A stretch of 64,000 nucleotides of DNA, taken from positions 62,001 to 126,000 of the forward strand of contig OZ237759.1 of NCBI GenBank assembly GCA_965178125.1, in the 5' to 3' direction. Position 1 is the stretch's first letter. Each line of letters begins with the position of its first letter. Shown here piece by piece: positions 1 through 64,000 of the stretch. The translations under genes were made by a program, and so were the position numbers. Source of the DNA: Bilabrum cf. latius. Its lineage: Eukaryota. The notes beneath the pieces were generated by a model. The model did not search any database and was not told where the DNA came from. It was given only the letters and a program-made list of their open reading frames with translations.

Positions 1-1702
1 CGGAGAACGCCTATGGAAATAGACAAGCAACACCTTAGTGCGGCCCTGCTGTGAAAGGCAGCGAACTACAACAATGGTGGCATGGAATGCAGCGAGACGA
101 ATCGCTCGTCACTGGCCCGCAGGGGCGCATCCGGCTGCCTTGCAGACCACCACTGCAGCCGTACGTGCAGACTGGTCCGATACCTTGCCTACAGATGAAG
201 GTTGTGCTGCGATGAATGGTCCTGCTGAGCGATGGACCGAATACACGAGCCCAGCACCAGCACAGTTCTTGGTGGCTGGGTTCCGAAAGTAAGGATGATA
301 TCGGCCTAACTTTGCGGAGCTGAAGCCCCGCCTCTGCTTGAATATATTTTCATTCAACTAGTATTGTTGTATTTGCAGGAAACTATGCGTAGCCGAGCCG
401 GGGCTAGATCCCCTGCAGGCTCAGCCTCCGCACGAGGTCGCCAAGCTCCGAAAGGTACGCGCGAGCAGTACTGCGGCAGCCAAGATCAAGGAAAACAAGA
501 AGAAATCAAAGCAGTTATTTAATATGATGGGGAGCATTTAGCAGTAGCACGATGAGCTTGAACAAAAGAAGCGTGCACTAGATGTGGAGAAGCAGCAGCT
601 CGCCGCGCTGCGAAAAGAGAAGATGTTGCTCGTGAAACTCATGCAGCATTTGGTTAGGATTGGGGTAACTGAGCGACCAAAGCCGCGCTAGACGGAACCG
701 GCCGAGCAGGCAGGAGGCACCGGTCGTCCCGGTATCCTGTCGATCCGAGCCCCTGCGTCCAAGGCAAGCGCCGATTCTGCAGGTGCCCCTGGCAGCGCAT
801 CCACACCGGGCACAGGGAGATCAATAATCCCACGCCGATCAACCCCAACAGCGGCGGCTCCATTGATTCGCCGCAAGTCCCGCCTCACGGACGCATCTCC
901 CGTGGCAGCAGGCACGCCGGCATCGAGGGGCGCTGCGGGGGCTCGGCGCGTGGACAGCCCCCTCGCCACTCCAGTGGAGAGAAGACAGGAGTCATCGTCA
1001 TCTTCTCGCTTCCCCGTAGGAACACCGAGGCGATCTGCAGAGCCATTCAGCGCGCACACACACAGAGACAGAGACAGAGACAGAGACAGGGGCAGGGGCA
1101 GAGACAGGGGCCCGTCCGTGCAACCAGTCCCCGGTCGCTCCGGGGTGAGGTCAGCGCCAAGGGCCGGGCAGGGGCGGCTGGGGCCGGGAGGGGGAGGGGG
1201 GCTCCGAGTGACGCTCAGCTCTGACGCCACCCCGGCTGAATCTGCCACAGGTGTGGGGCGGCATCACCCGGCCAGCCACAGGTTCCGTGGTTCAGGAGCA
1301 AGCCATGGCTCCAGCCTCGGGCAAGACCTGCATCGCGGTCCCTAGGGCACTGGCCCACCGGTTGGGCTATCTAGCGCCATGCCTGCCCCTGCCAGCTCCA
1401 CCCAGGCAGGCAGACCCGTGAGTCGCCCCCCGACGAGCGCGTCCTTTCGACGAGACGGGACCCAGTCAGCGGACGGCTGGGGTCGGGGTGGGAGCGGCAG
1501 CGGAGCGGCGGAGGGCTGGCACCGAGAGGCAGGGCACGGGTATGGGGGCCATGCGCACGGCCATGACAGGGGCCATGACAGGGGCCATGACAGGGACCGC
1601 GGGAGCGGCCGGGGCAGAGGCAGAGGCCGGGGCAGAGGCGGGGGAAGGGGCTGGGGCGGGGGTGGGCATGCCGGGCGGGGTGGTAGCAGGGGCAGGTGGT
1701 GA
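1..1702 (+). CDS. Hypothetical protein with coiled-coil and long R/G/H/D-rich low-complexity tail; 5'-partial, needs TAG=Gln
   Basis: The frame is open from position 2 except for TAG (20, 539, 545, 689, 1343). A GT-AG intron at 289..378 joins FRK|KLCVAEP. Coiled-coil-like GSI(TAG)Q(TAG)HDELEQKKRALDVEKQQL. Ends TGA at 1700-1702. No family recognised. Confidence 0.6.
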
Positions 1703-1815
1703 GGGGTAGCGGTGCCTGGGACCTTTGCTCGGCTGGCACAATGAATCCACACAAGACCATTCCTAGTTTATTCGATGCAAGGCAGGTGCAAGCTACATCA
1801 AGTCCCAGACCAGAC

Positions 1816-4800
1816 TCAAGCGAATGTCCTCACAATTTCCCGCCTGGCCTGGTCGTACTTGAACCCTGCCCTCCGCAAGGCATCCCCCTCCAAAAAGTCG
1901 GCGATGTCCGTGATGCCGCTCTCCTGCGCAGCCGCGCTCAGATCCCGCTGCTTGATGCGGATCGTGCCCGACTCGGCCCCCGCCCCGTCCCCGTCAAGCA
2001 GCGCGTCCAGCCTCATCTGCCGCCCCACGATCTCTCGCAGATGGAAGAGCAGCAGCTGGTCCGCATCCTTCTAGAAGTCCAGGTACTTGGAGAACTGCCT
2101 CCGCAGCGAGCGCATCACTGAGAACCGCTGGGCCTGGATGAAGCTCTCCAGCATCACCCGGATGGCCATGTTCAGGTCCGTCTCGTCCACCTGGTCCTTG
2201 AGCCCCATGCGCGCGTGTGACTCGGCCATGCGCATGATACTCTCCACGTGTCGCACCGCGATGGGGATTCCGTCGCTTACCGTGGACTCCCGGCGCAGCT
2301 CGGCATACAGCCGCGCCACCCTATCTTGGTTGATGCCAGTCAGCCGGGGCCTGCACGTGGACCGGGCATAGCCGATGTACTTGCGCAGCAGGTCCTGCGA
2401 GACCTCGGGGACCTGGCCTTCCTGGGAGGCTCCCGCCGCGGAGGCAGCCCCCTTTCCGTTCCCTGCTGCTGCTTCGTCTTCGTCCTCGTCCTCGCTGCCT
2501 GCACGGCGCTTGGGCGGGGTGCCCGGGGTCTTGTCATTCCCCGACGCGGCGGCCCCTTCCTACCCCTCGCCCCCCCCCTGTCCTTGGCCGGCCTTCCGCG
2601 CCTCCGGGTGGGACCGGCTGTGCGACCGCAGCACGTGCCTTGCGAGCCGCTCGTCTTTGACTGCATCCACCGTGTCCTGCAGGACGCACAGGATGTCGAA
2701 GCGAGACAGGATCGGATCAGTTAGCTGCACGTTCTCAGCGAACGTCTTGGCGGGGTCGTATCTGCCGCCCACCGGGTTGGCAGCGGCGATCACGGCGCAC
2801 CTGGCCTGCAGAGTGGTGACGATACCCGCCTTGGAGATGGAGATGCTCTACTGCTCCATGGCCTCGTGGATGCTGGTCCTGTCCGCGTCCCCCATCTTGT
2901 CGAACTCATCGATGAGGCAGACCCCCCTATCGGCCAGCACCAGGGCGCCCCCCTCCAGGGTCCACTCCCGAGTGACTGGGTCCTTGTGCACAGAGGCAGT
3001 CAGACCCACGGCGGAAGCGCCCTTCCCGGTCGTGTACACGGCCCGGGGAGCCGTCGTCTCCACGTACTTGAGGAACTGCGACTTGGCCACCCCGGGGTCT
3101 CCCAGCATGAGCATGTTGATGTCCCCGCGGATCCTGTGCTTGCGGTTCACGTCCTTCTCCACGCCCCCGAACATGGACAGCGCCAAGCCCAGCTTGACGT
3201 GTTCGTGCCCATAGATGGAGGGCGCAATGCTGGAGCAGAGCTGCTTGACCACGTCCGGAGACCTGGACAGCTCCTCGATGGCGTCCTTGTCCTCCTGCGT
3301 CAGGTGGTCCGCTGCATTGGCGTCCTCCCTCCTCTCGATGTAGTTCGCCTCCATCACAGTGGAGAACACGGGGAAGCCCTGCCTTGTATTGAGCCCCGCG
3401 TCATAGGCGTGCGTGTACACCCCCGTGACCTCGATCTCCTCGCCAGGCCTCGCAGCGTCAATCAGGTCACCCAGCAGCACCACCTCCTTGTAGCGGGGCA
3501 CCCGGCCAGCGGGCACCTGCGAGGGGGACTCCTGCAGCGTGATCTTCTGGTAGTTGCGGTACACGGTCTGCTCGCTGTTGAGTGTGAAGGGCCCGGCGGC
3601 CTGGCACTCGGAGCACTGCGAGATCCTGGGCTCCCCGTCGTCGCGGACCATCACGGGAGCCGTGACGTTGCCGCACCGCTGGCAGGTGAACCGGGCGAGC
3701 TTGAGCTGGGGGAACACGGAGGTCCTGCGAGTGACCACTCCGTGCACCTGAATGAGGCAGTTGAGGTGGGACTGCCTCAACTCCCGCAGGCTGTCTCGGA
3801 TGGGCAAGTGGGTGATGCGGACCACGATGTCCTCGTCTGCCGATGTGTCCTCGAGGAAGTGTGGGAAGGCCGCCAGGACGGATTCCTTGGCCACTGCGTT
3901 GAGTATGGGAAGCAGCAGCTTGGGCACGTCTGCCAGCCAGATGGCCAGCGAGGGCACCGCCTGCGTGAGGTGGATGTACGACACCAGCAAGCTCCGGGAG
4001 TTCGAGGCCACCAGCTGGCGGATGGCAGCAGCGTACACGTGCTCGTTCTTCCTGTTGCGGAACGTAGACAGGAACCATCTCTGCGTGATAAACAACGAAG
4101 GATTGAGCGAGCAATGTAAGGATGTGAGCTCCAGTTTCGACTTGACGAACAGTCCTCTCGGCTTAACCTAGCCGCATTAGGGCACTCACGAACAATCTCT
4201 TAATTTCTTGTGTAGTTGCCTCTTGCTGGACCCACTCATGCAGGGGCATGTCATACTCCTGCAGGTCAAACGGCGCATAGGCCACCTCTTCATCATCGGC
4301 CGCACCTGTCTTCGCTCGCTTGGCGGCAGCAGTTGTTTCGAACGCCTCAATATCCTCTTCGCCAGCTTCTTCATCATCCAATGCGCGAGGTCGCACGCCA
4401 TGCCGATTGTCTCGCTCATCCATAGCGGCCTCGGCTCGGGCCCGTTCACCCGCCGATAGCCCGCCGAAATCACGATCATCGATTGCGTCCGCATCGTACC
4501 TATCCAGTGCCTCAATCTTTCGATAGTCCGCCCTGTGAAGTATGTAAAAACATCGATGGTACTATACAGCCGCATACACGTGAAAATTGGGCCAGTGGCT
4601 ACCATGCAGTGACTAGATTCAACAGCGCAAGCTTGCACAACACTCACCGCATTAGGGCATCGTCCAACAGATCCTCGCCCTCAGGTTCGCTGGACGGTGG
4701 ATTCTCTGATGATGGAAGGGACCGTGCAGCAGCCTCTTCCTCATCTCTCTGCCCGCGCTTGCGCTTTCTCGAACCGTCACCTCTACCTGACTGCGATCTC

Positions 4801-4890
4801 ATACAAAATCGGCGCATGCTTGCAATAGAAGCAGTGGAAGAGATAAACTAGTTTAATTTTTGGGCAAACTTTCGAAACAGTTCTCACCAT
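1816..4890 (-). CDS. MCM2: DNA replication licensing factor MCM2
   Basis: MCM motifs [29 protein letters not shown](TAG)[10 protein letters not shown] and LSRFD, a Zn finger (CQRC..CSEC) and the MCM2-type N-terminus [12 protein letters not shown]. Introns 4081..4189 and 4533..4647, and probably 4791..4887 (alternative starts at 4802/4817). In-frame TAG at 2848, 2560, 2071. Ends TGA. Confidence 0.95.
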
Positions 4891-5037
4891 GCTTGGAAAG
4901 TGGTACCGTTTGGTGCCAACTTTGTCTTTTTTGAGCCAGCCTCTCTCAACCGGCGATTGGGCGGGCGCTGCGCTTTCTGATTTGCATTAGTTCCGCAGGA
5001 GAGCAACAGAGCCAATTCTATCTTGGCTGCGCCAGGT

Positions 5038-6789
5038 ATGGCGAGTGCTTCGTAGCTAAAGCAGCGGCTACCTGCTCCCAAGTAGTCAAGTTACGTCGTA
5101 GCTGAGGAGCAGCATGGGGAGGCCGGGCTTCCATCAACTTCAGGCCTGGCGGGTACAACGGACGCTTCCCAGCAGCTGGTGGCACATGCTGGTGCAAACC
5201 AGAGCAGACTTGTGCACGCTAAGTTTGGAGATCTTGTGGAAAGGGCTGGCTCGGATGGAGCGGTGGAGACCATCACGTAGGAGGAAGAGGAAGCGACTGC
5301 AGACCGTACGGCGGCAGCGTTGGCGAAGCTTGTCGGAGCCAGCGTAGCCGCTTCTCGAGCAGTACAGCTCCCTACGCAGTCCGAGGATAGGCATAAATAG
5401 AGCGAATTTGTGCACTACAAGCCAGACGCAGATGCGCCCGGCTTCAACCCAGCAGCAAGCCAAAGGGTGATCCGAGTGGTTGAGGCGCCCGTGGATCCGC
5501 TCGAGCCCCCCAAGTTCAAGCACAAGAAGATTCCAAGGGGCCAGGGCTCTCCACCAGTTCCAGTCATGCACGCCCCTGCAAAGAAGCTCACGGCTGCCGA
5601 CCAGGAGGCATGGGACATCCCTCCCGTGGTGAGCAACTACAAGAACCCCAAGGGATTCTCAGTGTCCCTCGACAAGCGTGCCACCATGGACGGCAGGGCG
5701 CTGCTGCAGGTCGAGGCATCTGACCGCTTCGCTGCCATGGCAGAGACCTTGCACCTCACGCGACAGGCACAGGCACGGGAGCTGGAGCTGCGCGCGGCCA
5801 TGCGCCGTCGGGAGAGGGAGGAGGCTCGCCGGGCAGAGGACGCCAAGATCAGGGAGCTGGCGGCGCAGCAGCGGGCAGAGCGAGCGGGCCTACTGGAGGG
5901 GGATGAGGAGGGCGTGGCGGGGGCCTCGATGGCTCCCACGCTGCCTGGCTTGTCGGGGCAGTCCGCGGGGGCCTCGGCGGGCGCTTCATCCTCCAGCGCG
6001 GCAGCTTCAGCCGAAGGTGCAGGCGCGGGGCAGGGGGCGATGAGCAGCGCCGAGCTGGCCCGGGAGGCCATGCGAGAGGTCAGGAAGCGGCTCCGGGCAG
6101 CGGACGAGGCAGGAGCCCCGGGGGACGATCGGGGCGGGAAGCGGGCGCGCCGCATGCCCCGCTCGAGCCAACCAGGGGACGAGGAGAGAGATGTGTCGGA
6201 GCGCATCGCGCTCGGCCTCTCCGCTGGAGGCGCGGCTGCTGCAGCGGCCCGGGGCGGCGAGGCGATGTTTGATTCCCGTCTGTTCGAGAAGGGGGCTTCA
6301 CAGGGGGGACTGGGGTCCTCTTTCGGGGCCAGCGATGATGTGTATAACGTGTATTCGGAGCCTCTGCGGACCGGGGCCGCACCACAGGGACAGTACCGGC
6401 CGCGCGGGCTGGGTGCAGGCGGGCAGGACCCGGATGCGACAGCAGCCGCGATCGACGCGAGTGCCGCGAAAAAGTTCGGCACGGGTGTCACTGGTGGGGG
6501 AGATGGCGGGGAAGACTTTGAGGGAGTGGCTGTGCGGCGCGCACCGGGCCCTGTGGTGCTGGAGAAGGCCAGCGCAGATGGCTCTGCTGCCAGCTCCAGC
6601 AGCAGCGCTGCGAGCGGCTCTGCACTCGATGCCGCTCTTAGCAGCTCTAGCAGTGGAGCTGGGGGCCGATAGTCTACCTTCGCTCACATTGGCAAGTCTG
6701 GGTTCATGCGAGCTGCAGCTGGATCTGCATCGCTGGGTGGCGAGACAGGTGGGACTTCGAGACGGAAGAGATCCATTGAATTTGAGTGA
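5038..6789 (+). CDS. SNW1: SNW domain-containing protein 1 (SKIP/Prp45), splicing factor, ~583 aa, intronless
   Basis: RVIRVVEAPVDPLEPPKFKHKKIPRG, PPVPVMH, WDIPPVVSNYKNPKG, ERDVSERIALG, FDSRLF. Single frame from ATG 5038 with TAG at 5053, 5083, 5278, 5398, 6670. Reading through 6670 restores a SKIP-like C-terminus (HIGKSGFMRA...SIEFE) ending TGA. Confidence 0.93.
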
Positions 6790-6829
6790 GTTTGAAACCA
6801 TCAATATCAGGACCGACTCTATCATTCAA

Positions 6830-7342
6830 TTAACCTGTTGCTGGCGCCTCTTGAATCTTGTGCTTAGCTTGAAAGCGAGCTCTATCCGAGGCTACTCTTT
6901 TGTGCTCGGCAACGAGCTTGTCGAGGAGCTTAGAGACGTTCGCCAAGTTCTCCGCCACGGCTGGCTTTACATCAGATACCTATCTCTAAGCAAGCACACC
7001 CCCAATCAAACGGAAGCACTTCCGTGTTCCCTCAAGCTTCCCTAAGATTGAAATTACCCGCCTGCAGGAGGTGCAATTCAAAGGGAACGGTTGGGCTGTA
7101 ATCTTCGAGTTTCGGAAGAGCTATATCATCACCAAAGCAGTACATACTCACTCATGCTCGGCCTTTTCCCTTTGGATATCTCCAATTTTGCTCTCCAGTG
7201 CATTCTCATGCTGCTGCAGCTGTCTGAATACATTCACTATCTCTTGTGGTGACGAAAATTCCCTGTCAAGAATGCTTTCCGTGCTGCCCGCCGGAGCAGC
7301 TGCGGCTGACTTTGTAGGGGTACTTCCACTTGTTGCAGCCAT
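6830..7342 (-). CDS. PFDN2: Prefoldin subunit 2
   Basis: QEIVNVFRQLQQ...KIGDIQREKAEHE|RVISILGKLEGTRKCFRLIGGVLA(TAG)R(TAG)VSDVKPAV matches the PFD2 core RKCYRMVGGVLVERTV. Intron 7062..7151. TAG at 6986 and 6980. Ends TAA at 6830-6832. The ORF track misses exon 2. Confidence 0.88.
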
Positions 7343-7584
7343 CTCACCCGTGAGACCAAAGTGTACCGAGGATACGATGACAGCAGTGGCCGCATTCGAA
7401 TCTGGTTTATCATTTTGTAACGAACAGGTTGAAAAAACGGAGAATGCCGTATGTCACAGGTACAAAGGGACAATCGGGGTTACTATCAAGTCGTCATAGC
7501 GAGTGCATACGTATTCTTGTTAGCATGCGCACACTGCCGCATGAATGGACTCCGTGACACATGAGCTGGTTTTGAAGTTGCAAC

Positions 7585-10500
7585 ATGGGCTCAGCACGGC
7601 CGCCTTCTTGGTTTGCGAGCAAGCAAGACCCGATAGGCCTGGATGAGTACGGTCTTATGTTTAATTTGTATGTTCGCACGTTGGGTTCAGTGGATTCAGC
7701 GAAGCTGGCATTTGAGACCGATGTGCCATTTCTGGTTCGTAGCGGGGAGCTACGACCGTACGGGGAAGAAATGAAGCAGCTATTCCCTGATTTCGACCAT
7801 CTAACGCAAGCGATACCGCCCATTTTATCGAGTGGCTCCGCAAAAGTTGTGGTGCCTAGTGAGCGCGCGAAGGAGCGCCTCAAGACCGTTGCTCAGGCGT
7901 AGACTGCTAGCGCTGTAGCGCCAGACATCCCCAAAGCAGCTGCAATACAGCCCGCATTGTCAACCACAGAGTCTAGGAGGCAACAGCCGCGCGGCACTGC
8001 GCTATCTTTAAGACCCTCAAGCTCTCTAGGTAGCTTGATCGTGAGCACCTCCACGGACCCACCCCGCAAGGTGCACCACACTATCCCGGTCGTCCGTGCC
8101 GTCATGGAGGTATACCTCTTCCTTCGAGCGGGGGGCATGATGCGGGATAGCACAGATAAGGACGGGGTGGCACGCTTTGTCCAGGGCCAGTGGCGGCCCA
8201 CGGTGGCTCGGCTGGTGGGCAGTCGATTTGACGTGTCCCTCACCGAGCGGCAGGTCACCAACATCGTGCAGCACAGGAACAAGCTATTGCGCAGTAGGCT
8301 CCAAAACACCACAGATGGTGCAGTGGAGGCGAGTGGCAGCAGCGCTAGTGGCAATAAGAACGCTGATGCCGGCAGTAGTGGCGATGCAGGCAGCAGAAAC
8401 AGCAGCAGCCCCTAGAAGATTGGTGATGCAGGCAGCAGAAACAGCAGCAGCCCCTAGAAGAAGGGGCCAACGGGATTCGAGTGGCTGACTGAATCGATCG
8501 AGCACAACTTTTTGCTGTGCAACAGCAGGGGCAGGGTGATGAGGCCTCGACAGAAGCACGTGGGCCAGTCGGGGCCCCGCTTCCCCTCCGACCCGGCGTG
8601 GGCCTCCTCGCGCGTACCCCCCGAGGAGCAGGCCAGGCTGAGGGCCGGGCCTTTGCGGCAGACGAACGGCAGCGCTTCGGCCAGCAGTCACACCGCGCAT
8701 ACGCATGGAAATAGTGGGGCCGCATCCGGCACAGTTGCATCGCGTGCCAGCGCCTGGCAGTCTGCGCCGCTTGCTGCAGTGGAGGCGGCGGCTGCAGCCG
8801 CAGCTGCCACGATGCAGATGTCCTGGATGGGGCCTTCGGTGGCGGCACTGTCTCGCGGGATGGAGGGGGCAGGGGGACTGGGGGGCAGGCACAGCGGGGC
8901 ATGGGAGGGTACTATGCAGTAGCATCAGCATCAGCATCAGCATCAGCATCAGCAGCCTGCCAACAGTGACGAGATGGAGGCGGCAGAGGCGGCTGCGGCA
9001 GCCGCTGCCGCCGCTGCCGCTCACTCCATCCAGCAAGGCATCAGCGGAGACCGCTCTATGGATGCAGATGACTAGCCGCTTGGGGTGAAACGGCCGCGAG
9101 AAAACGAGACCGTGCTCGCAGCTACGGCCCGCGCGGAAGCAGTATCTTACTCGGCAAAGGAGGAGGACAAACGGTGGAGCAGCCTGCTTCAGGGCCTCGG
9201 CAAGGCCAACGGGGCGCCCACTGGAGAGGAGGGATCTCCATGGAGCGCGGGGGCTGAGGTATAGGCCATGCGCGCGGCAGAATGGCTCGCTGGACTCGAT
9301 TAGCAGCCGAACAGCAAGGGTGGGGACGAGGGCGGGCAGGATACCAGTGCGCCTTCATTTGCACCCGAAACCGAAAGTCAGGGCGCTAAGAAACGCAAGT
9401 TGGAGAGCGGTTCGGGTGCTTGGAGAGGTATTGCGAGTAAAGTCGATGGCGATGGTAATGTCAATACGGGACAGCCGGCCGCGTCTAGGTCAGGGGTGCG
9501 TGATGTGATGCAGCGGGCTAGGCAGCATGCTGGTCTTGCAGAGGCCTTGGTGGGGCTGCGTGCGGCTGCTCTGGATGCCTTGGGACGCGCACAAGGCCCA
9601 GCCTTGGCTGCGGCGGCAAAAAGCATCGCCCCTCGACGCGTGCAACTGCTGGCCCTGTTTCCAGTTGCGGAGGCAGTCAGCGCTGCGGTTCGCGATCTGT
9701 CGGCTCAAGGAGCCGCCTAGTTCATCGAGCACTCGGCATGGCCCAAAGTTAGGGCCCTCTCGGGTGTTGCGCATGCTATTGCGGCAGGGCAGTCTGCTCA
9801 GGGGGGGGCAATCGCAGGGTCCCATCGAGATTCCCGCTTGGGCTCGATGGACGGCAAGGCCCCCAGCAACAGCGGCAATGCCTCGAGTAGAGCATCCCGC
9901 TGCCAGCACAAGTCGTTGGACCTGCAGGTGGGCAGCCCTGTGGCGGGTCCCAGCGCGGACTCTCCGCTTGTCTCCCCTAGCCGCTGGGACGGCCTATCAC
10001 CAGCGAGAGCCTCGGCGGGCACGGGGGAGGGGGAGGAGGAGCAGCCCGAGGCGGTGGGGAAGGGCCCCAGCCTGCCAGCTGTCAAATGGGTCAGACGCGA
10101 AGGTGAGGGCGAGAGCAGCAGAGCAAGTGGTCAAGCAGCTGGTGGGATCGCGGCAGGGGCCGCACCTCGTGTTCGCGTGGGCGAGCCAGGGACAGCACAG
10201 TCTGAAGGAGGGGCTGGAGCTGGGCGCGCTGGGAGTCACCGCAAGCTAGAGTCGTCGGTCGGTGGTTAGGGAACACCGAGAGGGGTCGTCACCGAGCCGC
10301 ATAGCGGGCGTATGGCGAGGGACGAAACAGGAGGGAGCTCTAGCATCGCATCAGCTGACCGGCTGAGGGTCATCGGGTACTCTGCCGGGTCTCGGTTGGG
10401 GAGTCGCGACGGGATTGGACAAGGTAGCCCGCACTTCTTCCGAATGGATCGGCTGGACGGTACTGGGAGTGATGTGGGCAGTGGGATCCACGACTCGGAT

Positions 10501-10662
10501 GATGAGGGGTTGGGTGGGCACGGGGGGTCACCATCCGCGGGCCTGCAGGTGGATGGAGAGGCGGAGGGAGAGGGGGGCGTGCATGTGGGGGTGCCGGTCA
10601 GTGCTCGGAGGTATTCAGAGGAAGGGGGACTGGGATGGAATGGACCTGGAACAACAACTTGA
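7585..10662 (+). CDS. Hypothetical protein, ~1025 aa, intronless, nine in-frame TAG codons
   Basis: ORFs 7585, 7957, 8512, 9400, 9838 and 10312 share one frame and are separated only by TAG (7900, 8413, 8455, 8920, 9073, 9262, 9301, 9718, 10267). No TAA/TGA until 10660. NLS-like KRPRE and KKRKL motifs. Confidence 0.7.
8380..8460 (+). repeat. 42-bp-period tandem duplication inside the CDS (GDAGSRNSSSP-TAG-K x2)
   Basis: GGYGATGCAGGCAGCAGAAACAGCAGCAGCCCCTAGAAG occurs twice, 42 bp apart. Confidence 0.85.
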
Positions 10663-10964
10663 GATCGTCTTACACACCAAAATAGCAGTTGACTAAGGCT
10701 TGTCATCATTGTCAGCGTCTGCCAGTGGCAGGTCAGGTGGCGCTGCCCGTGGCTCCAAGCCCGCCCGGGGGACTGCTCCATCAATCGAATAAGATACCAC
10801 GACACTGACTTAGCGGCCCAGGACCCCAACCCTCAATTGCTTGGTATTTCGGGGGTTAAGGGTTGTCACTGCACTGCCAGAGACTGGCAGTGGCAGCGTC
10901 AACAGTGCCTCCGCTCGCATAATCCGGAATCGAGGGATCCGACCGAAATCATTGTCTTGAACTC

Positions 10965-11839
10965 ATGGCAGGAGCAGCCCCCGTGGATAAGAAATACCAA
11001 TGGAATGTTTTTGATGACAAGGCAGCTCTAGGCTCTGCTTTGGGTGAAGCGGTCGCCAAGGCAGCGGATGATGCAGTGAAGTCTCGGGGCAGGTTTCATG
11101 TCGCAATCTCAGGTGGCTCTCTTCCGAGTGTATGGCGGAAAATGTTTGCAACAACTGCTATAATATATGCATTGATATGCTAGTATTCATCTCCCCCTTT
11201 ATTTTGACGTTGCAGATTCTGGCGAAAGGCTTAGCGGGCCAGGATCTTCCGGCTGGGAAGTTGTGGACCGTGTGGTTCGCAGACGAGCGCTGCGTTCCGG
11301 CAAGCAGCGACGATTCCAACGAAAAGGGCGTTCAATCTAGCGTGATTGCGGATGGGGGCCTGGAGGGAGCCGCAGTCGAGGGAATCAACTTGAAGGAAGG
11401 TGATTCTACTGATCCCACCACAATTGCCAAGGACTACGAGGCACGACTGCTGAAAGACTGCCCAACGAATGATGCAGGGATGCCAGTCTTAGATCTAGTG
11501 CTACTTGGTATGGGTCCTGACGGCCACACTGCTTCTCTATTCCCCGGCCACGCGCTGCTGGGTGAAGCAACCTCGGCTGTCGCCGCTATTGCGGACAGCC
11601 CCAAGCCGCCTTCCCAGCGAATCACGCTAACATATCCCACAATCAAGGCTGCTCATGGCTGCTGGTTTGTAGTTACTGGTGCCGGCAAGCAGGAGGCAGT
11701 TAAGTCCGTGAGAAGCTCGCTGGATGCAGTCGAGGGGGACGCCTCCGAGGCGCTGCCTGCCGGCCGCATTCGAGGGGATGAGACGGCAGATTTACGGTGG
11801 TTTTTGGATGTAGCGGCAAACGGAGCTACTGGAAAGTGA
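10965..11839 (+). CDS. PGLS: 6-phosphogluconolactonase
   Basis: FHVAISGGSLP, WFADERCVP, DDSN, LDLVLLGMGPDGHTASLFPGH, DSPKPPSQRITLT. Intron 11130..11215. Ends TGA. No in-frame TAG seen. Confidence 0.93.
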
Positions 11840-12155
11840 TCATGGTGCTCCAGGCCGCACAAGTGCCATTTTAGCTGTTGGCCAATAGCAGTGCTGCAGC
11901 CGGTGGCGAGGTACCAGTAGCACTACCAGTAGCGTGGGTTCGCAAACGTTGCATCTGGCCGGCGAACGGCACTTTCAGCTGACATTAAATTCGAGTCATG
12001 GTATGGCTACCCGAGAAATGAATGCCGAAGCACCGTAATGCTTCATGTTGGCCACAAACTGCTTGCGACCACATTGAATGAAGATGAAGATCATTCCCAA
12101 CAGAAACTTAAGGTTTGTGAATGCTGTCATCACGCCATAAAGTGGAGCAAGCAAC

Positions 12156-13058
12156 ATGGCAGGAACTAGCCCACCCTTATCTCCCCGGTCGCCGAGGTCT
12201 CTCGCTGCAGTTGCTTCTGAGGCCGATGACGTTCAGCAAATGCTTCGAGCATTGAAACTGGACAGGTACTGGCCATCCATGCGGGACGAGGGCTACGATG
12301 ATCTGGCCACATTACTTGAGCTAGACAATGAAGAAATCGAGGAGATGGTCGGCGCATGCTCGATGAAGAGAGGGCATGCCATAAAGTTGAAGAAGGCTAT
12401 ACAAGGATTGCGAGCTTCAGACCCAGCAGCAGATTCTGGGCCAGGCTCAGCATCTGCCGCTTTCCAGGGAACCACTGGCAACTAGGAGATGCCTGCATCG
12501 AGAAGAGATAGCGGATCGTTGCGAAGGGCCATGACATTCTCTTCGAGAACCGGCGACCTGCACGATGCTTTGGATTCAACTGGAAAGGACGGAGGCGATG
12601 CAGCTGGTCACAGTGGCGCCAGCAGCAAAGATAAAGGAAAATAGTCTGCTGCCCTTGGTGGTAGTGGTGGTTCTGAGGCTGGCGGTGCAGGCGCTGGTGG
12701 TGCTTCCGCAGAAGCACCTGGCCGCACAACGAGCGGTAGGCAGCGCGCCGCGCAGCTCATGGATGCCATGGGCACGAGCAGCCTTGATACGGCTGTGACG
12801 GTGCTCAAGGCGGTCACACGGATGCAGGCACTCGTGCGGACGAAGAGCGCCCGTCGCATGTACGGCAAGATGCTCTTCGACAAGTACCGCGAGGAGGAGG
12901 ACGAGCACCGCGCCGAGGAGCAGCGCAAGCTGGAGGAAGGCATGCGGCTGCTGGAGAGGAAGGACACCGAGAGGGCCATGAGGGAGGCTCAGCTGCTCGC
13001 GCGCTTCCAGGACTTTGACAAGCAGACTCAAGACGGCGGCGAAGGGGTAGGGACGTGA
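12156..13058 (+). CDS. SAM-domain protein with IQ-like motif and coiled coil
   Basis: SAM-like VQQMLRALKLDRYWPSMRDEGYDDLATLLEL...MKRGHAIKLKKAI and IQ-like VTRMQALVRTKSARR. ORFs 12156 and 12759 are in one frame, joined through TAG 12483 and 12642. Ends TGA. Confidence 0.7.
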
Positions 13059-13150
13059 TGCACCGTGGTGGGCACGTGGATTGCAAGATGTAAAAAATAA
13101 GACTGGAAGACGCTTTTGACCAGCGGTTCGTTCTGTATCATATGATCCAA

Positions 13151-14838
13151 TCACATGTACGTCTTGGGGTCGATCTTGTCGGGCAGTGCCGGTACCTTGA
13201 CCGCGAACCGCTCCTATACCGCCGCAAGCGACTTCTCGTCCGTCTCGGTGGCCACGAAGGAGATGGCCAGGCCCTTGGTGCCGAACCGACCGGCCCTGCC
13301 CACGCGATGCAAGTACTGGTCCGCAGGGGGCTCCTATGACTTGTTATCGGGCTGGGGGAAGTCGTAGTTGATCACGATGTTGACGTTCTCCACGTCGATG
13401 CCTCGCCCGAACAGGTTGGTTGCCACGAGGATGCGGGCCGTGGACCGCTTGAAGCCCGTGTACAGTTCGATGCGCTTCTTCTGCGGCATGGAGCCGTTGA
13501 TGTGGATGGAGGGGAAGTTGCTTTCCTTAAGGAGGCGGTCGAGCTCCCTGGACCGGGCTGAGGTGGACACGAAGATGACCACCTGGTTGAAGTCCAATGA
13601 GTCGAGCAGGTCAATCAGCTTGCGGTTCTTCTTCGCGTCATCCAGTTTCACGAAATACTGCTGCAGCCCGTGCAAGGTGAGCTTGCTGTCTGCGTCCACG
13701 TAGATCTCATAGGGGTCCTGGAGGAACTTGTGGCACACGGGGCGCACTTCCTCCGAGAGCGTGGCGCTGAACATCATGACCTGCTTCTCGGGGGGAGTCT
13801 TGAGGAAGATCTTTTGGACCTGCTGGCGCATGTCGGCGCCGGCCAGCATCTTGTCGCACTCATCCACCACGAAGAACTTGACCTTGTCCGTCTTGAGCGC
13901 GCCCGTCTCGATCATGTGGAACACGCGCCCGGGCGTGCCCACCACCACGTGGGGCGACTTCGCCTGCAGCTCCCGCTGGTGCACGCGGTAGTCCACTCCG
14001 CCGAAGAGTACCATCGTCTTGATGGCAGGCTCCTTCATGAACTTGCTGAAGCGGTTGTACTCGTACCCGATCTGGAAGGCCAGCTCGCGCGTGTGAGCGA
14101 GCACAATGATGCTCGTCTCGCCGTCCTTGGGGACCAGCTGGTTCAATGTGGTGAGAACGAACACGGCCGTCTTTCCCATACCAGACTTGGCCTGGCAAAG
14201 GATATCCATGCCCATGATAGCCTGAGGAATGGCCTCGTGCTGGACTGCGAACTAGAACAGGGCAGCAGGAGTCATCTGAGCGTGGTTGGCCCTATAGCTG
14301 CGGCGAACCACACATACACTGGAGGCAGTGACCAAATGAATCACCGACGAGTTGATCTGAACCTCAATCAGCGGAACGCGAGGCGCAGCTGGCAGTCGAC
14401 ATGGATGTGGGCAGGGCGCCGGTGTTGTCGGGACCTTCACGCCCGCGAGGCTGGCCTCGGCGTGCTTGAAAGAAAACGCGCCCAACTTAAAACTCACCCT
14501 CCGAAGGGTTTTCAAAGCCGCACTCTACGATGGCCTTCAGAAGATCGGGCTTCAGCAGGAAGTCGCGGAAATCGGAAGAATGCACACCAACCTGGTGGCC
14601 CCTGCGGTATCACAAAGATATACGTACAGCATGAATGGATTGATACATCTATCGGTTTGAACAGTGCCAACCAATTGACGCTTTCTCGTGAAAACGCCAC
14701 AAACAGCGCCTCTTACTTCTTCCCGGCCTTCGCATCGTCCCCTCCTTCCGCCTTATCGGCCACAGCATCGGCGGCAGCCTCCTCCTCTTCGTCATATACG
14801 AGATCTTCTTCCTCCTTCGACGAAGCAACGGCGGCCAT
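13151..14838 (-). CDS. UAP56: DEAD-box (DECD) RNA helicase UAP56/SUB2
   Basis: [75 protein letters not shown]. Introns 14602..14716 and 14245..14497. TAG at 13334 and at 13214 (AAV-TAG-ERF, conserved VQxRF). Ends TGA. Confidence 0.95.
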
Positions 14839-14992
14839 GACTGCAGGTTCAGGGGTGTTGCCCCTGGCGGTTCATTCTTGAATTATAACGTTCGAATTGT
14901 GTGGTTTATCGTATATTTGGTTTATTGATACAACTGGTCGCTACAAATGCCAAGACCGCGGTCATCGGCTATTTCACGCTACTGCTGTCGAC

Positions 14993-16269
14993 ATGCTTGC
15001 CAGAGTTGCGCGTTCTGCCAGGAGTTTGTCTAGCAGCATGGTGCGGTCGTCCCGCGCCATGTCCACGTCTGCCAAGGTGTGGATTAACGCCGATACGAAA
15101 GTAATGGTACAAGGATTTACCGGAAAGCAGGTGAGCGCACGAAATTCACGCTTGGAGCACCTTTGGAAGCACAGAACAAGGCAATTCATCGTATGTTTTG
15201 CTGCGCAGTGTGTTTGTTTCGCATCCAGTCTTGGTTGGTGTCATGAACTGGCCAGCAAGCCCAAGCTGCGAACCTGTCGTGCTCCGAATGGTAGCGCTCC
15301 GCGAAGATGTTTTCCAGCCGTGTTTCACACCAATTGGCTGACCAGGACACTATAACATCTCACTGCATTGCATGCCGACCTTCAGCGCCAGCTTCTCTCT
15401 AGAATGCATGCAAGTCTTGGTACCGTCGCACGCAGGGCACCTTCCACAGCCAGCAGGCCATCGACTACGGAACAAACATTGTTGGTGGCACAAACCCCAA
15501 GAAAGCTGGCACAAAGCACTTGGATCGGCCCGTATTTGCCTCAGTGAAGGATTGTGTGAGCGAGACTGGCGCTGATGCGTCGGTGATCTTCGTGCCCCCT
15601 CCGCTGGCAGCCAACGCCGTGCTGGAGGCCATCGAGGCCGAGGTGCCTCTGGTGGTGTGCATCACCGAGGGTATCCCCCAGCAGGACATGGTGCGCGTCA
15701 AGAACGCCTTGCTCGCCCAGGACAAGACTCGCTTGATTGGTCCCAACTGCCCTGGCATCATTAAGCCAGGCGAGTGCAAGATCGGCATCATGCCCGGGTA
15801 CATCCATCAGAAGGGCAAGATCGGGATCGTGTCCAGGTCGGGCACGCTCACTTACGAGGCGGTGGCGCAGACCACCTCGACGGGCCTGGGCCAGTCCACG
15901 GTGGTGGGCATCGGCGGTGACCCTTTCAACGGGACGGACTTTATCGACTGCCTGGAGCGGTTCACCAACGACCCCGAGACCGAGGGCATCATCATGATCG
16001 GAGAGATCGGAGGATAGGCCGAGGAGGACGCCGCCGAGTGGCTCAAGGCCAACGGGGACCCCAGCAAGCCCGTCGTGGGCTTCATCGCGGGCCGGACGGC
16101 ACCCCCAGGCAGGCGCATGGGCCACGCCGGCGCCATTGTGAGCGGTGGCAAGGGCACTGCTGACGCCAAGATCGACGCCATGCGCGCTGCTGGCGTGCAC
16201 GTGAGCGAGTCTCCCGCGCAGATGGGCGTGCTCATGCTGGACGCGATGAAGAAGGCGGGCAAGGCCTGA
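14993..16269 (+). CDS. SUCLG1: Succinyl-CoA ligase alpha subunit, mitochondrial
   Basis: Arg/Ser-rich presequence, [41 protein letters not shown](TAG)AEE, and RRMGHAGA (catalytic His downstream of the TAG at 16015). Intron 15131..15435. Ends TGA. Confidence 0.95.
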
Positions 16270-16571
16270 GGGCCAACGCAGCGAGGGGCCATGGAAGACT
16301 GACGGAGGGCGCAAGTCGTGTGAACAGGACGTGCGGGCAGATAAATCGTAGTTTTGCTGTTTCATTCATTAGCATGCGAGCTTTGCAGCGGCCTCTATAA
16401 GTGGCCGCGAGGTATTGCCGCAAAGGCTGTAGACTAGTCTAGGCTGGATACGCACACGAACGCGGCATCCGTTCCCCCGCCAGTTCGGGTGTCAACAAAA
16501 CGATGCTCTAACCCAACCAATCACAAAAATTCTTGAACATCCATGAGCCCACCGGTCCATCCGCAGTCCGA

Positions 16572-19404
16572 TCAGTCGTAAATGTCATCGTCGTCGTCAT
16601 CCTCCATACCGCCCAGCTCGGGCACGGCCAGGTCGGCCCGCGCGAACATGCCCGCTGGCACTCTGTCGTCGCCTTCCCCTCCCGCCCCCGCGTTCACGTC
16701 CATTTGCGCCTCGAGCGCCTGCTTGTGCTGGGCGTACTCCTCCATGGCGCGATCGTCCACGGAGCGCTTGGTTGAGGCGCGCGCCTTCTGGAATGCCTCC
16801 GTGCTGACGGCCCAGTCCTGCGTGTCGTCGGAGGCCCTCTTGGTGGCCACTGAGTCGGCGCTACCCTCCGCCTTGTACTGCTTGAACAGGTCCATCATGC
16901 GGGTCAGCCGCTCCCGCACGCTGATCTTGACCGCCAGCTGGCACAGCCCTGCCACGTCCGAGCCGGTGAACTTGTCGCACGAATCGCACAGCGCCTGCAC
17001 GTCGACGTCCCTTGCCACGCAGGTCTTGCGCAGTACCGCCTTGAAGATAGCCAGGCGACCCTCGCGGTCGGGCAGCGGGATGTAGATCAGCTGGTCCAGT
17101 CGGCCAGGGCGCCGCAGCGCGCTGTCGATCTGGTCGGGCCGGTTGGTAGCTCCCACCACGAACACGTTCTTGCGCTCGCCCACGCCGTCCAGCTCGGTGA
17201 GCAGCTGGTTTACGGTAGAGTCCCCCGCTCCGTGGGACGAGGTGTCTCCTCCGCGCTGGGACGCGATGGAGTCCAGCTCGTCGAAGAACAGGATGCAGGG
17301 GGCCGCCTGCCTGGCCTTGTCGAACACCTCCCGAACGTTCTCCTCCGACTCGCCGAACCATTTGGTGAGCAGCTGCGGCCCCTTGATGCTGATAAAGTTG
17401 CTCTCGCACTCGTTGGCCATTGCCTTGGCGATCAACGTCTTACCGCACCCGGGGGGGCCGTACAGCAGCGCGCCCGAGGGTGGGTCCACTCCGAGCTCCT
17501 CGAAGTACTCGGGGTGCTTCACCGGCATCTCCACCATCTCACGCATGCTCTGCTTGACCTCCTCCAGCCCGCCAATGTCCGCGAACTTGACGTCCGGAGT
17601 CTCCACCACCACGTCCCGCATGGACGACGCCACCGTGATGGACATGGCCCCGTAGAAGTCCTTCATGTCGATCCTCAAAGAGTTCAGGTACTCGGCCGGG
17701 ATGTCCTCCTCCTCCATGTCCATCAGACCCTTGGCACTCCGGCGAATCGAGGTCACCGCTGCTTTCATGCACAGTGAGGCGAGGTCAGCACCAACGTACC
17801 CGTGCGTCACCTCGGCGAGTCGCGTCAAGTCAACATCATCCCCGAGCTTCATCTTACGGGTGAGGATCTGCAGGATCTCCTCCCTGGCGTCCTTGCTGGG
17901 CACCGGCACGATGATCTCCGTGTCGAATCGGCCCGCGCGCCTCAGGGCCGGGTCCAGCGCGTTGGGCCTGTTGGTGGCCCCGATGACCATGATGTGCACG
18001 TCTCCCTTGATCCCGTCCATGCACGTGAGGAGGGTGGCCACCACCCTGCGCATGGTCTCGTCTTGCGTCTTGTCCCTGTTGGGCGCGATTGCATCGATCT
18101 CGTCGATGAAAAGGATGGCCCCGTTGGCCACCTCATCCCCCTTGACGATCTCTTCCATGTTCTGGAACATGTCGCGGAGGGCCTTCTCGCTGCCTCCCCT
18201 CTGCCCGCTCATGATCTCGGGGCCGTTGATTGTCTTGAAGATGCACCCCGTCTCGTTTGCAATGGCCCGCGCGATCATGGTCTTGCCAGTCCCCGGTGGC
18301 CCGTGCATGAGCACTCCCTTGGGCGGGCGCACACCCAGCGTGCGGAAGAGGCGGGGGTGCTTCAGCGGCAGCTCCACGGTCTCCCTGATCTTCTGCAGCT
18401 GCTCCTTGAGCCCACCGATGTCATCGTACCCTATCTGGTTGAGGTCCGTCTCGCTGTCCTCCTGCGAGATCTTCTCCATCAGGTCCAAAGCGGTCGACTG
18501 CGCGCCCAGGTCCGTCCTCACAATCCCGTAGTCCTTGTCGTCCTGCGACTCGACCTCCTCCACGCGGAACCACACTTCGTTCATAGCGGCATACACGCAG
18601 AACAGGTCCCCCGCCCGCACCACGCGCTCCTCTGCCTGGAAGTACGGCACCAAAGCGATGCGGTTCAGGTCGCCGGTCACACCCTCCACAGTCTCCGCGA
18701 TGGGGGCAACCTTAACGGACCGCAGGTTCTGAGGAGTGGCAGGCTCGATGAATACCCTATCGGTTGGACTGACTGCCAGGTTCTTTCTTTGATTCTGGTG
18801 GATACCTACCTGTCCGACCGGCACCTCCTCGTCAGCTTCAACCTACAGAACAGTTGCGCGCTTCTTTCGCCCCTTGACCAAGACATAATCGTTTTCAAAA
18901 ATATCTAGCTCGTCCATTGAGTCAGGGTTCATACTGCACACGCTGTTCTCGTGCATGAACTTTACACCCTCCTCGCCATCCTGATTTTGGCCTCGATGCG
19001 ATACAAACCTCTGATCGAGTTGTGTTACACCTGCGATGTATGGCAATATAACATGTGCGGGCCGTATTCCATGTAATCAGAACGGCACAATGGATGACTG
19101 CAGGGTGCAGAACAGCCGGGACTTTGACGATCAGCATTCACCCAACCTGCACTGCATTTGCAGAGCAGCACACACTTCCCATCGACACCCCTCAACTATA
19201 GTTTAGTTGTTTAATCCAGCTGGCCAGCCTTTGATTGCTGCCATTCCATGCCAATCGCATTGGACAGGGGACGAGAACGCCGAATGCAGATCCCGGACCA
19301 ATCACACAATCCTCACTAAAAATGAACTTGCTAGCTCCAGGAAGCCTAGGTCCATCCCCTCCAGCACCTGATCCATCACCATCTGCGCCTCCAGCAGCAG
19401 CCAT
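16572..19404 (-). CDS. CDC48: CDC48/p97-family AAA+ ATPase (divergent)
   Basis: Two AAA modules (GPPGTGKT/FIDEID; GPPGCGKT/FFDELD), GYDDIGG, RPGRLDQLIYIPLPD, acidic C-terminus DDDDIYD, N-domain VLVKGRKKRATVL(TAG)V. TAG at 18843. Probable intron 19031..19316, first exon less certain. Ends TGA. Confidence 0.88.
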
Positions 19405-19591
19405 TATGTTCAAGGGGGTCTCAATATGCTCGCGTTTCGAGTAAACCGGGATCTTCCGGCGCCTAGCCTAAATCGCACTTTACAATTAAAATCTGGTTCC
19501 TCCTTTTGCTGGCCAATGATTCATACAGAGTAGGACACGCAGTGCCTGAGAGTCGATAAAATAAATTCAATACTTGATAACTGCGATTAAT

Positions 19592-22057
19592 ATGGCAGGA
19601 CAAGGACAAGGAGGCGGATTCAACCCAAATGCCCAGCCTTTCCAGCCAGGGCAAGGTGGCTACGGCGCGTACGCCCCGTATGGCGGTCAGTGTGAGACAA
19701 TTCCTGGCTACATTGAATGATTGCAAGGTAGTGTTGTGCAGGCGGTGCGGACAGCATCCGCTGAAGACCCTTTGTATTCCGAGGAATTGGCACGTTCCGA
19801 TGTTCCCATACTGCTCGCCTCCGCACTTGCAGACGGCCAGGCTCCCCAGGGTGCCTACGGTTACGGCGCATATGCGGGCCAGCCACAGGTTGCGGGCCAG
19901 GGAGGCGCATACGCCCAAGCAGCGCAGTTCCAAGCGGCAGCTGCTGCGCAGGCAGCTGCGGCCCAGCAGTACGGGGCTGCCCCTGGCGGGCTCGCTGTCG
20001 GAGCACCTGCTTTTGTGCCGCGAGGATCTGCGTTCGGCGGAGCTCCCGTCCCAGCACCGGCGCATGCGGCCGCCCCCGCCCCCGGTCCTGCCCCCGTGCA
20101 GCCATTCGTCGGTGGCGGCGCCGCGCCGGTGCCAGCAGGCATGGGCATGGGCGGCGAGGGCGGCATCACGCTGGATGCCATCATGGCGGGCAACAGCAAG
20201 GGGAAGGGCAAGAAGAAGGGAAAGAAGGGCAAGAAGGGTAAGGGCAAGGGCAAGGCTGCGGCCGCAGACCCCAGCACCGTGGGGGGCGGTCTCTTCGGTG
20301 CCCCCGACAGCTCCAAGGGTGCGGGGGCGGGCCCTCTCCGGATCGGGGACACGCCTGTCAAGGCCCCTGAGGTGGAGCTGAAGGGACCCTCGCTCTCATT
20401 GGCCGTCGGAGGGGTGACTGCGACTGCAACGGCGTCCACTGAGCCTGCTGGCGAGGAGGCCGCCGAAGCTGCCGCCGCGCCTGCTCCCGCCTCGAGTGAA
20501 GCCAAGGCAGATGCAGAATCAGCGCCTGAGGCAGCGACCCAGGCAGAGATGCCGCCTGCCGCTAGCGGTGCGGGGGGCACAACGGCTGAGGAGGAGGCAG
20601 CGGCCAAGGCAGCGGAGGCCAAGGAGGAGGAGGAGGCAGATGCTGCCGAGTCGCCCTCCTCCGGGGCAGCGAGCATGCTGGCGGCAGCCCGGACCCAGCG
20701 AGCGGCTTACAAGGCCGGGGAGGACGGGACGGATCCTCGTGAGCACTTCAACGTGGTGTTCATGGGGCACGTGGACGCGGGGAAGAGCACTCTGTCCGGG
20801 AACATCTTGTTCCTGACGGGCATGGTGGACGACCGGGTGATCGACAAGTTCAAGCGAGAGGCCAAGAGCAAGAACCGCGAGTCGTGGTTCCTGGCCTTCA
20901 TCATGGACACGAGCGAGGAGGAGAGGGAGAAGGGCAAGACCGTCGAGGTGGGCAGGGCGCACTTCGACACGGAGAACAAGCGGTTCACCATCCTGGACGC
21001 TCCCGGCCACAAGGCCTTCGTGCCCAACATGATCCAGGGGGCCTCTGCGGCTGACCTCGGGGTGCTGGTCATCTCTGCCAGGAAGGGCGAGTTCGAGACT
21101 GGCTTCGAGCGGGGCGGGCAGACACGGGAGCACACGCTGCTGGCCAAGACCCTGGGTGTCAGCAAGCTCATCGTGGCGGTCAACAAGATGGACGAACCAT
21201 CGGTGCAGTGGGCCGAGTCCCGCTGGCAGGAGATCCAGGACAAGCTCACCCCCTTCTTGAAGAAGAGCGGGTACAAGAGCAAGCACGTGCAGTACGTGCC
21301 CATCAGCGGGCTCAACGGGGCCAACGTGAAGGACCCCGTGGGCAAGGACGTGTGCCCCTGGTACGAGGGACCCTCGCTGCTGCAGGTACTGGACGACATG
21401 AAGCTGCCCCACAGAGATGCCACCAAGCCCGTGCGCGTGCCCGTGCTGGATCGGATCATCGACCGGGGCGTGGTGGCACTGGGCAAGGTGGAGCAGGGGG
21501 TCATCGAGGTGGGCCAGACGTTGGCCATCATGCCCACCCGGAAGCTGGCCAAGATCGAGGCCATCACGCTGGACGACGAGACAGAGGTGCCCCGCGCCAG
21601 GCCAGGGGAGAACGTGCTCGTCAGGCTCAAGGGGGTCACGGACGCGGACGTGCAGCGCGGCTTCGTGTTGTGCGAGCCCGAGGCACCGTGCCCCGCGGTG
21701 CGCACGTTCCAGGCGCAGCTGCAGGTGAGCGACCTGGGGGAGCGGTCCCTGCTGACGGCCGGGTACTAGAGCATCCTGCACGTGCACACGAGCGCGGAGG
21801 AGTGCGTGCTGGAGAAGATCGTGAGCGTGGTCAACAGCAAGACAGGCAAGGAGGAGAAGGCCAAGTTCATCCGCTCCCACGTTGTGTGCACGGTGGTCAT
21901 CAGCGTCAGCCAGAGCATCTGCGTCGAGAAATTTGCCGACACTCCCCAGCTGGGCAGGTTCACCCTCCGCGACGAGGGCGTGACCATGGGAGTCGGGAAG
22001 ATCGTGGGCTTGCCGCGCAAGCAGGTCGAGGCGTCCACCGAGCCCGTCACCAAGTGA
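19592..22057 (+). CDS. SUP35: Eukaryotic peptide chain release factor 3 (eRF3/Sup35)
   Basis: REHFNVVFMGHVDAGKST, KNRESWFLAFIMDT, GKTVEVGRAHF, DAPGHK, ARKGEFETGFERGGQTREH, NKMD, C-terminal GRFTLRDEG. PAM2-like FNPNAQPFQP at the N-terminus. Intron 19692..19832. In-frame TAG at 21767. Ends TGA. Confidence 0.95.
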
Positions 22058-22253
22058 AGGGGATCAAATCAGGTCGGAGTCGCAGTTTGAAAGTGGATTC
22101 TACTTCATTCCCAGCAGCTGTGTATTTTCCAGTGGAAATTAATTGCAAATATGACTTCTGCACAAATCTGGAGACTCTGGACGAGACTTGGCACGCCATA
22201 GAGATCTAGTCAAGAGTGCTGCTAGTGATAGCAATTTGAGTTCCGGGATGCAA

Positions 22254-25143
22254 TTACCATGGCCTTGTGGCTCCGTCCCGCCCGCTGCCCCGACTTGAGT
22301 GCCTGCTTCCTGCTGCGCTACTCCTGGTGGAGGATGCCCGATCCCCCCGTCTTCCGTCAGTGCCTCCGTGGTGCGTCTATTTGCCAATAATACCTTCCTC
22401 GCCACCACCTGTACGCAGCGGTGGTACTGGCGGTCGCCCAGATGGGGGTGGCCCTGGCCTGGAACCTCCTGAAAATTCTCCCGCCCTGCCATTGCCCTTC
22501 CCCCTGCCCCCGCCACTGCCATGCGCAGCAACAGAGGAAGACGCGTCTCCTGCCCGCCTCCGCGATCCCTCCCCCAAGCCAATTCCCTCCGTGCCCCTCT
22601 CCGGCACCGATGGACCTGGATCCTACTCTGCACCCGAGCCTCGGCCTGACCCCGGCATAGCCCCAGCCCCAGTCGCTGACACGCGGCTCCGACCCCCCTC
22701 GCTGTCCGCAATGCTACCCCTGCCACTGCCGCTGCTCCTGACACTACCACCATCGCCAGCTCCAGCCCCCGCCCCAGCCGAGTACAAGTTATACACGCAC
22801 ACGCAGCAGTCCTCCCCGCCAGTGACGATCTGCCGCCCATCCGGGCTCCACTGCACGCTGGTGCACGCGCCGCTGTGGGCCGCGCGCACGTAGGCCAGCG
22901 GCATCTCGCTGGATCCCGGTCCCCTGGCCAGCCCAGCACCCGCTGCCTCCTCCCCTTCCCCGCACATGAACACGCGCAGAGCACCGTCCCCAGTGGCCGC
23001 AGCAAGCAGCTCACCAGAGGGGCTGACCGCCGCTGCCAGCACCGCGACTGCAGGCGCCTCCCGAGCCTCTGCCACTGGGCGCTCGGGCGTGTCTGGGTCC
23101 CACAGCAGCAAACGCCCGTCTTTCTGTCCCGAGACCAGCTCCCGCTCCCCCGTGGGGCGCTGGGCAAGGGCCGTGAATGCCGCGGCACTGCGGCTGGGCA
23201 GCGCGAACCCGCCCACCCTCCTTTCGCTCTTGAGGTCGTACGTGAACACGCACCTGTCCTGCCCCACGCTGTGCACCAGGGAAGGGCTCCCTGCGTCTGC
23301 GATGGCCCCCGTGCACGGCCCCTTGTGCTCGCTGAACTGAAGCAGCAGCTCCCGGGTGCCGCGCGCCCACACGCACACCCTGCCGTCATCTCCCCCCGAC
23401 AAAATGTAAGACTTCTGCAGCTACACCGCTCGCACAGCCCCTCGATGAGCGTCCAGCTCCCACTGCATATCAGCGAGCGGTGCCTCCGCCGAGGACCGGG
23501 ACACAGCCAGGGCCCCCGCCGACGTGGTGCGGGTGCTGCGCTTGGCCATCCGCGCCGCCCCCGTGGGGAGGTTTCCCACCGCACCTTGGGGCGCGTGCAT
23601 CCGTAATTTGCCATCCTCCCACCCGCTTAGCACGCCTGCCAGGTCGGCCAGAGGACCCGGACCCCCGCGCTCCCCCGCAGCACCCCCCGAGGGAACAAGG
23701 GCCAGGGCCGTGGCACCTGGAGGGGCCGCCTTGCTGGTGCGGCCCCCGCCCACCCCGGTGCCCCCCGCGCTCACCAAGGCACGCATGAGCACCTGGTAGT
23801 CGCTCAAGTCCCACACCAACACCTCCCCGTCATCCGCCCCGGTGGCCACCACGTCAGGTCGCCCCGCCCCGAAGGCCACAGCGTGCACCCTGGCCCCATG
23901 GGACCGCTCCAGCACCTCCCACGGGAACTCTCCTTCCTCCTCTGCCCCCCGCTTGCGTCCGTGCGAGTCGCCCTCCTCCACCGGCACTGCGATCCGCACG
24001 ATGGATCCAGTGGCGGTGCCCGCCAGCACCCACGCACCCGACCTGCTGACCGACAGTGACGTCACCGCGGCGCCCAGCGCCCCATCCCCCCCGCGCGCCT
24101 CCCCAGTACACACCCAGTCCCGTCCAGCCCCGCTGAACCGCCGCACGCTCCCGTCGCCTCCGCCCGCGAGGACAGACGCATCGGCGGCCAGTGCGAGGGC
24201 CGTCAACCCCCCGGTGGTCACGGGGAACACGCCCACGAAGCTGCGGCCCTCCAGAGAAAAGACGGCCATCTCCCCTGCCGTGGTGCCCGCCACCAGGTAC
24301 CCCTCCGGCGTGCACACGGCTGCAGGAGTGAATCCCCGCCTGAGCCCGGTGGAAGGCAGCGAGGCCCGCTCCGAGCCCAGGACGTAGGCCATGGCGCGGG
24401 GATCGAACCGGAGCGGGCACATGAACACGTGCGTGCCGCGAGCACCTACGCAAAGAGTATATCCCGGTCTCCTGCCCAGCTGCTCCACGGGTCCCCACGC
24501 GATGAACTCGACGGGGCACCCCATAGGGCGGGTGCCTGCTCCCGCCCCGGCGCTGTCCTGGTCGAAGCGCTTCAGGGCCACCTGCTCGCCAGTGCGCATG
24601 TCCCAAACCATGACCACGCCATCCTGTCCCGCCGCCGCCAAGAAGCGTGCATCTGGCGAAAGTCGAGCGATTGCTACCCCCCCAGTGAGTCCGTACAGCT
24701 CAAAGACTGGCCGGGCAGGTGCTTCGGAAGCGCCAGCCGTCTCCTTGTCAGGCAAGGTCTCCCAAACGATGACAGGGGAGTCACGTCCCTGCGGGTATAT
24801 AGGCAGCATAGATTGAATACGAAACCCAATGAAAGTGAGATGATCAAGGTGTCGCGCTGATTACTGTGCGGGCTTCCAGTTTACTTACTGCAGCCGCTGG
24901 CGACTACATCTGTCCAGACACCAACAACTCGCCGCGCTCAGAGAAATCAATAGAAGATACGAACGCATCATGTCCTCTCAAAAATTGCTGCTCGTGTGGA
25001 TTGTTGATATCACATGAAACTATGTGAGCACCCATCGCTGCGAAGTACCGGTCGTCGCTAGTCGGGTCGCATGCCAGGGTACCCGCCTAATGGCCAGTAA
25101 ATCCAAGAATATGTTCAAGCTCCAGCGGCTCAAGTCGGCTCAT
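22254..25143 (-). CDS. WD40-repeat protein, CFAP52/WDR16-like
   Basis: N-terminal LELEHILGFTG and PHEQQFLRGHD typical of the CFAP52 family, plus several WD repeats (VATGADDGEVLVWD, LSGGDDGRVCVW, IVTGGEDCCVCVY). Intron 24789..24888. TAG at 25087, 24904, 23421, 22623, 22377. Ends TAA at 22254-22256. Confidence 0.78.
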
Positions 25144-25298
25144 TGCGCACGGTTTCAGGAGTATTTAGTGGATCTTGTCTCGCAACGGATCGAAGCTGGT
25201 TGCGTGCTGTTTCCGATATATTGTCGACGCCAGTTGCAGTTGCACAAATCAGACCATGGAGACTTGGTGGGATTACTTTTTGGCTGTTCATTAAACAA

Positions 25299-27674
25299 AT
25301 GGATAATGATGCAAAGACTTCATCATCTCATGGCCGCTCACGCATGTACCAGCTTAGCCATCTCCGTCCAATTTGTGCCAAAGTGTGCTGTCTGCTTGGC
25401 TTTAATGATGTGTGGAGAATGCGGAGTACAACGTCTGAAAACATCGTTCTACTATCTATGGCATCCTAGGGTATGCATGGGCTACAAGATGTTTCAATTT
25501 GCTCTCCAACAGCGAACAAAGTTGTGAAGCAAGTAGCAGTTTCGGGCTCACCTCGCATTCTCGCAGATGTGGCGGATCATGCGCCGAACATCCAGCAAAT
25601 TCGAATACTAGATGGATCATGGAAGGGGACCTAGTTGGGAGATGTACTGGAGTGGTGCGCTTCTAGCTCTTGGAGCAAGCAGCTGACCTATTTTGAGGTC
25701 ATTTCCCAAAAACTTGCTGAGGCAGCCTGGCACACATTCCTGGCAGCAGCTCCAGGCCTCACCGATCTGGACATCCGGGGTTGTAAGGGCGGTGCAATTA
25801 GTGGGCGCGCCAGCGCTGATTACGTCGCTGCTGCAGCAGCCCTTCAATCCCGGGGCCTGCGGTCCCTCGACGCCCTCGCAGCTTCCTTGTCCTACCAACG
25901 CATGCTGCCGCTTGTGGGAGCCACCTATGGGGAAAAATCCAGTGCAAGGGCTGATTCAGGTGCCAGTGTCACATCAACAGAGATGCGAGAGTAGCACAGT
26001 GCATTAGATGCTCTGGTGCAGACCAACGAGGAGTGGTTCCAGCAGCTGATTTGCTGCACGCACGAGTTAGACACTAGTGCTCATTCTGCGGCGAGCGGTG
26101 GACATCATTTCAGTAGCAGTGGCACGTCTGTAGTAGCGTTGCACAGCAACCATGCGGCATCGACCCCGGTCCAGACGCTTTAGCAGTCTTTGGCGAAGGT
26201 ACGCCACCTGTGCACTGCCCTCTCAGGCACGTGCCTCCATGCAAGCAGCCCTGCTGCAGCAGATGCGGGTGCGCCTCATTGTCCTGTCTCTGCCAGCAGC
26301 TCCAGCGCCAGCTCCAGCGCCAGCTCCAGCGCCAGCTCCAGCGCCAGCTCCAGCGCCAGCTCCAGCGCCAGCTCCAGCGCCAGCTCCAGCGCCAGCATTT
26401 GCACAAGCACCAGCTCTAGCATTAGCACCAGCTCTAGCATTAGCACCAGCAGGCTAGAGGTGCTCCGGATTGACGCTCACCCAGACTGGCCCGATGTGCC
26501 TCGTGCTCTGCTGGGAGCCATCGTGAGGTCCAGTCGACTCAGGGAACTGGTGCTGGTGGGCGCCCCGCCTGGAGTTGTGGCTGGCCTTGGAGCCGTGCTG
26601 CCTGATCGCCTTCAGCACCTGGAGCTGGTGTAGTGCAAGTGTAACCAGCAGTCTTTCGTTTCGATGGAATCTGCAGCTCTGGCATTTGCCTGCGACTGGT
26701 GGACAGGGGCCTCCAGAGGTGCCGGTGCTGGTGCTGGTGCTGGTGCTGGTGCCGGTGCTGGAGCTGGAGCTGGAGCTGGTGCTGGTGCCGGTGCTGGAGC
26801 TGGAGCTGGAGCTGGTGCTGGTGCCGGTGCTGGAGCTGGAGCTGGAGCTGGAGCTGGTGCCGGTGCCGGTGCTGGAGCTGGTGCAAGCCATGGATAGCCA
26901 CGCAGTTTGGCGAGGCTCACGCATGTCAATCTATCGCAGTCAACCGCTGTGGGATGCCTGGCGATGGCTGTGCCATCTGCCCGGTTGATCTGTTTGGCTG
27001 GTACTAGCTGCTTCAGAGGCACTGCGGAAGCGGGCGCGCGCGGGGTGATGGACAGACGGTGCACAGACATAGTGACCGCCATGTCCATCCAGAGCGCGTG
27101 CGCCACACTCACCCACCTTGATCTGACTGGCCTTGCAATTTCCGCCCGTGCGCTGTGGTGGCTGCTGCGCGGTGGTGACACAGCTAGGCCGCTGTCCATT
27201 CGTGACAGGCAGACAGACAGCGCGTTGTCGCCGAGTGCTTCGTCGTGTGCATTGTCAGCAGCATCGTCACAGCGCCACCTCGCATCTGGCAGTGACGCCC
27301 TCAATCAGCTGGAGCAGCTCCGACTGGAAGGGTGCCGAGGTGTGCCACGGAATTGGCGCCGGGCTGCCCGGGAGTGTCCTCGCAGGCTCGTGGATGCCTG
27401 TGTGCGAGCGACAGGGCCTGCCAGTGTGGAGCAGGAGCTGATGGGTGCCCAGGTGCAGGCGCAGATGGGCGCTCAGGATCAAAGCGGACTGGGTCGTCGC
27501 GGTGCTTCGCTACGGGTGCCAGCACGGGCAGGACAGAAACGATCTGCTGAATGCTTGCAGTATCGTGCATCTACTGGCGGCCCTGAGTCTAGCAGCAGCA
27601 CCAGCGCTGCTGCTGGTGTCGTCCATCCCAAGAAGAAGCTAAGGCTAGATGGTGACCCGACTGATGAGCCATAA
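25299..27674 (+). CDS. Leucine-rich-repeat (F-box/LRR-like) protein, ~791 aa
   Basis: LRR-like segments LTDLDIRGC, LEVLRID, LRELVLVG, LTHVNLSQS, LTHLDLTGL, LEQLRLEGC. Five track ORFs in one frame are joined by six TAGs (25467, 25632, 25992, ~26181, 26631, 26895). Ends TAA. The F-box is only weakly suggested. Confidence 0.7.
26297..26396 (+). repeat. 12-bp tandem repeat (CCAGCTCCAGCG)n, about 8 copies, encoding (SSSA)n
   Basis: Directly visible, and in frame within the LRR gene. Confidence 0.9.
26718..26885 (+). repeat. Hexamer repeat (GGTGCT/GGAGCT/GGTGCC)n encoding (Gly-Ala)n
   Basis: Directly visible, and in frame within the LRR gene. Confidence 0.9.
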
Positions 27675-27818
27675 TTGTGGCAAAATACGCCGTTGCGCCG
27701 GTTCTATTGGTCAGTTAAATCGATGAATCTACGGCAGGCCCAAATGTGTGTTTGTAACGTGATGATACGATTTTTATCAGCGATGCAATTGTTTTGCTCA
27801 GTCGTCAAAGGATACATC

Positions 27819-28892
27819 ATGGAGACAATCCTGGGTGTTGTAGGCAAGGAGTGAGTTGTAAATTGTCAGATGTAGTCTATGAGCACGCTGTTTTTGAATT
27901 TGTAATCTTCCCTCGTGGTGATGACCAGTCCGCACGGTCTTGGTCGCTCTGCAGTCTTGCCTGTAGTATCGAGCTCCGACTCGGCAGCCGCCCCAATACG
28001 TAGCATGTCCGAAAATGCATTTATCGATTGTTTCGCTTCATGTCGCAGTTTCGTCATGGTCTTGGCAGACAAGTCGGCAGCAAGGTCGATCCTGGCGTTC
28101 AAGCACGATGAAGACAAGGTGCGTTGTAGATCTTGCAGCTGTCGCCTACGTGCGCTTGCTATGCACAAGTATGTACTTCTATTCTTTGTGGCTTGCCTCA
28201 TATCGTAGATCTCGAAACTGGACGAGCACAAGGTGGTAGCAGCCTGTGGCGAAACTGCGGACAGAACGGCATTTACTGAGTATGTGCAGAGAAACATGGC
28301 GTTGGATGAGTTTAGAACAGGATTGCGAAGGACCACAGATGCTACCGCTCATTTCATTCGCGGTGAGTTGGCAACAGCTTTGCGGAAATCGCCATACTAG
28401 GTTAGCTTGCTGCTGGCTGGCTTCGATGACATCAGCGGGGGGAAGGCTGGCGCGGAGAAAACTGAAGCCGAGGCGGTCGGCAAAGAGTCGAAGGGGAAAG
28501 CATCGGCCACGGAGGCCTCCACGTCCGGCGTGGGGCCGTCCCTGTACTGGATGGATTACTTGGGTACCATGCAGCGCGTGAATTACGGGGCTCACGGCTA
28601 CGCTGCGTTCTTCAGCACATCCACGATGGACAGGTACTGGAAGCCTGGCATGACGGAAGAGGAAGCAAAAGACTTGCTGGCCACCTGCGTGGCACAGTTG
28701 AAGACCAGGTTCATCATCCACCAGCCCAACTTCACGGTGCGCGTAGTGAGCGCGTCGGGGGTCAAGGACGTCGAGCTGCCCACCAAGGTGCTGCCTGACC
28801 TGTCGGCCGCACCCAAGGCGGCAGCTGCAGGCGCAGGCGCAGCTGCAGTGGTTGGAGGGGGCAGCGCGGGGGCGGCTGCCATGGAGACGTGA
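27819..28892 (+). CDS. PSMB2: Proteasome subunit beta type-2 (beta4/Pre1)
   Basis: METILGVVGKD|FVMVLADKSAARSILAFKHDEDK|ISKLD..., FIRGELATALRKSPY(TAG)VSLLLAGFD, PSLYWMDYLGT, YGAHGY. Introns 27851..28048 and 28119..28208. TAG at 28398. Ends TGA. Confidence 0.93.
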
Positions 28893-29052
28893 GCTGGGTG
28901 GCATCCAGGACACGGCGTTGGTCGAGGAGGCGGCCTACCTTCAATGAGCTGCATCTGGTTGCGTGCTGCTTCTGAAGACTACGTGCAATCCAATCAGACG
29001 GCCAGTTTTTATGTCAAAGACTTCACGCAGCAGCGGCGTCGATCACACAGGA

Positions 29053-30247
29053 TCACCGGAACTTGATGCTGCCCACCCCGGTCAGCGAGCTCTTGAGCGA
29101 GCTCGAGTCTGCCCACTTGCTGCTCATGAACCCGTCCTCATCGTCCTCCGCCAGCCCCTTGAGCTCCTCCTGCCGCTTGAAGTAATGCGCCATCATCGCG
29201 CGCCGCTCAGCCTCACTCACCCCGGGCTCGCGCGCCGGCGGCCCGCCGCCCTTGCCCTGCAACCGGGCCACAATCTTCGTCTTCTCGTTGCGCCCGGTGC
29301 GGTCCCCCACGTTCTAGTCTCTCCTGAACTCCTTGCCCGCCCACCACAGGGTTGCGCTCTCTGGATCCAGGTACTCGGGGCCCATTTCCTCGTGCAGCTT
29401 GTCCGCCCGCTTCTCAGCCGCCTCGAGCATACCCCGGATGGGGTCGTGCTCGGGCAGGCCGGCTGGGAAGGCCATGGTGACGGCGCCGCCCATCAGCCGC
29501 ACGTGCTCCTCGAGCGCCTCGGGACTGAGAGCTTCCTTGCGGTCCACTGCACGCTTGCTCACCGCTTCTCTCGCGTCGGTCGCGACCTTTTCCAGCACCA
29601 CCTGCAGCCGGGGCTCTGGGGCGGCGCCCGTGCGCTGCTCCAAGGGATCCGGGTTGAAATGGGCCGGTCGTGCGACAGAGTCCTCGGAGCTGCCGCCGTC
29701 AGCAGCTCCGCCCGTTGCCGCCCCCGGGTCAGCCGCCTTCTCACCAGACGCGATGGCGCGGGTGTCGGCCTCTACCTTTTTCGATAGCGCCACCGTTTTC
29801 TGCAGTGAAGAGACGAGAACGGACCCAGCAAATGCATCAGCTTGATAGATGCCGGCATTCCGAGCCGTATCGGAAATCTAGTGACATACTGACGAGCAAG
29901 TCGGCTCGCTAAGGGATCGACCAGTTTCCATTTAGGCCTTTTCGCTTACCTCGTCCAGGCCGCGCTCGTCCTCCGGTTTCGACGGTCCATGCTTCGACAG
30001 CTGGTCCAGGGCATCGGCTAGCCGAGTTACCAACAGTCTTAAATTCCATGTACGAACCTACAATTAGAGATTTTGACCAGTGCGTCGGCCCTAAGGGTAA
30101 GGAGTGAAGCACTTCGGCGACACAGCTCAAACGCGTGGCAGTTGCAGTTCTCACAAGTCGTCGAATCAGCTCATCATTGGACATTTTTGTAGTGGTCTCG
30201 AACAGAAACTAATCATGATCGGTTTTCTTAAGGTGAATTACGACCAT
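29053..30247 (-). CDS. CFAP298: Cilia- and flagella-associated protein 298 (C21orf59/FBB18)
   Basis: MVVIHLKKTDHD(TAG)FLF, GAVTMAFPAGLPEHDPIR, LWWAGKE, GRNEKTKIVARLQGKGGGPPAREP, MMAHYFKRQEELK. Introns 30058..30154 and 29800..29949. TAG at 30209 and 29314. Ends TGA. Confidence 0.9.
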
Positions 30248-30360
30248 ACTTCTGGAATATGGAGAGTAAAGGTAAAATGAATTGGGCCGCAGTCTTCGAT
30301 TCGGAGCCGCTCAAACGGAAAGGAGCCAAGGACGACAGAAATCGCTAGATATCAACCGCA

Positions 30361-31017
30361 ATGGCCGCAAGCGACAAATCTGACATTGGCTTGATTGCCA
30401 ATCCAAAGGCTGGGGTGGTTGTTCTTGCTTGTGATCTGTAGAACGACATCGTTGCCAGATCTTGTGCGGATGATGAGCAACGTACTGCATGCACAGCTGC
30501 AGCATGCGCTGTGTTGGAATCTGCCAGGGCTGCAAAAGTGCCCATCGGACATGTCGTCGTTCGATTCCGCTCGGGATATCCAGAGATTCCACCCGCTGAT
30601 GAGAGCGGACATGGCATCGGCGAGCACAAGCTCTTCTCGAGCATTCGCAAGGGGGGCATCCTAGTGGAGGGATCTGAGGGAGCGGCGCAAGTTGACGAGT
30701 GTGCTGCCAAAGACGGAGAGCCTGTGTTTGTGAAGCGACGAGTCGGGGCCGTCGAGTCGACTGACCTGCTCCGCTGGCTCCGCTCCACGGGTGCCTGGTG
30801 CGTCGTGCTGCTGGGGCACTCCACGTCCGGGGTGGTGCTGTCCACGTACACAGCACTGGCTGATTTGGACTTCAGGGTGATTGTGGTCAAGGATGCTTGC
30901 TCAGATGCCAACGAGGCTCGGCACGATGCTCTGTGCGACATGGTCTTTCCAATGCAGGGCCACGTGACGGACAGCGGTGCAGTAGTGGGTTAGCTCAAGG
31001 GCAGGGGTGCCACGTGA
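30361..31017 (+). CDS. Isochorismatase-family hydrolase, intronless
   Basis: VVLACDL(TAG)NDIV (family motif DxQND), VFVKRRVGA, LLGHSTSGVVLST, DLDFRVIVVKDACSD. TAG at 30439 and 30991. Ends TGA at 31015-31017, within the second copy of a tandem repeat. Confidence 0.85.
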
Positions 31018-31168
31018 CGGACAGCGGTGCAGTAGTGGGTTAGCTCAAGGGCAGGGGTGCCACGTGACGGACAGCGGTGCAGTGGTGGGTTAGCTCAAGG
31101 GCAGGGGTGCCACGTGACGGACAGCGGTGCGGTGGTGGGTTAGCTCAAGGGCAGGGGTGCCACGTGAC
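30961..31168 (+). repeat. 50-bp minisatellite, 4 copies plus partial, spanning the 3' end of the isochorismatase gene
   Basis: Unit CACGTGACGGACAGCGGTGCAGTAGTGGGTTAGCTCAAGGGCAGGGGTGC starts at 30961, 31011, 31061 and 31111, with A>G changes in copies 3 and 4. Confidence 0.95.
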
Positions 31169-31225
31169 TCTTGTTGCATCCTGTGTCAATCAAGGCTGTG
31201 CATGTTGGTACCAGCTCAATTTGTT

Positions 31226-31960
31226 TCACGAATCGCCTCCTAGTCCAGGGGGCGTCTCCGTCACTACCTTGTACACGGTGCCCCCCGCCCCTTGCTCATC
31301 TCCGGGGTCCTGCAGGAAGGTCTCGAGTGCCATGCGGGTCGTTGGGAAGGCCAGGTCCTCCCAGGGCAGCTGCGATACAGGGAACAGCTTGGCCTCGTCC
31401 GTCTCGTGGGCCGCATCGAAACGGGGGTCCATGTCGGGACCGACTGGTCCCGCCGCTCGCAAGGACGCCTCCCCAGCAGGCTCCTCGAACCGCGCACGGA
31501 ACCAGGCCATCGTCTGGGCAATGCGAGGCACGTCCAGCAGTGCCAGCAGGCTAGTTGCTTTGACTTTGCACGCAGCTTCCTCGAGTGCTTCTCGCTCCGC
31601 ACCGCCCAACAAGGACTCATGGGCCTCCACAAATCCGCCAGGGATCGTCCAATACCCTCTGCGGGGTTCTATCCCTCGTCTCACCAGGAGGATCCGCGGC
31701 TCTCCAAAAGCGTTATTATCTGACACTACAACGCCAGCAACTGGCGTGGGGTTGTGGTATCGAATAAAACCGCATTGCTTGCAGGCTTTTCTTTCCTTAT
31801 CATCTCCTGGAGGCACGTATGCGTGCACCGGTCCACCGCCCCGGTACGCAGGAATACCAGCTGTGGCGCTGCCAGCAAGCGAAGAGCAGTTACGGTATCT
31901 TGCGCCCACAAGACCATTTCTTATAAATCGACGGGATACTCGTCCCACCCCATGCATCAT
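31226..31960 (-). CDS. Nudix hydrolase with N-terminal Zn-ribbon-like segment (NUDT23/ADP-ribose pyrophosphatase-like)
   Basis: CKQCGFIRYHNPTPVAG, ILLVRRGIEPRRGYWTIPGGFVEAHESLLGGAEREALEEA (Nudix box), LPWEDLAFPT. Presequence-like N-terminus from ATG 31960 (the track ORF extends to 32032). Ends TGA. Confidence 0.85.
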   Translation of the reverse strand: MMHGVGRVSRRFIRNGLVGARYRNCSSLAGSATAGIPAYRGGGPVHAYVPPGDDKERKACKQCGFIRYHNPTPVAGVVVSDNNAFGEPRILLVRRGIEPRRGYWTIPGGFVEAHESLLGGAEREALEEAACKVKATSLLALLDVPRIAQTMAWFRARFEEPAGEASLRAAGPVGPDMDPRFDAAHETDEAKLFPVSQLPWEDLAFPTTRMALETFLQDPGDEQGAGGTVYKVVTETPPGLGGDS

Positions 31961-32118
31961 TATTGGCTGACTATGCGATTCTAGCGGGTGTAGTCTTTGG
32001 GCGTGTGATGACGATGCAATTGCTTGCTGCATGTTTAGCGTGTGTGATTACTTGACAGCTGCAGATGTGCTCAACAGCGAGCGTATTGGCTGCCTTATCT
32101 TGATAAAGTCGGTATAGC

Positions 32119-33248
32119 ATGACTGAGCGTTGGGAGGAGCAAGCATGGGCTGTCAAGGTGTCCGAAGGTGAACGATTTGAACTATCTGCAGCAAGAATAC
32201 CATGCTACAGCGGTTGCAGAACCCACTAAACATCCTGCTACAACGTTGTGTCATATATTTGCAGATCCGAGGCTGTTCGAATCGCTAGGCCCCGTGGAGC
32301 AGCTTCGCGTGCACGTGGTATTGACAAAGGTGAGGGGGTCTGCGTGCCGAGCCCTTTTATTAGACGCTCACTTTGAGGCCCGAAACTAATTTGAACATGT
32401 TTGTAATTCTTGTTCACATGTGCTGCATGCAGATCATAGACCCGCACTGTGGAAACAGCCAAATTGTGCGGTGGGCAGAAGATGCCCTGCAGTCCGAGGA
32501 CGCCGAGCCGGCCGAAGGCACATTGGCCGGAAAGAAGCGCAAGCGCGGCGACGTTCCGAGGCAGCGAGGAGAATCAACGGGTAGCGCGAGCTTGTAGCCG
32601 CCTAATCGCTTCTTGCAGCCGACCCCGCGGGCCACGCTCGCCAGGGGCCGGCCCACCCCCGGCTCCTTCGTGCCCATCCTGCCCTCCATGGGCCCCCCTT
32701 CACACGCGGGCCTGGCGGGGACAACAGACCTGAGCGGTGCCTCCGCGGCGGCTGCAGGCTTCGGGTTCCCGCAGTAGGAGCCGCTCCTGGGCCCTGGTCT
32801 GGGGGGTCACCCCCCGGTTGGGGTCAATCCGCTGCAGTACAGCCGCATCCTCAAGCGGAGGCAGCAGAGGCTGCAGTGGGGAGATCTACAGATGAGGGGA
32901 GCCCCGCGACAGGGAACAAGCAGCTATCTGAGCGCTCGTGGCCGGTCTGGCGCTCCATCGGGTGCCCATTCCGAGGGTAAGCCTGAGGGGGTGGCACAGG
33001 AGGGTAAGCCTGAGGGGGTGGCACAGGAGGCCGGTGCGGGTGGGAGCACCAGCCCATCTGGCCAGGCCGGTGCGGATGCCAGGCCTGCAGGTCTACTTAG
33101 TCGGGATCCGGGATCGCCCACCACGGGGCATGCCGCATATCTGAGCTCATCTAGTAAGCCACTACTTGCGGCTGTAGGCCAGGTCGCCTAGGGGCCCCCA
33201 AAAGACGCACGGCTCATCGAGGTGGAGGAGTCATCGGACTCGGATTGA
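32119..33248 (+). CDS. Hypothetical protein with an NF-YA/HAP2-like helix
   Basis: Hand-built model with introns 32168..32264 and 32330..32432. Contains KKRKR and VNPLQYSRILKRRQQR. TAG at 32595, 32774, 33189. Ends TGA at 33246-33248. Confidence 0.55.
32973..33026 (+). repeat. 27-bp tandem duplication (EGKPEGVAQ x2)
   Basis: GAGGGTAAGCCTGAGGGGGTGGCACAG occurs twice in tandem. Confidence 0.9.
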
Positions 33249-33876
33249 CCGTGTCGATGGTGGGGGATCCGAGATTGACTACAAGGCAGTGACAAAACGC
33301 TTTGCCACTATTCGGCGACATAGAATATAAATGTACAGCCATTAATGACCGAATGCATCTACTGCCGGGTCGCAAATCTATACTGTGTCCAAGGAACAGC
33401 TCGACTTGGGCTGCCTTGGAGTCTCATCTGACCCAATTCAAGTTAGGCCAAATATACTGAAACTTTTAATCGTGTATACGATCTCGTGAATCCACAAATA
33501 TGTCCCCGTCATGCTTGGGGTTATGCTCGCCGATGCGATCTTCCTACGCTTGTCGAGCCTACCGGCCAGCCCCAACCATGATAGAACTGGACGCAATGCT
33601 ACCGCTGCTTGAAACAGGAGGTGTACATTTCTTTGCGGGTGTACGGCTCGCGTCCACTGTAGGAATACCTTCTGTATTTTAGGCGCGAGTGTGTTTATCT
33701 GGTAGTTGCCCTGGATTCAAACATAGTTTCGATTCAAGAAATCGGAAATACAGCCTCAGCCCGCTGGGCCCTCCCCCCGCCAATCTTGTCCTTTTCACTG
33801 CGTATTCAATACACATATGCCTTCTCAGTAAATTTATGCAGGCAATCAATAGTGTACCTCCCTCGTCAGCGGTGTA

Positions 33877-35874
33877 ATGCCTCTCGTTCGAGTACATGGA
33901 ACAGTAGTTGCAGTTGGACGGTCGAAGTCTCTCCTCCAGTACCCGGAGACTTTGGCCAGATCTGTTGAAGAGAAACATGGTGTACATATAGACCCAGCGA
34001 ATCAACGACGCTCTAAGCGCTATTTCATAGGCGCCATACCGCAGTTTGTGACCCGAGCCGACATATTCTCGTGTATTCAAAAGCTAGCTCACGTTGAGGA
34101 CATTTTTTTACCAAAGTCTTGCGGAGAGGAAAGCTCTCCGTCGTACCAAAGTGGTGGATTTGGATTTTTGCGAGCAGACGTCCGGTCTGACTCGGGTATT
34201 GATCCAGTGAATCCTGGTGGCGCGGCAGGGACGTGGCATGAGCTAGCCGTACCCCGACAACACGGTCAAGCTGTTCGAATACACATTAAACAGGCTTCCA
34301 ATCGGAAAAAGCTTGGCCATGGCGTCGATGATGCAGCAGACACCAACCGGGATGTCACGGCCAGCCCCGCAGCAGTTTCGAGCCGGGCTCCATCCCCTGA
34401 GTGTGTGGTATTCCAGGTCACCGTCCACGGGGCGGGCAAGGGCAGGGAGACGGCGCCTAATAGCATACTTCTCACCCTTCCACTGGGCCCTGGTGTGGCG
34501 CAAGGGCTCTGCAATGCTTTGGACACAGCGGGTGTGCCGCCCCAGCGCTCTGCCTCTGCCTCTCTGGTTGAGCTGGACCTGTGGGTGCCCGACTTGGTCT
34601 TAGCCAGAGGAATGGCTCCATCGGCGGCAACAGTAACAAGCCGACGCAGTGACTAGCGGTATGGGGTCTCCTCCCCTCCACCCCCTGCCGCTCTGGGGCT
34701 GGGGGTGTCGACGTATTCCAGCACGGGACCCATCCAAGGCTCTGTACCAGAAGCTGGTGCTGGTGCTGGTGCTGGCGCTGGCGCTGATATTGGTGCTGGT
34801 GCTGGTGCTGGTGCTGGTGCTGGTGCTGGTGCTGGTGCTGGTGCTGGTGCTGGTGCTGGTGCTGGTGCTGGTGCTGGTGCTGGTGCTGGTGCTGATATTG
34901 GTGCTGGTGCTGGTGCTGGTGCTGGTGCTGGTGCTGGTGCTGGTGCTGGTGCTGGTGCTGGTGCTGGTGCTGGTGCTGGTGCTGATATTGGTGCTGGTGC
35001 TGGTGCTGGTGCTGATACTGGTGCTGGTGCTGGTGCCAGCAGTGCTGGCTCCAAGGCACGCCCAGGGGGTGCTGCATAGCAAGAGGGTGCTGCATGGCAA
35101 AGGGATGCTGCATAGCAAGAGGGTGCTGCATAGCAAGGGGGCGCTGATGCTGGACCGCCACACAAGCGACATAGAGTGGACAGGTTTCCATCTGGCGCAG
35201 GCCTGGTGGCAGCAGTTGCAGCCACGTCCGAAAGGAATATGACCAGTACGGCCAGTGGCTCAGATACTCCGATAGCTCGGGGCAGCATGCAGCGGCCGGT
35301 CGCGTTTGGGCACTTGTCGGCGGGCCAGCAGTGGGCTGTGGTCGCTGCTTGCAGAGGTCTGCTTTCGGACGGTCGATCCACCCCTCCCGTGTAGGTAGTA
35401 CAGGCGGCGAGGATGGCCGTAGCATCGGGCACCGCGGGATTGAGCACGCGTGAGGGCAAGGGCCAGGGTAGTGGGGCGGTCGAAGAGGGTGGTGAGACTT
35501 GGCCCCAGCCTCTCGCCGCACTTGGCGCTGTCGGGGCGGGGCTGGGGCTGGGGGCCGCCTCGCCACAGCGGTCTGTTCCCCCGAGCGGGACGAGGACTGC
35601 CGGCGCGACTGCAGGGGTGCACCTCGGCGGTGGGGAGAAGCCAGGCATCGCGGCGGGCGCTGCAGGGGCGACAGGCCCGGGGGGTGCGCGTGTCACACCT
35701 GGTCTAGTTATGCGGGCTGCTCTTGCTAGTGGCAATGAGGCATGGGCAGGGGGTGGTGCGCATCTTGGGATCGGGCGGCTTGCGGATGCCATCGGAGTGC
35801 GAGGCCCAGTCGCGCTCCGGGACCCGCTGCTTGTGGCACTCGATCAAGCACCTGGGTGCAGCGTGCTGCTGTGA
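33877..35874 (+). CDS. Putative RRM-containing protein with long Gly-Ala repeat; 5' end uncertain, may extend toward ~33500-33600
   Basis: RNP2-like YFIGAIP and RNP1-like GGFGFLRA at RRM spacing. ORFs 33877, 34705, 35176 and 35413 are in one frame, joined by TAG 34654, 35077, 35113, 35131, 35392. Ends TGA. Confidence 0.6.
34753..35037 (+). repeat. (GGTGCT)n hexamer array with periodic GATATT interruptions, encoding (GA)n-DI-(GA)n
   Basis: Directly visible, ~285 bp. Confidence 0.95.
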
Positions 35875-36094
35875 GACAAGGACGCAACGTGCTGGGTCTA
35901 GCCATCTTCTGCATTGTGTAAATATGATAGTATAGGCTATAGCGACGGTGATGAATGAGAGTCTGTCTGGCTTGGTCAGGCCCTACATGGATTCCGAAAG
36001 CAAAACAATATCGGATACAGCTACACGCAAGCCAAGCGAACAACCCACCTAGTCACTCAAAATGCCACACACCCCAGATGTTCCCATATCCGGA

Positions 36095-39000
36095 TTACCA
36101 CGAACTGGTCGCCTTGCCGGCGCTCTCGTCCGCCCACAGCCGGTTCAGTCTCTACGCCGCTCCGAACAGCTGCGCGGCTACGGCGCGGTAAGGTACCTCT
36201 GCTACCCTCACGAGCTCCTCGGGCGACCGACGGTTGCCGAAGCACTGGCTGCCCGAAACACTGTCCAGCAGCCCCGTGCAGCAGATGCGCATCGGGATGA
36301 GCACGATGAGCGGCAGCAGCAGCCATACCATGATGAAAAGCGGCTGCTGATCCTCCGAGAACTAAGAGGCGTCTGCGTCCACGCCATCAAACACGGTGAT
36401 GAAAACGATCAGCGCAGAGGTGCCGTACATGCTCAGCAGCGACAGGTAGCTCAGCCCAGGCAAAAATGAGTCCCTGGCCTCGAGGTCAGCGGAGGTGCCT
36501 GTCCGCCTGTCCCGGGTCACCATGGTGGCCACCAGCCGGCGGCCTTCCATGAACGCGAGCACAAGGCCCAGGATGGGGGCCAGCGGCAGGGGCAGCGCAG
36601 CAAAAAGGCTCACGCACATGGCAGCCACAAGAAGGATGGCCTGTGAATGGGCAAGATCATACACCTGGGGTGTCTCCAGTCGGGTGGACCGCTGCAGCAA
36701 CGACGGCCCGCGACCCAGCACCGTCATGGGCCTTGGCGCTAGGCATGAGACGCTCGCACTGGCCACGGCGAGTCTCTGGGCGCGCGTGTGCTGCCTGAGC
36801 CTGCTGCGGTGTAGCTCTTCTTCGGAGTGCTGCCCCGACTCTGCTCGAGACCCGTGCCCGTGCTTCCGCTGGTGCCGCCTCACTCGCCGCGAGGCCGCCC
36901 CCTCCTGCGCGCCTGCCTCGCACCAAGAGGAGGAAGAAGCGGCAGAGGACGACTCGGCGCTCGACCCCGCCCTCGTCATCTGCCGCAGGACATCCACCAC
37001 GCGCTGCATCTGCAGCTGCGCGCTCTCGTTGCCCTTCTGTTCTCCCTTGCCTCTTCCTTTACCCCCACCTCTCTCTCCGCTGGAGCCACCGCCCGGCTTC
37101 AGCACAGCGTCAATCTTCGCACTCATGCGACTCGCCGCCATGCACCACCCCACCGCGTGGTCCACCGACACCTGGGCGCTCCGGCGGACGGGACCATCGA
37201 GCGCGTGCGCCTGCACGGCTGCTTGCTCCGCGGCGTGCCTCAGCGCGGGCCCGAAGAGCGCGGAGGAGGCGGGCTCCGGGGTGATGGGCTCCAGGGCCGC
37301 CCTCCACACGTGGTCCGCGCTGCAGGCCGCTGAGGAAGACGGGGCGTAGATCTGGGCCAACGCGGCCTCCTCCATGGCGCACAAACCCGCCACCCGCTGG
37401 TGCGCGTACTGCAGACCCGCGTTGTGGGCCGCCACCCAGAGGGCCCGCCGCGCCCTCGTCACACCCGCCGTGCCCCTGGTGGCGCCCATGAGCACGTCCT
37501 TGGCCTCGTCCAGCCGCTGCCTCTGCCGCTTGAGGCTCTGCATGACCTCCAGCGCCCGCTCGCTGTTGGAAGCCCACTCCAGCAGCACCTGCCGCACCTG
37601 CGCGGCGGTCTCTAGTTTCTGCACGCCGGCACCCGGGCCGCCCCTGCCCCCGCGGCGCCTGCCCCCTTGCACCACCACCATGGACCCGTCTGTGGACGGC
37701 GGGGGGTCCTGGCCCGACGATACGGCGGCTGCCGCCTCCCGTTCGGCCTGACGCAGCAGCTTCTGCAGCCTGTGAACGATCTGCAGTGCCCGCTTGTGGG
37801 CCGCGCCCCACGCGTCCCGCATCGCGTCCAGCTGCTGCATGCGGCTCTGCATGGCTGCCAGCCCGATCCGGACCGCCTTTGACACGCAGGCTGGTGCGGT
37901 TCCATACGGCCCGAACCCATTATCGTCCCGGGTACCCAGCGACTGCTGCCCCCCGGTCCCGGCCCCAGCCGCCTCTCCCCCCGCAGCCTGGTCGCCCATC
38001 TCCCAGTGGCTCGAGTCGGCCAGCTCCACAGGGGCGCCCATCTGCTGGAAAGACCTCTTCTCGAAGACGCCCTGCCGCCGGGTCGCGCCGTCCTTGTCGG
38101 CACTCCCCGCGCTGCCGCTCAGGTCACCGCCCACCCGCGCATGGGCGTCCTGCGCCGCCTTGCCCGCGTTGGGTGTGCCCACAAGGTCCTCGAACACCAC
38201 CCGCGTGCCCCTGTCCGTGGACGCAGGACGCAGCCGCTGCACGGCGCGCTACACCAGCGGAACGCAGCCCGCGCACCTGAGCTCATCGAACACCATGGAC
38301 TGCACTACGTGGCTGCGCGTGGCGGCGTCCAGCACCTCGCAGTGGCGCGCGTCCAGCACAGCATCGGTGATGTCCGACAGGGGCTGAGGCAGGGCCACTG
38401 GGTCGGCCACTGGCCTGGACTCGCCCTGCACCGCAGCCTTGATGTATCCGGAGTTCTTGGGTCGCCTGGCGGAGCCCGCCCTGTCATGCAGCACGTCACT
38501 CTGGGTGGCGCCCCCCTGCCCGTCCAAGGCCGCAGCTGCTGCACTCAGTGCCACTGCAAACTCATGCTGAGACAGCTCCTCACGCATGTCGTCCGCCTGC
38601 CGCAGCTGGCTCAGCACGTGCGACCTGCGGAGCATTGCAGCCGACACTGCTCTGCTGGCGTTGGGGGCCCCAGGCCATGCCGATCCCCCTGTGCCCACGA
38701 CCGCCACCTCTCTGGCGAGCGCAGTGGTGTCCGTCTGCCACTTGACAAATATGGAGCTCCATGGGACGGTCCCTGCCAGCATCGGGTTGGCGCTCCTCAG
38801 CTGCGAGGCCGTCTCGAGGCCCAGAGAGACAGATGAGCCCCAGGAGTCCCGGTCGCGGCGCAGTGCCGAGGGGATGCCCGTGTCGTAGGTCTCACTACCT
38901 GCACCGGACGCCAGGGACTGCACGGCAGTCGAGGCCTACGCTATCTCGGTGGAGCTGTAGACGCCCCCGGCCGTGGCAGACTCATCCGCCAGCGAGGCCC

Positions 39001-42000
39001 GGCCCTCCCGGATGGCATGGCGCAGAGCGCGACTCGCCGCCACGTCCTGCGCAGCGCTCACCGAGTCCACGTGCCCCCTGCCCCTGAGGATCCGCCCGTC
39101 CAGAGACACGTCGCGCCCGGGTGACGTGCCCCCGATGCGGCCCTGCTGCCGCCACATGCCCCAGAGCACGCCCAGCAGCGACAGGGATATCTGCGCCGCT
39201 CTTGCCCCCAGCTGCTTGCCAGTCCCGCGCAAGCCCCCCCCAACCGTTGAGGCCGACTTGCTGTAGCCAGGTAGGACCCCGCGGACGATCACCCTGCAGC
39301 ACGCAAACCTAGACTCCGGGCGGCAGCTGTACGGAATATCCTCGGGCGTGGAGCTCCGACCGCAGCAGCCCGTCCACAGCCCGCAGCAGCAGGCCGACGC
39401 CAGCAAGTCCCCTCTGTTCCTCGAGTCGGCCCAGCGGCGCGCCTTGGTGCTGCACAGCTTGAAGGCGCCCACGAGTACGAGGGCGAGCAGCTGCGTGGCC
39501 ACCAGCCAGTTGGCGGCGTACAGACAATTCTGCCCGGCGCACAGGCGGCTGGCCCCCACCCGCGGCTCGAACAGGACCACCCACGCCGGTGGCCCCCCCA
39601 GGACGGCCAGCAGCAGGATCACCATGGTGGACTGGTCGTGCGCAAGGTCTCTGGCACCGTACCTGCGGGCGAAAGCCATGGCCCGCGCCTGCGCCACTCC
39701 CGCAATAGACCGAGCCACCGTGTCAGAGGCCTGCTCCTGGGTGAGATTGGTGTCGATCTGCCTGCTCAGCAGGTCCGTGCCCTCTGGCTTGCCCGCGGCC
39801 CGGCTCGAGTTGACATGCTGGCGGCCCGTGCCTCGACTCACCGACAGGAAGGTCCACCGCTCGGAGAAGTACCCGCGTCCGCAGGAGGCCAGCCAAATCA
39901 GAGGTGCGTACTGTGATGGGGCGGTGCCGTCCGCCGATGCAGCAGCGTAGGGCTTCCACACGTTGCGGAATACCACCACGATGCCCGCGGTGGACAGACC
40001 GCAGAGCAGTACCAGCAGGACCAGGGTAGCGCTCGTGTGCAGGCCCTTGGAAAGCGACCGGTCTACCGCCGCCTCGGCCGCATCGAACTCCCCTTCCTCC
40101 AGAAATGGAGCCAACGCTCCGGCGATTCCCACGACGAGGGCCTGCCAGGCCACCAGCAGCACCACAACCACCCAGTCGCACAGCCGAGCCATCGGGTCGT
40201 ACATGTCCCCGTAGGCCTCCCTGTCCAGCCGCCACCAGGGCAATGGGCGCAGCACCGAGACTTGTGTGCGTCTGCGCTGCAGCTGCCACTCGCGCGTATC
40301 TACGGACTCCCGGACCCACCCGTCGATGGCGAATCGATCCTCGTTCACCATATTTTGCCCTAGGACCCGTTTCCCCGAGTACTCTTCCTACTAAGGGGGC
40401 GCTTGCTCTCCCGTGCTGAGCCGGGCAGCTCTGGAGCCCTGCAGTGCCGACCTGTGCGAGACTAGCCTAGGTGCTAGAGCAGGCATGGCCGCCAGCTGCG
40501 ACACCTCGCCCTCGAGCGCTGCTTCAGCCCGGCCCTTGGGCAGGGAGGCAGCACACAGCTGCCCGCTGCTGTCCCGGAGCGCGGCGGCGTGCCCAAACCG
40601 CATGGTGGCATCGATGCCCGATGCAAGTGCACCCACGTCACCGCCCAGGTGCCCCGCACCCCCGTCGCTCGGACTGGTGCTGGCGTCGGTCGCGGCCCCA
40701 CCCGCTGAGACGATTGAACTTGAGCCCGCCGCCCCAGATCCAAGCGTGATTCGCGAGCTGCCCCGAAGGTCGGCGTGCATGCCAGCCGCCGAAGTGATCT
40801 GTGAGCGCACTCCGGCGGACCGGTCCCAGTTCCTCTCATTGAGGCCCGACTGGCAGCACAGCGCGTTGGCGCTTGCCGTGCAGATGTGAACCAGGATTCT
40901 AACAGGGCCAGTCGCGCTGTCTCTCGACTGCGGGAGACCCACGAGCACGCGTAGCAGAGCGTCCGATCGGCGCGCGGCCTGATACATGAGCGGCTCGGCC
41001 AGCAGGATCACCCCTATCGCGTACAGATATGACACGGTCAGCTCACCCAGGAGGTCGACGTTCTCGCCCTCGAATGCAAGCCCGTCCCCTGTGGTGTTTC
41101 GGGCCGAGGGCCGCAGCACGCTGCCCACCTCGTCCACCAGAGTGGCGTGCAAGTCTGTGCCCTCGCCCAGCACCGAGGTCTGCACCAGGTACAGGACTAC
41201 CAGCCGCACAATGACAAACACAGCCACGAAGGCAGCCAGGAATCGAGTCACCGCCAGAGTCACGGCAAGCGCCCGCGCCCTTGCGTACCCCAGCACCTGC
41301 GCCGCGGCAAACACAAGCCAGTCAGACGCGCCGGCCGCGCCCACCGGTCCGTCGGATTCTTTCGATTCCCTGGGCCCATCGGTGCACAGTGAAAAGCAGC
41401 CACAGGTGCTGACGTGCCACAAGGACGCCTGCGCGACTTCTTCCAGCCGATCCACCACCTCCGGGTCGTGCAGGAACTGGAACTGGGCCGGCCCCGCAGA
41501 GGCTATCCCAGTGGTGAGGGCCCACCCTGGGTCCGAGTGGTGCCATGGGGTCTTGCCGCCGGGCGTGCTTCCCCTGGCCATCACATCGTCCACGTCCATG
41601 GGAATGGTGTCGTCCAGCTCTGTCATGGTGCTGACACCGCCCCCCAGAGCCGAGTCCGCGATCTTGGAGGTGCCCGGGTTGCAGGCGGCCTGCACGAGGC
41701 CTGGCGCGTGATGGTCGGGCCAGGGCATGCCCATGAGGATGTGCCGCAGCAGGTTGAGCCGTGTCGCAGGGTTGAAGACCGTCTCGGCAGCAGAGGCCTC
41801 CACCTCGGCCTGCGCTGCCTCAGCCACAGCCACCGAGGCAGCCGCGATTGCCTCATTCTCCGTGCGGGACTGCACCTGCCCCGCTGCGCCAAGGCTCAGG
41901 TCCATGCCACGTGCCTGCCCAGGGGCCCGCGCCACACCGCTGCCGTCTGCCCCGTCTTCTTCGTCCCCGCTGTCCGAATCGAGGTCCTCGTCCAGTGATT

Positions 42001-45000
42001 CGGTCCCTGCGATCGAGGAAGCCTTGAGCTTGGCCCACATATTGCCACCCGGACCGACCCCAGCTGTCCCCAGCGCCGATGTGCGCATGCGCGGGTTCAC
42101 ACGAAATCTCCTCCATAGCGCCGAGTACTCGCGCGCGGGGGTAAACGGTGCGAATGGGGCTGCATATGGGGTGTGCCACCACAATAGCCTGTCCCCATTG
42201 CCCCCTGTGGCCTCTGGCAGCCCGATACGCTGCCCGCTCCTCTGTCGCTGCTGTACCCCGTCAATCTCGAGCTGGCTGCGGCCCAGCCAGCGGGTATTAA
42301 TGTCCCTGCCCGCCGAAACCTCCCTGCCGCCCCGAGGCACGCCCGTGCACTCTCCCATCTCGTCCATGTTCCAGGCCAGCTGCGCAGGTGTGCCCGTCTC
42401 AGCAGCAGCGTGCGCCAGCCCCAGCTCGGTTGGTCGCAGCAGGACAACCACGTCGCCCACTGGCGTCAGATTCAACGCAGCGTCAAGCCCACCGCCCTCG
42501 GATCCGCTGGCTGCACTCGATCGCTTGAGCCCCATCTCGGGGAAGCCGTGGGACACGATTGCATGGGAGCCGCGCACCGCCGCTGTGCGCACGAACGCGT
42601 ACCTGCTAGCACCGCATGCGCCCAGCACGAGAAGCATCATGCGGCGCTGTATCTCGAGGTCCACCAGAGCAAAGGACACGCCCGTCACGCGCAGATGGTC
42701 GTCACTGCCCGTGTACAAACCGTGCGGCATCAAGCTGTGCTTAGGCTCGTGCACGTGCGTGATGAAGGTGTTCCTGGTGAGATTGTCCTTATTGGCACCG
42801 AGCTAGATGCCCACAGCGAGCCCGATGCCGCGGTCCAGCACGAACCGATCCTCAGCAGTGAATGGGAGGGGGAACTCGGTGTCGTAGGGGTGCACCACCT
42901 TGCTGTTGGAGGGAAGCTTGGAATCACGGTGCGTGCTGCCGCTTGAGCTGCTGCTGCCAGCGGCCGCCCCTCTTCCACCGAAATCGCCAGTCTCCCTCTC
43001 GAGGCCGCCTGCCTCGTCCTCGCGGTACACCCGCGCTGCCATCCCATCCTCTCCAGCGCTCGCCTTGCCCATCAGCTCGCTCGTGAGGCTTGATTCGAAC
43101 TGCTCTCGGTCTGCCACCATGCGCTCGTGGCCCCACTGCGGCCCAGCGCTGGAACCGGTGCCTCTCCTGCCCCCGCGCATGCCAGAAGATCCCCCGGCAC
43201 CCCCCACTACGCCATACATGGCACCACGCATAGCCACCAGCAGATCAACGTCGTCCTCCTTGCCGTAGGCCCAACCTGCCTCGGGCAGCGGCAAGGCATC
43301 GTTGGCAAGAGGGACCCTCGGCAGCTGCTGGCCCGCCCTCCTGCCGAGGTCCGCGAGCCTCGACACGCGTGCTGCCACAGCCTGCGAGTCCTCGTCATCC
43401 ATGTCGACTGCCTCCATGCGCTCCCGGATGCCTCGCATCAGCGCATCGCACTTGCCCTCAGGATCGAGCTCCTCCTCCCCAGCATGCTCCTCGTCAGAAT
43501 CGAAGCCACCCTCCGTCTCGCTCTTGCGGGACTTTCGCATCCACTCTGTGCCCGCTGCCCCGTCGGGCGTGCCGGAGGAGTACCTGGTGCGCAGCTCGGC
43601 GCTGATGGGATGCGCCAGTGACCAGGCATCTCCGGGTGCCACATGCCGGTGCTGGCCCACGTCGATGCTTCCGAACAGCCCTCCGAACCGCGAGGTGAGC
43701 GTCGCCCACTCGTCGAGGCTCTCTTGGAAGCGCCCGGATGTCACGGCCGAGTGCCGCTGCCACCGAGCAAATGCTGCGTCCGCCGTGCTGTCGCCCTCGG
43801 GCACGTCTGCATCGGGGGCCAGCGCCTCGAGAGCCACGAGCTGCATGGATCGCACCCGGATGCGAACCTGCAGGTGCTGCATGGACCGCACCAGGTTCTT
43901 GTCTGCTTCCTTGTCCTCATTCCCACTTGGCCTTGCATCACGGTCTCCATCGGTATGTACTGGATGCTCCCCCGTGGCGCTCTGCCTAGCGCCAGCGCCA
44001 GCACCGCCACCAGCTGTCCCCGAGCTCGTGCTCGGGATGAGCCCCTGGAGCGCGTCCGTGTCAGCCACGGTGCGCCCAATCGCCGGTCCTGGCGTGGCAG
44101 TCGCCTGCTTGTCCTGCCCCGCCTCTCCCTCCTGCCCCTTCGGCGGGTGCAGCGACAAGTACCTGCGCAGTGCATCCATCATGAGCCGGTCCCTCTGAAC
44201 TAGCTGCCTCAGGCTCTTGTGCGACTGCACCGAGGCGGTCCATTCGCTGAGGGGCACCTCGCCAACCAGCGGGAGCTCCTGCTGAGACACGCGACGGATC
44301 ATCCGCAGGGCCGCTCGGACTCCCACCACGGGCACTGCCTGGCCGTAACCCGAGTCGTCGCTCGACAGCCGCCGCAGGACGCGGAGCTCCGCGGGGCTGC
44401 AGCGCTTCCACGAGCTGGCCACCGCGTGCCCCCAGCCCGCTTGAGCGTGGCTCACTGCGTCCCTTCTCTCCTTGGCACTAAGGCCCCGCGGGATCCCCGA
44501 GATGGAGCACGTGCGGAAATCGTCCCTGAATGCCGCGGCTCGCATGGCGCTGTAGAGGGTCCTCTTCACCAGCGACCGACTGCTGCGATCTGACTCGTCG
44601 GGGCGCCACTCGGCCGGTACCTCTTCCTGGGCATCCCCGCTCTCTGTGAGAACGGATGGGAATGCCAGGGCCGCTGCACGCTCCCACCGCCGAAGCCACG
44701 GCACCATGCGCGAAGTGGCCAGCATTGCCCTCCGCTAGCTGCGCGCCTGCACAGCGCACAGAGCGCGCGACAGCGAGACCATCCGGGTGAGACTGGCTTC
44801 CTCCCCCTCGACTTCCTCCTCGTCGCCGTCATACTCGTCGTAGTCCTCGTCTTCTCCATCCGTGTCTGCCGGTCCGCGGCTGTCGGGCCGAGTAGCAAAG
44901 CTCGAGGCCGAGCCTGCCCGTCCGTCAGACGCGTACCCCGACCGCAGCGACATGCCGCTGCTCCTGCGGTTCCGCCTACCGTCTGCCTCCTTGGGCCGCA

Positions 45001-47681
45001 CAGCGCTAGGCGGGCCCCCTCCTCCGACGGGGCCTGACAGCCGGCCCGTCGCGGCGAAGTTCACAACTGCCGGCTCTCTGGCCAGCAGCTGCCGCTCGGA
45101 CTTGGTGGGCCGCATGGCGGCAGCGAGCCGCAGCGCGTCCGCATCGCTCATCAGGTCCGGCTCTGACACCGCGCTGAAGGCCTGGCCCTGCACCCCGCGA
45201 GCGGCCTGGTCTACCTCCGCGGCGCCAACGCTTGCAGCGTGTGCGAACATGTGCCGCCTCGTGACCGCCAGACGCACGGCCCGCTCGGCGCGCACGAGGA
45301 GGAAGCGGCACTGGTGCGCCTGGAGCGGCTCCTCGGCCACGGGCAGGCCCAGGCAATCCCTGTCTGTCTGCACCCATCGCTTGGAGCGCATGGTCGCGCT
45401 GTGGTTGTAACGCCGCAGAGTGTCGTTACACAGCCGCACCGCCAGTTCCAGGGTCACCAGCTGCCTCGCGCGCCAAGAGCAGAGCCGGGCCTCTGTTAAC
45501 AGGGGTACCACCGCAGTGCGGAATACTTTGATGACCCGCCGCTTCGTCTCGGCCGATTCCGACACGTCCTCCTCGGCCCCCGCAGGCTCCGACGAGATGA
45601 AGCCGTCGCGCCCCTGGTCCACGCTCTGGTCTGCGAGAGCGTCCCGCTGCACGGCACCCTCGTTCCCAGGCTCATCACCCCGTGCTCCCTCGCCGCTGCC
45701 CAGGCCGGAGCACCGGGCAAGCTCCGCGCACGCCTTTCTGTATAGCTCCCTCCCGCGCCGGCCCAGCCACTCGATGGCATCCACCAGCGCGCCCAGCCTA
45801 GGGTCGGGCGCCATCCCGCCGCCGTCCCCGTCCCAGAACGGCTCCCACTCTCCCAGGTCAGAGGCCTCTGCCTCGGTCCATACAGACTGCGGCTGGCTAG
45901 TGGCCGACAGCAGCCCCTGCCTCACTGCCTGGCACGACTGCCGCAGTCCTCGAAGGGTGAAGAGCTGCCGGGCGGGCAGCGCCTCGTTCGCCTCTGCCAC
46001 AGCCTCCAGGCCAGACACGCCGACGCCGGCATAGGCGTCATCAGTTACCAGCCACGCGTTGACCTGGTCGCGCCACTGCCGCACCAGCTCCATGCGCTCG
46101 CTCACGGCCCCGCCCAGTCCCGCGCGCCAGAACTCGTGCCCGAGCGCAGACTCGCTGAGCCCCAGCTGCACGCGGCCGGGCGGCGCAGGCTGCGCCCACG
46201 CCCGCAGCACGAACGCCGCCTCCCAGGCCCGCGGCAGCTCGCGTTCCCTTAGACGCGCTGCCCTGTGTGCCGCCAGCACGCCCTCTAGGCCCTCCCCCCC
46301 GCGAGCCATGGAGTGGTACAGCCGCTCCAAGTGGGTCCGGGCTGCGTGCTGCTGCACGGTGGTGGCCCCCGACATGAGGCCCAGGGGCCCGGCGCCAGAG
46401 CCAGGCCCCTTCATCCCCAGGCCGCCTGCCCCGTGTCCGCCAGAGGCACCGCTCGAGCCGGCCGCATCCTCGAGTCCCATGGCTGCTCCCTGCACCGCGT
46501 CCAGGCCACCTCCACCTGTGCCTCCGCCGTCCCCACCGCCCTGCGAGGCAGCCAGCCCCGCCGACAGAGCAGAAGCCCCAGCGGACCCCCGAGCAGCTCT
46601 CAGCGCCTCCTGCCGGTGCAGCCTGCGGCGGTGCACCAGCATGTCCGTGACAGTCTGCTGTAGCAGCGCATGCCTGCCCGCCATGTGTGAGGCCGCCAGA
46701 GCAGCGGCCCGCACGTCCCCACGGTGAGCAGCCACGCCCAGCACGCCCTCTGTGCCGAGCTGCCCAGGCAGGCCCGCGAGCCCCCCTGCGCTGTTCTCCA
46801 TGGCGCTCTTGACCACTGGCCCCACCACATCGTGCGCGATGGTTCGGGCCCTCTCGGGGATGCCGGCGGCAGAGGGCTCCACCGGCATGGCCCTGCAGAG
46901 CGCCTGGTAGATGGGTGCCACGCAGCGGCGAGTCTCCTGCAGCGAGTGCAAGAGGTGCCGGATGGCCTCTCTGATGCGCTCGTTCGACTCCTGCCGACGG
47001 GCCAACAGTCCCCGGAGGATGTCTCGAGCTTCCTGCACGGCACGGGAGAGGGGTCGGGGGCGGGATGGGGGGCGTGCAGGAGAGGGAAGAGGGGGCAAGA
47101 TGCAGGGTAAGATGCTGTCGAGGGCACATGTCGGGCAAACCTAAGACGCAAGCGCGAATCAGGATAGATCGAGCTCGATCTGCATCGCTCACCTGCACCT
47201 CGAGGAGGGCGCGCTCCGCAAAGGACGTCTCCTAGCCCCCATGAGTCTCCGAGTACTTTGATGACCCAGGCAGTGCTTGAATTGTTGGTAATGTGTTCCC
47301 ACTGGATGTTGCCTTCAGCACATCATCGCACAGGTCGGCAAGACTGCCTGACCAGACGGCGGGGCCAGCGCCGTCCGAACGTTCCAAGGCCTTGCCAGTG
47401 CTAGCAGCACGCTCTGCAGGTTCATTCGTAGATCCAACCTCGATAAGACCCATAATAGCAGCGGGCGTGGCCGCGTCCGCTGCATCTTCAACGGAAGATT
47501 GCACCAAGTCAGAGCTCCCATCGCTGTCACGTGCTGCCAACAGCTCCAATCTGAGCAATTCAAGCGCGCCACTCAATGCATGCAATCGCTCTGCCCCAGA
47601 TAATTGTGTGTCACTGCTACGTTCTTGCTTAAATTCAGACTAAGCCGCAGTTCCTATTTCGATGCTTCGTACGGATTCCAT
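36095..47681 (-). CDS. Very large multi-pass membrane protein, ~3,800 aa, with anoctamin/TMEM16-like segments; 5' end uncertain
   Basis: Track ORFs 44735, 42803, 40391, 38936, 38249 and 36362 are all in one frame and separated only by TAG. Intron 47033..47192 links the upstream exon. Ten TAGs, including tandem TAG-TAG at 40388-40393. Several hydrophobic helices between ~41300 and ~36250. Ends TAA. The anoctamin resemblance is from recalled motifs only. Confidence 0.7.
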
Positions 47682-48661
47682 CGCTCGCTCTGCTGGCTGG
47701 CTCTTAAGTGAATAGAGCTGTAGTGCCTAAGGCGCAGGTACACTTTCAAGGAGTTCCCGAGCCGATGGATAAAATACTATTGATACCAACACGAGAAACT
47801 TGTGTGTTGGCTGGGCCGTGCCCTCAATGCGCAGGATCCCCTCTCAACGAACCCAGACATTCGGGGGCGATTTGTAACGTAATGAAACACAATGGGACAA
47901 AGAAAAATCAGAAATCTGGGGCAAAGGATTGCTGATGAGCTGGACACAGAAGTGGACCAATAAACCGTCCCCAAGCTATCTGTTCGCTACCTAGCGTCTG
48001 GCAAGCGCTGGGTACAAGCACAGCTGTGTTGCTTCACGGTACACGATGTCATCGATGTGTTGCGGCACTGTTGCCACATGCACTGCCAGGCAAGCTTGCA
48101 CCGTCGCGTCGATAAAACCAACTACTGGATCATTCCCCGGATGAAGAGCCGTGCCTGTGCAGCACCATAGAGGCTGCCCCAGACTCCACCATCACCGACG
48201 TTGCTGATGGCCAGGACAACTGCTTGAACTGGATCACGCGCATGGGTTCCTTGGCAGTGGGTGTCCGCTCCTCATCGCTGTCCACCGTGACCTGTGAAAG
48301 AAGAAGTCGTATCGTCATATTCAATCATCCTCATCACCTTCGAGAACTCACATCGGACCCTCGTCCAATGCTTCATCTATGGCACCCATCGAGAATCCCG
48401 ACTTCAGCCAGGATCATCCAGAAGCATCTAAAACACCCCACGGTGAGGTTGTGGTGCAGCCGGAGCTTCCAGGTCTTGGGCTCGGTCTCTTGAGGAGGTG
48501 AATTAAGTGTCCACTGGCAGTGCCATGCAGTGCGGCAGGACTCAATAACCGGAACCATCGCGCTGCTCCACCAATTTGTGGATCCCCTCTCCTGCTAGCA
48601 TCAAAACCCAGTCGACCCAGCATTATTTGCGTAGTGGTTGATTTGAGTCACGCCTACAGGC

Positions 48662-50788
48662 ATGTTTCGCCGTTTAGGTTTTGCATTGGGCCGGGTGTTG
48701 CGTTCGGCGAGCGCGGTCGCGGCAGCAGGACTGTTTCTGCCGAGATCATTTGGGTTTGATGCGTGGGAGTGCAAGGAACGAAGTCCAGAAGCAGGATCAT
48801 AGCTGCAGTCAAGGTCACCTGAGCGAGTCCTAGTTGACCTGCAGCAATACCTCAAATCGCGAGAGTTACCTGCGGCGGACGGGTCCTCCCGAACATTTCG
48901 GCAAGACCGAAGAGTGCAGAAAGGAGCCATGGTAGTCATGAGTGGGAATGCGCACCCGATTTTGGCGTCTGGCATTGGTGAGAGGCCTGTAGGCTATGCT
49001 AGCATAATTGCATCTTCAAATGCAATTGCGGCCTTTGGTACCCTACAAGAGAAATAAGCTGCATTTGGTGGCATTTAAACATGTTTAATCCATTATACTT
49101 CTATGAATTTCGCAGCTGACGCTCTCGGTGTGCCGCTGGCGGAGAGCAACGCCGGCACATTTGCGGACGGCGAGACGAGTGTCCGACTTGCTGCCAGTGT
49201 GCGCGGGAAAGACGTGTTCATCGTGCAGCCGACTTGTCCACCGGTCAGTGAAAACTTGATGGAACTGCTGCTTATGATCACGGCCGCTCGCCGGGCCTCT
49301 GCCGACTCGGTCACGGCCGTGATTCCATACTACGGCTACAAGCGCGATACTGGTCGTAACTATACGGCCATTGCCAATGAGCGGGCGTGGCTGAGGTCAA
49401 CTCTGCAAGAAGCTGCTTCGGCTCCGGGACGGGGGGACAAGGCCAGGGCCGTGTTTGGCAGCAAGACCCTCCCTGCCTCTCGGTCGCAGGGGCGGCGACA
49501 CAGGGGCAGCCGTCGGAACCTCAAGCAGCCTGAGGGCACCGCTAAAGCCGGCACTGCGGGAGCTGCCACCGGCGGTGGCAAGTAGGAATCTCGCATGGTG
49601 GCAGGACGGGACGGGGGTGGTGCGGAGGATCAGGGGCATGGCAGCGGTTTGGATCCACTGGCAGGGACGGTGCTTCCTCACTCACCGTGGGAGGTGGTGC
49701 TGCAGCTGCGGGCCGAGACAGAAACAGACGATGACGATGCGGAGACCGGCAGGGAACAGCCCGAGAGACACTCGGAGTTCTCGGACCAGGACCGGGACCA
49801 GGACCAGGACCCGAGGGAGGCCACCTTCAGGCACTCGGCCTAGAGCCAGCTAGACGCCCTCAGCAGCGTGCCCATCAGCGCCGCTGATGTGGCACACCTC
49901 CTCGAAGTCGCTGGCGTGGACGCGGTGCTGACCCTGGACCTGCAGCCCCCGGGTAGCGGGCAGGTAGAGGGCTTCTTCTCGCCCCGCACCGCCGTGGAGA
50001 GCCTCCGAGGCGCCCCGCTGGCCATCGACCACATCGTGCGGCATGGGCTGCAGCGGCCCGTTGTGGTGGCTCCCAACGAGACCTGCGTGCACCTGGCCAG
50101 GGACTTCAGGTCCGGCCTGCAGCAGCGGCTCAGGGAACAGGCGGAGGAGGAGGCGGCGCTGGCGGCCCGCCGGGCAGAAGTGCCCCCCGCCGAGGCGATG
50201 GCAGCGGCGCATGCGGTGGGCGAGGCAGCGGCGGAGGCGGTGGGCCTGGCCGTGGTGACCGAGTCCTCCCGCTCCGCGGGGGCCAACAGGTACGAGCACG
50301 AGGGCCCGGGGGAGCACGGCGCCGGCAGCCGGGATGTCCTCACCCTGAGTCTGTTGGGGGATGTGCGAGGCAGGGACGTAGTGGTCGTGGACGACATGGT
50401 GGATAGCGCGGGCACGCTGCTGCGCACGGTGCGGCTGCTCAAGCGCAAAGGAGCGCGGCGGGTGCTCGCCTTCGCGACGCACGGGGTCTTTTCCGGGGAG
50501 GCTCTGCGGAGAATCTCGCAGTCTCCGTTGGAAGAAATGCTCGTGACGGACTCAGTCCCACTCGTTCGCCGGGGAGACGCGCACCAGCGCAAGCTCGCGG
50601 CAGCATCGTGCCGCAAGATTTCGCAGCTTTCTTGCGCACCCTTGCTCGCCGAAGCCATGGCGAGGATGCACTGCTCCGACTCCCTGTAGCACCTCAGGGT
50701 GTACGATGGGGAAAACTACGACCCGTTGCGGCTTTCCGAAGAGTATCCGGCGGCGGAGGGAGACGAAGGTGAAGTGGCTAGGGCGTGA
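48662..50788 (+). CDS. PRPS: Ribose-phosphate pyrophosphokinase family protein with presequence-like N-terminus and large insertions
   Basis: VMSGNAHPILA, FADGETSV, VRGKDVFIVQPTCPPVSENLMELLLMITAARRASA, VTAVIPYYGY, GDVRGRDVVVVDDMVDSAGTL, AFATHGVFSG. Intron 48978..49115. TAG at 48800, 49583, 49841, 50687. Ends TGA. Confidence 0.88.
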
Positions 50789-51304
50789 TGCATTGCACGT
50801 TTATATTATTTGCTTGTCACCGGTCCAACGTTGATGCGCTCTCACACGGGAGATGAATTTTCAATGAATTAGTCTTTATCCAAACATGCAATTGTTAGTG
50901 TCAATAGTGGGCACGCAATTTCGCTGCCGCAATGCTAGCAAAGCGGGTTCCACCCGAGTACGCTTTCTACGGCCTAGTCTTGTTCAGGGACCGCGACTGG
51001 GGACGCTGTGCCGCTTCCCGTATTAGCAACTATATGAGCCGCTATGCAACGCTTTTGTTGCTGGCTGCTGGAGTGCGACTGTGGCACCCAGGCTGATCTA
51101 CCGTGCTTGTGGATCACGCTGACGGCATGTCGCCAACGAATCCCCTGCTATTTTGGGGCTGCCATGCATCGAACACAGCCATCCGTACAATGAATTGCAT
51201 CATGAGCTCGTGAATTTTCCAGCAAGGCGGGTCGATTTGACATGCGGGTCCCTGAAAGCTTCCCAAGTCACTAATGCTGGACTCCGCGCCCTGTTCGCGC
51301 TTTA

Positions 51305-51754
51305 TCAAGCCTCCATTGGCACGTAGCCCGCAAGCGTCAAGCCAGTCATGAGCAGAGATGATGCAACCACAAATGCTGCCGCAGAAAACGCCATGTCTCC
51401 CCAGCCGATGCCATGCTGGCGCAGGCGGTACGACGCTTCCCCAGAGGTAACCTTGAAAGAACGGCTCGCAGCCTGTGCGGTTGCCCGTCCCCACACGACA
51501 GCCGCAGCAGCCCCAAAGAAAAATACTAAGGGAAAAAATACCGCCACTGCTGTGTCAATCGGCATGTTGAGGACCTGATTCGTTGGGGGGAAAGCTTCGG
51601 CGGAAACCGCGGGGGCGTAGTTCAAGAGAACTGGAGGCGTCGGCTTGCCTGCGATGTACGAAGACATCACCATAGCGCACAAACCCAGTGCAACACACTG
51701 AACTGTGGCGATGAAGGAATGCCTGCTGATTCCAAAGTACGTGGTTGTCGTCAT
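51305..51754 (-). CDS. Small hypothetical membrane protein (149 aa, ~3 hydrophobic helices)
   Basis: ATG-to-TGA ORF with hydrophobic stretches (FIATVQCVALGLCAMVMSSYI, AVAVFFPLVFFFGAAAAVVW, MAFSAAAFVVASSLLMTGLTLAGY). Lies head-to-head with the kinase at the spacing typical of this window. Confidence 0.6.
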   Translation of the reverse strand: MTTTTYFGISRHSFIATVQCVALGLCAMVMSSYIAGKPTPPVLLNYAPAVSAEAFPPTNQVLNMPIDTAVAVFFPLVFFFGAAAAVVWGRATAQAASRSFKVTSGEASYRLRQHGIGWGDMAFSAAAFVVASSLLMTGLTLAGYVPMEA

Positions 51755-51913
51755 GCCTCAAGATTTGTGTTCGACCAAAGCCGCCCCGAAAATTCTTGAT
51801 TTTTGTGTCGGCGTTTTGTAACGAATAGATTTGCACCAGCGACCACTCGTCACATAGAGTGTTGCGACCAAGAGCCGTTGGCGAGCACCCTTTTCTGGTA
51901 ACACGGGCCGGTC

Positions 51914-54900
51914 ATGGCCGCTGCAAGCCTCTTTGGCCAGCGTCCACGCACATCTGTTGGAATACGCTCGCGATACGCTCGTGCTCCGCCGGCTTCTGTG
52001 CGTGCACGGGGAAGCACCAGCCAGTACAAGCGGCGGGTTGGATCAAAGCAGCAGAAATCTCGGTATAGAACGGATGCACCGCAGCAGTCCAGGCGGACTC
52101 GGCAGGAGACAATAACTGGCGATGGTAGTGGCGCAGGGGCGCGCCACGGCGCGCGCAAAGATTCAGCTGGAGTCGCGCCGCCGAAGACGGTCGGCTAGTA
52201 CAAAATTGGTCAGTGAGACACATGCACCCCGGCGTGCTAGCTGGAGTACGGCCGAATGTCCTAGACTGCTACCGGTTGCCTTGGCCTGCCCCGGTATAGT
52301 GCTTCCGTGAAGCTGCCTCGCACTCGAACGTGATCCGGTGCTGCCCATGTCTCATCTCGCAGCACTCTTGGCGAAGGCACGTTTGGAAAGGTAAAATTGG
52401 GCACCCATTTGCTGACTGGAGAGAGCGTTGCCATTAAAGTGCTCATGAAGGAACGAATCAAGACACCTGCCGACGTAGAGCGCGTGGCTAGGGAGATCAA
52501 GATTCTCAAGCGCCTGTCGCACCCGTGCGTCGCGGAGTTGTTCGAAGTGGTCGATACGCAGCACCACATATTGCTAGTGATGGAGCACGTGCCGGATGGC
52601 GAGCTGTTTGGGTACATCTGTCGTCACAAGCGGCTGAGCGAGCCGGTGGCGTGCCGCTTGCTGCACGACATCTGCGACGCCCTCGACCACATCCACAGGA
52701 GCGGTGTCTCCCACAGGGACCTCAAGCCGGAGAACATCCTGCTGCAGAGGAAACCGTCCGGGGGATACCGCTGCAAGCTCATCGATTTCGGGCTGGGAAA
52801 CACCTTCCGGCCGGGGCAGGTGCTCAAGACAGCGTGCGGGAGCCCCTGCTACGCCGCTCCCGAGCTGGTCAAGAACGTGCTGTGTAAGCAATGCAATGCA
52901 ATGCAATGCAATGTGATGCAATTCGGTGCCGTTGGGGGTGCGGTGGAGAGGGGGAGGGGATATATGTGGACACGGAGCCGAGTCTGTTCCATCCGACGCG
53001 AGCCAAACCTCCTCGCCTGCTCGCCTGCTGGCCCCGCTGGCACCTGGATTATTCCAGTGGCCCCGCTCGTGCCTCCTTTATCTTCGAGTCATCCATGCCT
53101 CTTCTCGCTTTGTCTTGCATCTTATCGCAGACGACGGTGCACGCAGCGACATTTGGTCGCTGGGCGTCGTGCTCTTCGCCATGGTGGCCGGCTTCCTCCC
53201 CTTCGAGCACGAAAACACAGCCAAGCTCTACGACAAGATCCTGCACGCGCGCTACTCACCGCCCTCCCACCTCTCCCCCATGTGCAGAGACCTCATCGCG
53301 CGCATGCTCACGGTAGACCCCAGGCGGCGCATAGACGAGGCCGGAATCAGGGCACACCCCTGGTACAGGGCAGTGGACGTGCCCCCGCAGCCCGCACTGC
53401 ACCGCCCCCGCGCCCTGCACGATCTGGACCCCCGTGCGGTGGACGAGGTACTGGCCCTGGGTATCGGGGAGCAGGAGCTGGCAGCGGGGGTGGCTGCCGG
53501 GGCGCACAACCACGCGACTGCAGCGTACGCCCTGGTGAGGCGGCAGCTGGCTGGATCCTCTGGGGATGCCTCCGGGGCGGGGGGCAGGCTGTCGGCCCTG
53601 GAGGGGGCCACCAGGAGCAGGGGCAGACCGAGCACCGCGGATCCCACGGGGGCGGGGTGGGCACCCCGGGGGAGAGAGGGGGTGCCTGCGGGGGAGCGTG
53701 CGCACGTTGCCTCGGAAACAGCCGCGCGTCGGGGGGAGGAGCGCGAGCGAGAGCACTAGGGGGATGTCCGTGGGGATGGGGTGGCGGGCGGTCGGGAGGA
53801 TCCTGGCGATACGGGCTACAGCTCTGTGAGCAGGGCAACGGCCCGTAGCACAGTGGGGGCGGGGGCTGGTGGCACCCGGCCCCGCACTGTGGGCGCAGGT
53901 GCCACCCGGGGTCGTGTTGGGACTGGCACGGACATTTTTGGACGGCGCATCGGGGGTGGGGCGGGAGTGCCTGGCGTGCGGGGTGGTGACCAGACGCAGG
54001 GAAACGGGCAGGTGCAGGGGGGAACACAGCCCTCTGATCGCGGGGCAGGTGTGGCCGCAGATCTGCGGGGCCTCGCTGCCGAGATTAGCCCGGGGTCCAC
54101 CCGAGCCACCAGTCCCAGGGCCCGAGACGTGCTGGATGGGGATGTCTCCGACGAGGAGCAGGACGAGGACAAGGGCGATGGGGGGTCCGTGGCTCGCGGG
54201 GAACATCTCGTCGGTGCGCGGCGAGTGCCGTCACCCGGCCTCAGTCTGGCGGGGGGTCTGCAGGGGGGGCGGCGGGACAGGCGAACCGCAGGAAGGGACG
54301 GAGCCGCAGGGGCGGGGCAGGGGGCGGGAGACAGACCCGTGACCGCTGGAGCCACAGTCATGCGTGGCCGGGCCGGGGGGCGTGCACCCCATCGAGAAGC
54401 GGCCCGTGTATCCGAGAGCAAAGGGGCGAGGGACCGAGGGGAAGGACCCGGCGCGCCTTCCACCTGGGGCTTCGCCGAGGATGCCGATGGAGAGTCGGGG
54501 CAGCCAGTAGAGGCTGGCCTGCGGGAGTCCGCGCTGGGGTCTACCGTGGGTGCTGCCACAACAAGGGGCACGGTGGCGGGGGCTGGAGCTGGAGCTGAGG
54601 TTTTGGAGGATAGTGGGAGGAACGTGCGCTCTGTACTGCTGGAGTCTATGGGGAACACAGAGCTGGAAGCAGGCAGTCGCCAGCAGCAGGAGAGGTAGCA
54701 CCATCAGCAGGCCCCCCCCAGCGGGCACACCCCGCCCCGGGGACTGCCCTCCTCCACGGGCTCCTCCACCTCTGGTCCTGCCGTGCCACTGCCCCAGGGA
54801 CCCCCCTCCTCCCCCTCCTCTGGTGGCGAGACAAGGACCAGAGGAGTGGGCAGCATGGACAGCGTCACCAGGGGGGAAGCTCTCGTTGACACACCGAGAG

Positions 54901-57392
54901 TTGCCACCGCTCCCGGTCCCCTTCCGCACCCCGTGTCCTCCACTGAGAGCGTGGACGTGCGGTCGCCCTCCACCGAGGAACAGGCCCTCGGCAGCGGGAC
55001 GCAGGTGCCAGCGGCAGTTGGGGGCACCACCGACGAGCCGCACTCGCAGGCCCCCGCCTCGAGGGCGCCCCGGCCTCCATAGCCCCGCACCCCTGACCGC
55101 AGGCCCCAGCCGTAGAGCTCCAGCGGATCAGCGCCGGGGCCGCAGCACCGCGCCGCCCGACTGATGCCTCCAGCCGAGCGCGGGGACAGCCAGGCGCGCG
55201 GGGCAGTGGGCAGGCATCGACCGGGGCGGCGGTTGGTGCTCCGTTCCGGTCGGGATGATTCGGCTGATGGCACCGATCGGGAGCATGAGCCGGGAGAGGC
55301 GACACAACTTGAAGGAATGGAAGCGGGAGGCGCCGCATCCCCTGGTGCAGTTGGGGGGTTCAAGTCGATGACTCCAAAGGGAGACTCGAGCACCCGGCGG
55401 AGGGTCGGGTCCCAGGACTGGGCCTTGCCGTCAGACAGGCACGGGCACGGACAGGGGCGCGGGCCCGGCGAGCAGACCCATGCAGCAGCCAGCGGCAGCA
55501 GACAACCCCCGTCCCCGAGTGCAGCGCGGCACCTGCGCGGAATCGGTATGCAGATGCAGGGTCCGGTAGCTCGCCAGCCGCTGCGAGCGTGGGACGACGA
55601 GGCGCCCTCGTCACATCGAGAGGGTGCCGCAGCCGCCGCCGTGCCATTGACCGATGAGCAGCAGGCCGGCGTGCCTCCCTTGCCCATCGGGCCATGGGCT
55701 GCCCCCGAGGATGCGTCTGCGGGCATGGTCAGAGGGGAGCGGGCGGTGCACTCGGCTCGGGCTCCGGGGCATGGCCACGCGCGGGGATAGAGCGGAGAGA
55801 GCCATGGGAGTGGGGAGTCGGGGCACAAGAGTGCGCGGGCGAGGCGGGGCCAAGGGTACGGACAGGGACAGGGGCAGGGACAGGGAGGGAGGAGGAGGAA
55901 GGGCTCGCCCCGGGCCGGAGCTCTACTGGCTGGCCCGTGGGCGGGCGTGTCTCGCAAGGTGGTCGTGCCCAAGCCAGGGCACCAGGGGGGGTACGGGTAT
56001 GTCCGCTCCTCCGGGTATGGCCAGGGCCAAGGCAGGAAGGGACAGCATGAGGGAGATGAAGACGAGGATCTCGGTATCGGTAACGATCGGTCACAAGTAG
56101 GTCTGGAGTAGAGTGAGAGAGGCCCGAACTAGTCATCCAGCCGCAGTCGGAGTCGCAGGGGCAGCGGGCGCAAGAAGGCCCGCAAGGCCTCGGGTAAGGG
56201 TAAGGGCAGCCGGTCGGTATCTCCTCGCGCGCGGGGGCGGGCCGCCGGGCCTAGGAGGGATCGGCTGTCGTCCATGGGCAGCCAGCAATCTTCGAAGGAG
56301 AGCGCGCTGTCACATGGACAGGGGCAGGGGCAGGGGCGAGGGCAGGATGTGGCCGCGGGTGGGCGAGGCATCGCGGCCCGGGCCTCGCCGAGGGCGCAGG
56401 CGGCGCTACCGGGGGGCCGGCGGGCCCGTTCGGTGTCCCCTAGGGCGCGGCGGGGGGCAGAGTCGGGGGTCGGCTGGAATGGCCCTCGGGAGCAATCGGC
56501 AGACGCAGAAACGTACCATCGGCCTGGCAGCGCGCGAGCATTGGAGGACCGGGGGAGGCAGCGGGCCCTGCGGCAGAGGCAGGCGCTGCATGTGGCCGCC
56601 TCGAGGGCCCCTCCAGGGGTGGAGGTGCGGGGGACATCCTCGGGACACGCTGCATTTGTGTATCCGAGTCGGGGAGCCGCGGGCGGCCCCGGGCCCAGCG
56701 TGCCCGGTACAGGTGGAGGAATCGGAATCGGAATCGGCGCGGGGCGGTACTCGGCATACGGGGGCGGTCCCCATGGTGGGGTCACGCCCGGGTCCTCGTT
56801 CGCCCCGGGGTCATTGGGGCTGCCGGGGGGCAGGCGGGTGATGCCAGCAGCAGCAATCGCTGCCTCCAGGGGGGCAGCAGAGGCAGGGGTGCCCAGCCAG
56901 CACCGCACGGATGTGGGTGCGCGGACGGGGGCTGGCATGCCCAGGCCGCCGGTACGGGCGGGTGCGGGTGCGGGTGCAGGGGCGGGGGCTGGTGGAGGGA
57001 CCGGGCATGCAGGGGCGGGGGGCCGGCCTGGGCGGCGCCTTGTGTCAGCGGGAGGTCGGCGACCTGGGCATGGGGCGGGTGTGACGAATGCGAGCCGCCC
57101 ACAGACGTCTCACGGGCACCACCACGGGCACGGGCATGGGGCTGGTCCGTGGGTGCCCTCGTCACACGGAGGGGGCGGCCCGACGAGGGTGCAGGAAGTG
57201 ACTCCCTGGGGAACAGAGGCGATCGGGAGCAGCAGAAACTAGTAGGCAGTGGGCGAGGACTACAGACTCGTGGTGGGGGGCGGGCAGGACGGATCGGGCA
57301 CGGGCAAAGGAGCTGCTTCGCGACTGATGGCTAGGCCGGGGGGGAGGGACAGCGGCGGGACGGGGGGGACGTACAGTGCCGTGGTCCATTGA
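51914..57392 (+). CDS. SNF1/AMPK/MARK-family (CAMKL) Ser/Thr kinase with UBA-like segment and very long disordered tail, ~1,690 aa
   Basis: KTVG(TAG)YKIGH|TLGEGTFGKVKLG, VAIKVL, HRDLKPENILL, DFGLG, LKTACGSPCYAAPE, Y|DGARSDIWSLGV. Introns 52213..52362 and 52884..53130. Ten TAGs (52196, 53757, 54696, 55080, 55113, 55788, 56109, 56130, 57240, 57243). First TGA at 57390. The kinase domain is certain, the extent of the tail less so. Confidence 0.85.
52888..52922 (+). repeat. (GCAAT)n pentamer microsatellite in kinase intron 2
   Basis: GCAATGCAATGCAATGCAATGCAATGTGATGCAA directly after the GTAAG donor. Confidence 0.85.
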
Positions 57393-57688
57393 ACATGAAC
57401 CTAGAGGTGTTGAGGCGTGTCCGGTGATAATGATTGATCCGCACGAATCTGACCGATTGGCAGGCGATGGACTGCAGCATCCGTTGCAGCTTGCGCGATA
57501 CTCTGTGGCTCGGAGGCGGAGCAGGCAACCGGGCAGCCGCCATACCAGCCTGGTGCTGGTGCGACGCAGCTGTAGCAGCTTCAACGGCACCAGCCCACCA
57601 GTGTGCCCGGAGTATAATTCATTGCACTGCTGTGCTACCCATGTGGCAACTGCACAGCGCGCAGAGCTTGTTGCGCTTGTCTTGAAGG

Positions 57689-59617
57689 ATGCGGTCTTTG
57701 GTATTTGCCGCCGCACTAATTGGAGCGCTAACTTGCTTCTCAGGCGCCTCGCCCCTGCCCGACCGAGCCGCGCTTGCATCCATCATCAACGGTACACTCC
57801 AAGGATCCACCTCTCCGCGAGAGCATTCACTCTCCGGCAAATACCCCGCAACACCCCTAGACACGTACGTTACCAAGAAAGATCCTGCCTTTCATTGGAA
57901 CCTCGCGCCAACATGGTCAAAGAAGGGCGACGGGTGGTCGGCAGTGCTGCTAAATGTAACATCGCAGAGCTGGCTGAATTCTAGCGCTTGGAGCTACTCA
58001 GACGGCGCCCCTGGTGGTAAATGGTGGCACCACGTTCTTGTTGTAGTTCCTGATAAGCTGGTAGTCACTGATACGGCGTTTGTATGGATTGGAGAGGACG
58101 ACAACGCGCCATCGCAGCACCCGGACGACGGTGGCTTGGACCTGACCGTCGCCACGACGGTGGCAACGCGGATCGGGGCCGTGGCAGCCGCTTGCTACTT
58201 CATTCCAAACCAGCCGGTGAAGTTCTCGTCCGAAACCCCTGTGCCCCGGTCCCGCGAGGAGGACGAGGTGATCGCTTGGGGATGGCACGAGTTCATTTCC
58301 AAGGGGCAGTCCACTGACTGGATCCTCCGTCTCCCAATGACCAAGGGCGTGTTTGCTGCCATGGATGCTGTGGAGGCGTACACCGCTTCGGAGGACTACC
58401 GCACGCGATTCGCAGCGCCGCTTGCTCACGCCGCCACACTACGCTCCAACAGTGGCGCCGAATCCGAGTCTAAGGCGACAGATCCGGATCCGGTGTCCCG
58501 CTGGATCGTGTCAGGTGCCTCCAAGCGAGGGTGGACCACCTGGACGGTGGCGGCCGTGGACCAGGCGCTGTCTTCCCCCCGTGTGATCGGCATGATCCCG
58601 GTTGTCATGGATCTCTTGCAGATGTAGCGCTCCTTGCACCACGACTACCGCTCCCAGGGCGGATGGTCCTTCGCGTTCAAGCCCTACTACGAGGCCCCCG
58701 TCAATTTAACGGAGCTGTTGGACTCCGAGGGTGTGGCGAGGCTCGCAGCAGTGAGCGATCCGTACGTCTACATCGACCGCTATGCCAATCTTCCAAAACT
58801 GGTTATGAACGCGCTAGGGGATGAGTTCTTTTCCCTGGACAACGACATGTTTTGGTTCGATGATCTGCCCGGGGAGAAGTTCCGGCTCATGCTCCCCAAC
58901 GCCGAGCACTCTCTGGCCACCGCCGAGCAGCAGGCAATCGACGGCGCGGCTGCCTTCAGCCTGGCAGTGGTGCACGACCTACCCCGCCCCTCCCCCTCCT
59001 GGCAGTTCTCCGGGCCCAGGCCAGAGGGGGCGCCCGTTCCTCCGGGCGGATTTCCCAGTTACGGGACCGGCGCCGCGTCAGGTGACCTCACGTTCCGCTG
59101 CCAGGGCGAGGGCGCGCAAGGAGGGGCACGGCCAGGGGCCCAAGTTGAAGCTGCTTCCCCCACCAATGTGACCGCGTGGTTCGCATATTCTGCCAGTGGC
59201 ACAGGCAGGAGGGACTTCAGGTTGGCAGCGGGGTATCCCAAGACGGAGCCGCAGCTGGTGCTCTGGCTGCCGTACGACCTGACCGGGTCACCCAGCGGGC
59301 CCTGCGAGTGGAAGGCGCAGGCCCCCGAGGAGCAGAAGGGGCAGTGGGGCGGGCTCATCATCGACACACGGTTCCCCCTGCAGTCGGGATGCGGCAAAGC
59401 GGGTCAAGGCGTCAGGGGCGCGGCCACTCGGCCTGCCAACGAGGGTGGTGCCGCTGCGCTGGACACGTCGTGCCTCGCGCCAGGGGCGGCCATGGTGCTG
59501 CGGAGAGCGGTCGAGGCCGGGCTGGAGTTCGATATCACCAGCACCGTGTCAATCACGCCAGCGACATACCCTTTCCCGGACTGCAAAGGCAGCACCTGCA
59601 AAGGCAAGCTCCTGTGA
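57689..59617 (+). CDS. Secreted PqaA/AprA-family (PhoPQ-activated pathogenicity-related) alpha/beta-hydrolase-like protein
   Basis: Signal peptide MRSLVFAAALIGALTCFSGA. Motifs TPLDTYV, LNVTSQSWL, IPNQP, REEDEVIAWGW, LPMTK, VSGASKRGWTTW, MDLLQM(TAG)RSLHH, GDEFF, LPNAEHS. TAG at 58625. Ends TGA. Confidence 0.85.
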
Positions 59618-59933
59618 GCCACAGGCCGTGCGGCTGTGAGAGCGCGTGTGGAGCTGCGCAAATTCACACGACGGGATCATCGACGGTGGGGCTGAACCGG
59701 CCATCGCACACCCTTCCCCGGCTACAGAAGACCACGCGATTGTCATGTTGCCTCCCGTTATTTTAGGGTAATTGCGGTTGCTACTACTGCGAGCACTCGA
59801 CCTGCCCGATTTGAAGAAGCAACTTTTGCCAACTCCACGATGCTTTACATGTGCGGATGATTCTCGAGCTCCAAATTCGTACACACACTGGCAAACCATG
59901 TCAGTCCATTCAATTCACGTGCTGCAGCTGCTT

Positions 59934-62900
59934 TCAAGAAGCAGATACCTTGGATTTCTGCGCGCTGCTTCCTTCCGACGCTGCCCCACCGGAAGCTGAT
60001 GGCAGCGGATATCCCCTATCCACTCTCTCCTGCTCGTCCATCAAGTCCACGACAAGCGTATCATAGGAAGATCGCGCTGCTTGCATGGACGGATCAACGA
60101 GCGCAGCTCTGGCGAGGTCTATGCGTCGCACCCTCGAGTCCCAGCCGTCGCCGAGGAGGGCACCGCTGCTCTCGCGAGCTGAGCCACCCTAACCCCCCGC
60201 GCCCGCTCCAGCCGGGCCATCGCCATCCTCCATGGCGACTTGCCCCTTCACCCCGGCAGCACCTCCACTATTGCCTCCCGCTCCGGCAGCCGCTCCCTTG
60301 CTGCCCGCTCCCATTTCCACTTCCACCTCGTCCATCACCGCGTCCTGCTCTGGGCCTGCGGTGAATCCAGCCGCGGCCAGCAGACCGTCCAGCGACTCGC
60401 GCGCGTCCTCCCGCGACAGGAGACCCTGGCTGTACAATTTCCGCAGCTGCTGCGCCACGACTCCGTGCAGCCCTCCCCGCAGCGTGCTCACCCGGCTCTG
60501 CCACGCCCGGGCTGCGCGACGACCCACCGCGAGCACCACGGGGGACGCGCCCTCTGCACCCGGTCCCGGTCCCGACCCCGACCCCGATCCCGATCCCGCC
60601 GCTGCGCTCGCGCTCTGCCCCTGCCCACTGCCCTGTCCCTGACCCCTCCTCTGCGCCTCACACGCCTCCATGGCCTGCTGACCCCTCCGGGCCGCCCGCA
60701 GCAGCGCCCTCCCCGGCTCCAGCTCGGCCAGCATCCCCGGGGCCCATACCCGCAGGAACCACGAGGCCAAGGAACACGCCTCATCCGGCCGCTCCCCTTG
60801 GCTGAAGAAACCGCGAGTGGACGCGGCAGATGCTGCTGCTGGACTCTGCATGGGCCCGGCCCCGGCACCGGCCCCGGCACCGCCACTCTTGCCTGTCTTC
60901 CCAGTCTTGCTCGAAGCGATGGAGGCCCCTTCCCACGCAGTGCCGTCTGCCCCCGTGGGCGCGCCCCCTCCCGCTCCCTGCGCGTCAGCCTGCGTCCTTC
61001 CCACCATGCAGGCGTTGACCAGACGCACGGCGGTGGGCACCAGCACATGCAAGAAGCTTAGGCCAGCCTCCACGCGAGCGGGGCCTGGGCGCGATGACGA
61101 TGACGATGACGACGACGACGACGATGACGATGATGATGATGATGATGCCGCGCTCACCCCGCCCAGGGCCCCCTCAGTGCCCGACACTCCCAACACAGCG
61201 CCACCTCCGCCTCCCCACTCCTATTCGGCCCAGTCCCCCGGCACCCCCTTGGGTCGGAAGAGGGCCAGCAGCTCCCTCAGCTGAGAGACCTGCTGGTGCA
61301 GCTTGGGCAGCACGCACATGCGAGCCAGCACCAGGGAGGGCCCCACCGCGTGGGAGCCGGCCGCAGCGGCCATGGCCCGAAGGGCCTTCTCACCGGCGGG
61401 GAGATAGAAGGCGCGCAATGGAGCCTGCTGCTGCTGCGCGCCTACTCCAGAGGGCGAGCCCACAGGGGAGGCCCTATCGGCGTCCTCCCTGCCGGCGAGT
61501 CGGGCCGCCAGCAGCGCAGCCTCCCCTCCTTGGCCCAGCCTCGCCCGCGCCGCCTCCTCCTTCCTCCCCCTGGCCACCTCCGCGGCGGCCTGGAAGCCCC
61601 TGGTGGCCGCCGCCCGCTGCTCGATGTCCGCGAGCACGAAGAAGCGCTCCACCCGGCGCAGGCACAGCCACAGGGACGGTGGCGCGAAGTCGGTCGCAGG
61701 CACTGGAGCAGAGCCCGCCGCGCCGCCCGCACCCGATCGACCCGCGGGCTGCGTCGTTGGCGGGGCCCTGATTTCGTGTGCAGCGGCGGCGCCCAGCAGA
61801 AGGGCCAGCGGCCCCCCGAACGCGACCGCCTCCATCCTCAGTGCGGCTGCCCTCCGGCCCTTGGGAGTCCCCCTCAGCCTATCCCTGGGCTGGGAAAGGG
61901 CCCGGAGAGCGTTGATCGTCAGGATAGAGGCAGCCCTGGCCATGCGGGGGGAGGCCAGGAGGCACCGCGCGTGCCGCAGCGCGGCAGACCCGATGCCCCG
62001 CCCCGTGCCGGTTGCCTTGCCCCTGCCCAGCCTCTTCTCCGCGACCTGCTTGTCAGCCAGGAAGCACTGCACCAGCCCGTCCGCATGCACCGTGTACTGG
62101 TCCTGCGGCCCGTTGAATATCGCCGAGTTGTTCCTCATCAGCCGCACGTCCGCCTCGAGGTGGTCAAAGTCGCGGTACCGGCCCTTTTTCACGCCCGCCA
62201 TCAGAGTGGAGAGGTCCATCGGTCGCTTGACCACCTGCCGGTAACGATCGCACACAGCCGGCTGGTCCGCCACCAGCTCCAGCACTGGCCTGGAGAAGCT
62301 CCCGTGGGTGTCCCGCTTCCTCATCGCCTCGATGGCCCGCTCCATGGCGGCCCTGAGCTTGGCGCCGGCAGAGTCGCTGCCACCTCCACCACTTCCTCCT
62401 CCTCCTCCTCCCTCCGCCTCGGCCGCGCGCACCAGCTTGCCGAGCTGCAGCGCCGCCGCAGTGATGTGCTGCGCCTGCGGCTTGGGCCTGCTGGCCAGCT
62501 GCTCCACGGCAATGGCCAGCCCGAGGCAGGGGTCCTCCTTGGCCGAGGAGGGGTGCCCCTTGTCCTGCAGGTACAGGGGCAGCCAGGCACGGGCCGCGGC
62601 GTACACGGGGCTCCTGGTGGCCTCCCACGCCTCGACCAGCACCTGGAGAACAGCCGCCAGGAGGGCGGGGTGCTCGGTTGCAACCGGCAGCAGCGGCTTG
62701 AGCAGCGTGTCGCGCTCGCGAGGAGCACGGGCCGCGGCTCGTCGAGAGGCGGCCTGCGCGGCTGCAGTAGAAGCCCTGCGGCGAGGTGGAGGGACATAGA
62801 GGGGGTGTGGCGGCGATGCGGTTGCTCGTGTGGGTGAGGGGTTGGGAGACGGAGGGGACTGCAACCAGCGCGGCGCGGCATGGGCAGCTGTGGACGGCAC

Positions 62901-63632
62901 TCGCGGTGCAGGTGCTCACTGCGTGACGAGGTGCTCCTGATAAAAGGAGCCCAATGACTGCACCAATTTAGGGGTGCAGAGAGCCGGTTTCAACGCCTCC
63001 CCCACGATGCGGCGCACCGCGTCCGGGTGGGCGAGGAGCAGCCTCCTCCGGGCCAGGGGCGGGAGCTTCGCGAGAAGGTCTGAGCGCTTTGAGATGGCCT
63101 TTTGTAGGGAGCTGGGGAGAGAGTCAGTGGCAGTCAGCGGCGCTGAAGGCGGCAGCAATCGTTGCAGCAGCGCCCGCTCGGCCTGAATAGCTCGAGGCAG
63201 TCGCAGAGGCAACAGATATAGCAGCAGGGACATCACCACGGGCTCCTCTAGCGATGCCGCCTCTCTCTCAATAAATTTTGAGCATTCCGACGCGACCCCA
63301 GCCATAGCACGCTGGGCATCAATGCCAGCGTATGCCAGCAAGGGGACGCCGTCCGCCATGACTGGTCGTCTCGGCAACACGATCGGACCTGCTCTTTCTG
63401 CCAGTGCTCTCGGGCCTTCGCGCTGCACTATAGATCGAACATTTTCAAACAGACGCCTTCCCGCCAGAACCCCAGCCGGTGGGGCGCTGGGATCCACGGG
63501 CGGCTGTGGCACTCTCCGGACCTTTAGTTGTGAGGCATTAGAGGCCCTACCCGCCTTGCTTGTTTCCGAAGCAGCCGGCTTGGGGGGAACAGACCCCCCG
63601 GTCGCGTCCTGCGCAGCCCGGGGGGCCGCCAT
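59934..63632 (-). CDS. NELF-B/COBRA1-like protein with an internal bromodomain, ~1,180 aa
   Basis: Bromodomain FSRPV...YRQVVKRPMDLSTL...YRDFDHLEADVRLMRNNSAIFNG at ~62060-62360. Flanks resemble NELF-B (WEATRSPVYAAARAWL...EDPCLGLAIAVE). Intron 62776..62919. TAG at 61221 and 60189. Ends TGA. Confidence 0.7.
61094..61147. repeat. (GAT/GAC)n trinucleotide repeat encoding poly-Ser on the minus strand
   Basis: Directly visible within the NELF-B-like CDS. Confidence 0.9.
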
Positions 63633-63791
63633 TACGACGGCGGTCCGAGAAGCAGGGCGTGTTTAGCGGATTTGGGCATCGCCAACTTTGACTTCTATAG
63701 CGTGCAGTTTGGGATGAAATCGGATCAACCATTCGGAGCAGAAATAAACCGTTCTCTCGATTGCACTTCTTTCCAGGCAAGTATCACGCCA

Positions 63792-64000
63792 ATGCAGGCT
63801 CTTGCGGCAGCTGAATCAGCTGTACTTTCGCCAGAGGATGCAGACAGCTGCACATGCTGCACATGTAGCTTGAAATTTCCCAGCCATGACGAGGTACGGG
63901 CGCACTACCAAACAGAGTTGCACAAGTTTAACTCGAAGCGTCGTGGCGTGGGATAGCCACCGGTTACTGGGTAGGTCTTTGAAACGGCAAGACGGGCCGC
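63792..64000 (+). CDS. REI1/ZNF622-like C2H2 zinc-finger protein (60S maturation), 3'-partial
   Basis: TCCTCSLKFPSHDEVRAHYQTELHKFNSKRRGVG(TAG)PPVTG(TAG)VFE matches the Rei1-type N-terminal finger (CxxC...RxHY.T.WH.YNL.R.....PPV). TAG at 63954 and 63972. Confidence 0.75.

Follow-up and report, generated by a model that had tools for sequence, protein, structure and literature searches.

The question raised by this locus is how its conserved genes can be translated when TAG triplets interrupt most of their reading frames. The DNA analysed, called the window throughout, is the whole stretch of 64 kb. An earlier note, made from its letters, had proposed a reassignment of UAG to glutamine, equivalent to NCBI table 15. 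We asked whether TAG is a sense codon in these genes, which residue it specifies, which triplets still end proteins, and where the organism belongs.

Results

TAG triplets lie inside coding sequence

Seven TAG positions had been singled out before (2848, 13214, 30439, 30209, 28398, 5083 and 52196), and all seven are TAG on the coding strand of the gene concerned. With TAA and TGA as the sole frame limits, the 20 longest frames contained 77 in-frame TAG in 16,057 codons (4.8 per 1000), and 19 of the 20 were affected. This is near the earlier count of about 80 TAG in about 23 of 26 gene models. Some of the 77 fall in introns or 5' flanks that stay in frame by chance (for example 4168, 14252, 15292 and 15400); thus, the total of coding TAG is somewhat lower. 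Reading TAG as sense lengthens the longest frame from 803 to 3687 aa. UAG accounts for about 11% of the Gln-type codons in the window, which has 63% GC and GT-AG introns of 86-305 nt.

A homology-free scan scored a triplet as lying in coding-like context if codon usage gave more than 3 bits on each side and no TAA or TGA occurred within 25 codons. Same-frame coding-like sequence surrounded 20 of 742 TAG triplets, 0 of 1492 TGA and 0 of 359 TAA (Fisher p = 2e-10 for TAG against TGA, p = 5e-4 for TAG against TAA). TAG is the sole stop triplet type found inside such sequence. In the 3687-codon frame, TAG 36362, 38249, 38936 and 42803 are coding-like on both sides (>3 bits each), and TAG 36152 is flanked by scores above zero. 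Codon usage is also coding-like on both sides of TAG 58625 in the PhoPQ-related gene and TAG 61221 in the bromodomain gene.

Pfam gave identities to the genes of Table 1 other than the 3687-codon frame, and to a 6PGL gene. MCM2 matched PDB MCM2 with E = 1e-236, and SUCLG1 matched its PDB counterparts with E = 3e-130. In the kinase gene the catalytic domain is AMPK/SNF1-like and spread over two exons, 52330-52890 and 53130-53360, and a long low-complexity tail follows; the three-frame translation of the gene contains VG-TAG-YKIG, GEGTFGKV, HRDLKPEN and DFG. The window has no eRF1 gene; its release-factor gene is that of the eRF3/HBS1-type GTPase, which does not itself read the stop codon. It had been claimed that essential motifs lie downstream of TAG codons, and this was borne out by SUCLG1, where GHAGA follows TAG 16015, and by UAP56, where a helicase motif follows TAG 13334.

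Table 1. Genes and frames of the window that contain in-frame TAG codons
Feature	Coordinates	Strand	In-frame TAG	End	Domains (Pfam)
MCM2, main exon	1816..4080	-	2071, 2560, 2848	TGA at 1816	MCM domains
SNW1/SKIP	5035..6789	+	5053, 5083, 5278, 5398, 6670	TGA	SKIP_SNW
UAP56/SUB2-type DEAD-box helicase, last exon	13151..14244	-	13214, 13334	TGA at 13151	DEAD, Helicase_C
SUCLG1 (succinyl-CoA ligase alpha), exon	15432..16269	+	16015, upstream of catalytic GHAGA
CDC48-like double AAA ATPase	16572..19027	-	18843	TGA	AAA x2, CDC48_N
eRF3/HBS1-type translational GTPase	19833..22057	+	21767	TGA at 22055	GTP_EFTU, D2, D3, eEF1A_C
Proteasome beta (beta-4/PSMB2 type)	27906..28892	+	28206, 28398		Proteasome
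CFAP298	29053..30245	-	29314 (main exon), 30209 (exon 1, MVVIHLKKTDHD-TAG-FLFE)		E = 7e-36
Isochorismatase-family hydrolase	30346..31017	+	30439 (ACDL-TAG-ND), 30991		Isochorismatase
3687-codon frame, no Pfam domain	36095..47158	-	9; frame open only with TAG as sense	TAA at 36095
Ribose-phosphate pyrophosphokinase (PRPS)	49079..50788	+	49583, 49841, 50687		Pribosyltran_N, Pribosyl_synth
Ser/Thr kinase	52190..57392	+	52196, plus 9 in the tail frame		Pkinase
PhoPQ-activated pathogenicity-related protein	57686..59617	+	58625		PF10142, E = 4e-76
Bromodomain protein	59934..62915	-	60189, 61221		Bromodomain

UGA and, probably, UAA as terminators

The ends of MCM2, UAP56, SUCLG1, the CDC48-like ATPase, eRF3, CFAP298 and SNW1 are anchored by homology, and all seven are TGA. 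Within the four families that were aligned codon by codon, no in-frame TGA was found. Among the 20 longest frames the terminator is TGA in 17 and TAA in three, none of the TAA ends being homology-anchored. UGA remains a terminator, and it is the main one in the window.

A reading that deserves attention is that UAG encodes glutamine inside genes but also serves, in some of them, as a context-dependent terminator. Ambiguous codes of this kind occur in Condylostoma and karyorelict ciliates, and for UAA in Blastocrithidia. Frames delimited by TAA and TGA read through any terminal TAG by construction, the transcript contigs described below stop short of 3' ends so that transcript ends are invisible in the window, and several frame tails (WD40, kinase) are not coding-like. 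At three TAG triplets (22207+, 49850- and 56098+) the coding-like sequence is confined to the upstream side. However, no recognised gene ends at any of these three, and every one of the seven genes with a homology-fixed C-terminus ends in TGA at the expected place. TAG 13214, 21 codons ahead of the UAP56 stop, occupies an invariant glutamine column and does not terminate. We consider a dual role for UAG improbable.

The data weakly suggest that UAA probably terminates as well. In-frame TAA is absent from the homolog alignments, in GC-rich DNA where TAA is rare anyway. With GC3 near 0.85, TAA would be scarce even as a sense codon: about 12 are expected in 16,057 codons. Of these, the context scan, where none of the 359 TAA was coding-like, would pick up roughly a quarter. 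Past the TAA that ends the 3687-codon frame, coding potential falls from +4.7 to -13.8. A table 6 type code, in which UAR specifies glutamine, was considered for the window and is not favoured, since neither the conserved genes nor the coding-like contexts contain in-frame TAA. That code is used by many ciliates, hexamitid diplomonads, Ulvophyceae, Streblomastix and the aphelid Amoeboaphelidium (PMC5304391 and PMC11687900, both in part). It resembles the code of the window in turning a stop into glutamine, presumably through changes in the anticodon of a tRNA-Gln and in eRF1, and differs from it in its use of TAA.

The residue at UAG

Three TAG sites lie on columns where glutamine is invariant or nearly so. 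Glutamine was found in 120 of 120 homologs at MCM2 site 2848, where PDB MCM2 has the Q of EAMEQQSISISK; in 120 of 120 at UAP56 site 13214; and in 65 of 73 aligned representatives at isochorismatase site 30439. Removing homologs of more than 80% identity left the picture unchanged (33/33 at 2848, 52/52 at 13214 and, in the MAFFT set, 121/135 at 30439). Translation by NCBI table 15 yields a full-length UAP56.

Over the 11 alignable TAG sites, the summed log-odds for glutamine was +15.3 bits, and the runners-up, lysine and histidine, scored -10.5. Decoding codon by codon in four families also assigned TAG to glutamine, by a margin of 25.8 bits. As a control, 57 of the 61 codons with data received their standard residue by the same procedure; three other misfits involved 2-11 sites each, with margins of at most 4 bits. 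The score per site was 1.4 bits for TAG, compared with 1.7 for CAG and 1.3 for CAA.

The remaining eight of the 11 sites are on variable columns where glutamine is not the commonest residue, and thus the residue call rests mainly on the three sites above. The earlier note had placed several TAG on residues that are glutamine in the family consensus. Among those compared with homologs, this held for 2848, 13214 and 30439, but not for 28398 and 5083. Proteasome beta site 28398 is S, E, L, Q and H in five solved structures, and SNW1 site 5083 is H in eight, Y in eight, S, Q and T in two each, and N and F in one each of 24 aligned homologs. Other SNW1 columns vary as well (E/A/Q, E/D, R/K), as does isochorismatase site 30991 (A/S/G). 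Proteasome beta site 28206 is K, R, K and K in PDB alignments, and TAG 16015 of SUCLG1 aligns to N in mammalian enzymes. In P0001, a relative 99% identical in UAP56, Q stands at 13214 and A at 13334. P0241, a relative 95% identical in SNW1, has an ORF whose limits coincide with TAG 5398 and 6670.

Could UAG be sense but specify Glu, Lys, Leu, Ser, Tyr or Trp? At the variable sites 5278, 5398, 2071, 13334 and 5053 the commonest residue is E, K, G or S, and codes with UAG as Leu, Ser or Glu exist (PMC11687900, in part). Nevertheless, every residue other than glutamine lies at least 25.8 bits below it over the 11 sites, the three conserved columns are glutamine, and the glutamine of P0001 at 13214 comes from a nearly identical protein. 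A different residue is hardly credible. The evidence supports the decoding of UAG as glutamine, as predicted from these alignments.

TAG codons in transcripts

Transcript contigs came from runs X5, X6 and X7, which belong to two studies (P2 and P3) other than the study holding the whole stretch. The runs were classed as RNA by an automatic guess, with X5 flagged 'probably DNA'; their spliced joints argue for RNA. Canonical GT..AG or CT..AC joints were found at 4080>4190, 4531>4647, 7060>7151, 11129>11216, 14244>14498, 14600>14716, 15126>15432, 19027>19314 and 19691>19833.

The contigs showed 0 differences from the window over MCM2, SNW1, the ORF at 9344-10498, UAP56, SUCLG1, the CDC48-like gene and eRF3. 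MCM2 was represented by a spliced contig (1884-4080 / 4190-4531 / 4647-4790), SNW1 by contigs covering 5017-6815, and UAP56 by spliced contigs of all three runs. One contig (15432-19027) spanned SUCLG1 (GC3 0.83) and the CDC48-like gene (GC3 0.84), and another (19833-21800) covered the eRF3/HBS1-type gene with the intron 19692-19832 removed. In the five contig-covered stretches for which it was calculated, GC3 in the coding frame was 0.83-0.88. The covered stretches hold 15 in-frame TAG, and no TAA or TGA except terminal ones. Thus, UAG is present unedited at 15 sites in spliced contigs, which is the check on mRNA that the earlier note had proposed.

The idea that the TAGs are untranslated, being assembly errors, parts of pseudogenes or edited to CAG in mRNA, has nothing in its favour beyond the prior expectation of TAG as a stop, and we treat it as ruled out for practical purposes, because spliced contigs of two other studies are identical at 15 of 15 covered TAG, because conserved domains and codon-position GC bias persist downstream of the TAGs (the earlier note had likewise excluded pseudogenes), and because the genes hit include the single-copy essentials MCM2, a proteasome subunit, UAP56 and SUCLG1.

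Placement of the organism

The organism was placed by two single-gene trees, in which the names on the rows come from cluster look-ups. MCM2 of the window branches as the sister of the pair P0121 and Cafeteria roenbergensis (support 88/87; 64% identity), inside a 12-row clade with support 100/98. In the UAP56 tree it groups with P0008, Cafeteria, P0012 and P0016 (support 99/82). These trees support the placement of the organism as a probable stramenopile related to the bicosoecid marine flagellate Cafeteria, and they agree with the earlier guess that the DNA is not from a ciliate. An aphelid affinity was rejected: the MCM2 tree puts the window on the side of Ascophyllum and Cafeteria, away from fungi and animals.

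MCM2 and UAP56 are about 10 kb apart in the window, and their locus tags are about 10 apart in Cafeteria.

No in-frame stops occurred among the 5226 aligned codons of the 10 metagenomic MCM2 loci closest to that of the window (55-61% identity); at the rate of the window, about 21 TAG would be expected in them. As the nearest sampled relatives have no in-frame TAG, the change is likely to be recent and to postdate the split from the Cafeteria lineage.

Discussion

We propose that the window is part of the nuclear genome of a heterotrophic stramenopile with GC-rich DNA, a relative of Cafeteria that uses UAG as a regular glutamine codon. The code would be of the NCBI table 15 type, with the stop role of UAA only probable. 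Taken as a whole, this explanation is very probably correct. The proposal of the earlier note that UAG encodes glutamine is supported by unedited TAG in spliced contigs, three glutamine columns, a lead of about 26 bits and TGA ends. That note spoke of a genome-wide reassignment; our basis is one 64-kb window.

By analogy with other lineages in which UAG or UAR encodes glutamine, UAG would be read by a tRNA-Gln with the anticodon CUA, a single base away from that of the CUG isoacceptor, and eRF1 would recognise UAG poorly or no longer at all but still respond to UAA and UGA. Within the 64-kb window, neither ARAGORN nor Rfam detected a tRNA gene. The reassignment probably took place once this organism's lineage had diverged from that of Cafeteria.

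Codes in which UAG has become glutamine are rare, and the one seen here belongs to a relative of Cafeteria. The code is known, and the lineage appears to be new; in the literature searched we found no report of a nuclear code change in stramenopiles. The list of UAG-only cases in the earlier note was incomplete, as Protocruzia, two phyllopharyngean lineages and Scotinosphaera have also been published (PMC11687900, in part).

The closest comparison is Iotanema spirale (Metamonada, Fornicata), in which UAG encodes glutamine and UAA is kept as the primary terminator (PMC5304391, in part). Both are non-ciliate flagellates that assign UAG to glutamine and decouple it from UAA, the latter probably so in the organism of the window. 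However, UAA is the main stop in Iotanema, whereas TGA ends 17 of the 20 longest frames of the window, at 63% GC. Because MCM2 and UAP56 of the window group with the stramenopile Cafeteria and not with metamonads, the two changes would be of independent origin.

The ciliates Protocruzia tuzeti and two phyllopharyngean lineages also read only UAG as glutamine, a code of the table 15 type (PMC11687900, in part). The window differs from them in being a contig of 64 kb with many genes, 63% GC and introns of 86-305 nt, and its genes group with a bicosoecid and not with ciliates. Metagenomic MCM2 loci of ciliate type, in which TAA and TAG both occur in frame, reach only 44-53% identity to that of the window.

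UAG is likewise decoupled from UAA in nuclear codes where it specifies Leu (the rhizarian exLh and some ciliates) or Ser (Scotinosphaera; PMC11687900, in part), but the residue in the window is glutamine. Finally, code 15 with TAG as glutamine is found in crAss-like and other phages (PMC9523058, in part). In phages this is a strategy of the virus, based on a suppressor tRNA inside a host of standard code, whereas the window carries spliced eukaryotic nuclear housekeeping genes.

Results

Residues opposite the TAG codons

UAG very probably encodes glutamine in this organism, as judged from its sequence, and the code here would then equal NCBI table 15. The earlier note had proposed this, and the proposal was upheld by three sites where Gln is conserved, by the decoding margin and by TAG codons with transcript support. 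All seven triplets for which it had quoted coordinates read TAG on the coding strand. When fetched homologs were compared with the window by tblastn, the TAG codons of MCM2 and UAP56 stood opposite Q without exception, and the isochorismatase TAG did so in most of the representatives that reached the site (see the table). The MCM2 residue is also Q in four solved structures. After removal of homologs of >80% identity and of two near-identical relatives, Q was counted in 33/33, 52/52 and 121/135 sequences at the MCM2, UAP56 and isochorismatase sites, respectively. The other eight alignable TAG sites lie in variable, mostly polar columns (G/K, K/G/R, S/G/A, H/Y, E/A/D, E/D/K, R/K and A/S). Log-odds summed over 11 sites, a sum that leaves out a site where just 9 residues could be aligned, gave +15.3 bits for Q and -10.5 bits for K and H, with the remaining residues below.

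As a control, every codon was decoded by the same procedure in four genes. The standard residue was returned for 57 of the 61 codons with data; AAA, TCA and TGT were misfits, with 2-11 sites each and margins of 0.7-4 bits. TAG was decoded as Q with a margin of 25.8 bits, and its per-site score was similar to those of CAG and CAA. TAA, TGA and TTA did not occur in frame in the four decoded genes.

The Gln consensus that the earlier note gave for the protein families was correct for MCM2, UAP56 and the isochorismatase, but not for the proteasome subunit or SNW1, where the columns are variable; the N-terminal SNW1 motif is not the LPAPTQ match given there. The proteasome and SUCLG1 codons are at variable positions and therefore argue neither for nor against Gln. 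For CFAP298 and the kinase, the corresponding residue in human or yeast is presumably Gln.

TAG codons, transcript-covered blocks and other features of the window
Feature	Position	Strand	Observation
MCM2 block	1884-4080		Identical to X5-X7 contigs, with two upstream exons
MCM2 TAG	2848		EAMEQ-TAG-SISISK; Q in 120/120 homologs
SNW1 block	5017-6815		Identical to X5-X7 contigs
SNW1 TAG	5083		LPAPK-TAG
SNW1 TAG	5398		P0241 starts just past this position
SNW1 TAG	6670		P0241 ends at this position
14-codon unit	8413-8455	+	DAGSRNSSSP-TAG-K, tandemly duplicated; TAG retained in both copies
Further block	9344-10498		Identical to X5-X7 contigs
UAP56 block	13122-14244		Identical to X5-X7 contigs, with one exon
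UAP56 TAG	13214		AAV-TAG-ERF; Q in 120/120 homologs and in P0001
UAP56 TAG	13334		A in P0001
SUCLG1 and CDC48-like block	15432-19027	+ and -	Identical to X5-X7 contigs
SUCLG1 TAG	16015		N in PDB alignments
eRF3 block	19833-21800	+	Identical to X5-X7 contigs
Ala-Gly/GAGAGA... and Ser-Ser-Ala repeats	26400-26900 and 34700-35050	+	Long perfect dipeptide repeats in open frames; GC-rich microsatellites keeping frame
PSMB2 TAG	28398		S, E, L, Q, H in PDB alignments
CFAP298 TAG	30209
Isochorismatase TAG	30439		CDL-TAG-ND; Q in 65/73 representatives reaching the site, of 150 supplied
Long frame	36095-47158	-	3687 codons, no Pfam domain; interrupted unless TAG is sense; hydrophobic stretches that may be membrane segments
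Kinase TAG	52196

Gene content and frequency of in-frame TAG

The window has a G+C content of 63% and is densely packed with eukaryotic nuclear genes. Pfam matches were MCM2, SNW1/SKIP, 6-phosphogluconolactonase, a UAP56/SUB2-type DEAD-box helicase, succinyl-CoA ligase alpha (SUCLG1), a CDC48-like double AAA ATPase, an eRF3/HBS1-type GTPase, a WD40 protein, a proteasome beta subunit, CFAP298, an isochorismatase-family hydrolase, NF-YA, PRPP synthetase, a protein kinase, a PhoPQ-related protein and a bromodomain protein. Individual transcript contigs run through both SUCLG1 and the CDC48-like gene, which converge, and the 3' ends of this pair abut or overlap within ~300 nt (16269 vs 16572).

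When frames were delimited by TAA and TGA only, 19 of the 20 longest contained TAG, 77 in all, a few of which fall in in-frame introns or 5' flanks so that the number of coding TAG is somewhat lower. These 20 frames comprise 16,057 codons (4.8 TAG per 1000), with 541 CAG and 82 CAA; TAG would thus make up ~11% of glutamine-type codons. With TAG as sense, the longest frame grew from 803 codons to 3687, and with TAA as sense it stayed the same. Frames are likewise extended when TGA is read as sense, since it is the most frequent stop triplet, and therefore frame length alone is not decisive.

In a homology-free test, a codon-usage score was trained on five transcript-supported exons of housekeeping genes and applied to every stop triplet in six frames, over 25 same-frame codons on each side without TAA or TGA among them. 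Sequence was coding-like on both sides (>3 bits each) at 20 of 742 TAG, at 0 of 359 TAA and at 0 of 1492 TGA triplets (Fisher p = 2e-10 for TAG vs TGA and 5e-4 for TAG vs TAA); at >0 bits the numbers were 35, 1 and 4. The score undercounts weakly biased genes, and is therefore used only to contrast TAG with TAA and TGA. Sorting all 77 TAG by codon bias was dropped, as the transcript-supported SNW1 sites score negative.

TAG in spliced contigs

Positions 1801-21800 were compared with X1, a public sequencing run containing the window in full, and with runs X5, X6 and X7, of which X5 and X7 share one study and X6 belongs to a second, both distinct from that of X1. Contigs of X5-X7 skip nine short segments of 86-305 nt with GT..AG ends (CT..AC for minus-strand genes), which are spliced-out introns, and are identical to the window across the blocks in the table. 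The RNA nature of X5-X7 is read from these splice joints only, an automatic guess of run type marking X5 as 'probably DNA', and none of the public runs that contain window DNA is recorded as RNA. In the coding frames of the covered blocks there are 15 TAG and no TAA, and TGA is terminal only. Third-position G+C is 0.83-0.88 in five of these frames and persists beyond the TAGs. Because the contigs are spliced and identical to the window, and because coding bias continues past the TAGs, assembly error, pseudogenes and U-to-C editing are excluded. UAG is present unedited in mRNA, as the 15 TAG appear in spliced contigs with no other letters.

Several runs also contain the long-range joints 3972>16016, 8646>20210 and 10046>20452, with 20-26 matching letters on one side. 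Short repeats common to both places, or chimeric contigs, probably account for them rather than rearrangements.

Terminators

MCM2, UAP56, SUCLG1, the CDC48-like gene, eRF3, CFAP298 and SNW1, whose ends are fixed by homology to the last residues, all end in TGA. Thus, UGA terminates. Three frames close with TAA, none of them at an end anchored by homology; in the 3687-codon frame, coding potential drops past its TAA. With TAA as a sense codon at the CAA/CAG ratio, the 20 frames should contain ~12, and none was seen in coding context, a weak test in DNA of such high GC. UAA is likely still a stop. Occasional termination at UAG in some genes is a minor possibility, as judged from these 64 kb.

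Discussion

Placement of the organism

Among named matches, stramenopiles were the best for UAP56 by identity (~63%). The best named match for MCM2 was a record labelled Symbiodinium sp. KB8, which shares one 90% cluster with the MCM2 of Cafeteria roenbergensis. We built maximum-likelihood trees with 1000 ultrafast bootstraps for these two single genes. In the MCM2 tree, the window was sister to Cafeteria and the protein record P0121 (support 88/87), within a 12-row clade (100/98) on the brown-alga side, apart from fungi, animals and plants; its MCM2 is 64% identical to that of Cafeteria. In the UAP56 tree, the window grouped with Cafeteria and the records P0008, P0012 and P0016 (99/82), and P0008, from the sister clade, clusters with Cafeteria roenbergensis UAP56. 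The Cafeteria MCM2 and UAP56 genes carry locus tags ~10 apart on one contig, and in the window the two genes lie ~10 kb apart, a hint that their linkage is conserved.

These data make us reasonably confident that the lineage is a Cafeteria-related stramenopile. A position among bicosoecids or neighbouring heterotrophic stramenopiles, well removed from Cafeteria itself, is most likely. The earlier note's view that the DNA is not from a ciliate was borne out by composition, stop usage and both trees; a ciliate origin and an origin from the fornicate Iotanema are ruled out on the same grounds. An aphelid origin was rejected: the MCM2 tree places the window away from fungi and animals, and the code described for aphelids is UAR=Gln (PMC5304391, PMC11687900).

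Relatives and age of the reassignment

A UAP56 record from another assembly (P0001, 99% identical) has Q at one window TAG and A at another. An SNW1 ORF of 424 aa (P0241, 95% identical) is bounded by two TAG positions, as expected if the relative shares stops there and standard-code gene calling cut the ORF. No full-length copy of the window MCM2 or SNW1 was found in a collection of 5.8 billion proteins. A DNA-level scan of metagenome contigs, independent of gene calling, yielded 80 MCM loci. No in-frame stop occurred among the 5226 aligned codons of the ten nearest loci (55-61% identity), where the rate in the window predicts ~21 TAG (P(0) = 1e-9). Thus, the change is apparently limited to this organism and relatives nearly identical to it, and it seems younger than the split from the Cafeteria lineage.

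On balance, we lean towards the view that this is the first nuclear code change in stramenopiles, a young, independent origin of UAG-only to Gln in a GC-rich relative of Cafeteria, with TAG codons still turning over among strains 95-99% identical in protein. In a full-text literature search that covered mainly open journals, no paper described an altered nuclear code for a stramenopile or bicosoecid, and the only occurrence of 'genetic code' in a 2024 review of stramenopiles is in a citation about mitochondria. An unpublished or unindexed earlier description is possible, the data sets being from 2025. The code itself is already known (table 15 type); the lineage carrying it appears to be new.

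Known systems and a putative mechanism

Outside ciliates, nuclear stop codons are rarely reassigned, and a change of UAG without UAA is rarer, with a handful of lineages (PMC5304391, PMC11687900). Published cases of UAG-only=Gln include the fornicate Iotanema spirale and, among ciliates, Protocruzia tuzeti and two phyllopharyngean lineages (PMC11687900, PMC5304391). UAG is reported as Leu in a rhizarian and in some ciliates, and as Ser in Scotinosphaera (PMC11687900). The main stop of Iotanema is UAA (PMC5304391), whereas TGA is dominant in the window and the DNA is GC-rich; the same paper also argues for a decoupling of UAG from UAA.

By analogy with lineages in which UAR or UAG is Gln, we propose that a tRNA-Gln with anticodon CUA, one change from the CUG isoacceptor, would read UAG, and that eRF1 would lack UAG recognition and keep recognition of UAA and UGA. 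The 64-kb window contains no tRNA genes (ARAGORN), no other RNA genes (Rfam, gathering threshold) and no eRF1 gene.

One more independent origin, and in a new supergroup branch, would inform how frequent the UAG-only route is and in what base composition it arises. Relatives of Cafeteria are hosts of well-studied giant viruses and virophages, and a host reading UAG as Gln would limit the viruses able to infect it. Most genes of this organism are fragmented by gene prediction with the standard code. Its presence in DNA and RNA data sets of several studies suggests growth in culture; if so, the organism could be a tractable system for the separation of UAG from UAA at the ribosome.

Related sequences in public data

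MCM loci in which TAA as well as TAG occurs in frame were more distant from the window (44-53% identity) and look ciliate-like. Ten MCM2-like loci (L015, L016, L020, L026, L029, L032, L035, L040, L041 and L048) have several of each, with 18 TAA and 4 TAG in L035, a pattern expected of UAR-sense organisms such as ciliates. Two distant MCM paralogues of 31-33% identity, L070 (5 TAG and 1 TAA in frame) and L080 (2 TAG), have mixed aligned residues and possibly come from additional metagenomic organisms that read UAG as sense.

Two MCM2 records labelled 'Symbiodinium sp. KB8' (P0123 and P0480) do not resemble dinoflagellate sequences: one shares at least 90% identity with Cafeteria roenbergensis MCM2 and the other clusters with a member of the same bicosoecid-like clade. 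The KB8 assembly probably contains contaminating heterotrophic flagellates. Runs X8-X23, which carry at least nine other organism labels as well as 'protist metagenome' and 'algae metagenome', contain 12-22% of the words sampled from 12500-22400 of the window. This sharing fits near relatives of the flagellate as companions or contaminants in other cultures.

Follow-up and report, generated by a model that had tools for sequence, protein, structure and literature searches.

Gene content of the window and related contigs

The window, which is the whole 64-kb stretch of DNA analysed here, is nuclear DNA of a flagellated eukaryote. It is GC-rich (63%) and intron-poor, and carries genes on both strands, with spliceosomal introns. 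The genes encode, among others, MCM2, SNW1, the translation release factor eRF3, a PFDN2-like prefoldin subunit, a DDX39B/UAP56-like helicase, a CDC48-like AAA ATPase, a CFAP52-like WD40 protein, a proteasome beta subunit and PRPP synthetase. Two long ORFs, of 857 and 3687 codons, are also present, as is a repeat at 34791-34894. The features discussed below are listed in Table 1.

Comparisons were mainly made with L001, a syntenic metagenome contig of a close relative, which is less GC-rich than the window (55% GC). Contigs L002-L005 are more distant, and L006-L013 are short or distant contigs. Contigs assembled from public sequencing runs X5-X7 were also aligned to the window. These runs were taken as transcript-bearing from their GT..AG joints, which are missing in the DNA run X1; run X5 is labelled 'probably DNA', yet carries five such joints. 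The X5 contig on the 857-codon ORF ends at 27735 and contigs on eRF3 end at 22149 and 22162, although contig ends do not reveal transcript ends.

Table 1 Features of the window bearing on the meaning of TAG and TAA.
Feature	Position	Strand	Details
MCM2, in-frame TAG	2848..2850	-	Invariant position; Q in PDB chains 6raw_2 and 8q6o_A
PFDN2-like prefoldin subunit, TAA stop	6830..6832	-	CDS 7342-7152 + 7061-6833; intron 7151-7062
PFDN2-like, in-frame TAG pair	6982..6990	-	6988-6990 and 6982-6984; inside Prefoldin_2 domain
DDX39B/UAP56-like helicase, in-frame TAG	13214..13216	-	Q in PDB chains 9dlp_D and 8enk_A
CDC48-like AAA ATPase, in-frame TAG	18843..18845	-	AAG in L001; unchanged in X5-X7 contigs
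eRF3 gene	19833-22057	+	
eRF3, in-frame TAG	21767..21769	+	LTAGY-Q-SILHV; CAG in L001, flanks 10/10 identical; unchanged in X5, X6 and X7 contigs
WD40 (CFAP52-like), TAA stop	22254..22256	-	ORF 22257-24860, 868 codons; WD40 Pfam matches
857-codon ORF, TAA stop	27672..27674	+	ORF 25101-27671; called 'LRR protein' in the first-pass annotation
Proteasome beta subunit, exon 1	27819..27850	+	ATG 27819; joint 27850>28049 (GT..AG) in X6 and X7; proteasome Pfam match
3687-codon ORF, TAA stop	36095..36097	-	ORF 36098-47158
PRPP synthetase, intron	48978..49115	+	GTGAG...CAG borders; exon 1 reads MVVMSGNAHPILASGI

In-frame TAG is sense and reads as glutamine

Under the standard code, ORFs of at least 300 aa add up to 18,324 aa, a total that rises to 35,492 aa if TAG is given a sense reading. 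When TAA is made sense instead, the total reaches only 21,937 aa, and little is thus added. The 22 coding segments of the window contain 72 in-frame TAG per 15,615 codons. TAG is found at none of the 23 definable gene ends, a number of genes small enough to be compatible with an occasional TAG stop. In the WD40 gene, the conserved C-terminus sits 46 codons past an in-frame TAG. TAG is also retained in the spliced-joint contigs of runs X5-X7, which cover SCS-alpha, the AAA ATPase, eRF3, the proteasome gene and CFAP298 (TAG at 16015, 18843, 21767, 28398 and 29314). Over the 20 kb compared with these contigs, a single letter difference is listed, at 26496 in X6.

Three TAG codons fall in regions that could be aligned to solved MCM2 and DDX39B structures, two chains for each. 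Glutamine occupies the corresponding position in 5/6 comparisons and arginine in the remaining one. Nine TAG sites are flanked by at least 7 of 10 residues identical to those of L001; the partner codon is CAG at five of them, CAA at one, and AAG, AAC or GCA at one each, so that a glutamine codon is found at 6/9 well-conserved sites. Exchange in the opposite direction is observed in the CDC48-like AAA ATPase, in which three other well-conserved positions have TAG in L001 vs CAA or CAG in the window. When all 29 aligned TAG sites are considered, 11 partners are CAG or CAA, and the remainder reside mostly in an ORF that is only 30% identical.

TAA is absent from coding frames

The same 22 coding segments contain no in-frame TAA and no in-frame TGA. 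The count is partly circular, as TAA and TGA served to set the limits of the segments; their two other frames contain 22 and 47 TAA. The CAA/CAG ratio of the window is 75/539 (0.14), and about 10 TAA would accordingly be expected had UAA changed together with UAG; the probability of observing none is about 4e-5.

Two further comparisons are free of this circularity. In the alignment of the window with L001, which comprises 2,363 codon pairs, TAA is found in neither species. In L001, these codons include 19 TAG, with CAA/CAG at 29/53, and about 10 TAA would again be expected under coupling. Moreover, when frames of real genes are followed from TGA to TGA, every in-frame TAA is located in the 5' flank, in an intron or at the 3' end. 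For instance, the intron of PRPP synthetase contains two TAA (49055 and 49076), which are in frame with exon 2. The first-pass annotation had stated that conserved coding regions are devoid of in-frame TAA, and this holds in both sets (0/15,615 codons in the window and 0/2,363 aligned codons per species).

TAA and TGA terminate genes

The 23 definable gene ends comprise 19 TGA and 4 TAA. The first-pass annotation had correctly placed all four TAA, but had counted 21 TGA ends, two more than can be defined (23 ends in all, not 25). UGA is a terminator and not a sense codon, being the main stop and missing from the 15,615 coding codons; judged from the sequence alone, the TGA that lies in frame at 62916 belongs to a GTGAGC donor.

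Each of the four TAA marks the end of a long ORF, which in the PFDN2-like gene is exon 2, and these ORFs stay open only if TAG is sense. The next in-frame TGA is found 42 (PFDN2), 69 (WD40), 60 (857-codon ORF) and 14 (3687-codon ORF) codons past the TAA, and the chance that all four would lie so near the next TGA, if placed at random in their own frames, is about 4e-6, a test that is likewise free of the circularity noted above. The GC content over 150 nt drops across three of the TAA (0.64 to 0.44, 0.57 to 0.43 and 0.68 to 0.50), as it does across TGA stops; the drop at the PFDN2 TAA is smaller. In three of the four genes, the frame opened by read-through collides with a neighbouring gene, namely the SNW1 CDS, the 3' end of eRF3 and proteasome exon 1.

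Residues 3-70 of the 77 encoded by exon 2 of the PFDN2-like gene correspond to positions 34-101 of the 106-position Pfam Prefoldin_2 profile, and the TAA falls 7 codons beyond the match. Read-through would continue to TGA 6704, antisense within SNW1 (the stop of which is at 6787-6789), in agreement with the first-pass annotation. That read-through of the WD40 gene would extend as far as the end of eRF3 had also been predicted, and the frame indeed runs to TGA 22047, beyond the eRF3 stop at 22055-22057. The WD40 stop is the one of the four for which an orthologue is available for comparison. The conserved C-terminus (...ATRPW) reads ...SRHSSRGSGRDGATRPW in the window, where the next codon is TAA, and ...SRHSSRGSGQGGATRPW in L001, where it is TGA; the similarity does not extend beyond this point.

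The TAA of the 857-codon ORF is spanned by an X5 contig (26889-27735) that shows no letter difference and no joint. Read-through would reach TGA 27852-27854, which forms part of the GTGAG donor at the first intron of the proteasome gene, and proteasome exon 1 would be inside the frame so opened. The 3687-codon ORF has no Pfam family and 6 matches among 1.84 billion representatives. Two homologues stop within approximately 10 residues of the TAA; P0363, which is 71% identical, ends 9 residues short of it. The assignment of this TAA end is weak, as the alternative TGA is only 14 codons away and P0363 ends earlier.

TAG is thus sense and read as glutamine, TAA is unused as sense, and TAA ends genes. 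The view of the first-pass annotation, in which UAA still terminates and UAG is a sense codon, is borne out by the TAA/TGA exchange at the WD40 stop, the lack of in-frame TAA, the GC drop and the collisions with neighbouring genes.

Alternative readings of TAA

UAA could have a double meaning set by context, as in Condylostoma and Blastocrithidia, acting as a stop near the 3' end of the mRNA and occasionally as sense within genes. Such codes exist (PMC5304391), and a very rare internal UAA would be compatible with zero occurrences in a sample as small as the present one, with its 23 gene ends and some 18,000 codons from the two species together. Nevertheless, internal TAA is missing in both species, in contrast to internal TAG, which is common in the window (72) as well as in L001 (19). 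Within the limits of 23 genes, TAA is confined to gene ends and TAG to the interior, and no data call for a double meaning, which we consider very unlikely.

It is highly improbable that UAA and UAG both encode glutamine, as in NCBI table 6, with UGA as the sole stop and TAA simply too rare in 64 kb of GC-rich DNA to be encountered. TAA is indeed the rarest of the three triplets when both strands are counted (363 TAA, 748 TAG and 1494 TGA). TGA is terminal in 19/23 genes, codons ending in A are disfavoured, as the CAA/CAG ratio indicates, and a GC3 of about 0.8 makes TAA rare anyway, so that the window alone gives a modest expectation. Still, the approximately 10 in-frame TAA expected in the window, and 10 more in L001, are not seen. 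The only TAA in gene frames are the four described above, all of which are found 14-69 codons before a TGA, where GC content falls; TGA replaces TAA at the orthologous WD40 stop; and read-through overlaps adjoining genes.

The four TAA may alternatively reside in unrecognised introns with GTAA-type donors, the genes continuing in a further exon. At three of the four, a GT lies before the TAA or overlaps it (GGT TAA, TGG TAA and TGG TAA). However, the donors supported by RNA are unlike GTAAT or GTTAA, being GTGAG in 6/9 introns and GTGCG, GTAAG or GTGAA in the rest, and no TAA stop is found within a GTGAG-type donor. The X5 contig is unspliced across the TAA at 27672, and the WD40 site is a TGA in L001. 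Three of the genes converge with a neighbour, and an extra exon has no room there: the SNW1 stop is 40 nt away, the eRF3 stop about 200 nt and that of ORF 33832-35874 220 nt. The intron explanation is barely plausible.

That TAG and TAA are standard stops altered by RNA editing, or that the TAG-containing genes are pseudogenes, is a negligible prospect in favour of which nothing was found, since the unaltered in-frame TAG in the X5-X7 contigs indicate that there is no editing in the genes covered, and TAG-bearing single-copy essential genes (MCM2, eRF3 and the proteasome gene) share 71-87% amino-acid identity with L001.

The genetic code and its known counterparts

In the nuclear code that very probably operates in this organism, UAG encodes glutamine and termination is left to UAA and UGA alone, a pattern corresponding to NCBI table 15, which is named in PMC5304391. 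The first-pass annotation had inferred a tRNA with anticodon CUA and an eRF1 that discriminates against G as the third base, and the decoding apparatus may be envisaged as follows. A tRNA-Gln with anticodon CUA, the C34 of which pairs only with G, would decode UAG and not UAA, and an eRF1 whose affinity for UAG is gone would continue to recognise both UAA and UGA. ARAGORN detected a single tRNA gene, for tRNA-Ala in L005, and none in the window or L001-L004. No Rfam matches were obtained in the window, and the 64-kb sequence contains the gene for eRF3 and none for eRF1.

Table 6 type codes, in which both UAA and UAG encode glutamine, are found in many ciliates, in dasycladalean and other ulvophytes, and in others. 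The window shares UAG as glutamine with these codes, but UAA at glutamine positions, which was looked for in the window and in L001, was not found. The first-pass annotation had presented the joint change of UAA and UAG as the rule, in agreement with what PMC5304391 describes. In contrast, it overstated the novelty of the uncoupling, as reassignment of UAG alone to glutamine had already been described (PMC11687900).

For Iotanema spirale (Fornicata), PMC5304391 describes a nuclear code with UAG as glutamine and both UAA and UGA as terminators. This anaerobic metamonad, which is known from transcriptome data, uses UAA as its main stop, and its eRF1 has a T32G change in the GTS motif (PMC5304391). 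The two systems are alike in having UAG at glutamine positions and no convincing in-frame UAA or UGA, and in retaining UAA as a stop; apparent in-frame UAA proved intronic in each of them. Unlike that of Iotanema, the genome under study is GC-rich, uses UGA as the main stop (19/23) and belongs to an unrelated lineage that is apparently stramenopile.

Among ciliates, PMC11687900 reports UAG, and not UAA, as glutamine in two phyllopharyngean lineages and in Protocruzia tuzeti. The codon table is the same as in the window, the eRF3 of which does not group with those of ciliates. Other uncoupled codes are reported in PMC5304391, PMC11687900 and PMC10553269. UAG is leucine in the rhizarian exLh and serine in Scotinosphaera, and an oligohymenophorean ciliate reads UAA as lysine and UAG as glutamate. 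The split between UAG and UAA described for these organisms is also found in the window, where the amino acid is glutamine instead.

Lineage and significance of the code change

The organism appears to be a relative of Cafeteria (stramenopiles). Cafeteria, itself the host of a giant virus, is the best named match for two proteins (62% and 63%), and eRF3 groups with Cafeteria in a quick single-gene tree (SH-aLRT 85). The tree includes 32 of the 120 best eRF3 matches and no other stramenopiles, because of which the placement is provisional. MCM2 has no close named relative, its best matches being 60-69% identical.

The code is common to the window organism and at least one related species, represented by L001. 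In the more distant contigs L002-L005, reading TAG as sense brings no gain in ORF length. As the code is not seen in these next-nearest contigs, it probably arose within the lineage of the window and L001. TAG is a common stop in the nearest standard-code contigs (9/23 ORF ends), a frequency that would speak against a mere disappearance of the codon under GC pressure.

A UAG-only glutamine code has been described before in a small number of protists, and what is new here is the lineage. The change may be the first in the nuclear genetic code of stramenopiles, having occurred in a Cafeteria-related clade of free-living flagellates independently of metamonads and ciliates, a suggestion that we advance tentatively. 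The recoded clade would include at least two species, with GC contents of 63% and 55%. A nuclear code with UAG as glutamine in a stramenopile or bicosoecid was not found in the literature searched, the scope of which excluded subscription journals and supplements.

The code has direct consequences for annotation. Gene callers set to the standard code will fragment most of the organism's genes, and with table 6 approximately one gene in six would be lengthened in error.

Nuclear code changes are rare, and UAG and UAA nearly always shift together. Each independent split of the two codons consequently constrains how eRF1 distinguishes G and A as the third base of a stop codon, and whether tRNA(CUA) alone suffices. 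The present case concerns a lineage that is cellular, is not a ciliate and has an assembled genome, and it offers spliced transcripts in public runs, a second species and standard-code relatives. With the last two close at hand, the order in which the tRNA was gained, eRF1 changed and the TAG stop was lost becomes reconstructable.

Gene content of the window and the meaning of TAG

When TAG is read as sense, ordinary eukaryotic nuclear genes are found on both strands of the window, the GC content of which is 63%. No tRNA gene was found in the window.

Genes and other ORFs of the window. Named genes are Pfam assignments obtained with TAG read as sense.
Feature	Position	Strand	TAA stop
MCM2			
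SNW1/SKIP			
Prefoldin subunit (PFDN2)		-	6830-6832
6-Phosphogluconolactonase			
DDX39B/UAP56-like helicase			
Succinyl-CoA ligase alpha			
CDC48-like AAA ATPase	16572-19414	-	
eRF3	19833-22057	+	
WD40 protein (CFAP52-like)		-	22254-22256
857-codon ORF		+	27672-27674
Proteasome beta subunit			
CFAP298			
Isochorismatase			
NF-YA-like protein			
PRPP synthetase			
Protein kinase			
PhoPQ-related protein			
Bromodomain protein			
680-codon ORF	33832-35874	+	
Several long family-less ORFs, one of 3687 codons (data for this one)	36095-47158	-	36095-36097

The data identify TAG as a glutamine codon. Opening it raises the total length of ORFs of 300 aa or more from 18,324 aa (standard code) to 35,492 aa; opening TAA in its place gives 21,937 aa. 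The 22 coding segments (15,615 codons) contain 72 in-frame TAG codons, three of which lie within regions of MCM2 and DDX39B aligned to solved structures, two chains each. Both chains have Q at MCM2 residue 443 (2848-2850), located in a 15-residue motif, and at DDX39B residue 441 (13214-13216); at MCM2 residue 702, one chain has Q and the other R. The remaining TAG codons of these two ORFs are upstream of the aligned part or within unaligned inserts.

Introns are few and short. For nine of them, X5-X7 contigs contain GT..AG joints that are absent from the DNA run X1, and six of the nine have a GTGAG donor. The bromodomain gene includes a 248-codon and a 993-codon ORF, separated by an in-frame TGA (62916-62918, minus strand) that belongs to a GTGAGC donor, so that an intron is likely. 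Coding microsatellites (Gly-Ala, Ser and Lys-Gly runs) occur within ORFs at 26713-26888, 34791-34894 and 20226-20255. Contig depth reaches thousands at 34134-34790, and false joints connect 20227-20638 with 34753, which means that copies of the repeat unit must be frequent across the genome.

TAA codons at gene ends

The first-pass annotation had listed 25 gene models, 21 of them ending at TGA. Its four TAA ends are borne out, but the definable ends number 23, and consist of 19 TGA, four TAA and no TAG. Among the less secure of the 23 is the TGA of the 680-codon ORF, the strand and frame of which are uncertain: its GC content per codon position is unusual (0.74, 0.64, 0.49), and the opposite strand carries long overlapping ORFs.

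TAA acts as a terminator, and the strongest single result for this comes from the WD40 gene and its counterpart in L001, a syntenic metagenome contig of a close relative. The low-complexity tail closes with conserved residues (window, ...SRHSSRGSGRDGATRPW; L001, ...SRHSSRGSGQGGATRPW), followed by TAA in the window and by TGA in L001; similarity is gone directly afterwards. By this comparison, translation also goes through a TAG 46 codons before the stop.

In PFDN2, exon 2 matches the Prefoldin_2 profile up to position 101 of 106, and TAA is found 7 codons beyond. As had been predicted, read-through would enter SNW1, adding 41 codons antisense to its coding sequence. The TAA of the 857-codon ORF is spanned by an unspliced X5 contig. 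Exon 1 of the proteasome gene downstream extends from ATG 27819 to 27850, where both X6 and X7 show a joint, and the TGA at which read-through would finish is a piece of the GTGAG donor of the intron that follows. The 3687-codon ORF is the weakest case, since an alternative end is just 14 codons off; a 71%-identical relative stops 9 residues short of the TAA, and in a 30%-identical relative the end is about as far from the last conserved block. Nine TAG codons lie in frame in this ORF, which matches no Pfam family. A search with the final 800 residues retrieved only 6 proteins among 1.84 billion representatives, and the conserved part, the C-terminal ~200 residues, looks hydrophobic by eye.

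GC content (150 nt) drops across the TAA codons, from 0.53 to 0.50 in PFDN2 and from 0.64 to 0.44, 0.57 to 0.43 and 0.68 to 0.50 in the others, as it does across TGA stops. The base following TAA is T in all four genes (TAATTG in three, TAATCC in one; 6830-6835, 22251-22256, 27672-27677 and 36092-36097), a number too small to call a termination context. The L001 WD40 stop is TGATTG, and the base after the 19 window TGA stops is G in 8, T in 6, A in 3 and C in 2.

Comparison with L001 and more distant contigs

L001 (8,871 bp, GC 55%) was found by scanning metagenome contigs with the C-terminal part of eRF3. It shares with the window the order AAA ATPase, eRF3, WD40 and start of the next ORF, at 69-80% nucleotide identity. 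L001 shows the same code signature, as its ORFs of at least 200 aa rise from 1,532 aa under the standard code to 4,366 aa with TAG as sense. Four orthologous genes provide 2,363 aligned codon pairs, 1,583 of which are identical. At the nine TAG sites with at least 7 of 10 flanking residues identical, the partner is CAG in five and CAA, AAG, AAC or GCA in one each. Among all aligned TAG sites, CAG or CAA is the partner in 11 of 29; most others belong to the fourth gene, which is poorly conserved at 30% identity.

Four more distant contigs (eRF3 identity 57-58%, GC 65-72%) gain little ORF length with TAG as sense and appear to use the standard code. A coding GC signature is present in 23 of their 96 ORFs of at least 250 aa, and these end, by a rough count, at TAG (9), TGA (8) or TAA (6). 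This suggests that TAG had not yet become a rare stop near the lineage; TAG stops were probably common before the code change.

Absence of TAA from coding sequences

No in-frame TAA or TGA occurs in the 15,615 codons, while the other two frames contain 22 and 47 TAA. If TAA related to TAG as CAA to CAG (75/539), about 10 TAA would be expected in the window segments (P(0) about 4e-5), although the zero is partly circular, TAA or TGA having been used to bound the segments. Three tests are free of this circularity. First, in frames bounded by TGA alone, all TAA codons of real gene frames fall in the 5' flank, an intron or the 3' end. For instance, two TAA in frame with exon 2 of PRPP synthetase lie inside a GTGAG...CAG intron (48978-49115), exon 1 being MVVMSGNAHPILASGI, and what interrupts the kinase domain is an intron rather than a TAA. 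Second, TAA is absent from both species in the homology-bounded alignment of the window and L001; with 19 TAG and a CAA/CAG ratio of 29/53, about 10 would be expected in L001. Third, the next in-frame TGA follows the four TAA after 42, 69, 60 and 14 codons, and the joint chance of these positions, if random within their own frames, is about 4e-6 by our arithmetic.

A context-dependent UAA, read as sense in rare cases, is very unlikely, given that the data contain no hint of such use. Even less probable is a table 6 code in which TAA is merely rare: it conflicts with the zero counts in both species, with the positions of the four TAA and with the WD40 exchange. Introns hidden at the TAA sites are the most improbable of the three, as none of the four TAA lies within a donor like the organism's own, one is crossed by an unspliced contig, and convergent neighbours leave too little space. 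RNA editing is contradicted by the RNA-derived contigs, since TAG at 16015, 18843, 21767, 28398 and 29314 is unaltered in contigs carrying spliced joints.

A possible decoding mechanism

Separate reading of the two codons could be achieved by a tRNA-Gln(CUA), which would decode UAG only, since C34 cannot form a wobble pair with A; both UAA and UAG would be decoded by a tRNA(UUA). The window encodes the release factor eRF3, which takes no part in reading the codon. If eRF1 recognised G at the third position less well, UAA and UGA would persist as stops. PMC5304391 describes candidate changes of this kind: in Iotanema the GTS motif carries T32G, and the rhizarian exLh has L69A.

Relationships of the organism

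MCM2 has no close named relative (best identity 60-69%). The AAA ATPase, a divergent paralogue of CDC48, shares about 50% identity with canonical CDC48/p97 and has no Pfam match to the CDC48_2 domain; its best named match, a protein from Cafeteria roenbergensis, covers 43% of the query at 62% identity. The top eRF3 matches are the organism's own protein (100%, from Logan) and that of L001 (93%), and the best credible named match is again C. roenbergensis (63%). A quick LG+G4 tree of eRF3 proteins pairs the window with L001 (1639-4044; SH-aLRT 100) on a long stem adjoining the Cafeteria group (SH-aLRT 85). The organism may thus be a Cafeteria-related stramenopile, a placement that is provisional because the tree comprises 32 of 120 listed matches (the highest-ranking ones together with named plants and algae), with no other stramenopiles. 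The common stem has a length of 0.57 changes per column; the median for end branches is 0.23.

Comparison with known codes

The first-pass proposal that UAA is still a stop while UAG is sense is supported by the lack of in-frame TAA, the four TAA ends and the WD40 exchange. With UAG read as Gln and both UAA and UGA kept as stops, the code matches NCBI table 15 and is that of Iotanema spirale (PMC5304391), Protocruzia tuzeti and two phyllopharyngean ciliate lineages (PMC11687900). In other uncoupled codes, UAG encodes Leu or Ser, or UAA and UAG encode two different amino acids (PMC5304391, PMC11687900, PMC10553269). The uncoupling is therefore not new in kind. No report of a stramenopile with this code was found in the literature searched. 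The value of the case lies in the lineage, in the availability of both genome and transcripts, and in a second species for comparison.
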